In this document: in pieces, positions 1-64,000 of the stretch
Layout: each line of letters opens with the position of its first letter
Numbering within the stretch: the stretch's first letter is position 1
Source: a virus
Taxonomy: Duplodnaviria; Caudoviricetes
Virus record (IMG/VR): IMGVR_UViG_3300038393_001822
Location: 6,291-70,290 of that record
Length of the DNA: 64,000 nucleotides
Reading direction: 5' to 3' (one strand)
Made by a program: the position numbers and the translations under genes
The notes under the pieces: model-generated
Seen by the model: the letters and a program-made list of their open reading frames with translations, nothing else
The model's database searches: none
Told to the model about the DNA's origin: nothing

Positions 1-729
1 AACTAAGGATCAAACGACATGATCTATTTAACAAGCTTCAACAATATCATATAACTAAATATAATATAGATCATTTCAAGGAATTACAAAAGGAATACAA
101 CTCACTCTGCGAACAATGGAACGCTTTAGTAATTAAATAAATAATAGGAGTTGTTACCATGTTAAAATTCATTAAAAGGTTATTTAACAAAAAGACAACA
201 CTAGAACAACAAATTGAATTATGCAGCTATCTCGATTCAATCCAAAATAAAACAATTGAAGGGATGAAACTAATATGACAATAGACCGGATCAATACATT
301 AATATTAGAATTAGAAAATAAACTATTGTATACTCAAGGAACAATAAACAGATATTTAATTGTACAAGAAATAAAGAGCCTTAATAATGAACTGGAAGCA
401 CAAACAGAATACTATTACCTATAATAAATAATTAAACTAATAAGCCTTAACGGGCTTTTTCTTTTTGCCTAGAATCAATTCTAGGCTCAGAAATCATTGT
501 TATTTCATTGATTTCAGCCTATATAATACCTATTAACCCTAATACACTTAAACGCTCATACAGCCTTAAAATGACTGTTAAAACACTGTTTTTATGATCT
601 TTCTGGGAATCATAAATAACTATACAAATAATAAAATTATTTCTTGATTTATTGGAAATACATGATATAATTATAAATATAGAAAGTAATTAAAAAAATA
701 ATCCCTTAAATGGGCTGGAGGTTGTAAAA

Positions 730-906
730 ATGAATAATTACAAAATGACAATCACTCTAGATTCATACGAAGGTTCAAAAATTTATATTGTAGATCAAGA
801 TAATGATGTTATTGAAAAACATGAAGGATTAAAAGCTAAAGCAGCATATGATTTGATGGGAAAATTAAAAACAAAATACAACATTAAAAACGCAATATTT
901 GCCTAA
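730..906 (+). CDS. hypothetical 58-aa protein
   Basis: Translated by hand (MNNYKMTITLDSYEGSK...); RBS ggagg and sigmaA-like promoter upstream. Confidence 0.6.
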   Translation: MNNYKMTITLDSYEGSKIYIVDQDNDVIEKHEGLKAKAAYDLMGKLKTKYNIKNAIFA

Positions 907-1335
907 ACAAAGATATAAATGAATATTTGATGGGAATTATGAAGGAGTGAAAAGATGATAATAAATGATGCAATCGCTGAGCAATTAATTAAATTTTTGT
1001 TCATACGTGGAGGTATAGGGCTTTTAGTTGGTTGTATTGTCGGATTTTTATTAGGTAAAGTATTTTAAGTTGTGTCTTTTTAAAAAACAAATTAGGAACC
1101 CTAACAAGGTTCTTTTTTCTTTACCTATAAATACCCTATTGTATCCATAACCAGCCCACAAATGGGATAATATGAGCTTATAACAGTAGTTAAATTTGTT
1201 ATTTTAATGGATCATGACCGGAAAAATAAATTTAAAAATAATTAATTCGATATTGATAAATTAAAATATATGGTGTATAATTATATTAAAGATAAGGAAT
1301 TAACTAAACGGGAACCTTGAAAGGAGAAAATAACA

Positions 1336-1539
1336 ATGAGTATCTATATTTTAACTGTTGTAAATATTGAGGAAGAAGATTCTTACTTTTTACCTTTTTC
1401 AACTGAAGAAAAAGCAGTAAATTTTATTAAAAATAACTTCGAACATGACAAACCTAGAAAAGTTTCAAATGATCTTTTTGAGGGAAAAGTAAATAATTAT
1501 ATAATTGATTCACAAATGATGGATCAAGAAAGAATGTAA
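1336..1539 (+). CDS. hypothetical protein
   Basis: ORF track; RBS aaggag. Confidence 0.6.
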   Translation: MSIYILTVVNIEEEDSYFLPFSTEEKAVNFIKNNFEHDKPRKVSNDLFEGKVNNYIIDSQMMDQERM

Positions 1540-1614
1540 ATTATAAAATTTAACTCTTGATAATCCCTATAACAATTAATTACATAACAGAAAAGGTTAT
1601 AGGGATATGTTAGA

Positions 1615-1848
1615 ATGAAAAGATATAACAAAGGAGATTGTAAAATGAATTACGGATACACGGATAAAGAATGGGAAGATATTAAATCTGGAAAATGGAA
1701 TGAAAGATATTTTGATTGTGCAAAAAGACACATCAAAGCTGATAATATACAATTCCCGCATTTATTTTATTTATTAAAATTAATTGAAAATCAACAAAAG
1801 GAAATTGAGCGACTAAAGATACTATCTGAAATCGAAGAAGAATGGTAA
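1615..1848 (+). CDS. hypothetical protein (likely true start about 1645)
   Basis: ORF track; RBS aaaggag precedes the internal ATG. Confidence 0.55.
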   Translation: MKRYNKGDCKMNYGYTDKEWEDIKSGKWNERYFDCAKRHIKADNIQFPHLFYLLKLIENQQKEIERLKILSEIEEEW

Positions 1849-2065
1849 TACATCTTTAGAGAAAATTTTACAACAATTGAAAGAAGAATTTCATTAGGAT
1901 ATAACAGCAAGCAGCCTATAACAAGGGGGCTGTTTTTTTAATTGTAAATATTTTAATAAATACACTTGTTAATAAGTGATAATACTGCTATAATTAGAAG
2001 TGGATATGTATGTTTATTTTTATCTATTCAAAATTAAGTTAATAATAAGTGAAGGAGGTTAAACA

Positions 2066-2251
2066 ATGTCAAAGGATTATTTTTTCTGTTATGACTCAGG
2101 GTTACACAGATTTTTACACAAGGTTAATAAACAACAATACATATGTGCAGCAATCCATGAAACGACTAATAGGAAGTTTTGGCTCTATGAACAAAATGAT
2201 ACTATTAATCAATTAATCACAAAATATAAAACATTTATGAAAGCTCAGTAA
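2066..2251 (+). CDS. small DUF5659-like protein
   Basis: FFCYDSGLHRFL...FWLY pattern; RBS aaggagg; sits before a Rep-like gene. Confidence 0.5.
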   Translation: MSKDYFFCYDSGLHRFLHKVNKQQYICAAIHETTNRKFWLYEQNDTINQLITKYKTFMKAQ

Positions 2252-2307
2252 ACTGTTAAACATATTAATCAATGAACTGTTAACCAAAGTAAAGGAGTTA
2301 AAAATAA

Positions 2308-2817
2308 ATGGCAAAGGATAACCAGAATGAACTATTTATCTATTTACAAAATATAGGGGCGCAGGCAGTAAATAAATTTATAGAGGATCAAGGCTTAGAA
2401 CTTGATTATCAAATGTATTTCCAGATGAAAGATGTATCTAAAACAAAATGGAAATCAAAAAGTCATTTCATAAAACTATATGAACAGGAGTTGCATAAAT
2501 TAATGTCTAAAAAGGTTATTGACATTGAAATGCTCGGATTCTTAACTCTATTGTCATTATATTTGAATTTTGAAGATAACTGTTTAATCAATAAAGACGG
2601 TACATATTTAAATCAAAAAGACATAATTGAATTAACTGGATGGAGTAAACCAAAAGTAAATAAGTTTATCAAAGAGGCCATAGACAGTGAATTAATGTAT
2701 GAAAAGAAGCAGGAAATAGATAAGCGTAAAAGTAAATATTATTTAAATCCTCATCTTTTCTTTAAGGGACAAAAGATATCAAAAGAAACAAAGGATCAAT
2801 ATAACAAAGAAAAATAG
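2308..2817 (+). CDS. RepL-like winged-helix replication/DNA-binding protein
   Basis: HTH LNQKDIIELTGWSKPKVNKFIKE and C-terminal YYLNPHLFFKG typical of Firmicute RepL-like proteins. Confidence 0.55.
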   Translation: MAKDNQNELFIYLQNIGAQAVNKFIEDQGLELDYQMYFQMKDVSKTKWKSKSHFIKLYEQELHKLMSKKVIDIEMLGFLTLLSLYLNFEDNCLINKDGTYLNQKDIIELTGWSKPKVNKFIKEAIDSELMYEKKQEIDKRKSKYYLNPHLFFKGQKISKETKDQYNKEK

Positions 2818-2900
2818 GTAATAGAATTGTTACCTAAATATAATTAAGTGTACATAAATCAACGTTTCTATAACACGATAGGTAACATAATTGATACCTA
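2815..2900. repeat. two 22-bp palindromic repeats TAGGTAA-N8-T(T/A)ACCTA-like, 64 bp apart
   Basis: taggtaatagaattgttaccta (2815-2836) and taggtaacataattgataccta (2879-2900). Confidence 0.7.
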
Positions 2901-3275
2901 ATTTTTACCCATAAAACCTAGCAATATCAATGTTTCAAGGCACTTTTTGAAGGAAAAGTTATCTTAATTATCTACCCTTTATTTACTTTAACTATTACAT
3001 AATAAATTTAAATTAACAATACATATGAAATAATTATTAAATTAGCGGTAAGCGATAGCGTAACGCTACAAAGGAACAATTTCATTGTGACTGCGATTGT
3101 CTGAGAACTATATAAGATTATTACACAGTACAAAGTATAGCATCTCGTAACAATACAGTATAACAGTCGTGTATTAGTTCTCGGACATAACGTCACAATT
3201 GAAAATTGTTCCTTGCATTGTATCAGCGCTTAATGCGCTTCACAATGGATTATAATATAAAGGAGTTAATTGTAA

Positions 3276-3782
3276 ATGGATAAATTATTAAAATGTTATC
3301 ATTGCAATATTAAAAGTCTTAAAGATAATATGATTAAATTAGAAATTGATCTTCCTTCAAATTTAAATAAACCAGATTCCAAAAAGAAAGGATATAGATA
3401 TTATCATCCTGAATGTTATTATAAAAAGCCTACATATTATCATTTAAAGAAAATTTTTGAATCACAATTTGAAAATGTGTTTACACATTTAGATACTAAA
3501 ATAAATGCCGGAAACCTGATACCATTTAAAGATGTTTCTGATTTTCTTTATGTTAAAATGTCATTTAGAATGTGGAGAACCCTATTTGATGAGTTTTTAA
3601 TGAAATATATAAGAAAAGAAATGCAACAAAGTGTATTGGATTATACTGCCGAGGGATATTTACAAGGAACTTTAGATAAATATAATTTAAATAGACAATT
3701 ATATATAGTTGAACGAGAAAAAGGTAATGATATTAGAAGTTATAACTTTACAATGTGGAGTGAGAAAAGGAAATCAAAATAA
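3276..3782 (+). CDS. hypothetical protein with N-terminal CxxC
   Basis: ORF track; RBS aaggag. Confidence 0.65.
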   Translation: MDKLLKCYHCNIKSLKDNMIKLEIDLPSNLNKPDSKKKGYRYYHPECYYKKPTYYHLKKIFESQFENVFTHLDTKINAGNLIPFKDVSDFLYVKMSFRMWRTLFDEFLMKYIRKEMQQSVLDYTAEGYLQGTLDKYNLNRQLYIVEREKGNDIRSYNFTMWSEKRKSK

Positions 3783-3863
3783 AAATATACAAATATTATT
3801 GACTAATTGGAAATTATAAACTATAATACAATTAAATAAAACATTTCCAAGGAGGAAAATAAA

Positions 3864-4229
3864 ATGAAAAACTGGAAAGGTAACATTAGTGTCTTAATTA
3901 TTATTTTATTCGTAGCTGGAGCGTATTTCTTAGCTCATCATGATGATTCTATTCCACAAGATGCATCTTATATAACAGCAAAGGCAGACATGAACCAAGA
4001 TGATATAACAGTCAATGATATTAGTTCAGATGATTCAAGTATGCAGGATAAGCCAGAGGTTGTAGTAGGTGATCCGTTCCAGAAAGTATTGAAAGTTTTA
4101 GGTGAACCAGATAATAAAACAGTTACAAAGGATAAATATGGTGCATGTGAACTTTGGACATATGATACAGAAGGAAAGGCAATTTTCATTGTTAATGGTT
4201 GGGTGGATTCTATAACAGAAAGTAATTAA
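3864..4229 (+). CDS. membrane-anchored SmpA/BLIP-like protein
   Basis: N-terminal TM helix; VGDPFQKVLKVLGEP...WTYD motif. Confidence 0.5.
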   Translation: MKNWKGNISVLIIILFVAGAYFLAHHDDSIPQDASYITAKADMNQDDITVNDISSDDSSMQDKPEVVVGDPFQKVLKVLGEPDNKTVTKDKYGACELWTYDTEGKAIFIVNGWVDSITESN

Positions 4230-4249
4230 TATAACAGAGGGGTGAAATA

Positions 4250-4450
4250 ATGAATAAATTTATAATGGATGAAGATGGACATTTGACACGTAATCCTGAT
4301 TTTGCTAAATATCAAACCATTTATAAAACATCTTACGGTACTGTAAAGGCTGACTTTAAAAATAAGATGTCCTTTGAAGAAGCTGAAGAATATGGAAAAG
4401 ATTATTGTGAAAAAATGGGTTTTGAATATATCGAAACAGTAAAGATATAA
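4250..4450 (+). CDS. hypothetical protein
   Basis: ORF track; RBS ggggtg. Confidence 0.55.
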   Translation: MNKFIMDEDGHLTRNPDFAKYQTIYKTSYGTVKADFKNKMSFEEAEEYGKDYCEKMGFEYIETVKI

Positions 4451-4680
4451 TAAAATCATTCATTTAATAGGAGGTAGAATTCTATGGAAATTAATATAAC
4501 AAAACAACAATATAAATTAATTCGTGAAGCTCTGGAACAATATTATTATATCTGCAAAGATGAGTATAACGATAGCAAATTAGAACCGATAATTAAGTTA
4601 GAAGAATCTTTAATTGAACAATCTAAAAAGAAAAGCTAATATAATTAAACGTTTATTGTAATTTAAAAGGGGGATTTGAA

Positions 4681-4887
4681 ATGAATGAAGCAGCAAAGTA
4701 AACTTTTGAAATTTCACGATTAAAATTAGAAAATAATACACTTTTAAAAATTGTTCAGAGATATGAAAAAGTATTAATAGAATGTATTGAACAAGAAGGA
4801 TTAATGAACTTCCTCGATGAAAATGATTGGGCTATTTCCGAAGATTACTTTGTTCGTTTGGCAAGAGAAGCTTTGCTACGAGAATAG
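4681..4887 (+). pseudogene. 69-codon small gene with in-frame TAA at codon 7
   Basis: Strong RBS aaaaggggga; MNEAAK*TFEISRLKLENN...LLRE*; stop at 4699-4701. Confidence 0.55.
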
Positions 4888-4942
4888 ATCATCTTAAAAA
4901 ATGATTTACAATAAAATATGAATTTCAAGGAGGGAAAATAAA

Positions 4943-5332
4943 ATGGAAAGTGAAGTCTTGTTAGATCCAATTAAAGAAATTTCCTATATATTAGAATCAA
5001 ATGGTTATGGTAAAAACCTAAGAGTAGGACACATTACATATGATAACAAAATAAACAAAGATTATCAGTATCAGATAATTAGAGAGTCTACTCATGACGG
5101 AACAGCAGTATTTACACAGGGGTTAATTTTTAAAGCTTTATCTAATTTAATTAATAAACAGAGTTATTATAAAGGGAATATAAGCGAGGATCAATTATCT
5201 AAAGTAAAAGATGTAAATTATATGATCGGTGATATTAAATTAGAAACTGAATATGGTGTTAAAGCTGAATTTGGGGCAGCTATTAGGCAAGTAGTTTCAA
5301 TTCCTGTAAAAGTTGAATATGAATTTAAATAA
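4943..5332 (+). CDS. hypothetical protein
   Basis: ORF track; RBS aggaggg; stop codon lies in a 16-bp junction palindrome. Confidence 0.7.
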   Translation: MESEVLLDPIKEISYILESNGYGKNLRVGHITYDNKINKDYQYQIIRESTHDGTAVFTQGLIFKALSNLINKQSYYKGNISEDQLSKVKDVNYMIGDIKLETEYGVKAEFGAAIRQVVSIPVKVEYEFK

Positions 5333-5365
5333 AATTACCATTTCAATATAACAGGAGGCTATAAG

Positions 5366-5566
5366 ATGTCAAAAGATCTATTACCGCATGAAAAGTTATT
5401 AGAGGCAGAAGCCTATATTAAAAGGCAACAAGAAACAATTGAACGTTATGAAGATGCATTAACTAAAATAGCTACAAGAAAAATGAGTATGTATATAGAT
5501 AAAGATCATATGCTTAGGAATTTTATTTACTTAGCTGATAATGCTTTAAATGGAGAAGAAGGTTAA
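5366..5566 (+). CDS. hypothetical coiled-coil protein
   Basis: ORF track; RBS aggagg. Confidence 0.65.
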   Translation: MSKDLLPHEKLLEAEAYIKRQQETIERYEDALTKIATRKMSMYIDKDHMLRNFIYLADNALNGEEG

Positions 5567-5918
5567 AAGCCCAAATAAAACTCTTATTTTAAATACTTAA
5601 TTTTCAAATATCCTCTTGTAAATGTAAATAATTTAATGTAAAATAAGATTATCAAATACATTAACTCTTTTGGAGGTATTTAAAATGGAAGAATTAAAAA
5701 AATTCAAAGTACTTTATGGTGATTACAGAGATCCTAGCGAGTTTTATTGTGAAGCTAAAAATGCAGAACAGGCCAAGACATTATTCAGAAGGAAATATGG
5801 TTATAATTATATTAAAATTCAAAGGGTTATAGAAATCAATGAATAAAAATTATTTACAATAACCAGTCAGAAAAAACTGGCTGGTTTATTTTTTAATAAA
5901 ATTAATTTAACAAGGAAG

Positions 5919-6395
5919 GTGATTACTATTAACGTTTTATCTTTATTTGATGGTAAATATAAAGTTACTGAGGATGGTAAAATATTGTCCACAGTAGGTA
6001 ATGAAAAAGAATTAAAAGGTAAAGTAACAAAAGAAGGATACAGAATGGTAGTTTTTAATGTTGATAAAAAGAAGATTTATAAAAATGTACATAGATTAGT
6101 CGCTGAAGCTTTTATACCTAATTCATTAAATTTACCAGAGGTTAATCATATTGATGGAAATAAATTGAATAACCATGTTGATAATTTAGAATGGGTAACG
6201 AGTAAAGAAAATCAGATACACGCAAGAGATGTGTTAGGTGCTAATTGCAAAATTAATATGGAAACTGCTAATAAAATAAGGGAATTGTATTCTACAGGTG
6301 ATTATTCACATAGGGAATTAGCAAAAATGTTTAACATTGGTAAAACGCAAATAGGTTCTATAGTTAATAATAAGAGGTGGATAAACAATGATTAA
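5919..6395 (+). CDS. HNH homing endonuclease with MTase-derived N-terminal leader
   Basis: VHRLVAEAF...VNHIDGNKLNNHVDNLEWVT HNH motif; C-terminal HTH; starts MITINVLSLFDG. Confidence 0.85.
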   Translation: MITINVLSLFDGKYKVTEDGKILSTVGNEKELKGKVTKEGYRMVVFNVDKKKIYKNVHRLVAEAFIPNSLNLPEVNHIDGNKLNNHVDNLEWVTSKENQIHARDVLGANCKINMETANKIRELYSTGDYSHRELAKMFNIGKTQIGSIVNNKRWINND

Positions 6396-7446
6396 TGGGA
6401 TGAATGTGTTAAGTTTATTCGATGGAATGTCGTGCGGCAGAATAGCATTGGAAAAAGTAGGAATTAAAGTGGATAAGTATTTTGCTAGTGAAATTAAACC
6501 ACACGGAATTAAAGTTACACAAGAAAACTATCCTAATACAATTCAAATTGGAGATGTAACTAAAGTAAGTTACGAAAATGGAATTCTTCACACTGAAAAT
6601 GGTGATTTTAAAGTGGGAGAAATTGATTTATTAATCGGAGGTTCACCATGCCAGAACTTTTCAATAGCATGTATTACAGAAAAAAGGAAAGGTCTGGAAG
6701 GAGAAAAATCAGCGCTATTCTATGAATATCTAAGATTACTAAAAGAAGTGAATCCAAGATATTTTCTACTTGAAAATGTAGGTAGTATGAAAAAGGACGA
6801 TCAACAAAAAATTAGTGAATACTTGGGATATAAACCTAATAATATCAATAGTAAGTTTTTTACTGCTCAATTAAGAAATCGTCTTTATTGGACTAATTTT
6901 GAAGTTTTACATGATTATCATGATAAAGGCATTAAACTCAATGATATATTAACTGAAGGTTGGTCAGACAGAGAAAAATCGAGATGTTTGTTGGAAGGTG
7001 ACAGTAGGCCTAATACAACACCAGTTAAAATGTTTCATAGATATTATTCTAGTGGTTTTACAACTTTAATATTTAAATCACAAGAACATTACATATCTTG
7101 TAAAAATCATTATGATACATATTTCAAAGGGTTATCTGCCAAGGAAATAGATGAAAAATTAAATGATGATATTGATTTAAGTATTTACGATGGAACTAGA
7201 TATTTAAACCAAGTAGAATTGGAGAGACTTCAATCTGTTCCGGCAGGATATACAAAATCAGTTGATAGAAACGAAGCTGCTAGTCTTTTAGGTGACGGAT
7301 GGACGGTAGAAGTAATCGCACATATCTTTAAAGGTTTGAAGGATAAAGTTAATACAATCGTATTTGATATTATAAATGATTACTTGAATCAAGAAGAACA
7401 AGAAAATACATATACTAATATAAATGATTTACATAAACACGCTTAA
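6388..7446 (+). CDS. DNA (cytosine-5) methyltransferase
   Basis: Motifs VLSLFDG (I), GGSPCQ (IV), LENV (VI), QLRNRLYW (VIII), ELERLQ, LGDGW (X). Confidence 0.9.
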   Translation: MINGMNVLSLFDGMSCGRIALEKVGIKVDKYFASEIKPHGIKVTQENYPNTIQIGDVTKVSYENGILHTENGDFKVGEIDLLIGGSPCQNFSIACITEKRKGLEGEKSALFYEYLRLLKEVNPRYFLLENVGSMKKDDQQKISEYLGYKPNNINSKFFTAQLRNRLYWTNFEVLHDYHDKGIKLNDILTEGWSDREKSRCLLEGDSRPNTTPVKMFHRYYSSGFTTLIFKSQEHYISCKNHYDTYFKGLSAKEIDEKLNDDIDLSIYDGTRYLNQVELERLQSVPAGYTKSVDRNEAASLLGDGWTVEVIAHIFKGLKDKVNTIVFDIINDYLNQEEQENTYTNINDLHKHA

Positions 7447-7497
7447 TAATTATTTTGTACCTTATGAAAGATTAGAAAAAGTATATTAACAAGGAAG

Positions 7498-8364
7498 GTG
7501 ATTGCTATAAAAGTACTAAGTTTATTCGATGGCATAAGTTCAGGTCAAATTGCACTTGAACGTGCTGAGATTCCAATAGATTCATATTATGGTAGTGAAA
7601 TAGATAAACATGCCATTAAAGTAACTCAACATAATTATCCTAGTACTAATCACTTGGGTGATGTTACTAATTGGAAAGCGTGGGAATTACCTAATATTGA
7701 TTTACTGATTGGGGGCAGCCCTTGCACTGGATTTTCAGTTTCAGGTAAAATGTTAAACTTTCAAGATCCTCAAAGTAAATTATTCTTTGAATATGCTGCT
7801 ATTTTAAAGGTCACTAAGCCGAGATACTTCTTATTAGAAAACGTCAAAATGAAACAATGGTGTCAAGATGTGATAAGTGAATATTTAGGAGTAGAACCCA
7901 TTGAAATTAATTCATCTCTTCTAAGTGCTCAAAACAGAGTCAGGATGTATTGGACTAATATCCCTAATGTAACTATTCCAGAGGATAAAGAAATTAATTT
8001 AAGCGATATTCTAGAGTCTGATCATACATATAATCCGGCTGCTATAAGGGGTAGACCAATCGAAGGAAAAAATGTTCAATGTCTTGAAGTAAAGAAAACA
8101 AATACAAATAAATCAAACTGCCTTACAACAGTTGAAAAAGATAATGTATTAACCCCTTTATCTCCGGGTAGATATCCAGATGTATTTAATAAAAAGTTAC
8201 CTTATAGAAACTACACATTAAAAGAATATTGTCGTTTACAGACTGTTCCGGAAGATTATTTTGATAATATTGTAAGTGAGAATCAAGCCAAAAGGATGCT
8301 CGGAAACGGATGGAATGTTGATACAATTTCCCACATACTAAGTTTTATTAAATTAGATAAATAA
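7498..8364 (+). CDS. DNA (cytosine-5) methyltransferase
   Basis: Motifs VLSLFDG, GGSPCTG, LENV, AQNRVRMYW, RLQTVP, LGNGW. Confidence 0.9.
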   Translation: MIAIKVLSLFDGISSGQIALERAEIPIDSYYGSEIDKHAIKVTQHNYPSTNHLGDVTNWKAWELPNIDLLIGGSPCTGFSVSGKMLNFQDPQSKLFFEYAAILKVTKPRYFLLENVKMKQWCQDVISEYLGVEPIEINSSLLSAQNRVRMYWTNIPNVTIPEDKEINLSDILESDHTYNPAAIRGRPIEGKNVQCLEVKKTNTNKSNCLTTVEKDNVLTPLSPGRYPDVFNKKLPYRNYTLKEYCRLQTVPEDYFDNIVSENQAKRMLGNGWNVDTISHILSFIKLDK

Positions 8365-8472
8365 TTATATAAATACATACCATAACATACATATAGAAAT
8401 AAAATAAAAGTATCGTTTTAATTAAATTATTCCTTTACAAATACAATTAATTTAATATATAATTTAAATAAG

Positions 8473-8619
8473 ATCAATAACCTTCTAGGGAGAGTGTGGG
8501 ACTCTCCACGGACATAGATAAGAGCGTTTCATGGATTCAACTCCTTTCTGGAATTGTAGGGAAGGCAGGGATGACCACAGGAGCATACTAACTCCTGCTC
8601 TGCCTAGAGGGTTATTGAT
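8473..8619 (+). ncRNA. candidate structured ncRNA/leader (about 147 nt)
   Basis: 17-bp terminal stem atcaataaccttctagg / cctagagggttattgat; internal hairpins gagagt/actctc, aggcag/ctgcct, caggag/ctcctg; GC-rich island; sigmaA promoter 8434-8463; T-run after. Confidence 0.6.
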
Positions 8620-8654
8620 TTTTTATTTATATATTCAATAAGGAGGACAATAAC

Positions 8655-8747
8655 ATGCGTAAATGGATCTGTGAAAATAATTATACATTTATCATTATCA
8701 CATTAGGTTTGTTGTTTGATCTTGCAATTATTAAACTATTACAATAA
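8655..8747 (+). CDS. 30-aa hydrophobic peptide
   Basis: MRKWICENNYTFIIITLGLLFDLAIIKLLQ; RBS aaggagg. Confidence 0.55.
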   Translation: MRKWICENNYTFIIITLGLLFDLAIIKLLQ

Positions 8748-8759
8748 GTAGGTGTATCA

Positions 8760-8894
8760 ATGTATTGGTGGTTAACTATAATTAATTTTATCATGGCATA
8801 TCTTTGTTATAAAACAGCAAATAATAAATTATTAAATGAAATTATATTACTAATAAGTTCTATAGTTATACTTTTCGATTTAATGACACTTTAA
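8760..8894 (+). CDS. 44-aa membrane peptide
   Basis: MYWWLTIINFIMAYLCYK...; RBS aggtg. Confidence 0.5.
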   Translation: MYWWLTIINFIMAYLCYKTANNKLLNEIILLISSIVILFDLMTL

Positions 8895-8907
8895 GGAGTT
8901 ACATACA

Positions 8908-9000
8908 ATGGGCTATATAATCATTACTACGATTGTTCTAATCTTATTATGGATTAATGAGGAAAGAGACTGGGTAAAGGTAAAGAAGGTGAAAAGATGA
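8908..9000 (+). CDS. 30-aa membrane peptide
   Basis: MGYIIITTIVLILLWINEERDWVKVKKVKR; RBS aaggag. Confidence 0.5.
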   Translation: MGYIIITTIVLILLWINEERDWVKVKKVKR

Positions 9001-9215
9001 AACCTTATATTGTACAGAATGTAAGAATGAAGTCTGCAGCCGGCTATTATTTAGGTAGTATCCAATTTGAAGGGGAAGATGCTTGCCCTTATGATCGTGA
9101 CAGTTTGTATTATCCGAGTGAAGAACATTTAAAGTTTGATTATCCTAATTCGATTAGTGAGGAAGAAGCGTTTCAGAGGGCTATTTATTTGAATAAGTAT
9201 AAGAAGGTGGATTGA
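8997..9215 (+). CDS. hypothetical protein
   Basis: ORF track. Confidence 0.6.
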   Translation: MKPYIVQNVRMKSAAGYYLGSIQFEGEDACPYDRDSLYYPSEEHLKFDYPNSISEEEAFQRAIYLNKYKKVD

Positions 9216-9488
9216 ATGAGAGAGATAGAAAGAATTGAGCGTGTTTTAGATTTAATTAAACGAATATGGATTAAACAACCTGACTCCAGATTTATGCAGA
9301 TGATGAGTAATTTGTCTTGGAATTATAGTGCTGCAAATAATGATGCCTATAAAGAGTATTCATACAGTAAATGGGAGACTCCAAAAGGAATTATATTTAA
9401 TAAAGATGTTGTAAATGTAGATTGTTTTCATCTTGAGGACGATAAACTTGAGATATTTTTGCAGGATTATTTAGAAAAATTACAATGA
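9216..9488 (+). CDS. hypothetical phage protein
   Basis: MREIERIERVLDLIKRIW...PDSRFMQ family pattern; stop lies in a junction palindrome. Confidence 0.65.
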   Translation: MREIERIERVLDLIKRIWIKQPDSRFMQMMSNLSWNYSAANNDAYKEYSYSKWETPKGIIFNKDVVNVDCFHLEDDKLEIFLQDYLEKLQ

Positions 9489-9516
9489 AATCCACATTTC
9501 AAAAGGAGATAATAAT

Positions 9517-9889
9517 ATGAGAGAAATTAAATTTCGTTTTTACCAAAAAAACTCATAAACAAATGTGCAATTGGGATTATGTGAAAGGTTATAAAGTATC
9601 AGCATTAGAAGATAATCAAGATTGTGATTCATATAGTCCTTGGATGCAATATACCGGAATTAAAGACAGAAACGGAAAAGAAATTTATGAAGGTGATATT
9701 GTTAAAGTTTCTGAAGAGTATGGAGGTCATGCTTATTCTCCACTTGTTGTCGATTTTAAGGATAGTTGTTTTGTTCTTAGACGTATAAATTATATGTCTG
9801 ATTATAATCCAATGTTTAAATATGATTTTACCAAAGTATATGAAATAATTGGTAACATTTATGAGAATCCAGAATTATTAAGCGAATGA
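9517..9889 (+). pseudogene. YopX-family gene with a +1 frameshift in an A7 run
   Basis: MREIKFRFYQK at 9517 (RBS aaggag) is out of frame with MQYTGIKDRNGKEIYEGDIV...EIIGNIYENPELL; one fewer A at 9545-9551 fuses them. Confidence 0.75.
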
Positions 9890-9915
9890 AATACAGATTT
9901 CAAGGAGTGAAAAAT

Positions 9916-10077
9916 ATGCTAAAAGTAGGAGATAAAGTTAAACCAAAAAAAGGATTTTGGAAAGGTTTTGAAGGTATAATTATTAAAATTTATAATGGAG
10001 AAGATTATCCTATTCAAGTTCAATTTGAAGAAGGAGAAACTAACAGTTATTATGATTATCAATTAGAATTAAGCTAA
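9916..10077 (+). CDS. small KOW/SH3-like protein
   Basis: MLKVGDKVKPKKGFWKGFEGII; RBS aaggagtg favours 9916 over 9886. Confidence 0.6.
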   Translation: MLKVGDKVKPKKGFWKGFEGIIIKIYNGEDYPIQVQFEEGETNSYYDYQLELS

Positions 10078-10105
10078 TAAAAACACTGTTTTAAGAGGTG
10101 AAAAT

Positions 10106-10363
10106 ATGGAAATTGAAAAAGAGTATGAATTAATTATAGAAAAATTAGCTGATATTAGAGATACATATTTTGATAATTCAGATATGGAAGCTGAAGGTCA
10201 TGGTATGGAGGATATGATTGCAGATCCTTATTCTGTATTAATATATACTGAGAATAAATTAAAAAGATTAATAGAGAAAAATAAACAGTTAAAGGAGTTT
10301 ATAGAGGGTTGGGAATATGATTTAACACCTGAATTCCGAAGACATTTTCCAAATGGAATATAA
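10106..10363 (+). CDS. hypothetical protein
   Basis: ORF track; RBS gaggtg. Confidence 0.65.
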   Translation: MEIEKEYELIIEKLADIRDTYFDNSDMEAEGHGMEDMIADPYSVLIYTENKLKRLIEKNKQLKEFIEGWEYDLTPEFRRHFPNGI

Positions 10364-10399
10364 TAAAAAGCAAATTTTATATAAAAAAGGAGAGGAAAT

Positions 10400-11116
10400 A
10401 TGTTAAATTTTATCGGATGTGGAAGTGCTTTTAATACTGAATTAGGTAATAACGGGGCATTTATTAAGAAAGATAATGTACTATTTCTCATTGATTGTGG
10501 TAGCAGTACGTTCGGAAGAATTATGAAACATAATTTATTAGATGGTGTTGATTATATTTGCGTACTTATTACACATACACACGCTGATCATATTGGCTCA
10601 TTAGGAGATTTAATATTATACGGATACTATTCAATGGGTAAACTTGGGGAGCCGAATGTAAGAGTATTTGCTCCTTATGATTTAAAAATTAGACACCTTC
10701 TTAAAATGGTAGGTGTAGAAGAAAATACATACATGTTAACTCAAATTGACGAAAGTGCTGGATTTCATTATGGCGATTTTCATATAAGATTTAAACCTAT
10801 TGAAGTTACACACGTTCCAGAATTAAATTGTTTTGGGTATATAATCAATTATGAGGATAAAACAATTTATTATAGTGGAGATTCTAATATGATTCCGGAT
10901 CACATTTTAGATGATTTTAATGATGGTGAATTTGACTTATTTTATCAAGATACATGTAAAGCTCACTATGCAGGAAATGTACATTTATCTTTAAGAAATT
11001 TAGATGCTTTAATAGATTGGAATCTAAGATATAAAGTATTATGTATGCATTTAGATAACGGATTCAATAAAGGAGAAGCTGAAGAACTAGGTTTTAAAGT
11101 AGTTAATTCAATATAA
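10400..11116 (+). CDS. metallo-beta-lactamase-fold hydrolase, Apyc1-like cyclic-nucleotide phosphodiesterase
   Basis: GCGSAF, LIDCG, ITHTHADHIG, YSGDS, VHLSL, CMHL motifs in the order recalled for Apyc1. Confidence 0.75.
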   Translation: MLNFIGCGSAFNTELGNNGAFIKKDNVLFLIDCGSSTFGRIMKHNLLDGVDYICVLITHTHADHIGSLGDLILYGYYSMGKLGEPNVRVFAPYDLKIRHLLKMVGVEENTYMLTQIDESAGFHYGDFHIRFKPIEVTHVPELNCFGYIINYEDKTIYYSGDSNMIPDHILDDFNDGEFDLFYQDTCKAHYAGNVHLSLRNLDALIDWNLRYKVLCMHLDNGFNKGEAEELGFKVVNSI

Positions 11117-11187
11117 ATAAGTTAATAAAAGAAAGCTTTTAATGAATTATTGAAGTTAAATAGCGTAACAAGAAAGGGAGAGATATT

Positions 11188-11514
11188 ATGCAAAAGTTTG
11201 AATTTATGGTTAATCATAAAGGTGAAATAAGCGATGGATACCATACATTTAATGAATTGTATCATCATCGAATGATTCTGTTTTCCGTAATTTGCAATCA
11301 AAATAAAGAAAAGGCTTGGAAAGCTAAAGCGCACGCCGATGGGACAATGTACGATGAATATTTCATTGTCGGTATTACAACTGATGAAGGTGATTACACA
11401 TACCATTACCATATTGATAATTGGCATTACTTCAAGGTGAAAGAGCTTGAATTTGCACCCGAATGGGATGGACATAAACCTGAAGATATAACACGATTAT
11501 TATCTTTGCTATAA
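11188..11514 (+). CDS. WDGH-motif phage protein (paralog of 36128-36454)
   Basis: DGYHTFNELYHHR...YTYHY...WDGH. Confidence 0.75.
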   Translation: MQKFEFMVNHKGEISDGYHTFNELYHHRMILFSVICNQNKEKAWKAKAHADGTMYDEYFIVGITTDEGDYTYHYHIDNWHYFKVKELEFAPEWDGHKPEDITRLLSLL

Positions 11515-11573
11515 GACGCATTACGAACAAAGATTGTCTTGAACCAAAATATGAACTAAGGAGAGATGACGGA

Positions 11574-11777
11574 ATGAGTAATAATTATAGAGTCTTTAAA
11601 GATATAGACGGTGAAGTGAGTGAACCTCAAATAATTAATTATGAACATAAGTTAGACGATGTCGTCAATCGTTACTCATATGAAAACCAGTATAAATGTA
11701 CTGAAATAATTAGTAAAGACGGTGCGATAACTTATATTTTTAAACAAGGAAAGAAAGTATATACATTTGATTGGTAA
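11574..11777 (+). CDS. hypothetical protein
   Basis: ORF track; RBS aaggag. Confidence 0.6.
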   Translation: MSNNYRVFKDIDGEVSEPQIINYEHKLDDVVNRYSYENQYKCTEIISKDGAITYIFKQGKKVYTFDW

Positions 11778-11800
11778 GACACTGAGAAAGGACTGAACAT

Positions 11801-11878
11801 ATGAAAAAAGCCATTGGAATAATAGCGTTTCTAATTGGTTTTATAGGTGTTATGGTAATCGAAAAATTATTTCTTTGA
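11801..11878 (+). CDS. 25-aa hydrophobic peptide
   Basis: MKKAIGIIAFLIGFIGVMVIEKLFL; RBS aaagga. Confidence 0.5.
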   Translation: MKKAIGIIAFLIGFIGVMVIEKLFL

Positions 11879-11933
11879 TGAACATTTCGAGAAAATAACG
11901 TCATAAAAAGAATACCTTTTAGTATCCATTTAA

Positions 11934-11942
11934 TGTTAAAAT
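11934..11942 (+). promoter_or_regulatory. extended -10 element TGtTAAAAT upstream of the MGIKPGG minigene
   Basis: TGn-TAAAAT; no convincing -35. Confidence 0.4.
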
Positions 11943-11961
11943 ATCATTAGGTGGTGATCAT

Positions 11962-11985
11962 ATGGGAATCAAACCGGGTGGTTAG
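11962..11985 (+). CDS. 7-codon minigene MGIKPGG, leaderless arbitrium-like peptide
   Basis: RBS aggtggtgatc at 11949-11959, AGGTGG 7 nt before the ATG; product resembles AimP C-terminus IPKPGG; own terminator. Confidence 0.7.
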   Translation: MGIKPGG

Positions 11986-11990
11986 TCATG

Positions 11991-12017
11991 GAAGTGCTGC
12001 AAAGTACTTCTTTTTTT
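11991..12017 (+). terminator. intrinsic terminator after the minigene
   Basis: gaagtgc-tgcaaa-gtacttc then T7. Confidence 0.75.
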
Positions 12018-12053
12018 ATAAAAAAAATAATGGGAAAATTTTAAAACTTTTTC

Positions 12054-12082
12054 TTGATTAAATATAATTAAGTTGATATAAT
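12054..12082 (+). promoter_or_regulatory. sigmaA-type promoter of the repeated AATTAATTT-spacer family
   Basis: ttgatt-17-tataat. Confidence 0.7.
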
Positions 12083-12201
12083 TACATTAACAAGTAAATA
12101 ATAAATAGGAGGTAAGGGAAATGATTAACCTTAAAAAGAATCCAAAAGTAAATTTAACTAAAAAGCCATTCGCAAGTTTAATTAAGAAATGAAATTCAAA
12201 T

Positions 12202-12429
12202 TTGATTGGAAGTGAAAAAATGGAATTTGTCATACAGTTATTAAAAGAAAAAAAGAAAGAAATTCAAAAGGAATATGAGTTAGAAACAGATTTTATAAAA
12301 ATTCATGCATGTAAACTAATGACAGAACAAATTGATAAAGCTGTTAAAACATTAGAATATGAGTATTACTGGAAACATTTAAGTGAAAAGCAAATTGATG
12401 AAGTAATGGGAATTAGAAAAATACGATGA
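12202..12429 (+). CDS. hypothetical protein
   Basis: ORF track; stop lies in a junction palindrome. Confidence 0.6.
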   Translation: MIGSEKMEFVIQLLKEKKKEIQKEYELETDFIKIHACKLMTEQIDKAVKTLEYEYYWKHLSEKQIDEVMGIRKIR

Positions 12430-12647
12430 AAATCTACTTTTAATTTATAGGAGGCGTAGTGGGATGAATTCTTTAGTTAAAAAAGGAATAAATGAATTTG
12501 AAAAAATGTATCCATTTATCAAATTGACAGAATCAGATAAATCTATATTAGCACTTGCTTATACATTAGGTTATGCGAATTCTAAAATTGATACGTATTC
12601 TAAAGTAAAATCTAAATAAAATATCCATTTCAAGGGAGATGATCTAA

Positions 12648-12902
12648 ATGAAGGCCAGCAAAGCCAGAGAGATAACAGATAATCATGAACATTATAATGC
12701 TGAAAAGTGGTATCTCGAATATAAATATCAGTTATTTGATAGGATCAAAAGTACTGCATTACTGGGTAATCATTCAATTCCTATATTTACTGAAGAATGG
12801 GGAAAAAATGAAACTAAACAGAAATATTTATTATTTAATTTAGAATCACTTGGATATAAAGTAAACGCTAATCAAAATGGTATTATAACAATTTCATGGT
12901 AA
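12648..12902 (+). CDS. hypothetical protein
   Basis: ORF track; RBS aagggag. Confidence 0.6.
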   Translation: MKASKAREITDNHEHYNAEKWYLEYKYQLFDRIKSTALLGNHSIPIFTEEWGKNETKQKYLLFNLESLGYKVNANQNGIITISW

Positions 12903-12944
12903 TATGTAATTAATTAAATAAATTAACAAAGGGAGAGTTGAAAA

Positions 12945-13397
12945 ATGAAAAAAGTATTAAAAGTTTTAGGTATTATTATTGGTGGAATAATTGTCATTGG
13001 TATTATTGGATCTTTAGTGTCAAATGGAAACGACAAGACCACAACGACCAAGGAACAACCTGTTAAAGTAGAACAAACGCAACCTACTACTACGACTCCT
13101 CAACAAGATACTACACAACAGCAACAACCTGCAGCACCTACTCCAGCACCAGCACCAGCGAAGAAAACAAGTATTACAAAAGCAGACTTTGATAAAATGC
13201 AAACCGGTATGACTTATGAGCAAGTTGTTCAAACAATTGGAGTAGAAGGTGAATTAATGAGTGAATCAGGTGATAAGGGAACGCAATATTATACTGTAAT
13301 GTATAAGTGGAATGGATCGGGGAATTTAGGGGCAAATGCTAATGCAATGTTTCAAGGTGGTAAAATGATTAGTAAGGCTCAATTTGGTTTAAAGTAA
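12945..13397 (+). CDS. DUF3862/BLIP-like membrane-anchored surface protein
   Basis: TM helix, Q/T/P-rich linker, ITKADFDKMQTGMTYEQV...KAQFGLK domain. Confidence 0.75.
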   Translation: MKKVLKVLGIIIGGIIVIGIIGSLVSNGNDKTTTTKEQPVKVEQTQPTTTTPQQDTTQQQQPAAPTPAPAPAKKTSITKADFDKMQTGMTYEQVVQTIGVEGELMSESGDKGTQYYTVMYKWNGSGNLGANANAMFQGGKMISKAQFGLK

Positions 13398-13508
13398 TTA
13401 AGTAAATAAATTGAATAGGGTAGCATAGATGTGTTATCCTATTCATATATAAAACAGGTAATTTATTAGGTAAAAAATGTTATAATTAATTCATATGGAG
13501 GGGTTAAA

Positions 13509-14385
13509 ATGGATGAAAAAATGAAAGTTTATAACGAAATGAGTAAAAAGAAATTTGAATTAGATGATAAATTAAATGAGTTAGAAGCTGCTAAAGATAA
13601 CTATAGAGAATCACTTGTTAATGAAACTATTAATGACATTTTGAACGTGTTAAAAGAGGATGGGAAGTTGACTGAAAGAGATTTAAAATTGTTCTTAGGC
13701 AATTTAGCATTAGACGTAAAACACATTTATTCAAGGTAAAATAATCATTTTAATTTTAAAAAGGAGTGTTAGTATGATTTTATTTTTATTAAAACGTGAT
13801 CACCATGAAGGTCAAACAATTTATGGAGTTTTTGAAACTGAAGAGTTGGCACTAAAACAAATACCAAAACATAAAGAAACTTTACCTAATGTTCCAATTA
13901 TTGATTATAAAATTGTAGGGTTAACTCTTAATGATTTAACTGAAATCGAAGCATATGACGAATAAAAGCAATCTTTTAAGGGAGGTTAGTATTATGAAAA
14001 CAGCAATATTTAAAGAATCGGGTACATTAAGTTGCAGAGGGGAAGTTGCTTCAAGTTATGCCGCAGGAGATGAAGTGACCATTATGGAAGAATTTAACGA
14101 AGATATTTATCAAGTAATGATCATGAAAGGTAATTCAAGAGGAACTATTGCATATATCAATAAAGATATGTTGGAACTAAAATAAAAGGATTATTTCAAA
14201 TGGAAAATGAAAAACGAGAATTTTGTGCATATTGTAATAAATGGTTTCAAATTAAAGAAATGATCGAATTACATGAAAAAGGAAAAACAACAATATTGTA
14301 TTATTGTACGGCCTGCTATCCAGAGGTTAAAGCAAACATAAATGGCTTACCTTGGAAAGATGATTTTACTTTTTATAGAAAATAA
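13509..14385 (+). other. four small hypothetical CDS (13509-13739, 13774-13965, about 13993-14185, 14200-14385)
   Basis: ORF track; first three end with TAA inside a 16-bp junction palindrome. Confidence 0.65.
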
Positions 14386-14427
14386 AAGACCTGTCACATA
14401 TAGCTGGTGGCAGGTTGGGATTTCCTA

Positions 14428-14583
14428 TTATTCTACTTCTTCGTAACATTCAAAATTAATTATATCAATAACATCAAGTGATAACACTGTACCATTGGGC
14501 ATTATTAGTTTTAATTTTCCTGCTGCTGGTAAGTCTTTATAAAACTTTTGACCTGAAATTACTAATTTTATTTCTCCTATCAT
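14428..14583 (-). CDS. 51-aa YopT-like protein divergent from the XRE gene
   Basis: MIGEIKLVISG...KLKLIMPNGTVLSLDVIDI resembles 25588-25875 (GELKL...KLQIVLSDGSVHTLHVCDI); RBS aaggagtgat. Confidence 0.55.
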   Translation of the reverse strand: MIGEIKLVISGQKFYKDLPAAGKLKLIMPNGTVLSLDVIDIINFECYEEVE

Positions 14584-14729
14584 TGCAAAAATCACTCCTT
14601 GGATTTAAAATGTATACATATAGTAATTATTTCTATCACTGATTGTCTTAATTATAAGTCCAATAAGAATACAAAACAACAACTATTTGTATATAAAACA
14701 CACACAAAATGGGTGTATAGGGTGATGAT

Positions 14730-15401
14730 ATGGAAATTTTAGCAAAAAGATTAAAGTGGTTAAGAGAAAAACAACGTTATTCGCAAAAAGAAATTGCTTC
14801 TGAAGTAGGAATGACTCCTAGTGGATATCAGAAAATTGAATATGGAGACAGAGATCCGAAGCTAGATGTTTTAGTAAGAATATGCAATATTTTTAAAGTA
14901 AGTTCAGATTTTTTACTTGGAATTAATGATATAGTGGGAAACTTAGAGGAATTAAGTAATAAAATCCTTATATTACAAAACAGAAAAAAAGAATATAGTA
15001 GGCATTTAGAAATAATAAACCATAGTTTATATGAAATTGAAAATAAAAAAGGGATACCAAGAGACTACGGAGAAATAGAATTAAAAAACAGAGAATTAAT
15101 GTTACAACAATCAAAAGCAAGTGTGGAAAAAGACTTATATGAAACACAAGAAAAATTTAGAGAAGTTACGTATGATTATATTAAAGAAATTTTAGATATA
15201 CCCAGTACAATTCCCCATAAGAACTCTATTATTAAATTATTGCAACCATTTTCTATTGAAATACAGCCTAACCTTTTTGATGAATTTGCTTTAGCTTTTT
15301 TCTGTAATGAGGGATTTATTGAAAATTTTGGTGTGTATGAAACAGAAGAGGATGCTAGGGAAGCAAGAAAAGAAATGTTAATTATGTTTAACGGTAAATA
15401 A
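14730..15401 (+). CDS. XRE-family HTH regulator with coiled-coil C-terminus
   Basis: RLKWLREKQRYSQKEIASEVGMTPSGYQKIEYGDRDP. Confidence 0.85.
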   Translation: MEILAKRLKWLREKQRYSQKEIASEVGMTPSGYQKIEYGDRDPKLDVLVRICNIFKVSSDFLLGINDIVGNLEELSNKILILQNRKKEYSRHLEIINHSLYEIENKKGIPRDYGEIELKNRELMLQQSKASVEKDLYETQEKFREVTYDYIKEILDIPSTIPHKNSIIKLLQPFSIEIQPNLFDEFALAFFCNEGFIENFGVYETEEDAREARKEMLIMFNGK

Positions 15402-15785
15402 AACAATGGTTTTAAAAGGGAATCATATTTCGGTTCCCTAATACATAAATATAAATAAGTTAATAAGGGAGATATTAATAATGAACATTAAAGATAATAT
15501 GCTCGTAATTAAAGGGTGTATTCCATATGATTCTAAAAAGGAAAAACTAGCGGCATGGAGACAGTTAAAACAAGAATTTGGTGATTCAGTGAGAATTATA
15601 TTTAGAGAAGGATTTATATCTTATTCATGTACAGTAGATCGAAGTTTATATATGTAAAATACATAATTGAAAAAATTATTTAAAAATTTTAAATATAAAT
15701 ATACAAATAGTACTTGTCAAAGAGTACAAATTGTAGTAATATTTAGGTATAGAAACACGATACTACTGAAAAGGGTGGATGCAGA

Positions 15786-16925
15786 TTGAAAAATAACTTA
15801 ACTTTTAAAGAATGGATCATGAATGAGGTAGCAAAACAACCTAGAGGTTACAGTGAAATCCTTGCAAAAGTAACTGGTTATAGTTCAGGAAGCGCCCTAA
15901 TGAAAGTTGTTCGTACAGAGAAAAAAGAGTTTGAAAAATTTGAATCAGTTATTAAACTTGTTAATCATTTAGCTGGTAAAGATTCAATTGAAATGATGAT
16001 TCATTACTCAAAAGAAATTAATCCGAATTGGGAAACAGCTAGAAACTTATTAGAATACTTTATCAGTAATGCACAATATGAAGCGTTTAATAATCTATTA
16101 GACCGAATGGAAGAGTGTACAAATAAAGAGAGCAAGGAATACGCTAAAATTTACAGAATGCAATATAAATACAAATTTGCAACTTCATATGAAGAGTATA
16201 ACAAATTAATTCGAGAAATTAGTGAAATTCATGTAACATTTCCAGAATTGAAAGTTTATAAAAGTATTTTAATAAATTATTGTTATTTTGAAATTAGAGA
16301 TTATGATCGTTTAAAATATATGTTAAAAGAACTTGAAGAAGATATTAAATTGATTGAAAATGAATTCATTAAAGAAATGTTTTTAATTAGGGTAAATGAA
16401 GTTAAGGCATACACTTATTTAAAGGCATATAATAAGCCTGAAATTGCCAGAGAATGTTGTGATTGGATTATTAATTCAAATGCGGCAAACGGTTTTAAGG
16501 CATATGCTTACTACTTAAAAGGTCATTCTTACATGTTCTCATCATTTGAAAATGCAATGGATTGTTATGAAAAATCAATTGAACTTTATAATGACAGAGA
16601 ACATGATGTTAAATGGATTAGAGAAGAAATAGAATTTGTTAAAGTTTACTGGGATAAAGAGATAAAACATAAATATGTCAGTAGTGAAGCACTATATCAA
16701 GTTAAAAAAGGGAATATTTCATTAGATGACTTCGATTTAACACCTGAATTTAGACTTTATTTAGAGGGTTATAGTGCAAAGAATGACAATAAATTATTAC
16801 TTTCTATGATTGGATACATCAAAATTAAGGATTTATTCTTGGCTAATTTAGCTAAGATTGAATTAATAAAAAATGGATACAACCAAGAAGTTATTTCAGC
16901 AATGATATCCATGAATGTAGCTTGA
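15786..16925 (+). CDS. aimR: arbitrium peptide receptor AimR
   Basis: 379 aa; N-terminal HTH, ARNLLEY...NKESKEYAKIY pattern, TPR-like body; followed by a peptide gene. Confidence 0.85.
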   Translation: MKNNLTFKEWIMNEVAKQPRGYSEILAKVTGYSSGSALMKVVRTEKKEFEKFESVIKLVNHLAGKDSIEMMIHYSKEINPNWETARNLLEYFISNAQYEAFNNLLDRMEECTNKESKEYAKIYRMQYKYKFATSYEEYNKLIREISEIHVTFPELKVYKSILINYCYFEIRDYDRLKYMLKELEEDIKLIENEFIKEMFLIRVNEVKAYTYLKAYNKPEIARECCDWIINSNAANGFKAYAYYLKGHSYMFSSFENAMDCYEKSIELYNDREHDVKWIREEIEFVKVYWDKEIKHKYVSSEALYQVKKGNISLDDFDLTPEFRLYLEGYSAKNDNKLLLSMIGYIKIKDLFLANLAKIELIKNGYNQEVISAMISMNVA

Positions 16926-16942
16926 GAGGAGGTGAAAAGGAA

Positions 16943-17062
16943 ATGAAAAAAGGTTTAGTTTTAACTTTAGCAGTAGCAGTTGCTGTAGTTGGTGGATATT
17001 TATTAATGGGAGAAATGCATCACGGTTTTGTAATGGGATTAATTCCTAAGCCGGGTGGATGA
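16943..17062 (+). CDS. aimP: arbitrium pre-peptide AimP (39 aa)
   Basis: MKKGLVLTLAVAVAVVGGYLLMGEMHHGFVMGLIPKPGG; signal peptide and C-terminal KPGG; RBS aggaggtg. Confidence 0.85.
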   Translation: MKKGLVLTLAVAVAVVGGYLLMGEMHHGFVMGLIPKPGG

Positions 17063-17133
17063 TCTTATCATAGCGCAATTAATTTAGCACCAACGAATAA
17101 ACATTACATATAACTAAATAATATCTCAAGCAC

Positions 17134-17169
17134 AAAGGCATTGTGGAGTTAATTCTCTACAGTGCCTTT
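17134..17169 (+). terminator. aimP-aimX attenuator hairpin
   Basis: aaaggcattgtggag / ctctacagtgccttt stem. Confidence 0.75.
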
Positions 17170-17237
17170 AGTATTTTTAGGGAACTAATCCAAAAATTAA
17201 TAATATAAAAATTGGACGAAAAAGGGAGAGGTTAATA

Positions 17238-17411
17238 ATGACAAACTCATTAATGAATAAAAGATTAGAAATGAGACTCGAAGAAATGAAGAGGTTCGCA
17301 GCAGAGTTAGAACAGGGGATTTCTACATGGGAAAATACATGCGGATACGACATTAATGAGGAGTTATTACCTTTCTTGAATTTAACTACTGAGAGCGAAT
17401 TTAATGTATGA
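17238..17411 (+). CDS. 57-aa AimX-position protein
   Basis: MTNSLMNKRLEMRLEEMKRFAAELEQG...; RBS aaagggag; position after the aimP terminator. Confidence 0.55.
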   Translation: MTNSLMNKRLEMRLEEMKRFAAELEQGISTWENTCGYDINEELLPFLNLTTESEFNV

Positions 17412-17416
17412 TCCCT

Positions 17417-17445
17417 AAAGGCAGAATAAAATCTGCCTTTTATTT
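17417..17445 (+). terminator. terminator after the aimX-like gene
   Basis: aaaggcaga-ataaaa-tctgccttt then AT/T-rich run. Confidence 0.75.
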
Positions 17446-17518
17446 ATAATTAATTTAATAAAAGTATTGAAAGTTAGGGGATAATAATGTAAACTAATAT
17501 TAGTAAATATATTTTCTT

Positions 17519-17710
17519 TTGGAGGTGATACAAATGAGTAATGTAGTGTCTTTAAAAGAGCGACAGATGGAGAAGGAATATAGAAAATTTGCTGCAGGAT
17601 CTGCATGTTTGGATTTAAAGAAGGACACTTTTACACCTAAGAAGAACAGACATATTGTGAAAGAGATGACATTGGCATATATGCGATTATTAACAAACTA
17701 TAATAACTAA
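17519..17710 (+). CDS. hypothetical protein (likely start 17534)
   Basis: ORF track; RBS ggaggtg. Confidence 0.6.
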   Translation: MEVIQMSNVVSLKERQMEKEYRKFAAGSACLDLKKDTFTPKKNRHIVKEMTLAYMRLLTNYNN

Positions 17711-17783
17711 CATAACAGAAACAATTATACATAACAAGTAATGAATATTTGAAATAAAAGATGTACTAAAAGAAGGTGGAAAA

Positions 17784-18110
17784 ATGAGTTTTGATTTATT
17801 GAAAAAACAGTTTGATGATTACTGCAATGAATTTGCAGATACAGAAGAAATGGACATAGAAAAGCATATTAAAATGGCTTTCAAAGTTGGTGAATTACTT
17901 AGAGAAAATGAACGCTTAGAAAGATGTTTAACACAGTTGGGGCAAGATTGGTCTAATGTTGTTGATGAAAGAAATGTACTAAAAGAAAAGGTTGAACGAT
18001 ATGAAAAAGCATTGCAAAAAATCATTGAAATGGAATCACCTTTTTATTTTAGAGAAACAGCTTTGGAAACACCTTATAACTATGCAAAAGTAGCATTGGA
18101 AAGAAAATAG
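17784..18110 (+). CDS. hypothetical coiled-coil protein
   Basis: ORF track; VERYEKAL motif shared with 5366-5566. Confidence 0.65.
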   Translation: MSFDLLKKQFDDYCNEFADTEEMDIEKHIKMAFKVGELLRENERLERCLTQLGQDWSNVVDERNVLKEKVERYEKALQKIIEMESPFYFRETALETPYNYAKVALERK

Positions 18111-18162
18111 TTATGACGCATTACGAAACAAATTATGTCATAAAAGCTGAGTTTTAAAGGAG

Positions 18163-18462
18163 TTGAAAACAATGAAAAAGTTTTTAATTATACCTATATT
18201 AATATTTTCATTGACCGCTTGCTCGGAACAACCTGAAAAGTTTATTGGTAGTGTCCAAGATGCAAAAGTTATAAATAAGGATGTTAAAGATTATGCCCGT
18301 GCTGCAACTGATTATTACATAACAGTTCAAAAAGGGGATACTAAAGCAACATTTGAAATATCTGAAGAAATGTTCAAAACAGTGAATGAAGGAACTGTAA
18401 TTTCAGGTGAATATAACAAGGATTATGAATTGAAAAATATAACTTTAGATGGCTTAAAATGA
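18163..18462 (+). CDS. lipoprotein
   Basis: Lipobox LTAC after a signal peptide. Confidence 0.75.
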   Translation: MKTMKKFLIIPILIFSLTACSEQPEKFIGSVQDAKVINKDVKDYARAATDYYITVQKGDTKATFEISEEMFKTVNEGTVISGEYNKDYELKNITLDGLK

Positions 18463-18472
18463 TTCTTTTATT

Positions 18473-19143
18473 ATGGAGGTAAAATTAATGAAAATTATTG
18501 TAAGTGGAAAAGATATTTTTGAATTTCATTTAGATACACATTTATTTAATAAAGTTATCCTTAGTGCAAAGAGTTTTGAAGAAGCTAAAAAGAAATACCT
18601 GCAATGTATTGAAGATAGTATTGACCGAGAATTACAAAATATGATCATTGAATTTAATAAAAAGTATTATACCAATCTAGGGAAAGAAGATATCTAATAT
18701 AATGAACATTTTATTAGGGAGGGAGTAATATGGATAAACGAGAAATATATTTTACATATGCTAAATTACCGAGAGAAGATGGGACTTTCTCTGATTATTT
18801 TACTTACTACATGGAACATCCACAAAAAAATACTAATATATTAATAAGAACATGTAAAGAATTTAGCGAATACGTCCATTTTTGCATGGAAATTTGCGTA
18901 TTTTATAAATCTCAAAAGAAAAATACGTATAGGCAAATTGTTCCAGAAGATGATGAATTAGATTACAGTGATTATGAAATTAACTTCATTTGGGATGATA
19001 TGAAAATATATAAAGATACAGATTTATCTACGATTGATTATCCAAATATTAAAGGATTAATCAAAATGCATTCACTTAATGAAGGATACAGAGGGATTTT
19101 AAAGAGATTGTTAAGAGGAGAAACGTTTTTAGATATTAAATAA
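18473..19143 (+). other. two hypothetical CDS (18473-18697, 18730-19143)
   Basis: ORF track; bounded by junction palindromes. Confidence 0.6.
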
Positions 19144-19167
19144 AAGGACAATTTTAAATACAAATAA

Positions 19168-19911
19168 TTGAATATGAAAGGGGAAAAGATGTTAAATTAT
19201 ATAGATATAGGTAAAGGGACACCGATTCTATTTATTCATGGGCTAGGAAGTCATAAAGGATCGTGGGAGCCACAACTAAGTGAATTATCAGATACATATA
19301 GATTGATTGCTGTTGACTTGAGAGGGCATGGAGAAAGCCATATTGAAGGGGAAATAACACTTCAAACTTATGCTGCAGATGTAATTGAATTATTAGATCA
19401 CTTACATATTAGTGAAGTTTACTTATGCGGTTTATCACTTGGTGGCCTAGTTACGATGGAAATATACAAACAAAAACCAGAAATTATTAAAGGTTTAATC
19501 CTGTGCAATACTACATTTGCAATTCCTACAATTATAGGTAATAAAATTGTAAATGCTTCAGAAAAATACTTAAACATAAGTAAAGAAACATTAGTTGACC
19601 GTATTGTAAATAAATCATTACATAATTCGAAATACATAGAAGAAGTAACAAAAGCGTTTTACATATCCGATCAATATATTGAAGCTGCAAAAGCTCCTCT
19701 AGGTTGTAACTATACTGATACTTTAACTCAAATTGATAAACCAACACTTATTATAGGTGGGTATTATGATATTACAACTCCTATCGTCAATACGTGGGCT
19801 TTAAAGTATTTAATATCTCACGCAGTAGTTAAAATATTTCATTGTGCTCATATCAGTAACATTGAATGTAAAGATCAGTTTAATGAAGCAATTAGAGAAT
19901 TCATTGCTTAA
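19168..19911 (+). CDS. alpha/beta hydrolase (PcaD/enol-lactonase-like)
   Basis: HGLGS, DLRGHGES, GLSLGG nucleophile elbow, C-terminal AHISN. Confidence 0.85.
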   Translation: MNMKGEKMLNYIDIGKGTPILFIHGLGSHKGSWEPQLSELSDTYRLIAVDLRGHGESHIEGEITLQTYAADVIELLDHLHISEVYLCGLSLGGLVTMEIYKQKPEIIKGLILCNTTFAIPTIIGNKIVNASEKYLNISKETLVDRIVNKSLHNSKYIEEVTKAFYISDQYIEAAKAPLGCNYTDTLTQIDKPTLIIGGYYDITTPIVNTWALKYLISHAVVKIFHCAHISNIECKDQFNEAIREFIA

Positions 19912-20008
19912 TACTACATAATAACCGGATAATTACAACGGAAAATACGCTGCTTAATGCCAATGAGAATATACCTAAACCAATAATCGTGTTTGAATTA
20001 TTTTTCAT
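19901..20008 (-). CDS. 35-aa hydrophobic peptide convergent with the hydrolase gene
   Basis: MKNNSNTIIGLGIFSLALSSVFSVVIIRLLCSIKQ; RBS ggagtgat. Confidence 0.5.
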   Translation of the reverse strand: MKNNSNTIIGLGIFSLALSSVFSVVIIRLLCSIKQ

Positions 20009-20400
20009 GGACTTAATCACTCCGTTAACTAAGATGTATATTTAGTTTTTACAATATTTAATAATACATACAAATGAAACATAAGTTTTAACAGTCCTGT
20101 TGATGGGCTGTTTTTATTTTGTCTAAAATATTCAGAGAACAATCCAATTTTTACTTTACAAATTCTTGGAATGATGTTAAACTTTCCTTAAAGATAAATA
20201 TACAAATAAATACGTTTAAATATAATAATATGTGGTATAATATAAAGGAGATGAGAATAAAATGTTAAATGACCTGCTAGGATTCTTTAAGCGAAACTCA
20301 AAGAAAATGAGCGATTTTGAAAAGAAAAAGATGTTGAGTGAAATTAAACAAATAAAAATAATATTGGAAAAGGATCTAAAATTGAGAGGAGTGATTTAGG

Positions 20401-21495
20401 ATGGGAGCTGCTGAGAAAGTAATTAAATTTGAAAATGAAAGTACTAAAATTTATGAGATTATTGAAGGGTGGTTTCGTGAACTTAATCGTAATAACCGGG
20501 ATTATGAAGATATATATGAAGGGGAAACTTCCAAAACACAAATATCTTATGAAACAGATGTAAGGTTATTCTTAAGATTAGTTAGAGATAAAACTGAAGG
20601 ATCTGAATTAGAGTATTTAACATATGATGAATTACAATTTACTCAGGAAGACTTAGAGGAATTCAAAGAAAAGATTCTTGATATGAGAAGTTCTGATGGT
20701 AAATACACTTATAAAAACAAAAGTTTAAATCGTAAATTATCGGCCATTAAAAACTTCATTAAGTATTTAGCTAAAAAGAAGTTAGTTAAGGATATATCAT
20801 TTTTACAATTGGTTACTTCAGAAAAAGAAAAAGATAATCATTATGGGGTACTTAGTATTAATGAAATAATGGTGGATATGGTTAATTGGATTATGACTTA
20901 TGAGAAACATAATAAAGAAGTGAAGAAATATTTGGTTCTTTTATCATTAGATACATGCATTAGAAAATCAGCTTTATTAAGATTGAAATGGTCAGATTTT
21001 ATAGTTGATGATAATCGAATAATATTAAAAGCTATAGATAAAGGTAATCATGAATTTCGAGCTGAGATATCAAATGAACTTTATAATGAGTTATTAACTA
21101 TCAAAGGGGATTCAGACAAAGTATTTGAAGGTATTACTAAAGAAGCAATTGATAAGATGATGCAACGGTACAGGGAGTTTTATAAAATTAATCCAGAACG
21201 GAAAATTGTGTGGCATAGTATAAGAAAAGCAGGTGTAACATTTCGGTTTAGGGTAACTAAAGATATATTAGAAGCTCAAAGAGCAGCCGGACATAAAAAT
21301 ATAACTACAACACAAATATATATAGAACATGAGAATTATGGTGCAATAGGTGCTGTCTCTAGTGCTGGCAAGATTGATAATGAATTATATAAGAAAGTTG
21401 ATCATGAGACATTATTAAAAGCTATTGATGAACTAAAGAAAGATACACAATTACTTTTGAACATGAAAATTAATGAGATTTTAAGTGCAAAATAA
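20401..21495 (+). CDS. tyrosine recombinase, SPbeta YopP-like, catalytic residues intact
   Basis: CIRKS (R), KGN (K), WHSIR (HxxR), AGH...TTQIY (H,Y); synteny with the yopQ/yopR-like genes. Confidence 0.85.
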   Translation: MGAAEKVIKFENESTKIYEIIEGWFRELNRNNRDYEDIYEGETSKTQISYETDVRLFLRLVRDKTEGSELEYLTYDELQFTQEDLEEFKEKILDMRSSDGKYTYKNKSLNRKLSAIKNFIKYLAKKKLVKDISFLQLVTSEKEKDNHYGVLSINEIMVDMVNWIMTYEKHNKEVKKYLVLLSLDTCIRKSALLRLKWSDFIVDDNRIILKAIDKGNHEFRAEISNELYNELLTIKGDSDKVFEGITKEAIDKMMQRYREFYKINPERKIVWHSIRKAGVTFRFRVTKDILEAQRAAGHKNITTTQIYIEHENYGAIGAVSSAGKIDNELYKKVDHETLLKAIDELKKDTQLLLNMKINEILSAK

Positions 21496-21583
21496 TAAAC
21501 AATTTTATTTACAAAATTATCTATAGAACTTATTATTAAAGATAAGTATGGGGATTATTATACTTTAAAGAGGTGGAAAATTT

Positions 21584-22939
21584 ATGAAAAAAGACAGAAG
21601 AGAATTAGAAGAAAATTTAATTAAAGTAATTAATTCATCTAAGATTAAGACTAAAAAACGTGACATTAACGACATAAAGAAACACTTAGCTACGTACGAT
21701 ATAATAGATGTTCAGAGATGGTTGAATGATCCTGAAGAAAGGATTCCTGAGTTAGACATTCGGGAACTTCTTCTATTCAGTGAACAGATTTTCGCAAAGA
21801 CTGGAGATTTATCAATTAATCCAGAAGATTATTTTACAGATGTTGAATTTAAGGAAGCCCGACAATTTAGTGGAAGTTTAGAGTATAAAGAAAATGAAAT
21901 GAGTTTCCCTTTAACATTTACAAATGCAACTGTAGTTGGTAGTAGTGCTTATATGGTAACTATGAGTATTCAAACGATCAACAAACTGTTGGATAACAAT
22001 TTAATTTATTATAATTTTGAAACGCAGCGTGAAGCTAAATTTGTTAAAAGGAAAGATAAGATTATTATTGAACCTACACTTAATAAAAACAGTGTGAAGG
22101 AGATTTCAGAACATCTTCTATCCAATACTTTGGTTCCGACCGTATTAGTCTTTAACTGTGAAACACGAAGCACAGAAGATCCTTCTGGTGAAGAATTAAT
22201 TTATGATAGTAAAAATATGGAGTTAACTGTTACAAAAGGAACTAGAATAAGTATAACCGATGGTTTTCACCGGATAACAGGTGCTAGGAACGCTCTTCAA
22301 ATTAATCCTGAGTTAGAATTTAATTTTGCAGTACTTCTAACCAACTATAATACGAAAAAAGCGCAGCAATATATGGCACAGATCAGTAAATCAAACCCTG
22401 TATCTAAAACAAGAATTCAGGAACTTGAAGCAAATAGATTTAGTGATAATGTAGTTCAACAATTAAAAGAAGAATCTGAATTAAAAGGTCGCATATCTCA
22501 AACTAATCGTATACATTCATTGAATAGAGAACTTTGTACGTATAACGTCCTTTCCGATAGTATAGATGAACAGTTTAAAATGGAAACAAAATTAGATGCA
22601 ATGGATATTGGAGATTATTTGGTTGAATTTTTTGACTTCCTTATTGGATCTTATCCAGAAGAATTTATAAATAATATTGAAGAAACACGAAAAACTTCAT
22701 TAATAAATGACAATAATATGTTTATTGGGTATATAGTCCTAGCTAGAAGAATGTATGAAAATAAAATTAAAGCAAAACAAGTAAGAAATATAATTAAAAA
22801 TATAGACTTTAGCAGAGAAGCATGGACAATACTAGGTGTGTTAGACGAAAAAGGGAATATAACAGATACAAATAAAACGAGAAAAGCTATTAGAGAATAT
22901 TTTGATAAACTAAATATAGGTATTGAAATCAAAAGATAA
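21584..22939 (+). CDS. DndB/ParB-like (DGxHR) protein, SPbeta YopQ-like
   Basis: ITDGFHRITG motif; synteny. Confidence 0.75.
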   Translation: MKKDRRELEENLIKVINSSKIKTKKRDINDIKKHLATYDIIDVQRWLNDPEERIPELDIRELLLFSEQIFAKTGDLSINPEDYFTDVEFKEARQFSGSLEYKENEMSFPLTFTNATVVGSSAYMVTMSIQTINKLLDNNLIYYNFETQREAKFVKRKDKIIIEPTLNKNSVKEISEHLLSNTLVPTVLVFNCETRSTEDPSGEELIYDSKNMELTVTKGTRISITDGFHRITGARNALQINPELEFNFAVLLTNYNTKKAQQYMAQISKSNPVSKTRIQELEANRFSDNVVQQLKEESELKGRISQTNRIHSLNRELCTYNVLSDSIDEQFKMETKLDAMDIGDYLVEFFDFLIGSYPEEFINNIEETRKTSLINDNNMFIGYIVLARRMYENKIKAKQVRNIIKNIDFSREAWTILGVLDEKGNITDTNKTRKAIREYFDKLNIGIEIKR

Positions 22940-22945
22940 GGATGA

Positions 22946-23938
22946 TTGATAATGAGTAAATTATATAATGGTGAAATTAAAGAGCGATTTCTTTCTAATT
23001 ATGACAATGAACAAACTCAGGCAACAATTCGAAATGTATTTGCTAAAACGGAACTGGTGGAAAGTGTATTAGAAAAAGATTTATATGAAATGAATTTAAC
23101 TGAATTAGGTAAATGTATAGAAAATACAAATCCTTATAATAAAAATGTTGCAAAATCAACTGGTAGATTTATTAGTCAGTATCTAACATTTTGTACGGAA
23201 AATGGGTACAGAAATAGCAATATTAATCCACTTAAAGGTGTAGATGATGAATTTTATGATAAGTATGTAGATAAGAGCAAGAAAATACACTTTAGTTTTA
23301 ATGAATTCTTAGAGTTATTAGAAGACCCAATTTTACACAATGCACAGGACAAAAGTTTTTTATTTCTCATATTTGAGGGACTTCTCGGTGAACAGTTTAG
23401 TGAATTAAGGGAACTTAAAGTATCAGATATAGATTTTGAAAATAAAACTGTTTATATTAAAGAACGTGGACAAAAGGTTGAAATTAGTGATGAATGTATT
23501 AAGTATTTAGAGAAAACAATTAACGAAAAGACATATTATAATTACAATCCAAAAACAAAAGATTTCAATGAACGAGAATTGTTACAATCGGTATATGTAT
23601 TTAAAACAACAAAAAGCCCACGAGCAACTGAAGGTCAAATGGTAGGTATGTCAATGTTATATACACGTATACATGCGTTAAAAGAGATATTAGATCTTGA
23701 ATACTTTACACCTAACGCCATTAAGCAATCAGGTATGATTAAAATGGCAGTTGATATTTTTAAAGAAGAAGGGGTTTTAGGGTATGATCAGCTTGCTAAA
23801 ATAGGGGAAAAATACAATTTCTCTAAGCTGGATAATAATGGTTATTCATACTACAACACATATTTAATGAAAGAATTCATAAACGAAGAAAATATTAAAG
23901 AACTTTACGGAATCGATGTAGTAATACAAAAGAGGTAA
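22946..23938 (+). CDS. MrpR/YopR-like master repressor (inactive tyrosine-recombinase fold)
   Basis: Integrase-like LIFEGLLGEQFSELRELK lacking the catalytic R; PNAIKQSG replaces HxxR; synteny. Confidence 0.75.
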   Translation: MIMSKLYNGEIKERFLSNYDNEQTQATIRNVFAKTELVESVLEKDLYEMNLTELGKCIENTNPYNKNVAKSTGRFISQYLTFCTENGYRNSNINPLKGVDDEFYDKYVDKSKKIHFSFNEFLELLEDPILHNAQDKSFLFLIFEGLLGEQFSELRELKVSDIDFENKTVYIKERGQKVEISDECIKYLEKTINEKTYYNYNPKTKDFNERELLQSVYVFKTTKSPRATEGQMVGMSMLYTRIHALKEILDLEYFTPNAIKQSGMIKMAVDIFKEEGVLGYDQLAKIGEKYNFSKLDNNGYSYYNTYLMKEFINEENIKELYGIDVVIQKR

Positions 23939-24222
23939 TAATAATAATGGGAAAATAAAAAATATCCCTATCGGCACTAGGGATATTGAATTACATATAA
24001 AACAAAATATATAAATACTAATTGAAATGTTGTGGGGTAGAAATATTCGTAAATTTTATGTACTTAATTATTATTCAACAATAGGTGGATAATCTAGTTT
24101 ATTAAGCATACTTAATTATTTTATTAAGTTTTCCATTATATAAAATAATTAATTATATTTAATAATTATGAAGGTGGTGAATATAGTTTTTAATTAATTA
24201 CGTTTAATAATAGGAGGTAATT

Positions 24223-24996
24223 ATGGGAAGGAAAATTTCAACAAAGGACAGAGTTGGTATAATTGGTGAAAATAAACTAGGATCAAAAATGATGATTATG
24301 GAATATAACCATTGTGAAAATATATTGGTTAAATTTATTGAACATGGAAATTTAGTACCTGCCACATGGCAACAATTCATCAGAGGGGCGATAAAAAATG
24401 TATTTGATAAAACAGTTTATGGTGTCGGTTATATTGGAGAAGGTAAATATAAAGTATCTATAAATAGTAAGATTACTCCTCAATATTTAATTTGGAAAAG
24501 TATGTTGATGAGATGCTACAATGAAAAATATCAAGAAAAACGTCCTACATATAAATATTGCGAAGTAACAGAAGAATGGCATAACTTCCAGAACTTTGCA
24601 ACTTGGTACGATGAGAATTTCTATGAAATTGATGGAGAAAGAATGTGTCTAGATAAAGATATATTGATAAGAGGTAATAAAAGATACTCACCTGAAAATT
24701 GTGTTTTTGTTCCTGAATGTATAAATAATTTATTTTTAAAAAGCGAAATGAAAAGAGGAAATTTACCTTTGGGAGTTCATTTTGATAAACGAGCTTCAAA
24801 ATATGCTTCAAAATGCAGTGATGGAAATAAAAAAGATAAACACTTAGGATTTCATAGTACACCTAATGAAGCATTCCAAGCATATAAGGTATATAAAGAA
24901 CAATTAATCAAACAAATAGCCGATGAATATAAAAATAAGATACCATCAAAATTATATGAAGCGATGATTACATACGAAGTTGAAATTACAGATTAA
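24223..24996 (+). CDS. putative homing endonuclease (HNH-like with AP2-like C-terminus), paralog of 37535-38329
   Basis: WKSMLMRCY, WHNFQNFA, LDKDIL, YSPENCVF. Confidence 0.7.
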   Translation: MGRKISTKDRVGIIGENKLGSKMMIMEYNHCENILVKFIEHGNLVPATWQQFIRGAIKNVFDKTVYGVGYIGEGKYKVSINSKITPQYLIWKSMLMRCYNEKYQEKRPTYKYCEVTEEWHNFQNFATWYDENFYEIDGERMCLDKDILIRGNKRYSPENCVFVPECINNLFLKSEMKRGNLPLGVHFDKRASKYASKCSDGNKKDKHLGFHSTPNEAFQAYKVYKEQLIKQIADEYKNKIPSKLYEAMITYEVEITD

Positions 24997-25107
24997 TTTA
25001 ATTTCCAAAATTACTATAAATAATGTCATAATACGACAAAAGTAGACAATGACAAAAGGAAATTTTTATAGTAAAATAGTAACCAAGTTAAGCAAGTAGT
25101 TAAGTTG

Positions 25108-25145
25108 AAGCTAGGACAAAAGAATTGAATCGATTGTCCTAGCTT
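25108..25145. terminator. 12-bp inverted repeat at the 3' end of the yopS-like gene
   Basis: aagctaggacaa / ttgtcctagctt. Confidence 0.6.
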
Positions 25146-25150
25146 ACTTC

Positions 25151-25366
25151 CTACTTGATTTCCCATTCATACAAACGGTCAACAGTTGTTTTTAAAGTCA
25201 TTGCAACTATTATGGCTGTACCCAGTGACATTTTACGTTTGTTGTTTATGTATGCACTTAGTTGATGGATTGATATGCCTGTTTTAACAGAAAGATCCAT
25301 TGGGGTCATATGTGATTGTCTAAGTAGTTGAGGAAGTAAGCATTTTCCGATAATTACTTTTGTCAT
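25151..25366 (-). CDS. XRE HTH regulator, YopS-like
   Basis: IGKCLLPQLL...LSVKTGISIHQLSAYINNKRKMSL...VDRLYEW. Confidence 0.8.
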   Translation of the reverse strand: MTKVIIGKCLLPQLLRQSHMTPMDLSVKTGISIHQLSAYINNKRKMSLGTAIIVAMTLKTTVDRLYEWEIK

Positions 25367-25587
25367 CGGAAAATCCTCCTAATGGCACTGAAATTTATAT
25401 ATGGATATCTTACCAATTTCCTAAGTAGTAAAGCAAGAAAAATTTTCTAATTCTTTGATTGTAAACGGGTATTTTCTGTTTTATAATATAATTACGAACA
25501 AAAAAGCGAACATATATTCTATAGAAGAAGTGATGCATCATACTGTAAACATATAGAGTAATTTGGTATATTAAATCACACATCACA

Positions 25588-25875
25588 TTGGAGGAGTGCA
25601 AAATGGCAAATGAAGTGCAGGGTGAATTAAAGTTGTATGTATTACAGGAAACGGATTTGAATTTAACTGATTTTTTAATTAAATTCAGCAAAGAAAATAT
25701 TATCGATGCCAAATTACAAATTGTACTAAGTGACGGAAGTGTACATACATTACACGTATGTGATATCTTAGAAAGAATGATGATTAATAGTTTTTTGATT
25801 GATGGGAAAGATGTAATTCAAACAGAAATAAAAGCCACTAAGCAAGAAACATCAGTGGCCAAAGTTGCAATTTGA
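25588..25875 (+). CDS. YopT-like small protein
   Basis: Divergent from the yopS-like gene as in SPbeta; likely start about 25603. Confidence 0.5.
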   Translation: MEECKMANEVQGELKLYVLQETDLNLTDFLIKFSKENIIDAKLQIVLSDGSVHTLHVCDILERMMINSFLIDGKDVIQTEIKATKQETSVAKVAI

Positions 25876-25977
25876 CAGTAACTACTATTATGTAAATAGT
25901 AACATAAAAATTTTACATTTTCATTAAGGTATGTTAACATTTTCATTAAAATAACATAAAAGAAAAGAGGTAAAAAA

Positions 25978-26457
25978 TTGCCTTGGGCAAAGAATACTTA
26001 CGAACGTACAGTGAAAGTGTACAAAGATTTTCTTTATGATGTATTAATAAATCACCATCAGGACATTGAAATGACAGCAAAGGAGCTGCTAATTCGTGGT
26101 GAAATTTTAAAACATGACTTTACTAAAAGACAAATGGTAATCATTATGTTTATCATGACTTTTTCTTACAATTATGGGAAAGAAACAGCCTACATTCCCA
26201 AACTTAAAGATTTTGCTATTGCTGGAATATCAGAGAGAAAAATTAAAAATGAGATAGACAAATTATTGAAAATGAATGTGATTGAATGGAATAAAGATGA
26301 ATGTTTATTTTCCTTTAAAGAACCTAGATTTTGGAATGCACCGTATAACGTTGGTTATAATGATAATCGAAGTCAAGAATTGTTTCTAATGAATCTTGAT
26401 CATGCAGGAATTGATGTATCACTCATTATTGAAAAACTAAAGAAAATGAATAACTAA
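25978..26457 (+). CDS. phage replication-protein-O-like N-terminal wHTH protein
   Basis: ILKHDFTKRQ...AYIPKLKDF...GISERKIKNEIDKL pattern. Confidence 0.55.
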   Translation: MPWAKNTYERTVKVYKDFLYDVLINHHQDIEMTAKELLIRGEILKHDFTKRQMVIIMFIMTFSYNYGKETAYIPKLKDFAIAGISERKIKNEIDKLLKMNVIEWNKDECLFSFKEPRFWNAPYNVGYNDNRSQELFLMNLDHAGIDVSLIIEKLKKMNN

Positions 26458-26478
26458 TTTTTTTCAAACTTATCTATC

Positions 26479-26503
26479 CCCAAAATGGGATTCCCAAAAT
26501 GGG
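26479..26503. repeat. direct repeat CCCAAAATGGG x2 (14-bp period)
   Basis: Read directly. Confidence 0.7.
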
Positions 26504-27003
26504 GAATAAACTTCATCCAGACATTCATCTTTGTATTGATTATGAATGTCTTTTTTATTTAAATTTTAAAAATAAATATACAAATAATAATTGACGCCAA
26601 TATAAAATTAAGTTAATATTAACCTATAAGATATAGCAAAGGAGGGCAATATTAAATGAATCCAAATTTACGCATCCAGAAAGCAATTGAAAGCTGCAAG
26701 AGATCCTTGGATCAATTAGAGAATAACAACAAGCGTTTGGCTGTTGGAGACTTAGACCACGCAAAAGAATATGTTTTATCAAGTATTCATTTATTGATTG
26801 CTGAAATTGAGATGGAGGAGGGTGAATTCTAATATATAAAGTATATTTTGAACCGGATAAACGATGGTGGGAATTTTGGAAAAAGGATCGCTTCTTAATT
26901 GAAGATATAGATTATGAAGTAACAAACGGTAGATTTGTGTTAAAAAGACCATTAAAAGGTAATATTCAAGTTACATATAATATAAATTAAAAGAATTGAT
27001 TTA

Positions 27004-27534
27004 ATGTACATAAGAAAGAAATTATGTCGTAAGGAAGGTGTAAAAATGGAGTGGTATGAAAAGTTAATTCAGAACTTAGAGAAAGAAAATCAACGCTTAT
27101 TAGATAGGCTTGAAAGACGATACGAAGAGATTATGAATCTTGAAAAAGAACTAGGTAAATCAAAAATGGAAGTCATTAAATTGAACGCAAAAGTGAACTC
27201 ATTAGAAAAACAATGATACGTATTTCGAGTCAAAATATACATTAAAAAGTTTATTTTAAATGGAGGAGATATAATGAAAAAAGTTAAATTGAATATTCAG
27301 GAAACATTAAAATTCCAAAGAGAAATGGTTATCGAAATCCCTGATGATATGAATGAGGATAAACTAAATAGATTTCTCGATAAAGCCCAAATGAAAGCAC
27401 AAGCTGCAATTGACATTAGTTTTATCCTCGAAGATTTTAGTGATGAAATAAATGTCATTGAACTACCGGATGAAAGTTGCGATAGTCCTTGGGATACAGA
27501 AATAGAAATTGATGATTTTGATTACCTTGATTAA
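27004..27534 (+). other. two hypothetical CDS (27004-27216, 27274-27534)
   Basis: ORF track; RBSs present. Confidence 0.6.
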
Positions 27535-27593
27535 ATTTTAATAAAACATCGATTTGATTAGAAAATAAATTAATAAAAGGAGCTTGAAAACGA

Positions 27594-28199
27594 TTGGAAA
27601 GATATAATTTTAAGGATTTTTTAAGTAGATTTAATAATGATGTTGATGAAATGGAAATATTTCAAGTCCTAAAAGAGCTACCTGAACTTGATAAAGATAA
27701 AGTTTGGTTAGCTGGAGGAGCATTAAGAAGAACATTAATTCATGATCTATTAACATCTGACTTTGATTTCTTCTTTAAAAATGAAGTGGAATTAAAGACA
27801 TTTAAAATAAAACTAGAATCAAAAGGTGTAAAGAAAATATCTGAAACAGAACACCAAGAAACATTTGAAATTAAAATTAAAGATAAACCAAGACTTATTC
27901 AGTTAGTTAAGATTGGTTATTACAATACAGTTGAGGATCTTTTGGATTCATTTGATTTTACAATTACTCAATTTGCATATGATGGTGAAGATTTAATTTG
28001 TGGTAAGTATTCATTATGGGATGTAGCTAGAAAACGATTGGCCTTACATAAAATGACCTACGGTGTAGCAACAATGAGAAGATTAATTAAGTATTCAAAT
28101 CAAGGATTTACAGCATGCGCAGGAGTAATGCAAAGCATCTTGGAAGCTGTCATTGCTGATCCTAGTGTGGTTAATTCGGATATTCAATACATAGATTAG
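27594..28199 (+). CDS. tRNA-nucleotidyltransferase/poly(A)-polymerase-like head domain protein
   Basis: WLAGGALRR, SDFDFF (DxD), FDFTI motifs. Confidence 0.75.
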   Translation: MERYNFKDFLSRFNNDVDEMEIFQVLKELPELDKDKVWLAGGALRRTLIHDLLTSDFDFFFKNEVELKTFKIKLESKGVKKISETEHQETFEIKIKDKPRLIQLVKIGYYNTVEDLLDSFDFTITQFAYDGEDLICGKYSLWDVARKRLALHKMTYGVATMRRLIKYSNQGFTACAGVMQSILEAVIADPSVVNSDIQYID

Positions 28200-28247
28200 A
28201 ATAAAATTATATTTTCATTATATTAAATAAAAAGGAGTAGAAATAGA

Positions 28248-28725
28248 ATGAATACTGAAGAATTTGAATTAAAAATTAAACCATTAATTGATGTAATTGA
28301 AGTTTTGTGTAGAGAGAATGGGATTGATTTTTTAGCAGAGTTTAAGATTAATAAGTCTGGTGAAATATATATGGCTAAAACTGACGATATGATTATGGAT
28401 GGAGCGACTATTTTAAGTCAATATCAAAGATGGCAGTTAAGTAAATAATTTAAAATGTGAGTTTTAAGGGGGATGAAAAATAATGACAAATGGACAATGG
28501 TTAATAAAACAAATCATTGAAAAGAAAAAATTAATTCAAGTAGTGGAACAGGAAATTGAAGAATTTGAAAGTGATTTAAGTGGAATGGAAATCGATTATC
28601 ATGGTATGTATGCGGTAATCGAAGGAGTAGACATTGATGGTGAAGTAATTTTATATGTAGAAGAAGATGATGGTAATTCTTATAATCTAATGTTAAGTAT
28701 ATATGAATTATTGGAATTAATTTAA
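28248..28725 (+). other. two hypothetical CDS (28248-28448, 28483-28725)
   Basis: ORF track; separated by junction palindromes. Confidence 0.6.
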
Positions 28726-28753
28726 AACGTGAATTTTAAAAGGTGGTGATAAA

Positions 28754-29380
28754 TTGGATAAAAAAGTTTGTAAGGATTGTTTAGAAATATTTCCATTAAA
28801 CAATGAGTATTTCTACAAAAATAAATCAAGTTCAGATGGATTTAACCCTTATTGTAAAGAATGCACTAAAAAGAGATCAAGAAAATGGGCTGTAAATAAT
28901 CAGCAACAAAAGAAAGAGAGTCAAGCAGAGTGGTATCAAGATAATAGAATGAGGTTATTAGATAAGCAAAAAACTCTTGATACTAAAAATAAAGATGTTA
29001 AGAAAACCTATTTATCAAATTGGCAAAAAGAAAATAAAGATAGAGTAAGAGAATATCAAATTGAAAGAAACATACATAAGACACATAATATATCTGATGA
29101 AGAATTAAATGAATTATATGAATATGCAAATGATTCATGTATGTATTGTGGTTTAACTGAGCAAGAGTCATTAGAATTGTATAATCAAAGATTACATAAA
29201 GATCACGCTTATAACAATGGTTCAGACAGAATTGATAATTGTGTATTGGCTTGTAAAAGCTGTAATGGTAGTAAACGAACCAAAGATTGGGATGAATGGT
29301 ACATCCAAGACAACCCTAAGTATACATATGATAGATATTTAAAAATAGAAGAATGGTTAAATAAGTTTATAACTAATTAA
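28754..29380 (+). CDS. HNH endonuclease with N-terminal Zn-finger
   Basis: CKDC...CKEC; CMYCG...DHAY...NCVLACKSCNGSK. Confidence 0.85.
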   Translation: MDKKVCKDCLEIFPLNNEYFYKNKSSSDGFNPYCKECTKKRSRKWAVNNQQQKKESQAEWYQDNRMRLLDKQKTLDTKNKDVKKTYLSNWQKENKDRVREYQIERNIHKTHNISDEELNELYEYANDSCMYCGLTEQESLELYNQRLHKDHAYNNGSDRIDNCVLACKSCNGSKRTKDWDEWYIQDNPKYTYDRYLKIEEWLNKFITN

Positions 29381-29394
29381 AATTCCGAATTTAA

Positions 29395-32192
29395 TTGAAA
29401 AGGAGTGGTTATGTGCTAGGTAAAAAAGTTGAAATAATTGATGAGACAAATTTTTATTGGGGAATGATAGGCAAAATTATACAGGTAGAACCTAAAGCTG
29501 TATTAGTAGAAATACGTTTTACCCTCAATATTACACAAAATGTATGGTTTTTTACTGAGCAAGTTGAAATTATTGACAAATAAAAGTCAGGTTTTATTAT
29601 AAAAGGGGATGAATTAAGTGGATAAATTATATGGTATAAAAGAAAAATATATGTCTTGGGAATATGATTTCAATTTAACTAAAGAAGATATTGATTGGCT
29701 TATTGAAACCGTTAAACAGCAACAAGAAGAATTAAATCAATTAAGTGATTTATATGATAAAGTTTTAAATCATCGTGAGAAATTAATCAATGAAAATTTT
29801 AAATTGCTTCAAGACAGAAATATGTGGATTGAAGGATCTTCGCAGCAAAGTAAACAAATTAGGGAGTTAGAAAGTGAAATTGTTGCTCTAAAAAATGCAA
29901 ATAATTCAATATGAAAGAGTTATTTTATTGGGGGAACGAGGTGAAAGTAAATGATAAGTAAGTTTCCAGTTCAAGGAAAATTAGATGAGTACAAAGTATC
30001 CGTCAATCAAAAATATGTGTGTTTAGGTATGTATTCATGGGAAGTAGTAATTTATAAGTACAATCCTAATAAGATATTTTTCAAACATAAAAAATTATAT
30101 ACATACAATTCAGGATGGAATCATTATAAAGATTGGATAGGAAAATACGTTGAGTTAGCAAAAGAAGTAGTTAAAGAATATGAGGATGAAATAATTCAAG
30201 AACGAAATGATGAAATAAATCATCAAAAAGGATTAAAACAATTTGCAGCTTGGGATGGAAAATTAAAAAAATAATGCTTAGAGGTGAGAATGGTCATGAT
30301 AGAAAAACTAGAAGATATAATTTTTACAGATCAATATGGAAATATTTTAGGTCGTAGACCAAATAATGAAGATATTATAAGAAAAGTAAATGAAATAATT
30401 GAATACATAAACAAGGAAAGTAAATAAAAGATAGTTTTTATAAGGAGTGAAATGATGAAAATTTTAGGTAAGAAAACGGTTATTGAATATGTCTACGATA
30501 GTAAAGAAGAAGCCATTCTGCATGAAGAAATTATGAAAAAAGATGGATGGCAATGTGAAGTAGTTGGTCATTTTATGATTCCTAACTTTAAAAGCTACTC
30601 TAAAAGACATAAAGAAGGAGCATTTCTTTAATTTTAGTCATTAGAATGTTGTTTTTGAGGGAGGTGAAGAAATGTTCTTAAAACATTTTCAATACAAATA
30701 TAGCATGTATGATTATGAAGTTTACTCAATATTTGATTATTTTTATGATGAAGTTTTTAGTATACAAATCTATCATGATGGAAGACATAGCATATTGATA
30801 AATAAAAGATCATTAACGAATGAAGAATTGAATGAATTAAAACTAATTAAAACAAAAGTAAAATACATTTAAAATGTTGTTTTTAATGGAGGTGAATAAA
30901 TGAATAATAAAAAATCTGCTCTTGAGATTAGCAATGAGATAGGATTTTCATTTTCTAAATCATCTATAGAAAATTATATTAAGTATTTAGAAATGGAAAA
31001 TAAATTACTTAAACAAGGAATCCAAAAATTTATTGATAAAAATTTTACAGGTGGAAGTAAATCTGATCGTGAAGATTATGCTCAGATGGTTAGCTGCAAG
31101 GATATTTATGATTTAAGGGAATTAATTAAATGAAATCTTACTTTTATTAAGGGGAAATAATAATGAATAATATCAAAGTAGAAGTTGAAGGTTTAAAAGT
31201 AAAAATTAAACAGTACCCAAGAGAAATAGACTTGAAGTTTTCTACGCAATTTGAATTAGATGTATTCTTATTGCAACTTGTATTTGCAGAATTAGAAGTA
31301 ATTGAATAAAAATACTTTTATGAGGTGACGATATGCCAGATAAAGATAGTTGGTGGAAGGGCGAAGAAGAACCTGCCGATAAAGATTCATGGTGGCGAGA
31401 TAGATAAAAATACTTTTTTATTAAGGAGATTAAGATAATGAAAAAACTAATTGAAAAATTAATCGCACAATTTGAGGATGAAATTGCAGAAATTGAAGAA
31501 GTATATGGATCTGAATGGGAAGATTTTAATCCTATGGATGCAAGTGGTGGAAACTTTGATGATGCATATAATTTAGGCTATGAACATGGTCAAGTTTATG
31601 GTAGATACGAATTGCTAAAAGAATTGTTAAAAGACTGTAATTAATAAAAAATCTATTTTATTAAATAAAAATTAGGAGGAATTATAAATGGATTTAAGAG
31701 GGTACAGATACGAAGGTCATAGAGTTGATTTTAAATATACACCTACTGTTAAAGCTACAGAATTTAAAGAAAAAGTGTTTAGTATTTTAAAGTTGATTTA
31801 CGACAATGAACTATGTGGCATAAAATTTGAACACTATGGAACAAAGGTTGAAGTGTCATTTGATGGTAAATCATTCACAATAGACAGTGTAAAATCTATT
31901 AGATTTTTATAAGTAGATAAAAATTCTCTTTTATTAAGGAAGTGATGTTATGAAAGGTATTTTGAAAAATAGATTTGACTTGTTAGAACTCGATTGGGAT
32001 GAAGTAGAAGATGGTAAAATACAAAATATTGACAAAGATGATGTATTTACTTTTGAATTTAATGAGGAAGTAGAAATTTTAAAAGTAATCAAAGACAAGT
32101 CATATATTGATGGAAAAGCCTATGTAATTCTAAACAGAAACAACGACAGCATGACGGTATCTTCTATTTTAGTTGAATTAATTAATGAATAA
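29395..32192 (+). other. array of small hypothetical CDS (including 29395-29583, 29618-29914, 29951-30274, 30672-30872, 30900-31133, 31438-31644, 31688-31912, 31950-32192 and several under 60 aa)
   Basis: ORF track and hand translation; nearly every junction has the 16-bp palindrome. Confidence 0.7.
31333..31407 (+). CDS. 24-aa minigene with a duplicated DKDSWW motif
   Basis: MPDKDSWWKGEEEPADKDSWWRDR; RBS gaggtg; stop lies in a junction palindrome. Confidence 0.6.
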   Translation: MPDKDSWWKGEEEPADKDSWWRDR

Positions 32193-32225
32193 AATTTGAG
32201 TTTTATTATGTTTTAGGAGGTAAAA

Positions 32226-33011
32226 ATGAGTAAAGAAATATTAGGAAGCTTAGAGATTAATAGAATTTATCAAATGAGTTGTATCGAGGGGATGAAATTA
32301 ATACCTGGTAGGTCAATTTCATTAATAGCAACTGACCCTCCATATGGGAAAGATTATAAGTCAAATTGGAGCAATACTTTTGAAAAGATTGATAATGACA
32401 ATAACTTAAATTGGCTTGAAAATTTATTTTTAGAATTAAACAGAATAACTAAAAACGATTCACATTTATATTGTTTTTCAAGTGCTGAATATTTAGGTGA
32501 ATTTATATTAGAGATTAAAAAATATTGGAAAATAAAAAATATAATTACAATACCGAGAACTATGAAAGGAGGAATAGGTGATTTAAAATCTTCTTTTTCG
32601 CCACAAAATGAATATGCTATTTTTGCTACAAAGGGAAGTAGACCTTTTGAAGAAACGCAAATTTTAAAACCAAGTGAAGTATATATGAAAGATAAACGTA
32701 AAAAACCTAAAGAGTGGTTATATAGACTTCCTGATTATTGGGATTGGTTAAAAGTAAGTGAACACAATTTAAAAAGAAAACACCCAACCCAAAAAACTGT
32801 AGATGTAATGGAAACAATGATTCAACTTTCGTCTAAGGAAGATGAATTAGTAATAGATCCGTTTATGGGAAGTGGTACTACTGCTGTTGCATGTTTAAAA
32901 AATAATAGGAAATTCATTGGTTTTGAAACAGAATCGAAATACATAGAGGTTGCAAATAAACGAATTGAAAGTACCTATAACGAATTAGATGATAAAAAAT
33001 TATTGGATTAA
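32226..33011 (+). CDS. DNA N6-adenine/N4-cytosine methyltransferase (beta class)
   Basis: TDPPY, HPTQK, DPFMGSGTT. Confidence 0.9.
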   Translation: MSKEILGSLEINRIYQMSCIEGMKLIPGRSISLIATDPPYGKDYKSNWSNTFEKIDNDNNLNWLENLFLELNRITKNDSHLYCFSSAEYLGEFILEIKKYWKIKNIITIPRTMKGGIGDLKSSFSPQNEYAIFATKGSRPFEETQILKPSEVYMKDKRKKPKEWLYRLPDYWDWLKVSEHNLKRKHPTQKTVDVMETMIQLSSKEDELVIDPFMGSGTTAVACLKNNRKFIGFETESKYIEVANKRIESTYNELDDKKLLD

Positions 33012-33025
33012 TAAGTGAATAAAAT

Positions 33026-33289
33026 TTGAATTTTGCCTTTGAACGAAAAGGCGAAGGAGTGAAACAAATGTATTGTACGGTTAAAGAAGGCGATTTAATA
33101 GAGTTTGGATATACAAACTGGAAAGGTGTAATGGGTGTAAGAAAGGCTATTGTCAAAGAGTTTTTCTTTGGCAAGACTGAATTTCACACTGATTATCAAA
33201 TGATGATAAGAGCCTTTGATTTGGATAAATTAGCCGAAAGAACGTTTGCGGTTAAAGATATGAAAGAGGTTGAAGTGATAAAAATTTAA
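33026..33289 (+). CDS. stand-alone WYL-like domain protein (likely start 33068)
   Basis: FGYTNWKG..R..FG.TEFH..Q..RAFDLDK..RTFAVKDM. Confidence 0.55.
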   Translation: MNFAFERKGEGVKQMYCTVKEGDLIEFGYTNWKGVMGVRKAIVKEFFFGKTEFHTDYQMMIRAFDLDKLAERTFAVKDMKEVEVIKI

Positions 33290-33543
33290 TTCATAGTACG
33301 AACAAATTAATCAAAATAAAACTTTCGTTTTAATTGAAATTAAGTAAATAAGGAGGTTTGATCATGAATTCAAATACTGCACTGGTTCTAATAAACTTAG
33401 GTGTTTTAGCCTTGACAGGAATAGTGTTTTTCCTTACTCATAGTTGGTGGTCTTTGATTATATTAATATTCATGTTTAAGACAGAAACACATAGCAATTA
33501 AAATTCTCATTTTAATAGATAAATAATTAGAAAGGGTGTTCAA

Positions 33544-34842
33544 ATGAGTTATGAAATGATGATAGAGTACGATAAAATTGCAACCGTACATTATGAGGAA
33601 AAGAAACGTTATGATAAATTGAAAGACAAAGAGACTTCTAAATATCATAAGCAACAATTTGAAAAATATGATGTTATGTCTTTTGATGAAATGGGAGATT
33701 TGAATGTTTCAGATTTATATATGGATCAAGTTTCGAAACAGCAAACAAGAGCATTACGTGTAGTAAGATATTCTCACTATAGAAACTGGCACAACTCAAC
33801 ATTAACCGAAAAAGAACGTTGGGGAATAGAATTAGTTAAAGAAGCACTAAAACGGTCTAAAAATCCAGTTGTAAGCTGCTCGTTTGGTATTGATTCAATT
33901 GTTACATTATACATAACTAGGAAAGCGTTAGCTGAATTAGGTCGTGATCCAAGTGAGATTCAAGTTATTTGGAATGATACATTGAATGAGTTTCCTGAAG
34001 TAAGGATATACGCTAATCAATTACGTAAAGATTGGAACTTAAACTTAATCATTAGTAAACCAAAAATTCCACTAAAGAAAGTAATTGAAAAGCATGGAGG
34101 TGTAGATTCATCCTATTTCTTTACTCGTAAAGGAGACAGAAGAAATGGTCAACCCTTATCTGAGAAATGTTGTGGCACATTAAAACACGAACCAATGAAA
34201 CGCTCAATTAAAGAAAATAATTGGGATTTAGTAATAAATGGACTAAGGGCAGATGAATCAACACAACGATTAAGAGCTGGGCTTCGAGATGGAGAATATT
34301 TTTACTCCTCTACAGAGTGGAAAGCATTTACTTGTAGACCGATAATGTGGATGAAAGAAGAAGATATTTGGGATTATGTAAAACAAGAAAATATACCTTA
34401 TAATGAATTATACGATAAAAATACCATAATGAAATATCCTGAAAATAATCAGGAAATAATACATAATAATAAAAGTGAATTAATTGAATATGAAGTTAAT
34501 GTAGATTCATTACAAAAGGAACAGTTACTTAATGTGTCTCGTAAACAATCAATCTTACTAAAAAAGTTAGGATATGACATATTCACACCACGTACAGGTT
34601 GTATGCAATGTCCAATACCAGTAAAATTTGGATATATGCAATGGATGAGATTAAATCATCCTAAGATTTTCAATAGTATGATACACAGTTTAGGGTATGG
34701 TAAAGCACTCATTACAATGATTCCTAAAGATGTAAAAGAAGAAATTGAATTTGTAATGGGAATTGATCTAACAGAAGAGAATGCACATGAATTTATGAAG
34801 GATATTTTACAAGCTAAACCTTGTGTATTTGATAAGTTTTAA
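33544..34842 (+). CDS. PAPS-reductase/DndC-like PP-loop protein
   Basis: SCSFGIDS, DTLNEFPE, CCGTLKHEP, GLRADES, RTGCMQCP. Confidence 0.85.
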   Translation: MSYEMMIEYDKIATVHYEEKKRYDKLKDKETSKYHKQQFEKYDVMSFDEMGDLNVSDLYMDQVSKQQTRALRVVRYSHYRNWHNSTLTEKERWGIELVKEALKRSKNPVVSCSFGIDSIVTLYITRKALAELGRDPSEIQVIWNDTLNEFPEVRIYANQLRKDWNLNLIISKPKIPLKKVIEKHGGVDSSYFFTRKGDRRNGQPLSEKCCGTLKHEPMKRSIKENNWDLVINGLRADESTQRLRAGLRDGEYFYSSTEWKAFTCRPIMWMKEEDIWDYVKQENIPYNELYDKNTIMKYPENNQEIIHNNKSELIEYEVNVDSLQKEQLLNVSRKQSILLKKLGYDIFTPRTGCMQCPIPVKFGYMQWMRLNHPKIFNSMIHSLGYGKALITMIPKDVKEEIEFVMGIDLTEENAHEFMKDILQAKPCVFDKF

Positions 34843-34871
34843 AATAAATTATATTAATAATACATAATTTG

Positions 34872-34919
34872 TATCTATATGTAGTATAAGGTTAGTACTG
34901 AACATACTACATATAGATA
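34872..34919. repeat. 16-bp perfect inverted repeat with 16-nt spacer
   Basis: tatctatatgtagtat / atactacatatagata. Confidence 0.8.
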
Positions 34920-34959
34920 TATTATCCAATAAAAGAAATATTTTAATAGGAGGTGACAT

Positions 34960-36093
34960 ATGTACATAAAAGAAAATGCTGCAACTACATATAACCTAGA
35001 ATTAAATGAAGATGAATACAAATTGTTAAGTAAAGTATTTGGTAAATTGATCTTTAATCCGGCTGGTGTGAGTAATGCTTTTAGATTTGAAAATGAGGAA
35101 ATTCAGGTTGTGAAAAATATTAGTGGTCAGTTGTACGTGTATAATAGGCAAAATTCGGTTTATTAAAACGGAGATTTTAAATTAATTATTGACAGTTAAA
35201 TATAAATATATTAATATTAAATATGAAAGGAGGTGATTCCCCTGCAACAACAAAACAAGAAAAGTCGGTTCAGAAAATGGGTCTGGAGAGTAATAATGAT
35301 AATTCTGATCTTACTAATGTTGCTGCAATTACACCATTATGATTTAGCATTACAAGAGTTAGCAAAACTGAACATTGAACAAAATGATACGATACATAAT
35401 ATGCAAAAAGAATTACATAATATTGAGTTACGGGATTTACAAATTAAATCAGATGTTAGTGATTTAAAACTTAAAATTAACGGACAGTTTCAAGATATAC
35501 ATAATGAAAAAATGCCTTCACCAGATCTACATAAGAAACATGATGTACATATAACGACTTTTAGTCCAACAAGTATTATCACAACTACAACAGTTACAGT
35601 ATTAACACTTTTGAGGGGAATAAGTAGTTTAATACCTGCGTTTAATTAAAGGAGGTAGTTTAATTGGATTATAGAGAGCAAGTTTTAGAGACTTACTTAA
35701 ATTCGTTGACTGCAATGGGAGCATCAGAGAAAATCATACGTGCAGCTTTGATGGCATTCGATACCGGCTTTTCTTGTGGAATATTGAATGGTCAAGATGG
35801 AGAAACACAAATGGCAATGATTGATGCTTTATCATATCAAAAACAAATACATTAATAGATTAGGAGGGAAGTAAATGAACTTTACAGAGATCACTAAAAA
35901 GATGAATGAAATGTTTACAAAGACAGGTAAAGTACCAGTTAAAGTAAAAGTTAATTCTTACTGGTACGAAAAACAATTACAAGGAAATTTCGTTTTACAT
36001 AATCCGAATGAAAATTTAATTGAAAAATTAACAGGATTACCAACAAGTATTGATAACAATGTAGATACATTCGAATTTGTTTATGAATCTTAG
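34960..36093 (+). other. four hypothetical CDS (34960-35166, 35233-35649 TM/coiled-coil, 35664-35855, 35875-36093)
   Basis: ORF track; RBSs present. Confidence 0.6.
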
Positions 36094-36127
36094 AAGTTAA
36101 AAGGCGAACTAAAAAGGAGAGGTTAAA

Positions 36128-36454
36128 ATGCCTAAATTTGAATTTGATGTTGAAAGAATAGGTTTAATTAATGATGGTTCACATACGTTTGATGAGTTGT
36201 ATTACCATCGAATGATGTTATTTTCGATTATCTGCAATCAAAATAAGGATAGAGCTTGGAAATCTTGGAAACACGATGATAATACAATGTTTGATGACTA
36301 TTTCATTGTGGGGATTGAGACACCAGAAGGTAATTATACCTATCATTATCACAAAGATTATTGGGATTTGTTCAAGGTTAAGGAATTTGCTTTTTCTCCA
36401 CCTTATGACGGACACAAACCAGAAGATATTACACGTTTACTAAGTTTGCTTTAA
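36128..36454 (+). CDS. WDGH-family protein (paralog of 11188-11514)
   Basis: DGSHTFDELYYHR...YDGHKPEDITRLLSLL. Confidence 0.75.
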   Translation: MPKFEFDVERIGLINDGSHTFDELYYHRMMLFSIICNQNKDRAWKSWKHDDNTMFDDYFIVGIETPEGNYTYHYHKDYWDLFKVKEFAFSPPYDGHKPEDITRLLSLL

Positions 36455-36486
36455 GACACAATACGAAACAAATAGCGTCTTAACTA

Positions 36487-36560
36487 AAAAAGTTTGTGAA
36501 AATATATAGCTTAGAAACAATGTTATATCAAGGTTTATTTTAAAAATTCACAAACTTTTT
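36487..36560. repeat. long hairpin element with 14-bp terminal inverted repeat (copy 1)
   Basis: aaaaagtttgtgaa / ttcacaaacttttt; second copy at 56446-56517. Confidence 0.8.
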
Positions 36561-36642
36561 CACATTAAAATGTACCTTTTATTTACAACTTAGAATATCC
36601 TCTATGATAAAAATATATTAATAAATAAGGAGAGGATTAATT

Positions 36643-37437
36643 ATGTTATTAGAAAATCGTATAGCAATTATAACCGGAGCAGGATCAGGGATCGGAGAAG
36701 CTACAGCTAAATTATTCGCAAAAGAAGGTGCTGTTGTTGTGGTAGCCGATGCAAATTGGGACGGTGCTAAAAGAGTTTCTGATGAAATTAATGAGATGTA
36801 TGAGACTCCAATTCCAATGCAACTTAATCATGATTCTGAAATGTGGCATCGTGAATATAAATCAATTCCTATTTGGGTGGATGTTACTAATCGTAAGAAT
36901 GTAGATAGTATGGTATGGGATGTCATTCATACTTTTGGACGTATTGATATTTTGATAAATAATGCTGGAATTACAATGGATAAAACATTAGTTAAAATGA
37001 CACAGGAACAATGGGATCAAGTAATTGCAGTAAATCAAACTGGAGTATTTAATTGTACTCAAGCAGTTGTTCCTCATATGGTAAATGAAGGATTTGGAAG
37101 GATTGTAACTACAAGTTCTATTGTAGGTGAATCAGGTAATATCGGCCAAACGAATTATAGTGCCACAAAGGCAGCAGTAATTGCAATGACTAAAACATGG
37201 GCAAAAGAATTAGGTAAAAAAGGTATTACTGCAAATTGTGTTGCTCCCGGTTTTATCAGGACTCCAATGACTGCAAAAATGCCACCAGAAGTATTAGCTA
37301 ATATGGAAAATATGGTTCCGTTAAAAAGACTTGGGGAAGCTGAAGATATTGCAAATTCCTTCCTGTTCCTTGTAAGTGATATGGGTAAATACATTAATGG
37401 TGCAGTGATCGATGTTAATGGTGGTCTGAGTATATAA
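36643..37437 (+). CDS. FabG/PhaB-like short-chain dehydrogenase
   Basis: TGAGSGIG, NNAG, YSATK, PGFIRT. Confidence 0.9.
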   Translation: MLLENRIAIITGAGSGIGEATAKLFAKEGAVVVVADANWDGAKRVSDEINEMYETPIPMQLNHDSEMWHREYKSIPIWVDVTNRKNVDSMVWDVIHTFGRIDILINNAGITMDKTLVKMTQEQWDQVIAVNQTGVFNCTQAVVPHMVNEGFGRIVTTSSIVGESGNIGQTNYSATKAAVIAMTKTWAKELGKKGITANCVAPGFIRTPMTAKMPPEVLANMENMVPLKRLGEAEDIANSFLFLVSDMGKYINGAVIDVNGGLSI

Positions 37438-37473
37438 ATTTGAAAATAAATAAAATTAATTTGATAAAAACTA

Positions 37474-37502
37474 TTGCATATAAATAATTAATTTGATAAT
37501 AT
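37474..37502 (+). promoter_or_regulatory. sigmaA-type promoter of the repeated family
   Basis: ttgcat-17-taatat with aattaatttga spacer. Confidence 0.6.
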
Positions 37503-37534
37503 AAATAGTGTAGTAAATAACTTAATGAAAGGAA

Positions 37535-38329
37535 GTGATGAAAATTAAAGGCGAGAAAAATTTAGGGAAAATACGTGTTGGAAAAGCTGGTTTAAATAAG
37601 TATGGATCGACAATGAAGGTAATTGAATATAATAGTTATTTTGATATCTATGTAGAATTTTTAGAAACTGGTGAAGTAGTAAAATCAACATGGCAAAGGT
37701 TTACAAATAGTGATGTCAGAAGTGATTATGATAAGGTAAAATGTGGAATTGGTTATATCGGAAAAGGTCAATATCAACCTTACATAAATGGTATGTTGAC
37801 AACACAATATGCAACGTGGAGTGAAATGTTGCGAAGGTGTTACGATGAAAAATTCCAAAAAATGCGACCAACATATAAAGGATGTACTGTAGATGAAAGT
37901 TGGCATAATTTCCAAAACTTCGCAGCTTGGTATGATAAAAATTTTTATGAAATAGACGGAGAAAGAATGGAATTAGAAAAAGATATTCTCATTAAAGGCA
38001 ATAAGGTATATAGTCCAGAAACGTGTGTTTTTGCTCCTCATTCCATTAATTCATTATTTGTGAAAGGAAACTCTATAAGAGGTGAATTTCCAATAGGAGT
38101 GTATCGACATACACAAACAAATAAATATATTGCACAATGTAAAATAAGTTTAAACGGAGTAAAGAAAACTATTAATCTAGGTATTTACGAAACACCAGAA
38201 AGAGCATTTATTGCATACAAAAGTTATAAAGAAAATTTAATTAAACAAAAAGCAGAAAATTATAAAGATAAAATACCTTCAAAATTATATGAAGCGATGA
38301 TCAATTACAAAGTCGAAATAACGGATTAA
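37535..38329 (+). CDS. putative homing endonuclease, paralog of 24223-24996
   Basis: WSEMLRRCY, WHNFQNFA, EKDIL, YSPETCVF. Confidence 0.7.
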   Translation: MMKIKGEKNLGKIRVGKAGLNKYGSTMKVIEYNSYFDIYVEFLETGEVVKSTWQRFTNSDVRSDYDKVKCGIGYIGKGQYQPYINGMLTTQYATWSEMLRRCYDEKFQKMRPTYKGCTVDESWHNFQNFAAWYDKNFYEIDGERMELEKDILIKGNKVYSPETCVFAPHSINSLFVKGNSIRGEFPIGVYRHTQTNKYIAQCKISLNGVKKTINLGIYETPERAFIAYKSYKENLIKQKAENYKDKIPSKLYEAMINYKVEITD

Positions 38330-38340
38330 TAATAAAGGAG

Positions 38341-38667
38341 GTGACTAAATTGAAATTAGTTACTATTTCAGATACGGCTTTCCAATATTATAAACGCAAA
38401 GTTCGAAATAATAAAGATATTACATATGATTTATCAAGACGAAAATTAACAAGAAATATTCTTCTTGCTAAGAAAATTCCAGCTAGAAATGAAGAAGAGA
38501 TCCAAAAAGGAAATGAGTTATACATATATGGAAATCTCTACATACTTAAAAGAGGGAATCGAGTAATTCATCTTTGGAATCATAAAAACACCAACGCAAT
38601 TGCAGACTGGGAAGTAGATGAAGCAAAACGTGCTGATTTATCAAGAGAACTAGGAATAATAGATTAA
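38341..38667 (+). CDS. hypothetical protein
   Basis: ORF track; RBS aaaggaggtg. Confidence 0.65.
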   Translation: MTKLKLVTISDTAFQYYKRKVRNNKDITYDLSRRKLTRNILLAKKIPARNEEEIQKGNELYIYGNLYILKRGNRVIHLWNHKNTNAIADWEVDEAKRADLSRELGIID

Positions 38668-38691
38668 TATATTAGGAGGAATTATACATAT

Positions 38692-39915
38692 ATGGCAAAT
38701 ACATTTGAAATTATCGGTAAATTATCAATCTCAAAGGAAACTGAAAAATTTAAACCTTATGATTATCAAAGTTTCCCCAGTGGATGGGCTAGGGCAAGAT
38801 TACTATTTAACATTCAATCTGCTGAAAACAGACATATGTTAACAATTGAAGGAATGTTTAAGGAAGATGGAACAGGAAAGGTTTATACATTTACCAAAGG
38901 TGAAACTAACCCAACAACACACGAAAGAACCAAAGGAGAAAATATTCAAATCCCGTGGAAAGATCGTAATAAACCAGAAATCATTGAACAAATTGCAGAA
39001 TTTAAAAAGTATGTTGTTGATCTTGAACAATACGGAAGACGATATAAATTAGAAAATGCAATCACAAAGCATCAAGAAGGAACATTAACTGATGAAGAAT
39101 TAAAGGAACTTAATCTTGATGCTGAAGAATTGCAACAAGAATTAGAATTAAGTAAAAAACGAAGAAAAGAATTCTTATCTGAGTATGATTTTACAGAATA
39201 CCTTTATAAAATTATTTCATCAGACAAACTTAAAGATAAAGTATTTAAAATATCTGGTAATATCGTATATAAAGAATACAATGGTAAAATTTATAAATCA
39301 TTAGTTCCAAGTCGGTTGTATCTCGTTCCTAGTGATACAGAACAAACTTCAACTGGTCAAATTACCGTATTTTATAATAAAGAAAGTCTAGATGTAGGAA
39401 GTTATGAAGCAACTAAAAAATATTATATCAATGGTTTTGTACGTGAATATGATGGTCAACGAAAAGAAACTATTGCTATACCTATCCAATTAGTGCTTGA
39501 TGATACAAATGAAGATGAAAAAGCAAGTAAGACAGTAAAAGTATTAAAAAGACAATTTGAAGTTGATGATGATTCTTGGAAAGAATTCGGTGTAAAAGTT
39601 AGGTTATTAGATGGAGCACAAAAAGTAGAAATTACTGAAGATATGTTAACTGATTTCCAAAAAGAAATGCTTGAATTAGAGGCCATTACAATGGATGAGA
39701 TTCGTAGAGAAATAGGTGGAGATGTTTACGGAGATAAAGTACAAGAAATTGTAATTACAAATGTATCCAGAGGATTTACTAAAGGACGTAAAGATACTGT
39801 ATTTGTAGATAGTGATTTTGTGATTAAAGTAATTGAACCTGAACAAGAAGAAAATGAAGAAGTTGGAACTGTTGAAGATTTGGATGATCTTTCTGACTTA
39901 GACGATATTCTTTAA
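38692..39915 (+). CDS. YorF-like putative ssDNA-binding protein
   Basis: Acidic C-terminal tail DLDDLSDLDDIL; first gene of the replication block. Confidence 0.55.
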   Translation: MANTFEIIGKLSISKETEKFKPYDYQSFPSGWARARLLFNIQSAENRHMLTIEGMFKEDGTGKVYTFTKGETNPTTHERTKGENIQIPWKDRNKPEIIEQIAEFKKYVVDLEQYGRRYKLENAITKHQEGTLTDEELKELNLDAEELQQELELSKKRRKEFLSEYDFTEYLYKIISSDKLKDKVFKISGNIVYKEYNGKIYKSLVPSRLYLVPSDTEQTSTGQITVFYNKESLDVGSYEATKKYYINGFVREYDGQRKETIAIPIQLVLDDTNEDEKASKTVKVLKRQFEVDDDSWKEFGVKVRLLDGAQKVEITEDMLTDFQKEMLELEAITMDEIRREIGGDVYGDKVQEIVITNVSRGFTKGRKDTVFVDSDFVIKVIEPEQEENEEVGTVEDLDDLSDLDDIL

Positions 39916-39967
39916 TACATAAAGTTTATATAAAATTAATTTAATAAATAAGGGGAATGATATACAT

Positions 39968-41092
39968 ATGGCATTTAAAAAACCAGAGATTAACACTATT
40001 TCAACTGATATTCGTGATTTAAGTATTTATTTACGTTCACAAAAGAAATTCGGCAAATCAACTCTCGCGCGTGATGTTATTATTGAAAAATATGGTGATC
40101 CTGAAAAGGGATTATTGGTTTCACTCGGAGCTGAAATTGGATTTAAATTATTAGATAATTTAAATGTAGTACATATCGAAACTTATCAAGAATTAATGGA
40201 ATTAAAGAATTGGTTAGTAAAAGAAAAAAATAAAGAACATCAAATTGAATTAGTGGTATTTGATGTGGCAGAAGAAATAATTCCCATGTTTGAAAAAGAA
40301 GTAATTCGCTTATCTGTAATAGATACAAAGAAACCTTGTAAATCTATTAATCAAGCATATGGAGGTTATGGAGCAGGTCAAACTAAAGTAGTTGAACTAA
40401 TTAAAGATTACTTCCTAGAATTACGCAAAGCTGGATTTGGTGTATGGATGATTGGTCATACAAAATTCAGGACTATAAAGGAAAAAGGTAATATCGAGGA
40501 AGAAGGTTATATGCAATTAACTTCTAATCTACAATCTAATTATGAAGCTGCTTTTGGTGATGTATTTGATGTTACTTTCACAGGTTATATTGATCGTGAA
40601 GTAGAAGAAGAAACGGTTGGTGAAGGGGAATATGAAAAGAAAAGACGTAAAGCAACTGGTGAAATTAGAAAATTATATTTACGTTCAACTACTTTGATTG
40701 ATGCTGGTGGAAGATTTGCAATGGGTGCAGTTCCAGAATACATTGTTTTTGATAAACCTAATATGGCCAAAGAGTTTATTGAGGTGGTTGAAAAAGGCAT
40801 GGCACTTTCAAAGACTGGGGCATTAAATAATAAAGATGTGAAAGTGTTTGAACCAAAAGAAGAGCTTATAATCGAAGAACCTGAATCTGCGGAAGAAGAA
40901 TTATTAGAAACAGAACCTGAAATCGATATTGAACATAATAAAGAACTGAAAGCAAAAGTTGCAGGTAAGTTTAAAGTAGCAACAACTGAACAAAAGAAAC
41001 AAGTTAAAGAAATTTTAAGTACATATGGTGCTACTAAACTAGATGAAACAAAACCAACTCAAATGTTTGAAGAAATTTTAGCAATCCTATAA
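39968..41092 (+). CDS. AAA_24/Sak4-like ATPase (YorG-like)
   Basis: Walker A SQKKFGKST; VVFD; MIGHTK. Confidence 0.75.
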   Translation: MAFKKPEINTISTDIRDLSIYLRSQKKFGKSTLARDVIIEKYGDPEKGLLVSLGAEIGFKLLDNLNVVHIETYQELMELKNWLVKEKNKEHQIELVVFDVAEEIIPMFEKEVIRLSVIDTKKPCKSINQAYGGYGAGQTKVVELIKDYFLELRKAGFGVWMIGHTKFRTIKEKGNIEEEGYMQLTSNLQSNYEAAFGDVFDVTFTGYIDREVEEETVGEGEYEKKRRKATGEIRKLYLRSTTLIDAGGRFAMGAVPEYIVFDKPNMAKEFIEVVEKGMALSKTGALNNKDVKVFEPKEELIIEEPESAEEELLETEPEIDIEHNKELKAKVAGKFKVATTEQKKQVKEILSTYGATKLDETKPTQMFEEILAIL

Positions 41093-41150
41093 TTGAATAG
41101 GGAGGGAGTGATTCCTCCCTATTATCTTTTAACTAAAGGAGGAATTAACT

Positions 41151-41624
41151 TTGCTCGTTATTTGTAAAGGATGTAAGAAAAAAATTGATAGGGATAATGC
41201 TTATAAAGTAGTTGTCAAAGATAAGAATACTTACTATTGCAATTTACAAGAATACGAAACTATTAATATTGAAAAAGAGAGTAAAAATAAAGTCATTGAT
41301 CTTTCATTTGAACTAATTGGAAAAACAACAAATACGGCATTATTTAAAGAGTTAACAGAAATTGCAAAGGTTCATACATACACGAAGATACTAAAATATA
41401 TGGAAGAAAATATGCTTGATTTGGATGCAGCAATATGTGGGAACAGTCCATTTGTTCATGAATACGCAAAGATAAGGTACTTTGCTGCAATTATCAAAAA
41501 TCAAATTGGAGATTTTAAAGAGCAAGTTGAAGATACGGAAGTTCATGATTTTGATTATGTTGAAGAAGTAAAATACACACCAACAAAGAAAAAATCATTT
41601 ACAGATTTTATAGACGAATATTGA
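41151..41624 (+). CDS. YorH-like Zn-binding replication accessory protein
   Basis: CKGC...YYC; precedes the helicase. Confidence 0.55.
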   Translation: MLVICKGCKKKIDRDNAYKVVVKDKNTYYCNLQEYETINIEKESKNKVIDLSFELIGKTTNTALFKELTEIAKVHTYTKILKYMEENMLDLDAAICGNSPFVHEYAKIRYFAAIIKNQIGDFKEQVEDTEVHDFDYVEEVKYTPTKKKSFTDFIDEY

Positions 41625-41637
41625 TGGAGGATAACAT

Positions 41638-43200
41638 ATGAGTGAGTTTCTTACTGGTGTAAAAGAAAAATATCCCAAGGAATTACTTGAAGGTAGACTT
41701 GGCGTAGAAGGAAATACTGTATTTAGTTTTTGGAAAGACCCAAATCTATATAATGAATATAAAGAAATTACTCCTGATAATTTTCTAACTGAAGATGCAA
41801 GGTTTTACTTCTCACTTGGAAAGCAATTGAGTAAGTTATATAAAGTATTCGATGAAGTATCTATCATATCTTATTTAGGTGATAATGACACATTAATGAA
41901 TGGATTTAATGAACGTGGTGGATATGATGTTGTTTACAATACAATGGAAATGATAAATATGAGTAACGTTGAACAGTATATTGATGTATTAAACCGTGAA
42001 AACATCATACTTAAATTACATGAAGATGGATTTAATTTAACAAAGGAAATTACTATCAATAATAAAGAAATCATTCCAATTAAATTATTAAGAAAAATGA
42101 GTGCTGCTGAAACATTACAATTTTTTGAATCACGTATTTCAAATATAGGAATTAGAGTAAAGTCAAATGATATGGAAATTAGTGATTTAGGGATTGAAGA
42201 TAATTTTGAAGAACAGTTAGAAACTGGAATGTTAATGGGTATCCCCTTTGATATCGGTGGCTTTTCTCAAACTGATAATAAAGAAATATGGGCTTCTCCA
42301 TTGTTATCAAACATATCAATGGGCATTAATAAAGGTGAATTGACGCTGATCGGTGGTTTTAGTGGATCAGGTAAAACATCATTTTCCTTTTCAAACATTA
42401 TAATGCCAATGGTTTACCGAGGAGAACAAGTTGTTATAACTGCAAATGAGCAAAGAAAAATTGCTTGGCAAATATTAATTATGATTTACACTTTAGTTAA
42501 TCATTTTAAATACTTTAAACTTACCCGTAAAAAGCTGAAAAGTGGTCAATTTACTGATGAAGATAGAAAAATGATCCGTTTAGCAAAGAACTTTGTTAAT
42601 CAAAATTATAAATCGAGTATTAAATTTGTTAAGACATTTGATTATAATGTCAGAGATATTGTAAGGGAACAGAAACGATTACATCTTAATGAAGGATACT
42701 CAGCATTCTTGTATGATACATTTAAGGCCGAGGATTCCTCAGATATTGGAGCTGCTAGAGGATCTATGGTTGAAGATTCAAAAGCATTATTTCAATTCGC
42801 TTCAAAATATAATGTCCCACAGATCATTACTGCACAGTTAGCCACATATCTTGAAAAAACATCTTGGTTAACATCACAAACACTATCCAGCAGTAAACAA
42901 ACAAAAGAGGTATGTTCAGAAATTTTTCTTATGCGTAAGGTTGTAAATGAAATTGAATTGGATAAAACAAGCAAATATTATATGAATCCTTATCGTTTAA
43001 AACGTGATTCAAGTGGAAAGTGGAAAAAGGACTTTTTTGAAATTGATCATACCCTTGGTGGACAATTTAGGATTATGTTTGTTGATAAAACTAGGAATGA
43101 TGAAGATTCTGTAGCAATCTTATATAAATATGACGGTCACATTAACGTATGGCATGAATTGGGTTATTGTAAACCTTCACGGATTGATTTCTTAAAATAG
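41638..43200 (+). CDS. DnaB-like replicative helicase (YorI-like)
   Basis: GFSGSGKT Walker A; LYDTFK; TAQL. Confidence 0.85.
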   Translation: MSEFLTGVKEKYPKELLEGRLGVEGNTVFSFWKDPNLYNEYKEITPDNFLTEDARFYFSLGKQLSKLYKVFDEVSIISYLGDNDTLMNGFNERGGYDVVYNTMEMINMSNVEQYIDVLNRENIILKLHEDGFNLTKEITINNKEIIPIKLLRKMSAAETLQFFESRISNIGIRVKSNDMEISDLGIEDNFEEQLETGMLMGIPFDIGGFSQTDNKEIWASPLLSNISMGINKGELTLIGGFSGSGKTSFSFSNIIMPMVYRGEQVVITANEQRKIAWQILIMIYTLVNHFKYFKLTRKKLKSGQFTDEDRKMIRLAKNFVNQNYKSSIKFVKTFDYNVRDIVREQKRLHLNEGYSAFLYDTFKAEDSSDIGAARGSMVEDSKALFQFASKYNVPQIITAQLATYLEKTSWLTSQTLSSSKQTKEVCSEIFLMRKVVNEIELDKTSKYYMNPYRLKRDSSGKWKKDFFEIDHTLGGQFRIMFVDKTRNDEDSVAILYKYDGHINVWHELGYCKPSRIDFLK

Positions 43201-43210
43201 GGCTGATGTT

Positions 43211-44221
43211 ATGATTGAGTTGAAGAAACGATTAATGGATAATCCACATCATATAGAAAATATACTGGAGCATTATGATTTTTATAATATTGATGTTCGT
43301 AGTAGGGAAATTAGGTGTGGGATTGATGAAAAAACAAATAATACATCAGTTCGAATTAAACTAAATGAAAACTTGACTGCAAATGATTTTGGAAGAGACA
43401 TTCACGGTGACTTATTTAGTTTAATTATGAAAAGTAAAAAAGTTGATTTAAAAGATATTATACAAACAGTTAAGACAGAATTAGGAATTACATACATAGA
43501 ATTTAATAAACCAAAAAAGATATTTGGTGGATTTTACGATAGAATTAAACGTAGAAATCAAAATGCGATTGAATTAAAAAAGTATGATGAAGATATCATG
43601 AAGGATTACATTAACAAATATAATACTTTGTTTTTAAAGGATGGAATTAGTTTTTCTACACAGAGAAAGTTTAATATCGGTGTTGATCATTTGTCCTGTA
43701 GAATTTCAGTTCCGTGGTTCGATTATGAAGGATCTCTTGTGGGAATTGAAGGGAGATATATGGGAGATTACAAACAAGATGAAGTGTCTAAGTGGTTCCC
43801 AATTATTCCGTTCCCAAAAAGCCAAACTTTATTTGGTTACAATACAAATTATATTAACTTACAGGAAAGTGATGATATTTATGTTGGAGAATCATCTAAG
43901 TTTGTAATGCAACTTGATTCAATGAAAATATATAATTCATTGGCATTGGGCGGTAATTCAATACATAATCAACAAATTAAACAATTATCTTGGTTAAATC
44001 CAAAACGAATAATTTTCTGTTTTGATGAAGGACTGGAAGAGGAATTAATTCTTAGACAGATTGAAAAGACAAAGATATTACTTAAATTTTTTGAAATTAA
44101 AGTTGGGTTTGTTATAGATAGGGATCATAAGATACTTGAAAAAGGTAGTAAAAATTCACCATCAGATGTTGGTTTAGATGGTTTTAATGAATTAATAAAT
44201 AATTATGTAGAATGGGGATGA
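43211..44221 (+). CDS. DNA primase (Toprim; YorJ-like)
   Basis: YVGES, ALGG, FCFDEG. Confidence 0.8.
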   Translation: MIELKKRLMDNPHHIENILEHYDFYNIDVRSREIRCGIDEKTNNTSVRIKLNENLTANDFGRDIHGDLFSLIMKSKKVDLKDIIQTVKTELGITYIEFNKPKKIFGGFYDRIKRRNQNAIELKKYDEDIMKDYINKYNTLFLKDGISFSTQRKFNIGVDHLSCRISVPWFDYEGSLVGIEGRYMGDYKQDEVSKWFPIIPFPKSQTLFGYNTNYINLQESDDIYVGESSKFVMQLDSMKIYNSLALGGNSIHNQQIKQLSWLNPKRIIFCFDEGLEEELILRQIEKTKILLKFFEIKVGFVIDRDHKILEKGSKNSPSDVGLDGFNELINNYVEWG

Positions 44222-44225
44222 TTAA

Positions 44226-45038
44226 GTGGAGGAAAAGTATTCTTTTTCTAAGTTAGAAAACTTCCATAATTGTAGAAGAGGATATTATTATGATTATATT
44301 GCAGGACAAAGGGGAGGGGATAATATTTATTCCTTCCTCGGAACTATTACGCATGAATTAACACAATCAATGGTACAAAAACAAATAACTAATGATGAAG
44401 CAGTTCAACAATTTAAAGAAGCTGTTAATGATGCTGAAATGTTAGATTTAGCATGGATGAGTGAGAATGTAAGGAACAATTATATTTCCTGCATTACTCA
44501 CTTTTTAGAGAATTATAATCCAATCAACAATGATACAATTCGTATTGAAGACTATGTTGAAATTGAAATAATTGGTGTCATTATGAGGGGATATATAGAC
44601 TTATGGTATAGAATTGGAAATGAAATATACATAATTGACTTGAAAACCAGCACAAAGTTTAGTAAAAAGGATTTACCTAAAAAATCTAGGCAGCTTTTAT
44701 TTTACGGCCTTGCGTTAAGTGAAAAATATCCTGATTATAAAATTAATTTACAATTCAATATGCTAAAATACGTATTAAAAAATGGAAAATTAGTTGAACG
44801 AAATAAACTTGATATTTTCGATGAAGATTTACTGGATGGAATTGTGAATGTTGATTTTTCAAATGAAGCTGTTAATGAATTACAAGAATATATTACTAAT
44901 ACAGTAAAACAAATTAATTCAATAAATAAAAATGATATTGTTTATTGGGATATAGATTTAGATCCTACTAAAGACTTTTTTTGTAAAAATCTATGCTCAC
45001 ACAGAAACAAGTGTTTAGAACATTTAGGGAAGGTTTGA
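44226..45038 (+). CDS. PD-(D/E)XK nuclease (RecB/Cas4-like)
   Basis: SFSKL..F..C, GYIDL, IIDLKT, QLLFY, C-terminal Cys cluster. Confidence 0.8.
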   Translation: MEEKYSFSKLENFHNCRRGYYYDYIAGQRGGDNIYSFLGTITHELTQSMVQKQITNDEAVQQFKEAVNDAEMLDLAWMSENVRNNYISCITHFLENYNPINNDTIRIEDYVEIEIIGVIMRGYIDLWYRIGNEIYIIDLKTSTKFSKKDLPKKSRQLLFYGLALSEKYPDYKINLQFNMLKYVLKNGKLVERNKLDIFDEDLLDGIVNVDFSNEAVNELQEYITNTVKQINSINKNDIVYWDIDLDPTKDFFCKNLCSHRNKCLEHLGKV

Positions 45039-45045
45039 TGATTAA

Positions 45046-46944
45046 ATGGGTAAAAAACCTAGAATATTCTTCTACGATTTCGAAGTGTTCTCACGTTCAA
45101 AAGATCCGATTACCGGAAGAAGTTTCTGGTTAGTTGTATTTATTGAATACTCAACTAGAAAAGGTAAGGTAATTATCAATGACGATGAAGCACTAATTGA
45201 CTTCTATAATAAATATAAGAATGATATATTTATAGGCTTTAATAGTCGTAACTATGATGTGAATATTTTTAAGGGTTTATTATTAGGTATGGATGCTGGA
45301 TACATAAATGATAAATTAATTATTGATGGTAAAAAAGGTTACGAGGTAGTAAGGGATGGTTATAAATTAACACTTAATAATTTTGACATAATGCCAAATC
45401 CACCTGTTAGTTTAAAAACTCTTGAAGGTTTTATGGGAAGCATGATAAAAGAAACTGATATTCCTTTTGATTTGGATCGACCATTAACTGAAGATGAAAT
45501 TAAACAAACCATTAAATACTGTTTACATGATGTTCGTGAAACAATTAAAGTTTATGAAGCAAGGACAGAAGAGTTTGAAAGTCAATTAGGGTTAATTGAA
45601 ATGTTCAATCTTGATATGTCTTTGTTCAATAAAACAAAAGCTCAATTATCTGCTTATATTCTAGGTGCAGAAAAATATCCTAATCGTGGTGATGAATTTG
45701 ATTTCATTTTTCCTGAAACAATCAAATTAGATAAATATAAGTACATCAAAGAATGGTATGAAAATCCTGAAAATAGAAGATATGTTGATGATAAAGGTAA
45801 AAAGAATCAATTAGTTACAGAGATTGCAGGAGTTGAACATGTTTTAGGTTTTGGAGGCATACATGCAGCAGTACCTAATTATTACGGTGAAGGAATTATT
45901 CTTTGTTGTGATGTTGCCTCTCTATATCCAAGCATCATGATTAATTATGATTTTCTAAGTAGAAACGTAAAAGAACCTTTTAAATTCAAGGAAATTAGGG
46001 ATACTCGTTTAGATTTAAAAAAGAAAAAAGATAAAAAAGAAAAGCCATTAAAAGTTGTTATAAATGGAACTTTTGGAGCATCAAAAGATCAATTTAATGC
46101 TCTTTTTGATCCGTTAATGGCAAATAATGTATGTATAGCCGGACAATTATTATTAGTTGATTTAATTGAAAATGTTGAACCTTATTGTGAGCTAATTCAA
46201 AGCAACACTGACGGTATTTATATGAAGGTTGAAACCAAAGAAGATGTTGTTAAGATTAAAGAAGCAGCAAAAGAATGGGAAATCAGAACAGGACTTGACT
46301 TAGAGTGGGATGAGCATATAAAAATTTATCAGAAGGATGTAAATAATTATCTTCTGATTCCAGAAAAACTGTATGATGAAAAAGGTAAACCACGTTGGAA
46401 AACTAAAGGGGCATACGTTAAAAAGCTTAATGATCTTGATTATGATTTGCCAATAGTAAATAAAGCGTTAGTTAATTATTTCGTATTTGGAACACCAATT
46501 GAAGAAACAATTAACAAATGTGATGAATTAAGGGAATTTCAAAAGATTGTTAAGTTATCATCTGTATATAAAAATGCTTATAAGAATTGTACATTTTCAA
46601 AGAAAAAAGTTTTAAACGAAAAAACTGGAAAAATGGTAACAAAAGAAGTTTGGGATGAAAATGGTGATGTTCTAAAAGATAAAACTTTTAGAGTATTTGC
46701 CTCAACAAGAGAAAATGATGGAGCTATATACAAGAAAAAGGAAGATAAAAATCCTGAAAAATTTGCCAATACACCAGAAAAAGCATTTATTAATAATGAC
46801 GATATTAAAGGTGTAAAAATACCTGAGTATCTTGATAAACAATATTACATTGATCTATCTCAAGAACGAATCAATCAATTTCTTGGAATTAAAAAGAAAG
46901 CAACTAAGAAGAAAAAAGATGAAAAAAATTCAGAAAATAGTTGA
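45046..46944 (+). CDS. family-B DNA polymerase with 3'-5' exonuclease domain
   Basis: FYDFE exonuclease; DVASLYPS (A), KVVINGTFG (B), NTDG (C). Confidence 0.85.
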   Translation: MGKKPRIFFYDFEVFSRSKDPITGRSFWLVVFIEYSTRKGKVIINDDEALIDFYNKYKNDIFIGFNSRNYDVNIFKGLLLGMDAGYINDKLIIDGKKGYEVVRDGYKLTLNNFDIMPNPPVSLKTLEGFMGSMIKETDIPFDLDRPLTEDEIKQTIKYCLHDVRETIKVYEARTEEFESQLGLIEMFNLDMSLFNKTKAQLSAYILGAEKYPNRGDEFDFIFPETIKLDKYKYIKEWYENPENRRYVDDKGKKNQLVTEIAGVEHVLGFGGIHAAVPNYYGEGIILCCDVASLYPSIMINYDFLSRNVKEPFKFKEIRDTRLDLKKKKDKKEKPLKVVINGTFGASKDQFNALFDPLMANNVCIAGQLLLVDLIENVEPYCELIQSNTDGIYMKVETKEDVVKIKEAAKEWEIRTGLDLEWDEHIKIYQKDVNNYLLIPEKLYDEKGKPRWKTKGAYVKKLNDLDYDLPIVNKALVNYFVFGTPIEETINKCDELREFQKIVKLSSVYKNAYKNCTFSKKKVLNEKTGKMVTKEVWDENGDVLKDKTFRVFASTRENDGAIYKKKEDKNPEKFANTPEKAFINNDDIKGVKIPEYLDKQYYIDLSQERINQFLGIKKKATKKKKDEKNSENS

Positions 46945-46969
46945 CTATATATAATTAATTTAATATAAT
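46941..46969 (+). promoter_or_regulatory. sigmaA-type promoter of the repeated family
   Basis: ttgact-17-tataat with aattaattt spacer. Confidence 0.75.
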
Positions 46970-47015
46970 TAAGGTACAAAGTTAAGGGAAGAGGTGTTGA
47001 CGCTCATCCTGACGA

Positions 47016-47645
47016 GTGAGCAATTCTATGACTTATAAACAACTAGTGTTTACCGGAATAACTATAGCATTACTATTATCAAATTTCATTATTGGGGATC
47101 AATACATAAAAGACTCTAAATCATATGAATCAAAAATTAAGAATCAAAATAAAATAATTAAACAAACAAAAGAAATTAACTTGAAAAATAAACAAAAAAT
47201 TAAACAAAAAACAAATCAGATTAACGACCAGAAAAATCAAATTGATAATCAAAACAGTCAGATAAACCAATTAAATGATCAATTGAATCAAGTTAAGAAT
47301 GAGAATGATAATTTAAAAAAGCAATTGCAAGTTAGAAAGGAGATGAGAAAGAGATATTATACCGTTACATTTTACACTAACGGCTATGAATCAACTCAAA
47401 AGAAGACCGGAGATAAAGGATATGGAACTACTGCATCAGGAACAAAAGCAACTGCAGGAAGAACGATAGCAGCTCCTAAATCAATTCCATTTGGTACAAA
47501 AGTTTACATAGAAGGTATTGGAACTAGAATAGTAGAAGATCGTGGTGGAGCGATTGCGGATGGTCGTATTGATGTTTTTGTTAATGATATAAATACAGCA
47601 AGGAGTTTAGGAAAGCAAACTTTGCTTGTTGAGATATTGGATTGA
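47016..47645 (+). CDS. secreted coiled-coil 3D-domain cell-wall hydrolase
   Basis: TIAAPKSIPFGTKVYI, VEDRGGAI, IDVF. Confidence 0.85.
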   Translation: MSNSMTYKQLVFTGITIALLLSNFIIGDQYIKDSKSYESKIKNQNKIIKQTKEINLKNKQKIKQKTNQINDQKNQIDNQNSQINQLNDQLNQVKNENDNLKKQLQVRKEMRKRYYTVTFYTNGYESTQKKTGDKGYGTTASGTKATAGRTIAAPKSIPFGTKVYIEGIGTRIVEDRGGAIADGRIDVFVNDINTARSLGKQTLLVEILD

Positions 47646-48328
47646 GGAGGAATAACATGTTTGAGCAAAATGAGATCGTCATTTTAAATACTAATGCAGG
47701 TAAAGATTTATCAATGAGAATTGGCCAACGTGCAATCGTATTAGGAAAAACTAATTTTGCTTATCAGGACTATGATGTTGAATTTGATGATGCTGTAATT
47801 TTTCCAGTCAGTAAATCAGAATTAAATAAGTTAACTGAAGAGGAAAAAGAATTTATGGATTACATATTTACAGGAAATAAAGTACTTTGGAATGAAGAAA
47901 TTGTAACCATTGTAAAAGTGGATTATTTACATAAAAACGCAGAAATTAAATTTAATGATTATTCTGAAGTAGTAGTCAGTTTCGATGGTATTAAACAATT
48001 GGATATTGATATTGTTGAAGAACAAGGTATATTCACAAAACTCGGATTAGAAATTGGTAGTTTCACCGATGATAAGAATAAACAATATGGATCAAGTGTT
48101 GATGCTACATATGAAATGATGAAAGTATTAATGGAACGTTATACATATGATGAAGATAATTATTTAATTCCAAAAAGCTTAGTGAAACATATGCTGCTAA
48201 CAGTAAGAATGATGGATAAGCAAAATCGCATATTCAATAATCCATCCGGTATAGGTGATTCAGAATCCCCTTACCGTGACCTGTGTGGTTATTCCTTAAT
48301 TGGAATTAATATGGTCGAGGGTAAATAA
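47642..48328 (+). CDS. DUF1599/nucleotide-modification-associated domain protein
   Basis: KNKQYGSS...RMMDKQNR...ESPYRDLCGY. Confidence 0.6.
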   Translation: MRRNNMFEQNEIVILNTNAGKDLSMRIGQRAIVLGKTNFAYQDYDVEFDDAVIFPVSKSELNKLTEEEKEFMDYIFTGNKVLWNEEIVTIVKVDYLHKNAEIKFNDYSEVVVSFDGIKQLDIDIVEEQGIFTKLGLEIGSFTDDKNKQYGSSVDATYEMMKVLMERYTYDEDNYLIPKSLVKHMLLTVRMMDKQNRIFNNPSGIGDSESPYRDLCGYSLIGINMVEGK

Positions 48329-48366
48329 TTTAACATAAAAGAACTCTTTCATCAGGAGGATATAAA

Positions 48367-50362
48367 TTGAAATATTATGTATCATGTACTAATTCATCAT
48401 CTGAAAATATATTATTAAAGATCAAAGCAAATGATGAAATTGAAGCTAGAAATTATGCAATACTTAAATATAATGTTGTCAAGGTAAATAGGGTATCATC
48501 AACAAGACCTAAACGCAGCATTGATTCGGCTTATAATAAATTATCTCTTGGCAACCATCGATTTATTTAAATCAAAAGGGGATGGTTAAATGGTTTTCAA
48601 ATTTAGGATAGGTGATAAAGTTAAAACGGCTACAAATAGTGTTGGGGAAGTTAAATCTTGTAAATATGAACTTAATGAAAATAATGGAGTAATAATTGAA
48701 TCTAAACGGTATTATGTTAAATTTAGTCCTTATGATATTCGTTATATTGACGAGGATAAACTTAAAGAATTACATGAATTCGACTTTACTAAAAAGTTTG
48801 AAATAGGATTACTAAATTTATTGATTGATTTTTATCTATCTGAACGTAATTTCGACTTAGTTAAAAAATATGTACAATTAAAAAGAGAATATGAGGTGTG
48901 ATATGGGGAATATAACTATTTCAGAAGCTAAAAAGGACACATTGTTAAATTTAATTAATGAAGTAGAAAGTGAGTTAGTTGATTTTTTACATAATATTGA
49001 ATTTGATGAGTCAGTACCAGATGAAGTATGGGATCATCTTGATCAAAAGTCTGCAAATATATTTTCTAAACTTAATAATCTTAGAGATTCAATTATATTT
49101 TCATAGAAATAGGTTGACATACATAAGTAATTATATTAATATTAAATTATACCAAATGAGAGTGATTTTACCGTCACTCTCTTACATAAAGGAGATGTTT
49201 AGTATGAATAGTAAATTAAAAGAATTTTTAGAACAACTAAAGGAAGTTGATCGTAAAATTGAAGAACTGGAAGAGCTTCGGGAATCATTATATTCAAGAG
49301 TTGATGAAGAGTTAGAGTCTGGTGAAGCCTTAATTGATTAATCGTATTTGTGATATATGTAAAGAAATTAATAATGAAGATAACTGGGTAATTAAGTTAT
49401 CTGATGAAAAGGAATCAATTGAATTAAATGGACATCAGAAATGTATTGATAAATATTATTATATTATTAAAAATGTTAAAAGTCTACATAGTAAAAAAAT
49501 TAAACAAGTTTTAGAGGAAATTAATTTAAGGAGGTGATAATATGCTACCAACAATGTTCGATGAGACAATGTTTTCAATTGGGGAGATCAGTGAATTGAT
49601 TTATACAGCTTTAAATGGAGAAGATGAAGAGTAAAAATAAATAATTTAATAATAAATATTGTATAAATGTAATTAATTTGATATTATAAGAATTTACCAT
49701 TTAAGGTGGTGTTGCCTATGATTGTCGGTTAATTAGTTTAATAGAATAAAATATTACTATAAAGAGGAGAATTAATACATGAATAAGTTTTTTGGCAAAA
49801 AGAAGAATAATACAGGATTGAATAGTTTAGGAAATAAAATTGAATGGAAAAATGTACCTCATGAAGCAGACTTTGATCCATATAAAATTTGGTATGGAAT
49901 CATTAAAGTTGGAGAAAAAAGCTACAAAGTAGAATATCAATCCAAGTTTCGTTCAGAAGTTCAGGCTATTTTCCAAGAGGAAGCAAGATTAAGTCACGGA
50001 AAGTTAGAATACATTGGTACATACAAATAATAAAGGTGGTCGATTATATGACCTTATACGTTGATAGAAGACACTTGTTCGACATTAAACGTGTTGATGA
50101 AGATGGTTTTGAAATGACAAGAGCAGGAGAAGTTCCTGTTTCAGCCGGAGATATAATCATCACGAATGAGTACGGTAGAGTTGGAGTAGTAAGTGAAGAA
50201 TATTTTAATGAGAATTACATACCGGTTGAAGAGGTACAGAAAAAGAGTTCATTCGCAGCTACATATGCACAATCATTAATGGGATTTAGCTTAGAAAGCA
50301 ATTTTGAAGATGATAAGTACATAAGTAAAACGAAATCGATTCATAAAATTGAAATTAAATAA
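48367..50362 (+). other. run of small hypothetical CDS (48367-48570, 48590-48901, 48891-49106, about 49204-49341, 49334-49537, 49779-50030, 50036-50362)
   Basis: ORF track; RBSs present. Confidence 0.6.
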
Positions 50363-50407
50363 TACCAAAATGTAAATAAACAAATAATAATTATGAGGTG
50401 TTGTTAG

Positions 50408-53257
50408 TTGGTTAACTTGTATCAATTTGAAAATAAAGACATGAAATTCTCTAAGGATGGTCAATTAGATGAACTGATTGCTTTAGATAGATATACCATT
50501 CCTACATACGATGGTTATAAAGTTGGAGATATTGTGGTTGCTATTGTAGATAAAACAATGGGAACTAAAAAAGTAGCTGAGATTACAAAAGTTAATAATG
50601 AAACTTATGAAGTTAAAGATCGGTTTGGTGAAACACATACTGTAACGAAAGAATTAATGCATAAACCATTAGAAACTGAACCTTCGCAATTGTGGGAACG
50701 TTGGGCTAAAGGAGCAGCAAGCGTTGAAAAAACTCTTCAATTAAAACAAAAATGGGAAAATGAATTCCGTTGGTTATTTGATGGATATCGTTATTCATTA
50801 GGTGGACGTATTCAATTAATGTTAGGCCAAGAACATGTAACTGGTAAACGTGCTGACTTAACAGCTTATAATTGTTTTGTTATTAGATCACCAAGGGCTA
50901 AAAATAAAGCAGAAGATCAATTCCTTGATGTAGTAGATGTTGCATTTTATGAAGCTTCTATTATGCGTAGAGGTGGAGGATGTGGATTAAATATATCACA
51001 CATTAACACTGTAAAAGGAAGTAATTCAACCAAAGCATCATTTAAATTATTACTTGAAGAAGAACATAAAGATTCACAAGAATTACAAGATCGCATTAAA
51101 TTAGGCAAATTCGATGCTGTTGAAATTTATACTAATAAAGATGAATGGGAAAAAGCATTAGATAAAGCCAAGGATCAAGGACATAAAGTATATAAAGAAC
51201 ATGTAAAGGATTCTGTAGATGATTTATTTGATTCCTTAAAAACAACTGTAAAAGAATCTTATTATAATCAAGTTTTAGGTATTGATTTTACTAAATTACG
51301 TCATAGAGATGCAATTGTAAAAGGTGTGAACGGACGTTCATCTGGTGCAGTAAGTTGGATGGAATTATTTGTACTAATTGCTAAATTACTTCAACAAGAT
51401 ACAATTGATAACGTTGAATTTGCAGAGATATTTAGCGATATTGTTCACTTAATTATCCAAGGAGGAAGTCGCAGAGGAGCTTTGATGCTTATTTGCGAAG
51501 ATAGTAATCCTAATGTTTATAAATTTATGGAACGTAAAAAGCAAATGGGTTATTTATCAGGAGCAAATATTTCTGTTGGTATTTCTGATACATTCATGGA
51601 ACGTGTTAAATGTGCTAAGAAAGATTTAAAAGAAATGGTTGTTCCTAACAATGAAGATCAAAAAGCATTAAATTTATGGAATGTATTAATTGAATCAGCT
51701 TGGGCATCTGCTGAACCGGGAATTGTTTGGATGGAACGATATAATAAAGAATCAAATAGCTGGTATTTTCATGAGATTGTAGCCACAAATCCATGTGGAG
51801 AGCAGGGCTTGCCAGAATTTGGTGTTTGTAATTTAGGACACTTTGTACTATCAAGATTCCATGACAAAGAAAATAATGATGTATTATGGGATGATTTAGA
51901 AAGAGCAGTGAGAGTTGCTGTACGTTTACAAGATAATATTATTGATTATACTCAATATTTCTTAGAAGAAAATAAACAAGTTCAATTATCGGAACGTAGG
52001 GTTGGTATCGGCTCACTTGGATTAGGAACATTAATGATTCAATTAGGACTAAGATATGGATCAGATAAAGGTAATCAATTTGTAGATAAACTTTATAAAT
52101 TTATTGCTGAGAAAGCATATGAAGCCTCCATGGATTATGCGAAAGAAAAAGGAACATTCCCTGAATACGATTATGAAAAATTTATCCAAAGTGGATTTAT
52201 GCAAAAATTACTTGCAGAATTCCCACATTTACATAATAAACTAAAAGAAACTGGTATCCGAAATGTTACTTTACTAACTCAAGCTCCAACTGGTTCAACT
52301 GGTACATATATTGATAATATTCCAGAATTTCGCAAGCAATTTGGTGGAACTACTACAGGTATTGAACCTTACTTCTCTTGGGAATATTGGAGAGCAGGAC
52401 GTTTAGGAATCACTAAGCAAACTGTTGATTTAGCTAAAGAATACATGGATAAAAACGGATTGACTGATATTAAGGAACTTCCTGAACACTTTGTAACTGC
52501 AATGGATTTACTTCCATCTGATCATGTTAAAGTTCAAGCTGCAGTACAAAAATGGACTGATTCATCTATTAGTAAAACTGCTAACTGCCCTAATGATTAT
52601 ACAATTGAACAAACTGATGAATTATACATGCTTTCTTATGATTTAGGATTAAAAGGAATGACAATCTATCGTGATGGTAGTCGCCAAGCTCAAGTATTAG
52701 CAACTAAAGAAGAAGATGCTAAATTAGAAAGTCATATTGAGGCAGAAAAACTTAAAGAAATTAAAGAAAATGAACAAATAGATGTTAAAGAAGTGAAACA
52801 ATATGATCCTTCAATGCTAATTAAAAAACGTCCTAAACGTTTATATGGATTTACTGATAAAGTAGGATTCTCATATGGTGATAAGTTTGGTCGTGCATAT
52901 GTAACTATTAATCTTAATGAGGGAATTCCTTGGGAAGTGTTCATTTCTACTAAAGAAAAAGAGGTTAGTAGTTTAGCTAAAGCATTAGGTTTAATGACAA
53001 CTAAATTGTTACGTCTTGGTGGAACTAGTGATAACCTTCAACAAGCAATTGATACACTTACATATGATCAAACAATGGGAACATTACCAAGTGCAATTGC
53101 AAATATTTTAAGTCAAATCCAAAAAGAAAATATGGAAATTGAAATTAAATCAGGTAAAAAGAAATTTGAATTAGCTGAATGCCCTAATTGTGGCGAAAAA
53201 GCATACGATAAGGGGAATTGTATCTGTCACGCTTGTGGAGTAAGTAAATGTAATTAA
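50408..53257 (+). CDS. nrdJ: class II (B12-dependent) ribonucleotide reductase
   Basis: TNPCGEQ, APTGS, GIEP; C-terminal TSCPD-like region and Zn ribbon; no beta-subunit gene nearby. Confidence 0.85.
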   Translation: MVNLYQFENKDMKFSKDGQLDELIALDRYTIPTYDGYKVGDIVVAIVDKTMGTKKVAEITKVNNETYEVKDRFGETHTVTKELMHKPLETEPSQLWERWAKGAASVEKTLQLKQKWENEFRWLFDGYRYSLGGRIQLMLGQEHVTGKRADLTAYNCFVIRSPRAKNKAEDQFLDVVDVAFYEASIMRRGGGCGLNISHINTVKGSNSTKASFKLLLEEEHKDSQELQDRIKLGKFDAVEIYTNKDEWEKALDKAKDQGHKVYKEHVKDSVDDLFDSLKTTVKESYYNQVLGIDFTKLRHRDAIVKGVNGRSSGAVSWMELFVLIAKLLQQDTIDNVEFAEIFSDIVHLIIQGGSRRGALMLICEDSNPNVYKFMERKKQMGYLSGANISVGISDTFMERVKCAKKDLKEMVVPNNEDQKALNLWNVLIESAWASAEPGIVWMERYNKESNSWYFHEIVATNPCGEQGLPEFGVCNLGHFVLSRFHDKENNDVLWDDLERAVRVAVRLQDNIIDYTQYFLEENKQVQLSERRVGIGSLGLGTLMIQLGLRYGSDKGNQFVDKLYKFIAEKAYEASMDYAKEKGTFPEYDYEKFIQSGFMQKLLAEFPHLHNKLKETGIRNVTLLTQAPTGSTGTYIDNIPEFRKQFGGTTTGIEPYFSWEYWRAGRLGITKQTVDLAKEYMDKNGLTDIKELPEHFVTAMDLLPSDHVKVQAAVQKWTDSSISKTANCPNDYTIEQTDELYMLSYDLGLKGMTIYRDGSRQAQVLATKEEDAKLESHIEAEKLKEIKENEQIDVKEVKQYDPSMLIKKRPKRLYGFTDKVGFSYGDKFGRAYVTINLNEGIPWEVFISTKEKEVSSLAKALGLMTTKLLRLGGTSDNLQQAIDTLTYDQTMGTLPSAIANILSQIQKENMEIEIKSGKKKFELAECPNCGEKAYDKGNCICHACGVSKCN

Positions 53258-53272
53258 TTGGAGGAATAGAAA

Positions 53273-53515
53273 TTGAGTAAGATTATTAAGTTTTCAAGAG
53301 TAGGATGTACACCATGTAAAATCATGACAAATTATCTTCACGATAAAGGTACAGATTATCAAGAATTAGATGTTGAAGAAGATGCGCAATTGGCAACTAA
53401 ATATGGAATTGCAAGTGTACCATCATTGTTGTTGATTGATGAAAACGGTAAAATATTAGAACGTGTAGTTGGATTTAATCCAGAGGGTATCGATTATTTA
53501 GTTTCAAGACAATAA
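53273..53515 (+). CDS. thioredoxin/glutaredoxin-like protein
   Basis: CTPC; SVPSL. Confidence 0.85.
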   Translation: MSKIIKFSRVGCTPCKIMTNYLHDKGTDYQELDVEEDAQLATKYGIASVPSLLLIDENGKILERVVGFNPEGIDYLVSRQ

Positions 53516-53562
53516 GAAATAAGGGGAGACTTGTTCTCCTCTTTCTAAATAATTTAATATAA

Positions 53563-54012
53563 TTGAATAAAAGGAGAATATTAATGCAAATCAAAATCAA
53601 ATATTTTAATGAAAACTTACCTAAAATAGAAAAAATCGCTACAGGAGATTGGTGTGACCTTCGAGCTGCAGAAACTATCGAATTAAAACAATTTGAATAT
53701 AAAATGATTCCACTTGGAGTGGGCATGATTTTACCCGATGGACATGAAGCAAATATTGTACCACGTTCAAGTACCTTCAAGAATTTTGGTATTTTACAAA
53801 CTAACTCTTTTGCTGTAATTGATAATTCATACTCAGGAAACGATGATCAATGGCACTTTCCAGCATTAGCCATGAGAGATACAGTGATAAACGAGGGCGA
53901 CCGTATTTGTCAATTCCGTATTAATGGAAAAATGCCCGAAGTTGAATTTGAAACTGTAATTGAACTAAATGAAGTTTCTAGAGGTGGTTTCGGCAGTACT
54001 GGCACAAATTAA
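53563..54012 (+). CDS. dut: trimeric dUTPase (likely start 53584)
   Basis: [25 protein letters not shown]. Confidence 0.9.
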
Positions 54013-54243
54013 GGAGTTGATCCCTTGCCTAATGAATTAATCGAAACATTAACAAATATAAAAAGTGTTGACTTAATGAAATCCTTACTCATGAATATGA
54101 CAAGTCAAGATATACTTAAATTATTGGATTTACTTGAATATACGGATAATGACACGAAATCAAGATGGCTACAGGCTTATAATGAGTTAATGAAAATAAG
54201 TTAGGGAAGGGTTATGCTCTTCCCTTTTTATAGGAGATAAATT

Positions 54244-54813
54244 TTGAATCCAGAAGAATTATATTTTAAATATGAATACTTAGCAAAAGCGACTTTATAT
54301 CATATGTTCCCATCACCGATGTCAATTGCTAAAAAACATAGATTAGAATTTGATGACTTACTCCAGTATGCTAAAACTGGCATATGGTTAGCTGTAACTA
54401 AGTACAATCCAGAAAAGAACTGTAAATTTTCATCATATTGTATATCGTATGTGCGTTGGCATGTGACCGAGCGTCTAAACAGGGAATGTTGTATTTTTAA
54501 GGTAAATAGTAATACTCATGATTGGAATAATATGTACGAAGTTATTTCAATAGATGATAAAAGTGATGAAAGTCATAGTTTACATGAAATAATTGCATCA
54601 GATAATAAAGTTGAAGAAAATGTACTGGGTAGAATAGGTGAAGAATTACTTTTAAGTAAGTTAACTGAAAGACAAATACATATTATTAGAATGCAAGAAA
54701 AAGGATTGTCATTAAGAAAAATTGGTAAAGAGTTAGGAATGACCGGAGAAAATGTACGTTATCACCTTAAAAAAGCACAAAAACAATTAAAAGATTATAG
54801 TGAGGTTGTTTAA
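54244..54813 (+). CDS. sigma-70 family sigma factor
   Basis: DDLLQYAKTGIWLAVTKYNP...KFSSY region 2; LTERQ...SLRKIGKELG region 4. Confidence 0.85.
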   Translation: MNPEELYFKYEYLAKATLYHMFPSPMSIAKKHRLEFDDLLQYAKTGIWLAVTKYNPEKNCKFSSYCISYVRWHVTERLNRECCIFKVNSNTHDWNNMYEVISIDDKSDESHSLHEIIASDNKVEENVLGRIGEELLLSKLTERQIHIIRMQEKGLSLRKIGKELGMTGENVRYHLKKAQKQLKDYSEVV

Positions 54814-55656
54814 ATGAGTTATGTTGATAGTATTTTTATTGAAAATCTTGTTGATATTCTCGAAGAAGATTGGGAAATTGATAATCGTTCGAAGTGGAAC
54901 AACGGAGAGCAACCTAAAACAAAACGCATTCTACAGATATATAATTATTATGATTTATCTAAAGGTTTTCCAATTTTAAGTTTAAGGAATATTAATTATA
55001 AGGCAGCTATCGATGAGATGTTGTGGATATATTCTAAAATGTCTAATAATGTAAATGACCTAAATAGTAAGATATGGGATAGTTGGAAAAATGAAAATCA
55101 TGAAATAGAAAAAGCATATGGATATCAAATTGCTAAACCAACAATGGGATTCCCTTCTCAGATACATTATATAATAAATGAAATTAAAACTAATCCAACC
55201 AGTAGACGAATTCAAATGAATATGTTTAAGTCTGAAGATCAAGAGACTAAAGCAAAAAAATCATTAATTGAATGTGCATACGCAACACATTTTTCAGTTA
55301 AGAATGGAAAATTACATATGACATTAATACAACGTTCTGGAGACTTTTTAACAGCAGCAGGAAGTGGAGGATGGAATGTAGTGCAATATGCAGCGTTACA
55401 ACATGCTATTGCTAAAGAATGTGGTTTAGATGTAGGTGTATTTACTCATTTTGTTCAAGATTTACATCTATATAATAAACATGAACAACAAGCAAGAGAA
55501 TTAATTAAACGATACGATGAAAATAACTTATGGGATTCTGAATTACCTAAGTTAAAAATAGCAGATAAACCATTCTTTGAATTAACAACAGATGATTTTG
55601 AATTAGTAGGATATAATCCACTTGGGGGAATAGGGAGGATAAATGTAACTGTATGA
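54814..55656 (+). CDS. thyA: thymidylate synthase
   Basis: KAYGYQ, SRRI, QRSGD, WNVVQY, HLYNKH. Confidence 0.9.
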   Translation: MSYVDSIFIENLVDILEEDWEIDNRSKWNNGEQPKTKRILQIYNYYDLSKGFPILSLRNINYKAAIDEMLWIYSKMSNNVNDLNSKIWDSWKNENHEIEKAYGYQIAKPTMGFPSQIHYIINEIKTNPTSRRIQMNMFKSEDQETKAKKSLIECAYATHFSVKNGKLHMTLIQRSGDFLTAAGSGGWNVVQYAALQHAIAKECGLDVGVFTHFVQDLHLYNKHEQQARELIKRYDENNLWDSELPKLKIADKPFFELTTDDFELVGYNPLGGIGRINVTV

Positions 55657-56156
55657 TCAATCTCATTGCTTGTGTTGATTTAAATAATGCCATTGGCCAT
55701 AAAAATCAATTACTATGTAATTTACCTTCAGACATGAAACGTTTTAAAGAATTAACTACTGGACAATTTTGTGTGATGGGAAGAAAAACATATGAGTCAA
55801 TTGGTAAACCATTACCAAACAGACATAATGTAATTGTTACCCGGAATGTTAAATATCAAGCACCGCCCGAAACACATGTATATACAAGTCTAGGAGAAGT
55901 TATCTTTGAATATAAGGCTTATAATAACAATGAAAATGAATTGTTTATTTGTGGAGGAGCCGATATCTATAAACAAGCATTAGAATATACCGAAAGAATA
56001 TACTTAACTATTATAAACCATGCATTTCCTAAAGCAGATGCATTTTTTCCTGCATTTAATATTGCAGAATGGAAAGTTATTGATCATGAGCATCATAAAA
56101 TGGACAGTGAACATCTATATAACTACCATTTTGTAACATATGAACGAAGAAAATAA
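55653..56156 (+). CDS. dfrA: dihydrofolate reductase
   Basis: AIG..NQL...SDMKRFK, MGRKTYESI..PLPNRHN, ICGGADIY. Confidence 0.95.
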   Translation: MINLIACVDLNNAIGHKNQLLCNLPSDMKRFKELTTGQFCVMGRKTYESIGKPLPNRHNVIVTRNVKYQAPPETHVYTSLGEVIFEYKAYNNNENELFICGGADIYKQALEYTERIYLTIINHAFPKADAFFPAFNIAEWKVIDHEHHKMDSEHLYNYHFVTYERRK

Positions 56157-56181
56157 AAAACAAATAATTTAATAATAACGC

Positions 56182-56210
56182 TTGATTAAATACAATTAAT
56201 TTGATAATAT
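56182..56210 (+). promoter_or_regulatory. sigmaA-type promoter of the repeated family
   Basis: ttgatt-17-taatat with aattaatttga spacer. Confidence 0.65.
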
Positions 56211-56445
56211 ATGAGTAAGGGAAATACTTCCTTACTCTTTTTAATAGAATGTGAGGTGAGAATATGAATCAACCAATCTTTAGAGATGGAAATGGTCGCA
56301 TAGTTGGTGGAATTAATGAATGGTTTAATGATGAAGATGAATCCTATTTTGATTTTAAAGTAGATAAAGATGATGTTAGATTTCCTGTACATAATCAATA
56401 TGAATGCAGCGATGTGAAAATTAGCAACATTTATGATAAATAAGT

Positions 56446-56517
56446 AAAAGTTTGTGAAAAGTTAAGTTTACAAACATTGATATATCAACGTTCTTTAGAC
56501 GAATTTCACAAACTTTT
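56446..56517. repeat. long hairpin element (copy 2)
   Basis: aaaagtttgtgaaa / tttcacaaactttt with central palindrome ttgatatatcaa (56477-56488). Confidence 0.8.
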
Positions 56518-56576
56518 TATAATAAAATTGTAGTTTTATTAGATATTTATTTGAAACAAAAGACGACACAAAAGAG

Positions 56577-57423
56577 GTGGTTATATTGTTATGGTGGATA
56601 ATAGGAATTTATCTATTAATTGGATTAATTGTTTATATTACTTTTTTGATTATAGAACCTGTAATCATTGAAGCACCTTGGTTAATTCCTGTAATGATAC
56701 TTTTATTTCCAGTTGTTATTTATGTACTTATGGCAATACGAGATGACTTAAAAAATGGCAAAGGTGGAAGATGGATTTAGTTCATCTTTCGAACAAACTG
56801 GAATGAAAATATGTCATAAGGAGGATTTATGAAAATACAAAAGATTGAAGGTTTATGGTACTTATATGTGCTTAGTTATCGCTATTCATCACCTAGATTA
56901 TGGGATGTTATCAAAGCAGTAATAAAATACAAATTAAAGTTTAAAGAATGGTACAAATAATGTCGTCTTTCGATGATAGAAAGGAGAAAGACAATTGACA
57001 ATTAAAGATATTTTAAATACTCCAATTAATGAGATGTGGAGAGCAATAAGTCCTTTTGCAATCGGTTATTTAATATTCTTCTGTGTGGTTTCTGTAGTAG
57101 TTATATCATTTATTATTTTTGTTTTTATTCAAATAATTAAAGGGCATAAAGAGCTTAACCGAATGAAGAATGAACGTATGAAAAGGAAATGGTAACGACG
57201 TACTTCAAACAAAAGAAACCATAAATTTTAATTATTTGGAGTGATGCATATGAATAGAGAACTATTAGATTATGATCAAATTCTTTATAATGAAGCGATT
57301 TATGAATTAGAAAAGAATTGGAACAGGGCTTTAACGGATCATGAAAAAGAAATTGTAAAGTTTGGATATAGATATGGACGCACAGTAGAATCTGAGCAGG
57401 ATTTTGTATTGTGGAATAAGTAA
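56577..57423 (+). other. small membrane/hypothetical CDS (56577-56780, 56995-57195, 57241-57423)
   Basis: ORF track; TM segments. Confidence 0.55.
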
Positions 57424-57435
57424 GGAAGTGATTGA

Positions 57436-57972
57436 TTGGCTAAGAATCCCGGTAAAAGTTTTGAAGAGGATATGAAACAAAGTGCGAAGGATCAAGGGAT
57501 ATTCTTTTACAGAATTAAAGATGTTCCAACAATGATGCTTAAACCTAATGCAAAAGTAAGTCAAAATGATTTTGATAGCTTCATATATAAGAAGCCTAAT
57601 TTATTCCCTATAGAGTTAAAATCAACTGCAAATAAATCAATATCATTCCAAGAGAAGATAATCAAGAAGCACCAAATAGATGCTTTAAAAAATGCAGCAG
57701 AGTATGATGGTCTAATTGCTGGATTTATTTTCAACTTTAGGGAATATGATAATTTTACTGCGTTTGTACATATAAAAGATTTTCTTGAAATTCAATACTT
57801 ATCTCAAAAACAAATAAGTGAGCATAGATTTAAAGGTAAACTAAACAAAAGTAGCATTGGATTGGACATATGTAAAGAAGTTGGAATTGAAATTAATCAT
57901 TATAAGAAAAAGGTTAAGTACCGTTATTACATAAAACAATTGTTAGATAGTCTCATAGAAAAATATAAGTAA
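57436..57972 (+). CDS. recU: RecU-family Holliday junction resolvase
   Basis: GKSFEE, FDSF, IELKST, IKKHQI..L. Confidence 0.8.
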   Translation: MAKNPGKSFEEDMKQSAKDQGIFFYRIKDVPTMMLKPNAKVSQNDFDSFIYKKPNLFPIELKSTANKSISFQEKIIKKHQIDALKNAAEYDGLIAGFIFNFREYDNFTAFVHIKDFLEIQYLSQKQISEHRFKGKLNKSSIGLDICKEVGIEINHYKKKVKYRYYIKQLLDSLIEKYK

Positions 57973-58008
57973 TAGGACAATCTATAATTTTCATACATAT
58001 ATTTTGAG

Positions 58009-58200
58009 GTGTGGAGGATGGGTAAGTTAGTCAAACTTAAGGGGGAAACCTTTGAAGTTAAAGAAGATGAAGAACGTATTTATTTTACTGAAGTATCAGA
58101 TAGAAAAATTAAAGCACATTTTACCATTAGCAAAAATAAGGAAGATAATAAAAAAGCCGAATATGGATTAAAAGTATTCTGGACAGAAGTCTATTCATGA
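58009..58200 (+). CDS. hypothetical protein upstream of the integrase
   Basis: ORF track. Confidence 0.55.
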   Translation: MWRMGKLVKLKGETFEVKEDEERIYFTEVSDRKIKAHFTISKNKEDNKKAEYGLKVFWTEVYS

Positions 58201-58275
58201 TTTCTGTCTTTTATTTTGTGGTGTATTTTGTGTTATAATATAGGCGAATGATACGGGAGAAAAGGAGTTTTATTT

Positions 58276-59889
58276 ATGGATAAGAAAAGGGTATGGTGCT
58301 TATATCGTGTTTCTACAAAGAAACAAGTAGATACTGAAGACGATATTCCAATGCAAAGAACAGCATGTCATAATTATGTTGCTAACAAGCCTGAATGGGA
58401 AATTACAAATGAATTGTACGAAAAGGGTATATCTGGATGGAAAACGAAAGTTGATGATCGGGATGCTTTAAACGAAATTAAAGAGGCAGCTATTAAAGGT
58501 AAATTTGACATTCTTTTGGTATTTATGTTGGACAGGCTAGGAAGAAGAGAAGATGAAACTCCATTAGTAGTAAATTTTTTACATGAAAAAGGGATAGAAG
58601 TTTGGTCAACAACTGACCATAAAAGAAGTGTTGAGTCTCACGTAGATAAATTAATAACATATATTGGATTTTGGCAATCTTCCGGAGAGAGCTTGAAAAC
58701 TTCGATGCGTGTTAGAGAATCAAAGAAAATACTCAGTGAGCAAGGTTATTTTCAAGGAGGAACGCCACCTTATGGTTTCAAAGTATTTGAGACTGATCAG
58801 AAACATTGGAAAAATAAAGATAGATATCTCAAAGAATTAATTCCTGATGAATATGAATCTAAAATTTTGAAGTTAATGTTTGAGTGGTATGTAAATCATC
58901 ATATGGGATATAGAAAAATTGTAGATAAATTAAATGATGAAGGATATAAATCAAGGAATGGAAAACCATGGAGAGTAAATACTGTACAGAGGGCAATAAT
59001 CAATCCGATTTGTATTGGATTAGTAAAATACAATAGTTTTGATGGTGAATTAGAATTCCAACCATATAATGAAAAATTAAGAATTGTTTCAGATGAAATT
59101 TATTATAAAGCTGAAGAAATTAGAACAAAACGTAAGGACTCCCTTCATGATCAGGATAAAGAAGGAATTCCATTAGCAGGAAGATTAATGGTTTCTGGAT
59201 TAGCTTATTGTGGATACTGTGGAGCAAAGCTAAGTGGTAATTATTTATACAGAAAAAATCAAAAACCATATAATCACAATGAACACTACATTAATAAAAT
59301 TTATCGATATCGTTGTCCGTTAAATAACGGGAAAATTGAACATGAACAAAATATGTTTGGTGCTAAAAAGTACGACAAAATTACTATTGACCGAATTAAG
59401 TTTTATTTATCGTTTATTGATATTAAAAAATTTATAGATATTAATATTAGTAAGAAAAAAGATGAAATCGAATTAAAGAGTAAAGCCTTATCTGATCTAA
59501 TAAAAGATAAAGGTAATTTTGAAAAACAATTAGTTAAACTCAATGGAGAAATAGCAAATTCATTGTTAGGTAATAGTGCATTTACACCGGAACAATTATC
59601 AGGGGCAATTAATTCATTGAATACTCAAATGAAAGATATTGACGAAAAGATTGATAAAATTAAAATAGAAATTGAACATGAGAAAAATAATAATTATGAC
59701 ATTAATACAGTTGCTAGTGAATTAGAAAATTGGTCGGAAAAATTTGATGAATCCGATGATGATTTAAAAAAAGCAATGCTATCGAGAATTGTTAACAGAG
59801 TGGAGTTTAAAAAAGAAGATGTGACTATTCATTTTAACTTATTAGTTGAAGAGTTGATTCAGCAAAGTATGGGAGAGGTTGTAAAATGA
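58276..59889 (+). CDS. large serine recombinase (phage integrase, SprA-like role)
   Basis: YRVST, ISG, DRLGR, GGTPPYGF, SGLAYCGYCG Zn ribbon, coiled coil. Confidence 0.95.
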   Translation: MDKKRVWCLYRVSTKKQVDTEDDIPMQRTACHNYVANKPEWEITNELYEKGISGWKTKVDDRDALNEIKEAAIKGKFDILLVFMLDRLGRREDETPLVVNFLHEKGIEVWSTTDHKRSVESHVDKLITYIGFWQSSGESLKTSMRVRESKKILSEQGYFQGGTPPYGFKVFETDQKHWKNKDRYLKELIPDEYESKILKLMFEWYVNHHMGYRKIVDKLNDEGYKSRNGKPWRVNTVQRAIINPICIGLVKYNSFDGELEFQPYNEKLRIVSDEIYYKAEEIRTKRKDSLHDQDKEGIPLAGRLMVSGLAYCGYCGAKLSGNYLYRKNQKPYNHNEHYINKIYRYRCPLNNGKIEHEQNMFGAKKYDKITIDRIKFYLSFIDIKKFIDINISKKKDEIELKSKALSDLIKDKGNFEKQLVKLNGEIANSLLGNSAFTPEQLSGAINSLNTQMKDIDEKIDKIKIEIEHEKNNNYDINTVASELENWSEKFDESDDDLKKAMLSRIVNRVEFKKEDVTIHFNLLVEELIQQSMGEVVK

Positions 59890-59902
59890 CCTCTTTTTTC
59901 TT

Positions 59903-59964
59903 TTAAAGTAGTGTATTATGTTACCGGATGCAAAAGCGAATGGTACTGTAATACACTACTTTAA
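59903..59964. other. putative attP
   Basis: 16-bp perfect arms ttaaagtagtgtatta / taatacactactttaa around a 30-nt core with central AA, directly after the integrase. Confidence 0.8.
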
Positions 59965-60030
59965 GTAAAGGGGAAGAAGGGGAGAAGGGAGGTTTAATTC
60001 CCTTCTTTTTTTATACATAAAATCTATATT

Positions 60031-60375
60031 TTAATTAAGTGATTTAAGTGCAGCATCTATATATTCAACTGCGTCTTTCTTAGTAACACCATTAAATTAT
60101 AAATTTGTCTTTTCTTCCAGTGATCGAATGTATGACCATTGTTTACTTGATGGTAAATCATTTGATAAATCTGGATATGGAAAACTTTCATGTTCACGTT
60201 CAATTTTACGTTTAATTGATTTATTTTCCTTTATCATTTGGTTAGCTTTTTCAATAAAGTTTATTGCTTGTTGTTTAGTTGTTCCGTAAAATCTTAATCC
60301 AGTTTTTCTTTCTAATATGTTAATGTATGACAATTGTTTTTCTGTAGGAGGGTCTAGCTGTTTATTAGTAAACAT
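60031..60375 (-). pseudogene. two-repeat small protein interrupted by an in-frame TAA (60097-60099)
   Basis: Repeat 1 PTEKQLSYINILERKTGLRFYGTTKQQAINFI; repeat 2 PSSKQWSYIRSLEEKTNL*FNGVTKKDAVEYI. Confidence 0.7.
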
Positions 60376-60563
60376 ATGAATACATCCTTAATTTAAAAAA
60401 TAATAATTGGAAAGGGGTGTGGGGAAAACCAAGGGTTGGTTTCGAGTGCAGTTCTCGAAAGTGACCTTTCCCCACTTATGTAATTTACAACTTAAAATTT
60501 TACCATTTTTCTCTACTAGTGTATTTAAGGTTTATATTATAGTATAGAAGAATGGTAATTTTT

Positions 60564-61625
60564 TCATCCAAATAATTCATCAAGACCATCAATTTCATTA
60601 ATCAATTGTAATGGCAGTATATTTTCTTCAGTTTCTATATTTCTTATCTTATGTATGATATTTGGAGTATTTTTATCTATTAATAAATTTGCCAACTCTC
60701 TAATATTTTCAACATAAAAAATATTCAATCTTGTTTTAGCTTTCTTTCCAGAAGTAAATCCATTTTCGTGTCTTTTTTCGGCATTCAATATTACGTTTGA
60801 ATAGATAATTTGATTAAGTTCACTTTTAGATTCTTTACGATGCATTTCTTCTAAAACAAGATCCATTAGTTGTTTACGTTCCTCTTTTATATATTTTTCA
60901 TTTACCGTTATGTCATATGCAGTAAAATAATATTCAACATCACTTCGTTCATTTAATAATTGTTTCGCTTTTGTTCTGAATCTTTTCCAATCCTTTGAAA
61001 CTCTAACATTAGAAATATGGGTATATCCCATTTCATCAAGAATATCTTTCTCAATGCTCATAATTAGTTGTAGTTCTCGTTCTGTTGCATTTCTAGTATT
61101 ATATTTTCCTTGTTCTGAGACTTTAATAATTGTATTATACATAATTATTCTTTTGTCCATGAGATTCTTTAATGCTGTTTCAATAATACTTCTGAAACTC
61201 CCAATTGTGGTATTGTAAAAATCGTAAATAAAATTTTCATCAATGTCAGTATATTTGGATAGTTTTGGTACTAATTCTCGACACTCACTGTAATTAGTAT
61301 TAACCATACCAATGGTAAACATTAATTTACTTTTACTTATAGAAATATGTCCATTACATTGTGCCAATAAATCAGTAATAAGAATTTGAGTCAAATTTCC
61401 ATATATTGAACTTTTACCACGACTTTCAACTTTTTCATGAGGAGTTTCAAACACTTCTTCAATAGTAATCTTATGACCAATTTTATTAAATTTACAATAG
61501 CATTCTAATTCTTTAAATTGTGCATTTTTACTATTTGCACTCTTCTTTATTTCCCATCCTAACTCTAAGCATAACTCCTTATAATTTTTAAATGTTTGAC
61601 CTACATACAATTCCTCAGTATTCAC
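60564..61625 (-). CDS. conserved hypothetical DNA-binding/Rep-like phage protein
   Basis: N-terminal GQTFKNYKELCLELG...KNAQFKEL pattern. Confidence 0.6.
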   Translation of the reverse strand: MNTEELYVGQTFKNYKELCLELGWEIKKSANSKNAQFKELECYCKFNKIGHKITIEEVFETPHEKVESRGKSSIYGNLTQILITDLLAQCNGHISISKSKLMFTIGMVNTNYSECRELVPKLSKYTDIDENFIYDFYNTTIGSFRSIIETALKNLMDKRIIMYNTIIKVSEQGKYNTRNATERELQLIMSIEKDILDEMGYTHISNVRVSKDWKRFRTKAKQLLNERSDVEYYFTAYDITVNEKYIKEERKQLMDLVLEEMHRKESKSELNQIIYSNVILNAEKRHENGFTSGKKAKTRLNIFYVENIRELANLLIDKNTPNIIHKIRNIETEENILPLQLINEIDGLDELFG

Positions 61626-61646
61626 ATCAATTGCTCCTTTATAAAT

Positions 61647-61823
61647 TTATTTATATTTATCTTTTAAAACCCATTTATCAAATATTTCTATACACTTTTG
61701 ATCTCGAAGGAATTTAACATATACGTCACCTTTATTTCCCTTGCCAACTCCAACAACAATTGCACCTTCTTTAACAAAGAAGTCGGCCTGATGTGGATTG
61801 TAAATGTATAAATATTTATTCAT
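61647..61823 (-). CDS. 58-aa small protein (resembles DUF5659-like leaders)
   Basis: MNKYLYIYNPHQADFFVKEG...; RBS aaggag. Confidence 0.6.
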   Translation of the reverse strand: MNKYLYIYNPHQADFFVKEGAIVVGVGKGNKGDVYVKFLRDQKCIEIFDKWVLKDKYK

Positions 61824-62051
61824 TGGTTTAATCTCCTTTTATTCCGTATTAATTTAATTACAAATAAAAAAGGAGAGACAAAATGTCCCTCCAAAAAGCT
61901 AATAAAATCCGATTTTTAAAACAATAAAAATTATGTTTTAACTAATAGAATTAGTTTTATATATTGGATTGATGGAGATAAGAATGTTCCAGATATATTT
62001 CTTCATATCATCACCTCAAAAGAAAAAGGAACCCGAAGGCTCCTCTAATTT

Positions 62052-62765
62052 TTATAGTGTCCTTAAAAACTCAGCTATTTTAGTAGCTATTCTTTGATGC
62101 CCTGCTGCATTAGGATGTAAAGCATCGGGCATATATTGAGTTTTAATATTACTCATTGCCGGTTGTAATCCAGAATTCCTGTATAAATCCAAAACAGGGA
62201 TTGACCAATATTTGCCTACATCAATGACAGCTTGGGCAACCTGTTCCAAAGTAAATCCTTTAGGGTTTGCTCCTTTCCCTAAAGTAATTACACCACTCGC
62301 AGCTTGATATATACTGTCTGCTCTTTGCAAAGGAGTAAACAAAGCGTATTTTGCGTTTGGATAAGTTGTATATAACGTTTGACAAATGGAATGCAAAGCA
62401 CCATAAACGGTTGTTGTTGCTGTACTTGTTATATCGCCTAAATCTGGTTGTGTTGCGTTTCCGTAGTCGTTTGTCCCACCAAAAACAGTAATTAAATTTG
62501 CTGTGGTATCCATGCTTGAAACCCTTGACCACATGGAGTCTGTTGAAGGATGACTTCCACCAGTTGCAAGATTTGTTCCACTTACACCGTAATTATTTAC
62601 TTTTGTCATACCTAACATAGAGGACACAATTTGATGATATATAGAAGTTGTACCATAACCATAAGTAATACTATCACCCATGGCGTTCCAAATTGCTCCG
62701 CTCCATTGATTTGCTAATGTTGCAGGGCTACCCGATGTTCCTGTTTGTTGTTTTGTCCAAGTCAT
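62052..62765 (-). CDS. SGNH/GDSL esterase
   Basis: GDSIT, GGTND, DALHPN. Confidence 0.9.
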   Translation of the reverse strand: MTWTKQQTGTSGSPATLANQWSGAIWNAMGDSITYGYGTTSIYHQIVSSMLGMTKVNNYGVSGTNLATGGSHPSTDSMWSRVSSMDTTANLITVFGGTNDYGNATQPDLGDITSTATTTVYGALHSICQTLYTTYPNAKYALFTPLQRADSIYQAASGVITLGKGANPKGFTLEQVAQAVIDVGKYWSIPVLDLYRNSGLQPAMSNIKTQYMPDALHPNAAGHQRIATKIAEFLRTL

Positions 62766-62777
62766 TTAGTACACCTC

Positions 62778-64000
62778 CTAAGCTACAGAGAAATCATCAT
62801 AAAGAATAGTTGTAGTTGAAGCATTTCCGATTGCTAAACCATGTTTAGTAGCTGTTTGATAGTTTGTATTTGTTACGCTGATAATCTGAGTTCCATTTGC
62901 AAAAACCGTAATTGAAGAACCACTTAGAACGACTTTTACAACATCACCCTGTGCAGGAGTAAATCCAGAACTTGTTGCTAAAGAAGTCCAACCGCCATTT
63001 TGCAACCATAAAGTATAACCTGTTGTTGTGGCTTGAATCGCAAAATAATGTGTAGTATCCTGCCATCTGAACGTCATTCTATGGGCTGTTGCTGCTGCCG
63101 TCCCTAATGCACTGGCAAACGTACATTGTACGGTACAATCTGATTTACCACTGTCAATATAAATGGATTTATCTGCTGTTCCGCTGTATGGTCTTGCTTT
63201 GTTTCCGCTAATTCCCCATACTTGCGAATCGTATACCCATATATGACCAGAATCAGATGTTCCCAATGAAGAAGCATTATCCGCTCTGTTAAATGAGTCG
63301 TATATAGTAGCATTAGGTAAAAAGTTAGAAGCAGCATTAATCGTATAAGTCGCTGCCACAGGTGTACTAACATTCCCTGCTCCATCCTTACCGATAAATT
63401 GAATAGTTTTTGTTGCTGAAACTGTAATAGGACCGCTATAAACCGTACTGCTCGTGGTTGGAGTGCTTCCATCAGTCGTGTAATAAATAGTTGTATTTGA
63501 TTCATTTGAACTTAATGTTACAGATTGAGCACTAGTATACGTTCCTGCTGCTGGCGAAGCTGTGATAACAGGTGGTGTTGTATCAATATTAATTGTGTAA
63601 GTCGCTGATTGAACTGCACTGCTATTCCCTGCCGTATCCTTCGCAAAGTATTTGATTGTCTCTGTGGAAGATACATTAATCGGTCCGTTATATACCGTGC
63701 TTGATGTGGTAGGAGTGCTACCGTCCACAGTGTAATAGATTGTACTAGGTTCATTGGCTGTTAACGTTACCGATTGAGCAGCTGTGAATGTTCCGGCTGC
63801 TGGGCTAATTGTAACCGTTGGAGCAGTCGTATCTGGCGCATTAATCGTAAAACTAATAGACTGTACGGTACTTTGATTGCCTGCCGTATCCTTACCAAAG
63901 AATTTCAGCGTGGATGTGCTAGAAATCGTTAAGGTTGAACTATATACAGAGCTTGAAGTGGTAGGTGTTGATCCATCCAAAGTATAGTAAATGTTAGGAG
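62778..64000 (-). CDS. T/S-rich protein with tandem Fn3-associated (CHB_HEX_C-like) repeats; 5' end outside the window
   Basis: Repeated DTTxP...TIYYTxDGSTPTTSS..Y..PI; frame stays open to the edge (PNIYYTLDGSTP). Confidence 0.8.
   Translation of the reverse strand, partial: PNIYYTLDGSTPTTSSSVYSSTLTISSTSTLKFFGKDTAGNQSTVQSISFTINAPDTTAPTVTISPAAGTFTAAQSVTLTANEPSTIYYTVDGSTPTTSSTVYNGPINVSSTETIKYFAKDTAGNSSAVQSATYTINIDTTPPVITASPAAGTYTSAQSVTLSSNESNTTIYYTTDGSTPTTSSTVYSGPITVSATKTIQFIGKDGAGNVSTPVAATYTINAASNFLPNATIYDSFNRADNASSLGTSDSGHIWVYDSQVWGISGNKARPYSGTADKSIYIDSGKSDCTVQCTFASALGTAAATAHRMTFRWQDTTHYFAIQATTTGYTLWLQNGGWTSLATSSGFTPAQGDVVKVVLSGSSITVFANGTQIISVTNTNYQTATKHGLAIGNASTTTILYDDFSVA

What the first reader, a model, noticed from the sequence alone, without database searches (positions are those of the whole stretch)
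4912..36581. Gene-junction palindrome T(A/G)AAA-N6-TTT(T/C)A defines a cassette-like array: possible phage integron-like system
Seen: exact copies start at 579, 4912, 5330, 5576, 8405, 9486, 9887, 10078, 10364, 11126, 12427, 12617, 13737, 13963, 14183, 15399, 18141, 18455, 19141, 27243, 28202, 28451, 28723, 29581, 29912, 30425, 30870, 31131, 31405, 31645, 31918, 32190, 33317, 34930, 35164, 36566, 48336, 56523, 60018 and 61903. Near-variants occur at 4451, 18698, 27542, 29378, 30642 and 33020. The spacer is always 6 nt and varies. In about half the copies the left arm is the stop codon of the upstream gene, and an RBS usually follows. I saw none at junctions of the core replication block (38.3-47 kb). 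A rough estimate from base composition gives only a handful by chance. Inference: either recombination sites bounding one-gene cassettes (a 6-bp variable crossover is typical of tyrosine recombinases, and Tn916-type integrases tolerate spacer heterology) or a protein-binding site acting at each junction.
Basis: partly seen in the sequence, partly recalled or inferred. Interest (0 to 1): 0.88.

Follow-up and report, generated by a model that had tools for sequence, protein, structure and literature searches.

The report
Addressed gene-swap joints between phage genes
A strict 16-base palindrome (TAAAA, six free bases, TTTTA) fills almost every gap between the small accessory genes of this SPbeta-like prophage; related phages keep each copy's six-base centre in the same order while the genes between copies are replaced, so the copies most likely act as matched crossover points for swapping genes between phages.

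Summary
T(A/G)AAA-N6-TTT(T/C)A occurs 46 times against 5.0 expected, and only at a 6-nt spacing. It sits between stop codon and ribosome-binding site.

The window is the early/accessory arm of an SPbeta-like prophage. It has a YopP-YopQ-MrpR operon, AimR and a SprA-like serine integrase.

The motif is not the known SPBRE/MrpR operator, not a stable hairpin and not a host-wide feature. Phage SPbeta itself carries 36 copies.

Tests made here:
- Three independent relatives share 12, 6 and 3 of the window's 6-nt centres, always in the same order. The intervening ORFs have no detectable homology.
- Two near-identical metagenome contigs lose all similarity to the window at a site, exactly at its left edge for 18455.
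- The PAPS-reductase gene is a cassette bounded by two addressed sites.
- Two mini-cassettes are flanked by direct repeats of one centre.

Best reading, inferred and not shown: these are tyrosine-recombinase core sites whose 6-bp overlap acts as a positional address. The enzyme is perhaps the catalytically intact orphan YopP-like recombinase.

It is not an integron, because the sites are positional and not carried by the cassettes.

This scan has met the same motif in at least ten other SPbeta-like windows. I found no paper describing it.

The parts
579..594 (.). site, centre CACTGT; intergenic, no RBS after it; membership uncertain
1878..1893 (.). site TGAAA-GAAGAA-TTTCA; membership uncertain
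4451..4466 (.). degenerate site (right arm ATTTA), centre TCATTC, RBS follows
4912..4927 (.). site, centre TATGAA, RBS 1 nt downstream
5330..5345 (.). site, centre TTACCA; left arm is a stop codon
5576..5591 (.). site, centre CTCTTA, ahead of a promoter-like stretch
8405..8420 (.). site, centre GTATCG, ahead of a promoter-like box
9486..9501 (.). site TGAAA-TCCACA-TTTCA; left arm is a stop codon
9887..9902 (.). site TGAAA-TACAGA-TTTCA; left arm is a stop codon
10078..10093 (.). site, centre ACACTG
10364..10379 (.). site, centre AGCAAA, just before the Apyc1-like gene
11126..11141 (.). site, centre GAAAGC
12427..12442 (.). site, centre ATCTAC; left arm is a stop codon
12617..12632 (.). site, centre TATCCA; left arm is a stop codon
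13737..13752 (.). site, centre TAATCA; left arm is a stop codon
13963..13978 (.). site, centre GCAATC; left arm is a stop codon
14183..14198 (.). site, centre GGATTA; left arm is a stop codon
15399..15414 (.). site, centre CAATGG; left arm is a stop codon
17427..17442 (.). pattern match inside a terminator-like hairpin (GGCAGA/TCTGCC); probably coincidental
18141..18156 (.). site, centre GCTGAG
18455..18470 (.). site, centre TGATTC. Contig L033 is 100% identical to the window from 18454 rightwards and unrelated leftwards. Contig L034 starts at 18452.
18698..18713 (.). degenerate site (left arm TATAA), centre TGAACA, shared with REL1 position 5835
19141..19156 (.). site, centre GGACAA, kept in L007. 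Similarity to L006 and L007 starts at its right edge.
20075..20090 (.). site TGAAA-CATAAG-TTTTA, kept in L006, L007 and L033. Similarity to L006 starts 1 nt before it.
20401..21495 (+). YopP-like tyrosine recombinase (364 aa); candidate enzyme. It is an orphan, because integration is served by the serine recombinase at 58276-59889.
   Evidence: Pfam PF00589 and PF02899. R188, K214, H272, H298 and Y307 are invariant and R275 nearly invariant in 28 homologues. The profile aligns with XerA, XerD and XerH.
21584..22939 (+). YopQ-like DndB/ParB-like protein, same operon; possible accessory DNA-binding factor
   Evidence: PMC8612738
22946..23938 (+). MrpR/YopR-like repressor (tyrosine-recombinase fold). 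In SPbeta it binds SPBRE, a different motif.
   Evidence: PMC10516654
27243..27258 (.). site, centre AGTTTA. The syntenic REL1 site has AGTTTC, a 5/6 match.
27542..27557 (.). degenerate site (right arm TTTGA), centre CATCGA, shared with REL1 position 18073
28202..28217 (.). site, centre TTATAT, shared with REL1 position 18471
28451..28466 (.). site, centre TGTGAG
28723..28738 (.). site, centre CGTGAA, shared with REL1 and L162; flanks unrelated
29378..29393 (.). degenerate site (right arm ATTTA), centre TTCCGA, shared with REL1, L162, L163 and L037. Contig L037 matches the window from here rightwards and is unrelated leftwards.
29581..29596 (.). site, centre GTCAGG
29912..29927 (.). site, centre GAGTTA, shared with REL1 position 19546
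30425..30440 (.). site, centre GATAGT, shared with REL1; flanks unrelated
30642..30657 (.). degenerate copy (TAGAA/TTTTG) with centre TGTTGT. It forms a direct repeat with 30870 around the one-gene insert 30672-30872.
30870..30885 (.). site, centre TGTTGT, shared with REL1
31131..31146 (.). site, centre TCTTAC, shared with REL1 and L162
31307..31322 (.). degenerate copy (right arm TTATG) with centre ATACTT. It forms a direct repeat with 31405 around a mini-cassette of about 98 nt.
31405..31420 (.). site, centre ATACTT
31645..31660 (.). site, centre AATCTA, shared with REL1
31918..31933 (.). site, centre ATTCTC
32190..32205 (.). site, centre TTTGAG; left arm is a stop codon
32417..32432 (.). 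pattern match inside the N6/N4 methyltransferase ORF 32226-33011; probably not a functional site
33020..33035 (.). degenerate site (right arm TTTTG), centre TTTGAA, after the methyltransferase gene. Other samples carry a different gene after this junction (gene tables only, no DNA).
33317..33332 (.). site, centre CTTTCG
33499..33514 (.). site, centre TTCTCA, shared with L162 and L163; left border of the PAPS-reductase cassette. Against L163 the left flank is homologous and similarity ends at the site.
33544..34842 (+). PAPS-reductase-like gene (432 aa): a cassette between addresses TTCTCA and GAAATA. L163 has a 56-aa ORF in this slot.
34930..34945 (.). site, centre GAAATA, shared with REL1, L162 and L163; right border of the PAPS-reductase cassette
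35164..35179 (.). site, centre CGGAGA, shared with REL1 and L162; last site of the array, followed by a promoter-like stretch
36566..36581 (.). site, centre TGTACC, inside a repeat of about 95 nt also present at 56446-56540
48336..48351 (.). site, centre GAACTC, first junction after the replication block
56523..56538 (.). site, centre TTGTAG, in the second copy of the repeat of about 95 nt
60018..60033 (.). site, centre TCTATA, after the serine recombinase gene; role uncertain
61903..61940 (.). two pattern matches (61903, 61925) near the presumed prophage end; role uncertain
58276..59889 (+). SprA-like large serine recombinase, the presumed integrase. Its presence leaves the tyrosine recombinase without a known job.

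Best explanation
The palindromes are core sites for conservative site-specific recombination of the tyrosine-recombinase type. Two inverted binding arms (TAAAA/TTTTA, extended weakly here and to 11 bp in SPbeta) flank a 6-bp overlap region.

Strand exchange by this enzyme class needs identical overlaps, and every site in a genome has its own overlap. A site can therefore only recombine with the site of the same 'address' in another, collinear phage or prophage. Each crossover swaps everything to one side, and two crossovers swap the gene or genes between two addresses. Gene order is never scrambled.

This makes the accessory arms (4.9-20 kb and 27-35 kb here) arrays of mostly one-gene cassettes that a pool of related phages exchanges. 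Anti-defence genes such as Apyc1-like and Gad2-like are among them.

What is shown here: the motif, its spacing, its placement, its phage specificity, the conservation of centres in order with replaced genes, breakpoints at the sites, and same-centre repeats around small inserts.

What is inferred: that exchange is enzymatic and happens in the 6-bp centre. More tentatively (about 0.4), that the enzyme is the orphan, catalytically intact YopP-like recombinase at 20401-21495, which is expressed from the lysogeny operon in SPbeta.
For: Enrichment and strict spacing:
- 46 copies against 5.0 expected, and only at N6.

Fixed arms without covariation, and no stable hairpin:
- Watson-Crick pairing beyond the arms equals expectation.
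- The arm hairpin has a mean dG of +0.55 kcal/mol.

Phage-specific and family-wide:
- SPbeta has 36 copies at N6 against 0-10 at other spacings.
- In a Sporosarcina genome, 37 of 99 copies lie in the prophage of about 133 kb.
- Most YopP-bearing loci are enriched.

Architecture like a Xer site:
- The SPbeta flanks are dyad-symmetric, giving an 11-6-11 layout.
- difH and difSL of the single-recombinase Xer systems have arms ending in GAAAA next to the central region (review PMC5357621).

Addresses:
- REL1 (YopP 68% identical) shares 12 centres with the window, all collinear. In 5000 shuffles the longest collinear chain was 8. For exact sites the result is 6 shared and 6 collinear, against a null mean of 0.54 shared.
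- Flanks are at random identity. No blastp homologues exist between REL1 17.0-21.7 kb and window 27.2-35.2 kb.
- L162 shares 6 centres and L163 shares 3, in the same order. L162 has no homologous ORFs in between.
- At address TTCCGA, five phages share only a 15-nt island.

Breakpoints:
- L033 is 100% identical to the window from 18454, one base before site 18455, and unrelated to the left.
- L037 matches from the degenerate site 29378.
- The PAPS-reductase cassette is bounded by sites 33499 and 34930, and its outer neighbours are homologous in L163.
- In SPbeta against Goe11, yoqD is replaced by an unrelated 2.2-kb gene between centres GATGCA and GTAAAA.

Insertion signature:
- Direct repeats of one centre flank small inserts at 30642/30870 and 31307/31405.

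Enzyme candidate:
- The YopP-like protein has a complete R-K-H-R-H-Y set that is conserved in 28 homologues and aligned to XerA, XerD and XerH.
- Integration is covered by a serine recombinase.
- yopP has no assigned function and is a core gene of SPbeta-like phages (PMC10516654; PMC8612738).
Against: - No binding, cleavage or recombination has been shown for any protein.
- In this phage only 5-6 bp per arm are conserved. That is short for a tyrosine-recombinase arm.
- The link to YopP is guilt by association. L015 has a YopP homologue (36% identical) but no site in 21 kb.
- Motif-rich complete phage genomes G007, G008 and G009 carry only distant tyrosine recombinases, not YopP-family ones.
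- At 29378 the window and L037 differ in a short patch at and just right of the right arm. That junction is therefore not a clean exchange inside the centre.
- In SPbeta against Goe11, only about 6-8 of about 34 homology ends lie within 10-20 nt of a site. Other recombination routes are therefore at least as active.
- The very regular placement between stop codon and RBS could reflect a role in expression.
- Centres are shared only with fairly close relatives. L165, L021 and SPbeta are at chance level.
Confidence: 0.55

Rival explanations
1. The palindrome is first of all a binding site for a dimeric phage protein that acts on expression or DNA architecture at each junction, such as a stoperator-like silencer or a YopQ/ParB-like factor. 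Gene exchange at the sites is a by-product. The 16 identical bases of two same-centre sites are the only homology left between diverged arrays, so general or phage-encoded homologous or microhomology recombination resolves there.
For: - The half-sites are fixed and their centres lie 11 bp apart, without covariation.
- The motif is confined to the early/accessory arms and placed exactly between stop codon and RBS.
- The 29378 junction has a divergent patch beside the centre.
- Many SPbeta/Goe11 breakpoints lie 9-20 nt from a site rather than inside it.
- The motif also occurs in phages without a YopP-family recombinase.
Against: - A binding site defined by its arms gives no reason for the free centres to stay identical, position by position, across phages whose flanks are randomised.
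- Sixteen bases is very short for homology-driven exchange.
- Same-centre direct repeats around small inserts look like integration products.
Confidence: 0.25
2. The motif is only an expression signal, read on RNA or DNA, for example a processing, translational-coupling or pausing signal between cistrons. Its coincidence with gene-content breakpoints merely reflects that viable rearrangements end between genes.
For: - 19 of 46 left arms are the stop codon, and 35 of 46 sites are followed by an RBS and start codon.
- All sites of the arrays lie in one transcription direction.
- About 40% of junctions in the accessory arms carry a site, so two breakpoints at sites are not by themselves significant against an 'any junction' null.
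Against: - The arm hairpin is unstable, with a mean dG of +0.55 kcal/mol.
- G-U pairs are not preferred over A-C, and there is no stem extension.
- Centres are conserved in order with unrelated flanks.
- Similarity to L033 starts one base before the site, not somewhere in the gap.
- The SPbeta outer arms are dyad-symmetric on DNA whatever the gene direction.
Confidence: 0.1
3. A true integron-like system: each gene is a mobile cassette that carries its own recombination site and can be excised as a circle and reinserted anywhere in the array.
For: - The arrays consist of one-gene units, with 19 of 20 junctions occupied between 28.4 and 35.2 kb.
- Two small inserts are flanked by repeats of one centre.
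- A tyrosine recombinase is present.
Against: - Sites keep their position and centre while both neighbours change, so they do not travel with a gene.
- There is no attI-like primary site and no common promoter.
- The sites are 16-28 bp, not attC-like folded elements of 57-141 bp (size range from my own knowledge).
- Centres are unique within the genome, with no duplicates among the 46 exact sites. This would block intramolecular shuffling.
- The YopP profile matches Xer proteins better than IntI4.
Confidence: 0.05

Closest known systems
Xer/dif core sites, especially difH (XerH) and difSL (XerS) of single-recombinase systems (review PMC5357621)
   Same: Two inverted arms flank a central region of about 6 bp where strands are exchanged. 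The arm ends next to the centre are A-tracts (…GAAAA | centre | TTTTC…). The recombinase has about 355-365 residues. The YopP profile aligns with XerA, XerD and XerH and has all catalytic residues. In SPbeta the site has an 11-6-11 dyad layout.
   Different: There are dozens of sites per genome instead of one, each with its own centre, lying at gene junctions of a phage. There is no link to chromosome dimer resolution or FtsK. The arms are TAAAA/TTTTA and not the host dif arms. No biochemistry exists.
dif modules flanked by pdif sites on Acinetobacter plasmids (PMC6449649)
   Same: Multiple Xer-type sites lie in accessory regions and bracket adaptive genes. The modules are found in different replicons (abstract).
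   Different: Those sites are thought to be used by host XerC/XerD, they sit on plasmids, and the modules move between contexts. Here the sites form an ordered coordinate system, are phage-specific, and come with a phage-encoded recombinase candidate.
PeSL (promoter-early stem-loop) cassettes of T4-type phages (PMC2839356)
   Same: A short repeated element stands before nearly every small non-essential gene of the hyperplastic regions. Exchanges between elements explain insertions, deletions and replacements between close relatives, and can give small circles (abstract).
   Different: A PeSL is a promoter plus terminator hairpin, recombines by homology, and all copies are alike. The present site has no room for a promoter (the RBS follows within 1-10 nt) and no stable hairpin. 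Its centre is site-specific and conserved by position.
SPBRE, the operator of the MrpR (YopR) repressor of SPbeta (PMC10516654)
   Same: It is a repeated intergenic element of the same phage family, bound by a protein with a tyrosine-recombinase fold.
   Different: SPBRE is a 15-bp motif that contains AATATGTATA, has about 10 copies and lies in promoters. It is unrelated in sequence, number and placement. This window has its own promoter-associated box, AATTAATTTGATAATAT.
Integrons (IntI, attI, attC); description from my own knowledge
   Same: Arrays of mostly one-gene, promoterless cassettes are separated by recombination sites, together with a tyrosine recombinase.
   Different: See the membership test. 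The sites here are positional and are not carried by the cassette. There is no attI, no folded attC and no IntI-specific features. Gene order is preserved, not shuffled.
Heterospecific lox/FRT sites used for recombinase-mediated cassette exchange; laboratory technique, from my own knowledge
   Same: The arms are identical but the spacers differ, so only like spacers recombine. Two different sites bracket an exchangeable cassette.
   Different: That is an engineered system. No natural equivalent with dozens of addresses is known to me.

Membership tests
Tyrosine-recombinase core site (Xer/dif-like) | Two inverted recombinase-binding arms flanking a 6-8 bp overlap region | tested here: met
   The layout is a 5-6-5 palindrome, exclusive to N6. 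W is preferred at the next outward position. In SPbeta the dyad symmetry extends to 11-6-11.
Tyrosine-recombinase core site (Xer/dif-like) | A cognate, catalytically competent tyrosine recombinase encoded nearby or in the host | tested here: inconclusive
   A YopP-like protein with the full RKHRHY set is present. Nothing ties it to the sites, and some motif-rich phages have only distant recombinases.
Tyrosine-recombinase core site (Xer/dif-like) | Strand exchange inside the overlap, requiring overlap identity between partners | not testable with these tools
   Indirect only. All mapped exchanged junctions have identical centres. At 33499 the right arm differs (TTTTA against TTTCA) on the non-homologous side. 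At 29378 the picture is not clean.
Integron | Cassette-borne attC sites (long imperfect palindromes recombined as folded single strands) plus an attI site next to intI | tested here: not met
   The sites are 16-28 bp and the arm hairpin has a dG of about +0.55 kcal/mol. Sites stay in place while both neighbouring genes change. No distinct primary site lies next to 20401-21495.
Integron | IntI-type integrase | tested here: inconclusive
   The profile of YopP homologues hits IntI4 only over the C-terminal 75 residues at E 5e-6, weaker than XerA, XerD and XerH at 6e-9 to 8e-8. The IntI-specific insertion was not examined.
SPBRE / MrpR operator | 15-bp motif shared by the MrpR ChAP-seq peaks, located in promoters | tested here: not met
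   Nine of ten SPbeta target regions share AATATGTATA, which is unrelated to the palindrome. The palindrome lies between stop codon and RBS.
PeSL cassettes | Sigma-70 early promoter followed by a terminator stem-loop | tested here: not met
   There is no stable hairpin. The RBS follows the site within 1-10 nt in most copies, which leaves no room for a promoter.
pdif / dif modules | Sites resembling the host chromosomal dif and used by host XerC/XerD | tested here: inconclusive
   The motif is 25-fold denser in the prophage than in the rest of a host genome. By my recollection of the B. subtilis dif sequence, the arms do not match. Host Xer action was not tested.
Stoperators of cluster A mycobacteriophages (my own knowledge) | Many copies of one asymmetric repressor site, oriented with transcription, in short intergenic gaps | tested here: not met
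   The placement is similar. However, the site is symmetric, its centre differs at every copy, and the centres are conserved by position. Repressor binding was not tested.

The most novel reading that the evidence does not exclude
SPbeta-like phages carry a natural counterpart of recombinase-mediated cassette exchange. A phage-encoded XerH/XerS-like recombinase (YopP) acts on dozens of heterospecific core sites. Their 6-bp overlaps form a shared coordinate system across a pool of phages. Accessory and anti-defence genes can then be swapped slot by slot, between co-infecting phages and resident prophages, without disturbing genome order.
Probability: 0.4. Interest if true: 0.9.

Novelty: new variant of a known kind. 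Interest (0 to 1): 0.82.

Why it matters
Phage genomes are mosaics, but the joints of the mosaic are usually explained by rare illegitimate or homologous recombination followed by selection. This would be a built-in, sequence-addressed joint at almost every accessory-gene boundary.

It would explain how large temperate phages of Bacillus-like hosts turn over anti-defence and other accessory genes so quickly while keeping gene order.

It would give a function to YopP, a conserved gene of the model phage SPbeta that has none.

It would be directly testable in B. subtilis with existing phages (SPbeta, phi3T, the Goe and SPbetaL series).

A natural set of dozens of mutually exclusive recombination sites served by one small recombinase would also be a useful genome-engineering tool.

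Tried and rejected
- **SPBRE identity.** I derived the shared core of the MrpR targets in SPbeta. It is a different motif.
- **RNA or ssDNA hairpin.** Rejected: no covariation and an unstable stem.
- **YonO promoter.** YonO starts at one site upstream of yonK (PMC5467207), so it is not a candidate reader of about 40 sites.
- **Host-wide feature.** Rejected by the whole-genome count in Sporosarcina.
- **Close relatives in GenBank phages.** None at DNA level; only the PAPS-reductase gene matches. The MrpR-based scan of viral contigs found nothing.
- **Exact 16-mer scan of viral contigs for address TGATTC.** It returned more than 117 mostly chance hits and no relative of this window.
- **Two metagenome scans for the 18455 junction with either flank.** Both found nothing. 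Those samples are apparently not in that collection.
- **Logan contigs that show alternative genes after 9887 and 33020.** They came without DNA.
- **Alternative palindromes in YopP-bearing loci that lack the motif (L014, L015, L019, L020).** None stood out, so co-variation of arms with the recombinase could not be shown.
- **Centres shared with SPbeta.** Two were found against 0.7 expected, which is not significant.

Full report
**What the window is**

The window has 28% G+C, and nearly all genes up to 60 kb lie on the + strand. Pfam identifies these genes:
- a YopP-like tyrosine recombinase (20401-21495);
- a YopQ/DndB-like protein (21584-22939);
- an MrpR/YopR-like repressor (22946-23938);
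- a DnaB-like helicase;
- a ribonucleotide reductase;
- a large serine recombinase (58276-59889).

Gene tables of identical metagenome contigs add the following:
- AimR (15786-16925);
- an Apyc1-like gene (10400-11116);
- a Gad2-like gene (27594-28199);
- three DNA methyltransferases;
- a PAPS-reductase-like gene.

This is the early/accessory arm and replication module of an SPbeta-like prophage. G+C rises to 40% after 62 kb, and GDSL-lipase and chitobiase-domain genes follow. The element therefore probably ends near 60-62 kb. The record held is a 70-kb viral contig from soil and rhizosphere metagenomes.

**The observation**

T(A/G)AAA-N6-TTT(T/C)A occurs 46 times, against 5.0 +/- 2.4 in dinucleotide shuffles. 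The count at N6 is 46, against 1-9 at every other spacing from 0 to 20. Inverted or direct arrangements of the same arms show no peak. An unbiased scan of all 5-mer palindromes ranks TAAAA-N6 first.

Six exact copies were missed, and the six near-variants are real degenerate copies.

The six central bases carry almost no information. The positions just outside the arms are A or T only.

Placement:
- 19 left arms are the stop codon of the upstream ORF.
- 35 sites are followed by an RBS and start codon, mostly within 1-10 nt.
- Only one site lies deep inside a long ORF.

Between 28.4 and 35.2 kb, 19 of 20 junctions carry an exact or degenerate site. None lies in the replication block from 36.6 to 48.3 kb.

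**What it is not**

- *Not a structure.* Pairing does not extend beyond the five arm bases. Positions 2 and 15 vary independently (G-U is no commoner than A-C), and the spacer shows no self-complementarity. The arm hairpin has a mean dG of +0.55 kcal/mol.
- *Not SPBRE.* The regions bound by MrpR in SPbeta (PMC10516654) share AATATGTATA. This window has its own promoter-associated box, AATTAATTTGATAATAT, in at least five promoter-like regions.
- *Not the promoter of the phage RNA polymerase YonO.* YonO starts at a single site (PMC5467207).
- *Not a host feature.* In a Sporosarcina globispora genome, 37 of 99 copies lie in the SPbeta-like prophage of about 133 kb, a 25-fold higher density.

**It is a family trait**

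SPbeta itself has 36 copies at N6, against 0-10 at other spacings. They have the same placement after stop codons and before ribosome-binding sites, in both gene orientations.

In SPbeta the flanks are dyad-symmetric (T-Y-T three bases outside each arm). This gives an 11-6-11 layout of 28 bp. In this window the outer arms are weak.

Most loci retrieved through YopP homologues (34-80% identity) are enriched. L015 and the very distant L019 and L020 are not.

I found no description of the motif in the SPbeta papers I could search.

**The decisive comparisons**

I took the idea that each centre is a conserved 'address' from earlier notes of this scan, and then tested it on this window.

*1. A Logan contig (REL1 = L004 + L042; YopP 68%, MrpR 53% identical).*
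- It shares 12 centres with the window when one arm mismatch is allowed, and all 12 are in the same order. In 5000 shuffles the longest collinear chain was 8.
- With exact sites only, 6 are shared and all 6 are collinear, against a null mean of 0.54 shared.
- Around five of these sites the 60 nt on either side are 17-27/60 identical, which is random for this composition. The 16-mer itself is 14-16/16 identical.
- No ORF between REL1 17.0-21.7 kb and window 27.2-35.2 kb has a blastp hit at E below 0.001, and the few hits up to 0.01 fall outside that stretch of the window. The slot lengths also differ.

*2. Two further lineages.*
- L162 is a prophage in a 1-Mb scaffold. It shares CGTGAA, TTCCGA, TCTTAC, TTCTCA, GAAATA and CGGAGA in the same order, and again has no homologous ORFs in between.
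- L163 shares TTCCGA, TTCTCA and GAAATA in the same order.
- At address TTCCGA, five phages share only a 15-nt island.

*3. One clean cassette.*
- The gene before site 33499 is homologous in L163 (69% aa), and so is the gene after site 34930 (44% aa).
- Between the two sites the window has the 1.3-kb PAPS-reductase gene, whereas L163 has a 56-aa ORF.
- Similarity stops at the site edges, and the right arm of 33499 differs on the non-homologous side.

*4. Near-identical contigs from the same soil campaign.*
- L033 is 100% identical to the window from 18454, one base before site 18455, for 5.6 kb. It is unrelated for the 1.8 kb to the left.
- Another contig begins at 18452, and a Logan contig ends at the same junction.
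- L037 matches the window from the degenerate site 29378 rightwards and is unrelated to the left. A short divergent patch lies at and just right of the right arm.

*5. Same-centre repeats inside the window.* Two small inserts are flanked by direct repeats of one centre, one copy being degenerate: TGTTGT at 30642/30870, and ATACTT at 31307/31405. About 0.15 such pairs are expected by chance on my rough estimate.

*6. SPbeta against Goe11.*
- Eleven of 16 Goe11 centres recur in SPbeta, in order.
- yoqD is replaced by an unrelated 2.2-kb gene between GATGCA and GTAAAA.
- Only about 6-8 of about 34 homology ends lie within 10-20 nt of a site, so other recombination routes are also at work.

**Limits of the address system**

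Centres are shared only among fairly close relatives. L165/L166 (replication protein 78% identical), L021 (Neobacillus) and SPbeta are at chance level. One syntenic pair differs by one base: AGTTTA at window 27243 against AGTTTC at REL1 17866. The addresses therefore drift into 'dialects'.

**Mechanism**

The anatomy is that of a tyrosine-recombinase core site: inverted arms, a 6-bp asymmetric centre, and identity of the centres wherever exchange can be mapped.

The closest site-level parallel is difH/difSL of the single-recombinase Xer systems. Their arms end in GAAAA next to the central region, and their recombinases have 354-362 residues (PMC5357621).

The window encodes a 364-aa tyrosine recombinase. 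R188, K214, H272, H298 and Y307 are invariant and R275 nearly invariant across 28 homologues. The profile aligns with XerA, XerD and XerH over the catalytic motifs. Integration is covered by the serine recombinase.

In SPbeta, yopP is a core gene without function, expressed in lysogens together with yopQ and mrpR.

I therefore propose that same-address sites of two collinear genomes are recombined by this enzyme. One crossover reassorts the arms, and two crossovers swap a cassette. Recombination with a circular product would give the same-centre repeats seen at 30642/30870.

Only the comparative pattern is shown. Binding, cleavage, the position of exchange and the identity of the enzyme are inferred.

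**Weak points of the enzyme assignment**

- L015 has a YopP homologue but no sites.
- Four motif-rich phage genomes were found through the motif alone. All four carry a tyrosine recombinase of 349-362 aa, but G007 and G004 are only remotely similar to YopP, and G008 and G009 are not detectably similar. A non-enriched genome had none.

This is compatible with a wider recombinase family. It is equally compatible with another reader of the site.

**Rivals**

- A protein-binding site that merely offers 16 bases of homology (0.25) explains the placement and the off-centre breakpoints. It does not explain position-wise conservation of free centres.
- An expression signal only (0.1) is contradicted by the address conservation and the lack of structure.
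- A true integron (0.05) is contradicted because sites do not travel with genes.

**Verdict**

The feature is real, strongly non-random and family-wide, and I found no paper that describes it. It most likely consists of addressed recombination joints that make the accessory arms cassette arrays.

Its integron analogy and the heterology-tolerance idea are not.

This scan has reported the same motif on at least ten other SPbeta-like windows. The present window adds two nucleotide-level breakpoints between near-identical genomes, a bounded PAPS-reductase cassette, and same-centre repeats around inserts.

Noticed in passing
window 12050-12078, 37467-37505, 46934-46972, 49652-49690, 56175-56213 (also about 8425-8450): A promoter-like repeat with a conserved spacer box (…TTGnnT…AATTAATTTGATAATAT) stands ahead of several operons. 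It is a candidate operator of the MrpR-like repressor, the counterpart of SPBRE in this phage.
   Followed up: partly
window 21495-21584; L004 11192-12676, L005 1180-2724, L007 3490-5034: Relatives carry a 494-514 aa DUF4379/NUMOD homing-endonuclease-like gene between yopP and yopQ. It is absent here, and no palindrome lies at this junction, so this gene gain or loss used another route.
   Followed up: partly
window 10400-11116 and 27594-28199: Apyc1-like (anti-Pycsar) and Gad2-like (anti-Gabija) genes sit as single cassettes next to palindromic sites (Pfam hits in the gene tables).
   Followed up: no
window 36489-36585 and 56446-56540: A repeat of about 95 nt (77% identical) ends in a palindromic site in both copies. 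The centres differ (TGTACC and TTGTAG).
   Followed up: no
window 24223-24996 / 37535-38329 and 11188-11514 / 36128-36454: Paralogous gene pairs within the prophage (68-77% DNA identity). The second pair encodes WDGH-domain proteins. A third copy of the first family is inserted in relative L007.
   Followed up: no
window 28754-29380; REL1 (L004) 4426-5112: An HNH-endonuclease gene homologous between the two phages (38% aa) sits downstream of yopPQR here but upstream of yopP in the relative. It is a cassette that changed slot.
   Followed up: partly
window 60000-64000: Gene strand flips at about 60 kb, and G+C rises from 27-30% to 40% after 62 kb. GDSL-lipase and chitobiase-domain genes follow. 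This is probably the prophage/host border, just beyond the serine recombinase gene.
   Followed up: no
window 5919-8364 and 32226-33011: An HNH_3 gene and two C5 DNA methyltransferases lie in tandem, and an N6/N4 methyltransferase lies further on. Their target sequences are unknown.
   Followed up: no
G008 (IMG/VR record behind L115, 150 kb, direct terminal repeats): A complete phage genome has 20 TAAAA-N6-TTTTA copies (control 1) but no YopP-family protein, only a distant 350-aa tyrosine recombinase. It is worth comparing, to learn which protein co-occurs with the motif.
   Followed up: partly

What the first reader, a model, noticed from the sequence alone, without database searches (positions are those of the whole stretch)
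11934..12017. Stand-alone minigene encoding a leaderless arbitrium-like hexapeptide (MGIKPGG)
Seen: an apparently complete unit of about 80 bp, too small for normal gene callers: extended -10 TGtTAAAAT (11934-11942), near-perfect RBS aggtggtgatc, ORF ATG GGA ATC AAA CCG GGT GGT TAG (11962-11985), then a 7-bp-stem terminator with T7. The phage's AimP 5 kb downstream ends ...M-G-L-I-P-K-P-G-G (17033-17062). Established: Met before Gly is usually removed, which would give GIKPGG. From memory, EIKPGG is the arbitrium peptide of B. cereus phage Wbeta, one residue away. Inference: a cytoplasmic, secretion- and Opp-independent ligand. It could push this phage's AimR or a rival phage's AimR toward the lysogeny state (signal spoofing, superinfection defence), or act as an antagonist. 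I know of no described signal-peptide-less aimP mimic gene.
Basis: partly seen in the sequence, partly recalled or inferred. Interest (0 to 1): 0.92.

Follow-up and report, generated by a model that had tools for sequence, protein, structure and literature searches.

The report
Leaderless seven-codon arbitrium-like peptide gene
A seven-codon phage gene (MGIKPGG) is real and under selection. It is the smallest member of a rare, undescribed family of export-signal-free micro-genes whose repeat units look like the "arbitrium" peptides that other phages use to choose between killing and dormancy, so it may forge a rival's signal.

Summary
Window 11962-11985 encodes MGIKPGG behind a strong ribosome-binding site and ahead of a strong intrinsic terminator. 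The phage's own AimR and AimP (ending IPKPGG) lie 4-5 kb downstream. It is not chance: two other phages (L004, L007) encode the same heptapeptide with only synonymous differences (P about 4e-4).

New here: the gene is the minimal form of a rare family of leaderless Gly-rich micro-ORFs of 7, 12 and 35-53 aa. These are built from units such as G[I/T/P]KPGG, [D/E]PKPGG and DPPVG. In temperate Bacillaceae siphophages they sit between the ArpU-type late regulator and the terminase. Three complete genomes that carry them have no AimR.

The units match real AimP ends. DPKPGG is exact. Others are one residue from IPKPGG, EPKPGS, and the Wbeta-group signals TIKPGG and EIKPGG.

The best reading, unproven, is a ready-made arbitrium-type ligand that forges a signal or causes cross-talk. 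No binding or expression data could be obtained.

Earlier notes of this scan report similar leaderless signal mini-genes on other DNA. The literature I could search describes none.

The parts
11934..11942 (+). Putative extended -10 element TGTTAAAAT (no -35)
   Evidence: Read. Not listed by the sigma-70 scan, which requires a -35. AATGT plus an A/T-rich hexamer lies at the matching place upstream of family members L146, L149 and L156. Function is inferred only.
11949..11959 (+). Shine-Dalgarno site AGGTGGTGATC, 10 of 11 bases complementary to the Bacillus-type 16S 3' end that I assumed, 2 nt before the ATG
   Evidence: -12.4 kcal/mol, top 1% of all ATGs in the window. L004 and L007 carry the perfect 13-nt complement AAAGGAGGTGATC at the same spacing.
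11962..11985 (+). Seven-codon ORF MGIKPGG plus TAG. Predicted product after Met excision is GIKPGG.
   Evidence: The same peptide is encoded in L004 and L007, and the same terminal hexapeptide in L146 and L149. All differences are synonymous third-position changes. Met excision before Gly is established knowledge and was not tested.
11990..12017 (+). Intrinsic terminator: 9-pair stem (one G-U), 4-nt loop, then a T-run
   Evidence: terminator scan; -11.2 kcal/mol, z -4.15.
12040..12102 (+). Cluster of sigma-70-like promoters that restart transcription for the next genes, which makes the mini-gene a closed unit
   Evidence: four matches of 10 of 12, including TTGATT-17-TATAAT with TG.
15786..16925 (+). 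AimR receptor of the phage's own arbitrium system
   Evidence: PF22871 at E 3e-52. 48 homologues were found, all from metagenomes.
16943..17062 (+). AimP pro-peptide (39 aa, signal peptide) ending IPKPGG
   Evidence: called as a 39-aa gene 18 nt after aimR. Clade relatives end in DPKPGG, EPKPGS, SPKPGN, A/V/SPRPGG, DGRPGG and DPPMGG.

Best explanation
The 7-codon ORF is a real, translated, self-contained gene. It is the smallest member of a family of leaderless micro-ORFs whose units copy arbitrium-type signal peptides of the KPGG class.

Proposed mechanism (inferred, not shown):
1. The strong ribosome-binding site drives high output of MGIKPGG.
2. Methionine aminopeptidase removes Met before Gly, giving the hexapeptide GIKPGG with a free C-terminus. 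No secretion or pro-peptide processing is needed.
3. The peptide occupies the peptide pocket of an AimR-type receptor. The most likely target is a rival phage with an xIKPGG or xPKPGG signal. The phage's own AimR is a less likely target.
4. It reaches the receptor either in the producing cell or, after lysis and Opp uptake, in neighbouring cells. This biases the receptor-bearing phage towards lysogeny or continued dormancy.

Shown: anatomy, conservation, family membership, resemblance to real AimP ends, and absence of AimR in most carriers. Inferred: translation, Met removal, binding, and the direction of the effect.
For: 1. **Selection on the peptide.** The window, L004 and L007 encode MGIKPGG with at least 6 substitutions, all synonymous (P 3.9e-4). 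With the terminal GIKPGG of L146 and L149 added, it is 8 substitutions (P 3e-5). Only the ribosome-binding site and the ORF are shared. The flanks differ.
2. **Family.** 13 clusters of 35-53 aa micro-proteins (P0049-P0061), a 12-aa form plus MKDPGGY (L146), and the 7-aa forms. None has a hydrophobic leader. All are built from GG-ended units.
3. **Units match real AimP ends.** DPKPGG in P0054 equals the AimP ends of L170 and L175. EPKPGG, GPKPGG, GIKPGG and SIKPGG are each one residue from IPKPGG, DPKPGG, EPKPGS or TIKPGG. DPPVG resembles DPPMGG of L177. The count is 1 exact and 26 five-of-six matches, against a mean of 0.7 and a maximum of 6 in 1000 shuffles.
4. **Processing context.** By eye, several units are preceded by Y-A or Y-T (GGYA|DPKPGG), much as some AimPs have ..YLA|DPKPGG or ..VYGA|SPRPGG. 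I did not count this, and other units and AimPs have a different context.
5. **Length.** The minimal forms are Met plus exactly six residues ending at the stop codon, which is the canonical arbitrium length and position.
6. **Carriers without a receptor.** Carriers G001, G003 and G004 are each 100% complete and have no AimR (PF22871; the positive control scored 4.9e-54). No TPR-type receptor appeared among their larger ORFs.
7. **Same sample.** JGI sample 3300072490 holds both a micro-ORF phage (P0053) and an AimR phage (L174).
8. **Literature.** Non-cognate AimP peptides can act on other AimRs (bioRxiv 10.1101/2025.10.13.681337).
Against: - There is no experimental or read-level evidence of transcription, translation or binding.
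- GIKPGG was not found as the end of any natural AimP in IMG/VR. Only TAA and TAG stops were scanned.
- PMC8878798 reports that EIKPGG without its first residue is inactive, so position 1 matters. Gly there may not bind.
- Internal units of the long forms have no free C-terminus and would need unknown cleavage.
- Some long forms end in DPGTGGL or DKVGG. I found no matching AimP for those ends.
- The shuffle test is partly circular, because the family was found through the KPGG motif.
- Hosts of the window phage and of the siphophages are unknown, so a shared host is not shown.
Confidence: 0.5

Rival explanations
1. The micropeptide is real and acts in trans, but on a target unrelated to arbitrium. 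Examples would be a host enzyme, the Opp transporter or a defence protein that recognises Gly-Gly-ended turns. The likeness to AimP ends would then be convergent or coincidental.
For: - Carriers mostly lack AimR.
- The motifs SD[K/R]VGGY and DPGTGGL have no AimP counterpart in my sample.
- The window copy lies in a stretch of small accessory genes next to an Apyc1-like hydrolase.
- The long forms sit behind a conserved activator-type promoter at the head of the packaging genes, which suggests a late, abundant product of unknown use.
Against: - Five-of-six and exact matches to AimP ends are far above the shuffled level.
- The minimal forms have the hexapeptide length and the C-terminal position.
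- The window phage itself uses a KPGG-class signal.
Confidence: 0.22
2. The ORF is a cis-acting leader: translating it, and not the peptide, tunes read-through of the terminator that follows, as in attenuation or a lambda 6S/tR'-like late leader.
For: In L149, L156, L158 and L159 the order is promoter-like GGAAT-N14-CGTATATAAT, ribosome-binding site, micro-ORF, then a strong terminator 4-12 nt after the stop. In L156 terS follows with no room for another promoter. In the window the hairpin starts 5 nt after the stop.
Against: - L004 and L007 have no terminator next to the ORF.
- In the window the next genes have their own promoters and are not packaging genes.
- No alternative RNA structure is conserved. 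The hairpin that would hide the ribosome-binding site has z -1.96 in the window and about 0 in L004 and L007.
- Rfam gives nothing.
- Selection acts on all six residues, and unit order and number vary, which does not fit a positional stalling signal.
- From my own knowledge: Bacillus shows little transcription-translation coupling.
Confidence: 0.1
3. It is a decaying remnant, either the last unit of a once longer KPGG-repeat gene or a copied 3' end of aimP, and is now without function.
For: - Longer relatives exist.
- L146 looks like a long form split into MKDPGGY and MILNKVGIKPGG.
- The window ORF and its own aimP share ATGGGA...CCGGGTGG, including the rare CCG codon.
- A 25-aa signal-peptide-like ORF lies 82 nt upstream.
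Against: - The same 7-codon form with an intact strong ribosome-binding site is kept in three phages of two lineages, with only synonymous change.
- Joining the upstream 25-aa ORF to the mini-gene would need a frameshift and removal of two stops, and would give an ORF longer than any AimP in the clade.
- L004 and L007 have no such upstream ORF.
Confidence: 0.1
4. It is a chance open frame in an AT-rich spacer.
For: The ORF is very short, and short ORFs are common.
Against: - My own composition estimate gives about 2e-5 such ORFs expected per window.
- Only 2 K-P-G-G-stop sites occur in 70 kb, against 0 in the control.
- The ORF recurs with synonymous changes in other phages.
Confidence: 0.01

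Closest known systems
AimP, the arbitrium pro-peptide (Wbeta EIKPGG, J5a TIKPGG; this phage's own AimP ending IPKPGG)
   Same: The C-terminal six residues before the stop are of the KPGG class. The product is one residue from the Wbeta-group signals. It has the hexapeptide length and sits in a phage that uses arbitrium.
   Different: It has no signal peptide or pro-region and is not next to aimR. It has its own ribosome-binding site and terminator. It also occurs in phages without AimR. Processing and export would be unnecessary.
Phage morons (autonomous promoter-gene-terminator units between operons)
   Same: It is a closed unit with a putative -10, a ribosome-binding site, an ORF and a strong terminator, set between transcription units among accessory genes. 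Its distribution among relatives is patchy.
   Different: At about 80 bp it is far smaller than described morons, and its promoter is unproven.
Leaderless short hydrophobic peptides (SHP) of the Rgg systems and other RRNPP signals of streptococci
   Same: A small peptide signal gene without a classical Sec leader, acting on a cytoplasmic receptor of the RRNPP type.
   Different: SHPs are hydrophobic, are exported by PptAB, are processed, and are paired with their own Rgg gene. This peptide is hydrophilic and has no paired receptor gene.
mccA, the 7-codon microcin C precursor gene, and the lambda bar mini-genes
   Same: They are among the few accepted functional ORFs of about 2-7 codons with a strong ribosome-binding site. 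mccA is also followed by a hairpin.
   Different: No MccB-type modifying enzyme is nearby, and there is no sequence likeness. This comparison is from memory and was not tested.

Membership tests
AimP (arbitrium pro-peptide) | Encoded immediately downstream of aimR in one operon | tested here: not met
   The mini-gene lies 3.8 kb upstream of aimR and is closed by its own terminator. Carriers G001, G003 and G004 have no aimR.
AimP (arbitrium pro-peptide) | N-terminal Sec signal peptide and a pro-region | tested here: not met
   The ORF is Met plus six residues.
AimP (arbitrium pro-peptide) | Mature signal is the C-terminal 6 residues, matching the signal class of an AimR clade | tested here: met
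   GIKPGG compares with TIKPGG (J5a), EIKPGG (PMC8878798) and IPKPGG or DPKPGG in the window's clade. The match is five of six or four of six, never exact.
AimP (arbitrium pro-peptide) | The peptide binds AimR and switches it off | not testable with these tools
Leaderless KPGG-unit micro-ORF family (defined here: P0049-P0061, L146, L004, L007) | Hydrophilic, no leader, one or more units [G/D/E/S][I/T/P]KPGG | tested here: met
Leaderless KPGG-unit micro-ORF family (defined here: P0049-P0061, L146, L004, L007) | Position between the ArpU/DUF722 late regulator and HNH or terminase | tested here: not met
   Met in L004, L007, L146, L156 and L158. In the window the unit lies among small accessory genes, with no terminase nearby.
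Leaderless KPGG-unit micro-ORF family (defined here: P0049-P0061, L146, L004, L007) | N-terminal MS[D/E][K/R]VGG module | tested here: not met
   Present in all 13 long forms. Absent from the 7-aa and 12-aa forms.
Leader peptide / transcription attenuator | Conserved alternative RNA structures linking translation of the ORF to a terminator before a regulated gene | tested here: not met
   No conserved structure. There is no adjacent terminator in L004 or L007. Downstream genes in the window have their own promoters.
Known RNA families (Rfam 15) | Match to a curated covariance model | tested here: not met
   Only chance-level hits, with E of 2.5 or more.

The most novel reading that the evidence does not exclude
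Temperate phages, most of them without any arbitrium receptor, carry leaderless genes that are single copies or strings of other phages' arbitrium signals. In siphophages these are expressed from the head of the late operon and released at lysis. In this large phage the gene is an autonomous 80-bp unit. The peptides would force receptor-bearing rival phages into lysogeny, or keep rival prophages dormant. This would be inter-phage signal forgery, and the 7-codon MGIKPGG gene would be its minimal form, needing no step beyond Met removal.
Probability: 0.4. Interest if true: 0.9.

Novelty: new variant of a known kind. Interest (0 to 1): 0.78.

Why it matters
Arbitrium is the model for communication between viruses. 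It is described as a private channel of a receptor, a secreted pro-peptide and a target.

Genes that make the mature signal directly, sit apart from any receptor, and are often in phages that cannot listen would mean the channel is exploited by non-listening competitors. That would change how specificity, cross-talk and the limited natural peptide repertoire are interpreted.

The case is directly testable with a synthetic hexapeptide and purified AimR.

It also shows that functional genes of 7 codons exist in phage genomes and are missed by every gene caller. None of the assemblies of this phage has a gene called here.

Tried and rejected
- **Broken aimP.** I tested joining the 25-aa signal-like ORF at 11802-11879 to the mini-gene. 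The frames differ, there are stops at 11877 and 11920, the result would be too long, and L004 and L007 have no such ORF. Rejected.
- **Rfam.** Nothing above chance.
- **Hairpin hiding the ribosome-binding site.** Weak in the window and absent in L004 and L007. Rejected as a conserved feature.
- **Other pattern hits.**
  - L003, L005, L006 and L008 are internal AMGIKPGGWW in a larger protein.
  - L013 and L014 are ends of larger ORFs.
  - L015 and L016 are chance hits in GC-rich DNA.
  - L141 is the antisense frame of an acidic repeat.
  - The ..GNRQGIKPGG group is unexplained and on other DNA.
- **MSRKFMMIKPGG.** This 12-aa ORF, seen in about 10 metagenome contigs, lies in the 5' leader of an IS110-like transposase gene (assigned by eye from its N-terminus and multi-copy occurrence). 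Treated as chance.
- **Species-representative genomes.** No relevant hit.
- **Cultured phages.**
  - No DNA match to the window region.
  - Only short, unrelated DNA matches to the L149 region.
  - No tblastn hit for P0051. The low-complexity filter may hide one.
- **Flanking gene 11574-11777.** No relatives in IMG/VR.
- **AimR.** The single-sequence scan found nothing. The profile scan found 3 loci.
- **P0049.** ESM Atlas, Pfam and PHROGs gave nothing.
- **Profile search of 1.84 billion representatives.** Only 8 hits. P0063 is a repeat artefact.

Full report
**1. Observation**

The sequence is as described.
- A -10-like TGTTAAAAT lies at 11934-11942.
- AGGTGGTGATC lies at 11949-11959.
- ATG GGA ATC AAA CCG GGT GGT TAG lies at 11962-11985.
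- A hairpin at 11990-12011 is followed by a T-run to 12017.

The terminator scan calls the hairpin (2 sites against 0.3 expected). It folds at -11.2 kcal/mol with z -4.15.

The ribosome-binding site pairs with the 16S 3' end at -12.4 kcal/mol. Only 1% of all ATGs in the window, and 9 of 72 long ORFs, do as well.

The -10 has no -35 partner and the promoter scan does not list it. A cluster of good promoters follows at 12040-12102. The unit is therefore closed at its 3' end, and the next genes restart on their own.

AimR (PF22871, E 3e-52) is at 15786-16925. AimP at 16943-17062 ends MGLIPKPGG.

The window belongs to a 70,290-bp IMG/VR record estimated to be 47% complete. K-P-G-G-stop occurs only twice in it. 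Two independent assemblies of the same phage are identical across the region, and no gene is called there in any assembly.

**2. Not chance, and selected as a peptide**

A pattern scan of IMG/VR for M-G-I-K-P-G-G-stop found two further phage contigs.
- L004 is a 37,964-bp genome with terminal repeats, rated 100% complete.
- L007 is a 6.7-kb fragment.

Both encode the same heptapeptide behind AAAGGAGGTGATC, the perfect complement of the 16S 3' end, at the same spacing. Relaxing residue 2, or residues 2-4, added only ends of larger ORFs or GC-rich chance hits.

Among the three genes, all six or more substitutions are synonymous third-position changes (P 3.9e-4). With the terminal GIKPGG codons of L146 and L149 added, there are eight substitutions (P 3e-5).

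The flanks are unrelated apart from the ribosome-binding site. No RNA structure is conserved, and Rfam gives nothing. What is conserved is therefore the ribosome-binding site plus the coding sequence.

**3. What it belongs to**

A scan for G-I-K-P-G-G-stop turned up two proviruses from isolate genomes.

L149 is in Bacillus sp. OV166 (protein P0049, an NCBI hypothetical). It carries a 50-aa ORF, MSDKVGGYAGPKPGGYRLEDPGTGGLRGYTGTKPGGDKAKAIVQGIKPGG, followed by a terminator.

L146 has two consecutive mini-ORFs, MKDPGGY and MILNKVGIKPGG. The second has the same TTAGGTGGTG ribosome-binding site and the same GGA, CCG and GGT codons as the window, and is followed by a terminator.

Homology searches gave 13 clusters of 35-53 aa, P0049 to P0061. 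An exhaustive profile search of 1.84 billion representatives added nothing credible, so the family is rare.
- All long forms start MS[D/E][K/R]VG.
- They are modular strings of GG-ended units: [G/D/E/S][I/T/P]KPGG, DPGTGG, DPPVG and [K/R]VGG.
- None has a hydrophobic leader.
- None matches Pfam or PHROGs.

Context is conserved in the siphophages. The order is an ArpU/DUF722 late regulator, often a roughly 50-aa basic protein ending GA[I/V]RRK (phrog_3928 and phrog_20406), the micro-ORF, and then HNH or terminase.

The long forms share an upstream GGAAT-N14-CGTATATAAT followed by AAGGAGGG. It looks like an activator- or ECF-sigma-type late promoter. A strong terminator lies 4-12 nt after the stop.

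L004 and L007 hold the 7-codon form in this same neighbourhood. In the window the unit sits among small accessory genes, about 850 bp downstream of an Apyc1-like hydrolase.

**4. Link to arbitrium**

The literature gives EIKPGG for Wbeta and TIKPGG for the J5a clade. It also reports that EIKPGG without its first residue is inactive (PMC8878798; PMC11945551). I read TIKPGG directly from J5a aimP.

I collected AimP ends from the window's own AimR clade, which is known only from metagenomes and two isolate proviruses:

| Source | AimP end |
|---|---|
| window | IPKPGG |
| L170, L175 | DPKPGG |
| L133 | EPKPGS |
| L174 | SPKPGN |
| L130 | APRPGG |
| L131, L132 | VPRPGG |
| L173 | SPRPGG |
| L171 | DGRPGG |
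| L177 | DPPMGG |
| L176 | DPPMGGMPPIG |

The micro-ORF units compare as follows.
- DPKPGG is an exact match.
- EPKPGG, GPKPGG, GIKPGG and SIKPGG are each one residue from a real signal.
- A DPPVG unit resembles DPPMGG.

The count is 1 exact and 26 five-of-six matches, against a mean of 0.7 and a maximum of 6 in 1000 composition-preserving shuffles. This test is partly circular, because the family was found through KPGG. The DPPVG/DPPMGG parallel and the exact DPKPGG match did not come from the search pattern.

By eye, several units are preceded by Y-A or Y-T, much as some AimPs have ..YLA|DPKPGG or ..VYGA|SPRPGG. I did not count this, and other units and AimPs have a different context.

The minimal forms are Met plus exactly six residues ending at the stop. 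Gly at position 2 favours Met removal (established knowledge).

Three complete carrier genomes (G001, G003, G004) have no AimR, while the positive control scored 4.9e-54. No TPR receptor appeared among their larger ORFs.

None of four AimR-clade relatives, read over about 10 kb either side of aimR, carries a mini-gene. The gene therefore does not travel with the receptor.

One JGI sample, 3300072490, contains both a micro-ORF phage and an AimR-clade phage. A preprint shows that non-cognate AimP peptides can act on other AimRs at natural levels.

**5. Mechanism and rivals**

The best reading, at about 0.5, is a ready-made arbitrium-class ligand made without export or processing. It would act on AimR receptors, most plausibly those of other phages, either inside the cell or after release at lysis.

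For the long forms, the late-promoter position and the partial terminator fit abundant late synthesis and release at lysis. For the window copy, the autonomous unit would also allow expression from the prophage.

The rivals are:
- a trans-acting micropeptide with another target (0.22);
- a cis-acting leader or attenuator (0.10). This is weakened by the missing terminator in L004 and L007, the separate promoters downstream in the window, and the absence of a conserved RNA structure;
- a decaying remnant (0.10). This is weakened by the purely synonymous change and the intact strong ribosome-binding sites;
- chance (0.01).

Against the main reading:
- GIKPGG itself was not found as a natural AimP end (TGA stops not scanned).
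- Position 1 matters in Wbeta.
- Internal units lack a free C-terminus.
- Hosts are unknown.
- There are no expression or binding data.

**6. Novelty**

Full-text searches found no paper containing GIKPGG. The two arbitrium papers I checked for this say nothing about leaderless or orphan signal genes.

Earlier notes of this scan are AI notes that I have not checked. They report similar leaderless mini-genes carrying RGA- and RGG-type rival signals in SPbeta-like prophages, and an 11-aa MVLNKGIKPGG unit with the same TGTTAAAAT on other DNA. One of them prompted the unit-versus-AimP comparison in section 4.

I rate the finding a new variant of a known kind: an arbitrium signal gene stripped of its leader and its receptor. 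What this report adds is the KPGG-unit family and its place at the head of the late operon in AimR-less phages.

Noticed in passing
window 10400-11116 (+): A 238-aa metallo-beta-lactamase-fold protein matches the anti-Pycsar Apyc1 family (PF23023, 44 bits, just under the 50-bit cut-off; also PF12706). It is a candidate counter-defence nuclease about 850 bp upstream of the mini-gene.
   Followed up: no
window 11802-11879 (+): An uncalled 25-aa ORF, MKKAIGIIAFLIGFIGVMVIEKLFL, looks like a lone signal peptide or membrane helix. It lies 82 nt upstream of the mini-gene. I tested it as the front half of a broken aimP and rejected that.
   Followed up: partly
window 12122-12193 (+): An uncalled 23-aa basic ORF, MINLKKNPKVNLTKKPFASLIKK, sits behind a strong ribosome-binding site (AATAGGAGGTAAGGGAA). 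It is the first ORF after the promoter cluster that follows the mini-gene.
   Followed up: no
window 12202-12429 (+): The C-terminus of this 75-aa ORF (..HLSEKQIDEVMGIRKIR) weakly resembles (E 0.57) the GA[I/V]RRK small basic proteins (phrog_3928, phrog_20406) that neighbour the micro-ORF in L004, L149 and L158.
   Followed up: partly
L149:2829-2908, L156:9921-10000, L158:9921-10000: A conserved promoter-like element, GGAAT-N14-CG[T/A]ATATAAT then AAGGAGGG, lies directly upstream of the long KPGG micro-ORFs. It resembles ECF-sigma or activator-dependent promoters and may be the late promoter of these siphophages.
   Followed up: partly
protein P0064 (128 aa, from the profile search): A protein with a signal peptide carries six tandem repeats of SVMEAPRPGG. 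APRPGG is the terminal hexapeptide of the L130 AimP. It may be a secreted multi-copy pro-peptide.
   Followed up: no
L146:952-975 (+): A second mini-ORF, MKDPGGY, has its own AAAGAGGTGATACC ribosome-binding site about 40 nt upstream of MILNKVGIKPGG. The pair looks like a long KPGG gene split in two, or two separate peptide genes.
   Followed up: partly
L017, L064, L089, L109 and about 8 more metagenome loci: A 12-aa frame, MSRKFMMIKPGG, recurs in the 5' non-coding leader of an IS110-like transposase gene (assigned by eye). It occurs twice in one 333-kb contig. I judged it a chance frame inside the IS leader.
   Followed up: yes
L176:2216-2341 (+): This AimP of the same AimR clade ends in two tandem units, DPPMGG-MPPIG. 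This suggests that natural pro-peptides can also carry more than one signal unit.
   Followed up: no
window 20401-22939 (+): A tyrosine integrase is followed by a DndB-like protein (PF14072). The same pair follows the arbitrium module in relatives L131, L133 and L134.
   Followed up: no
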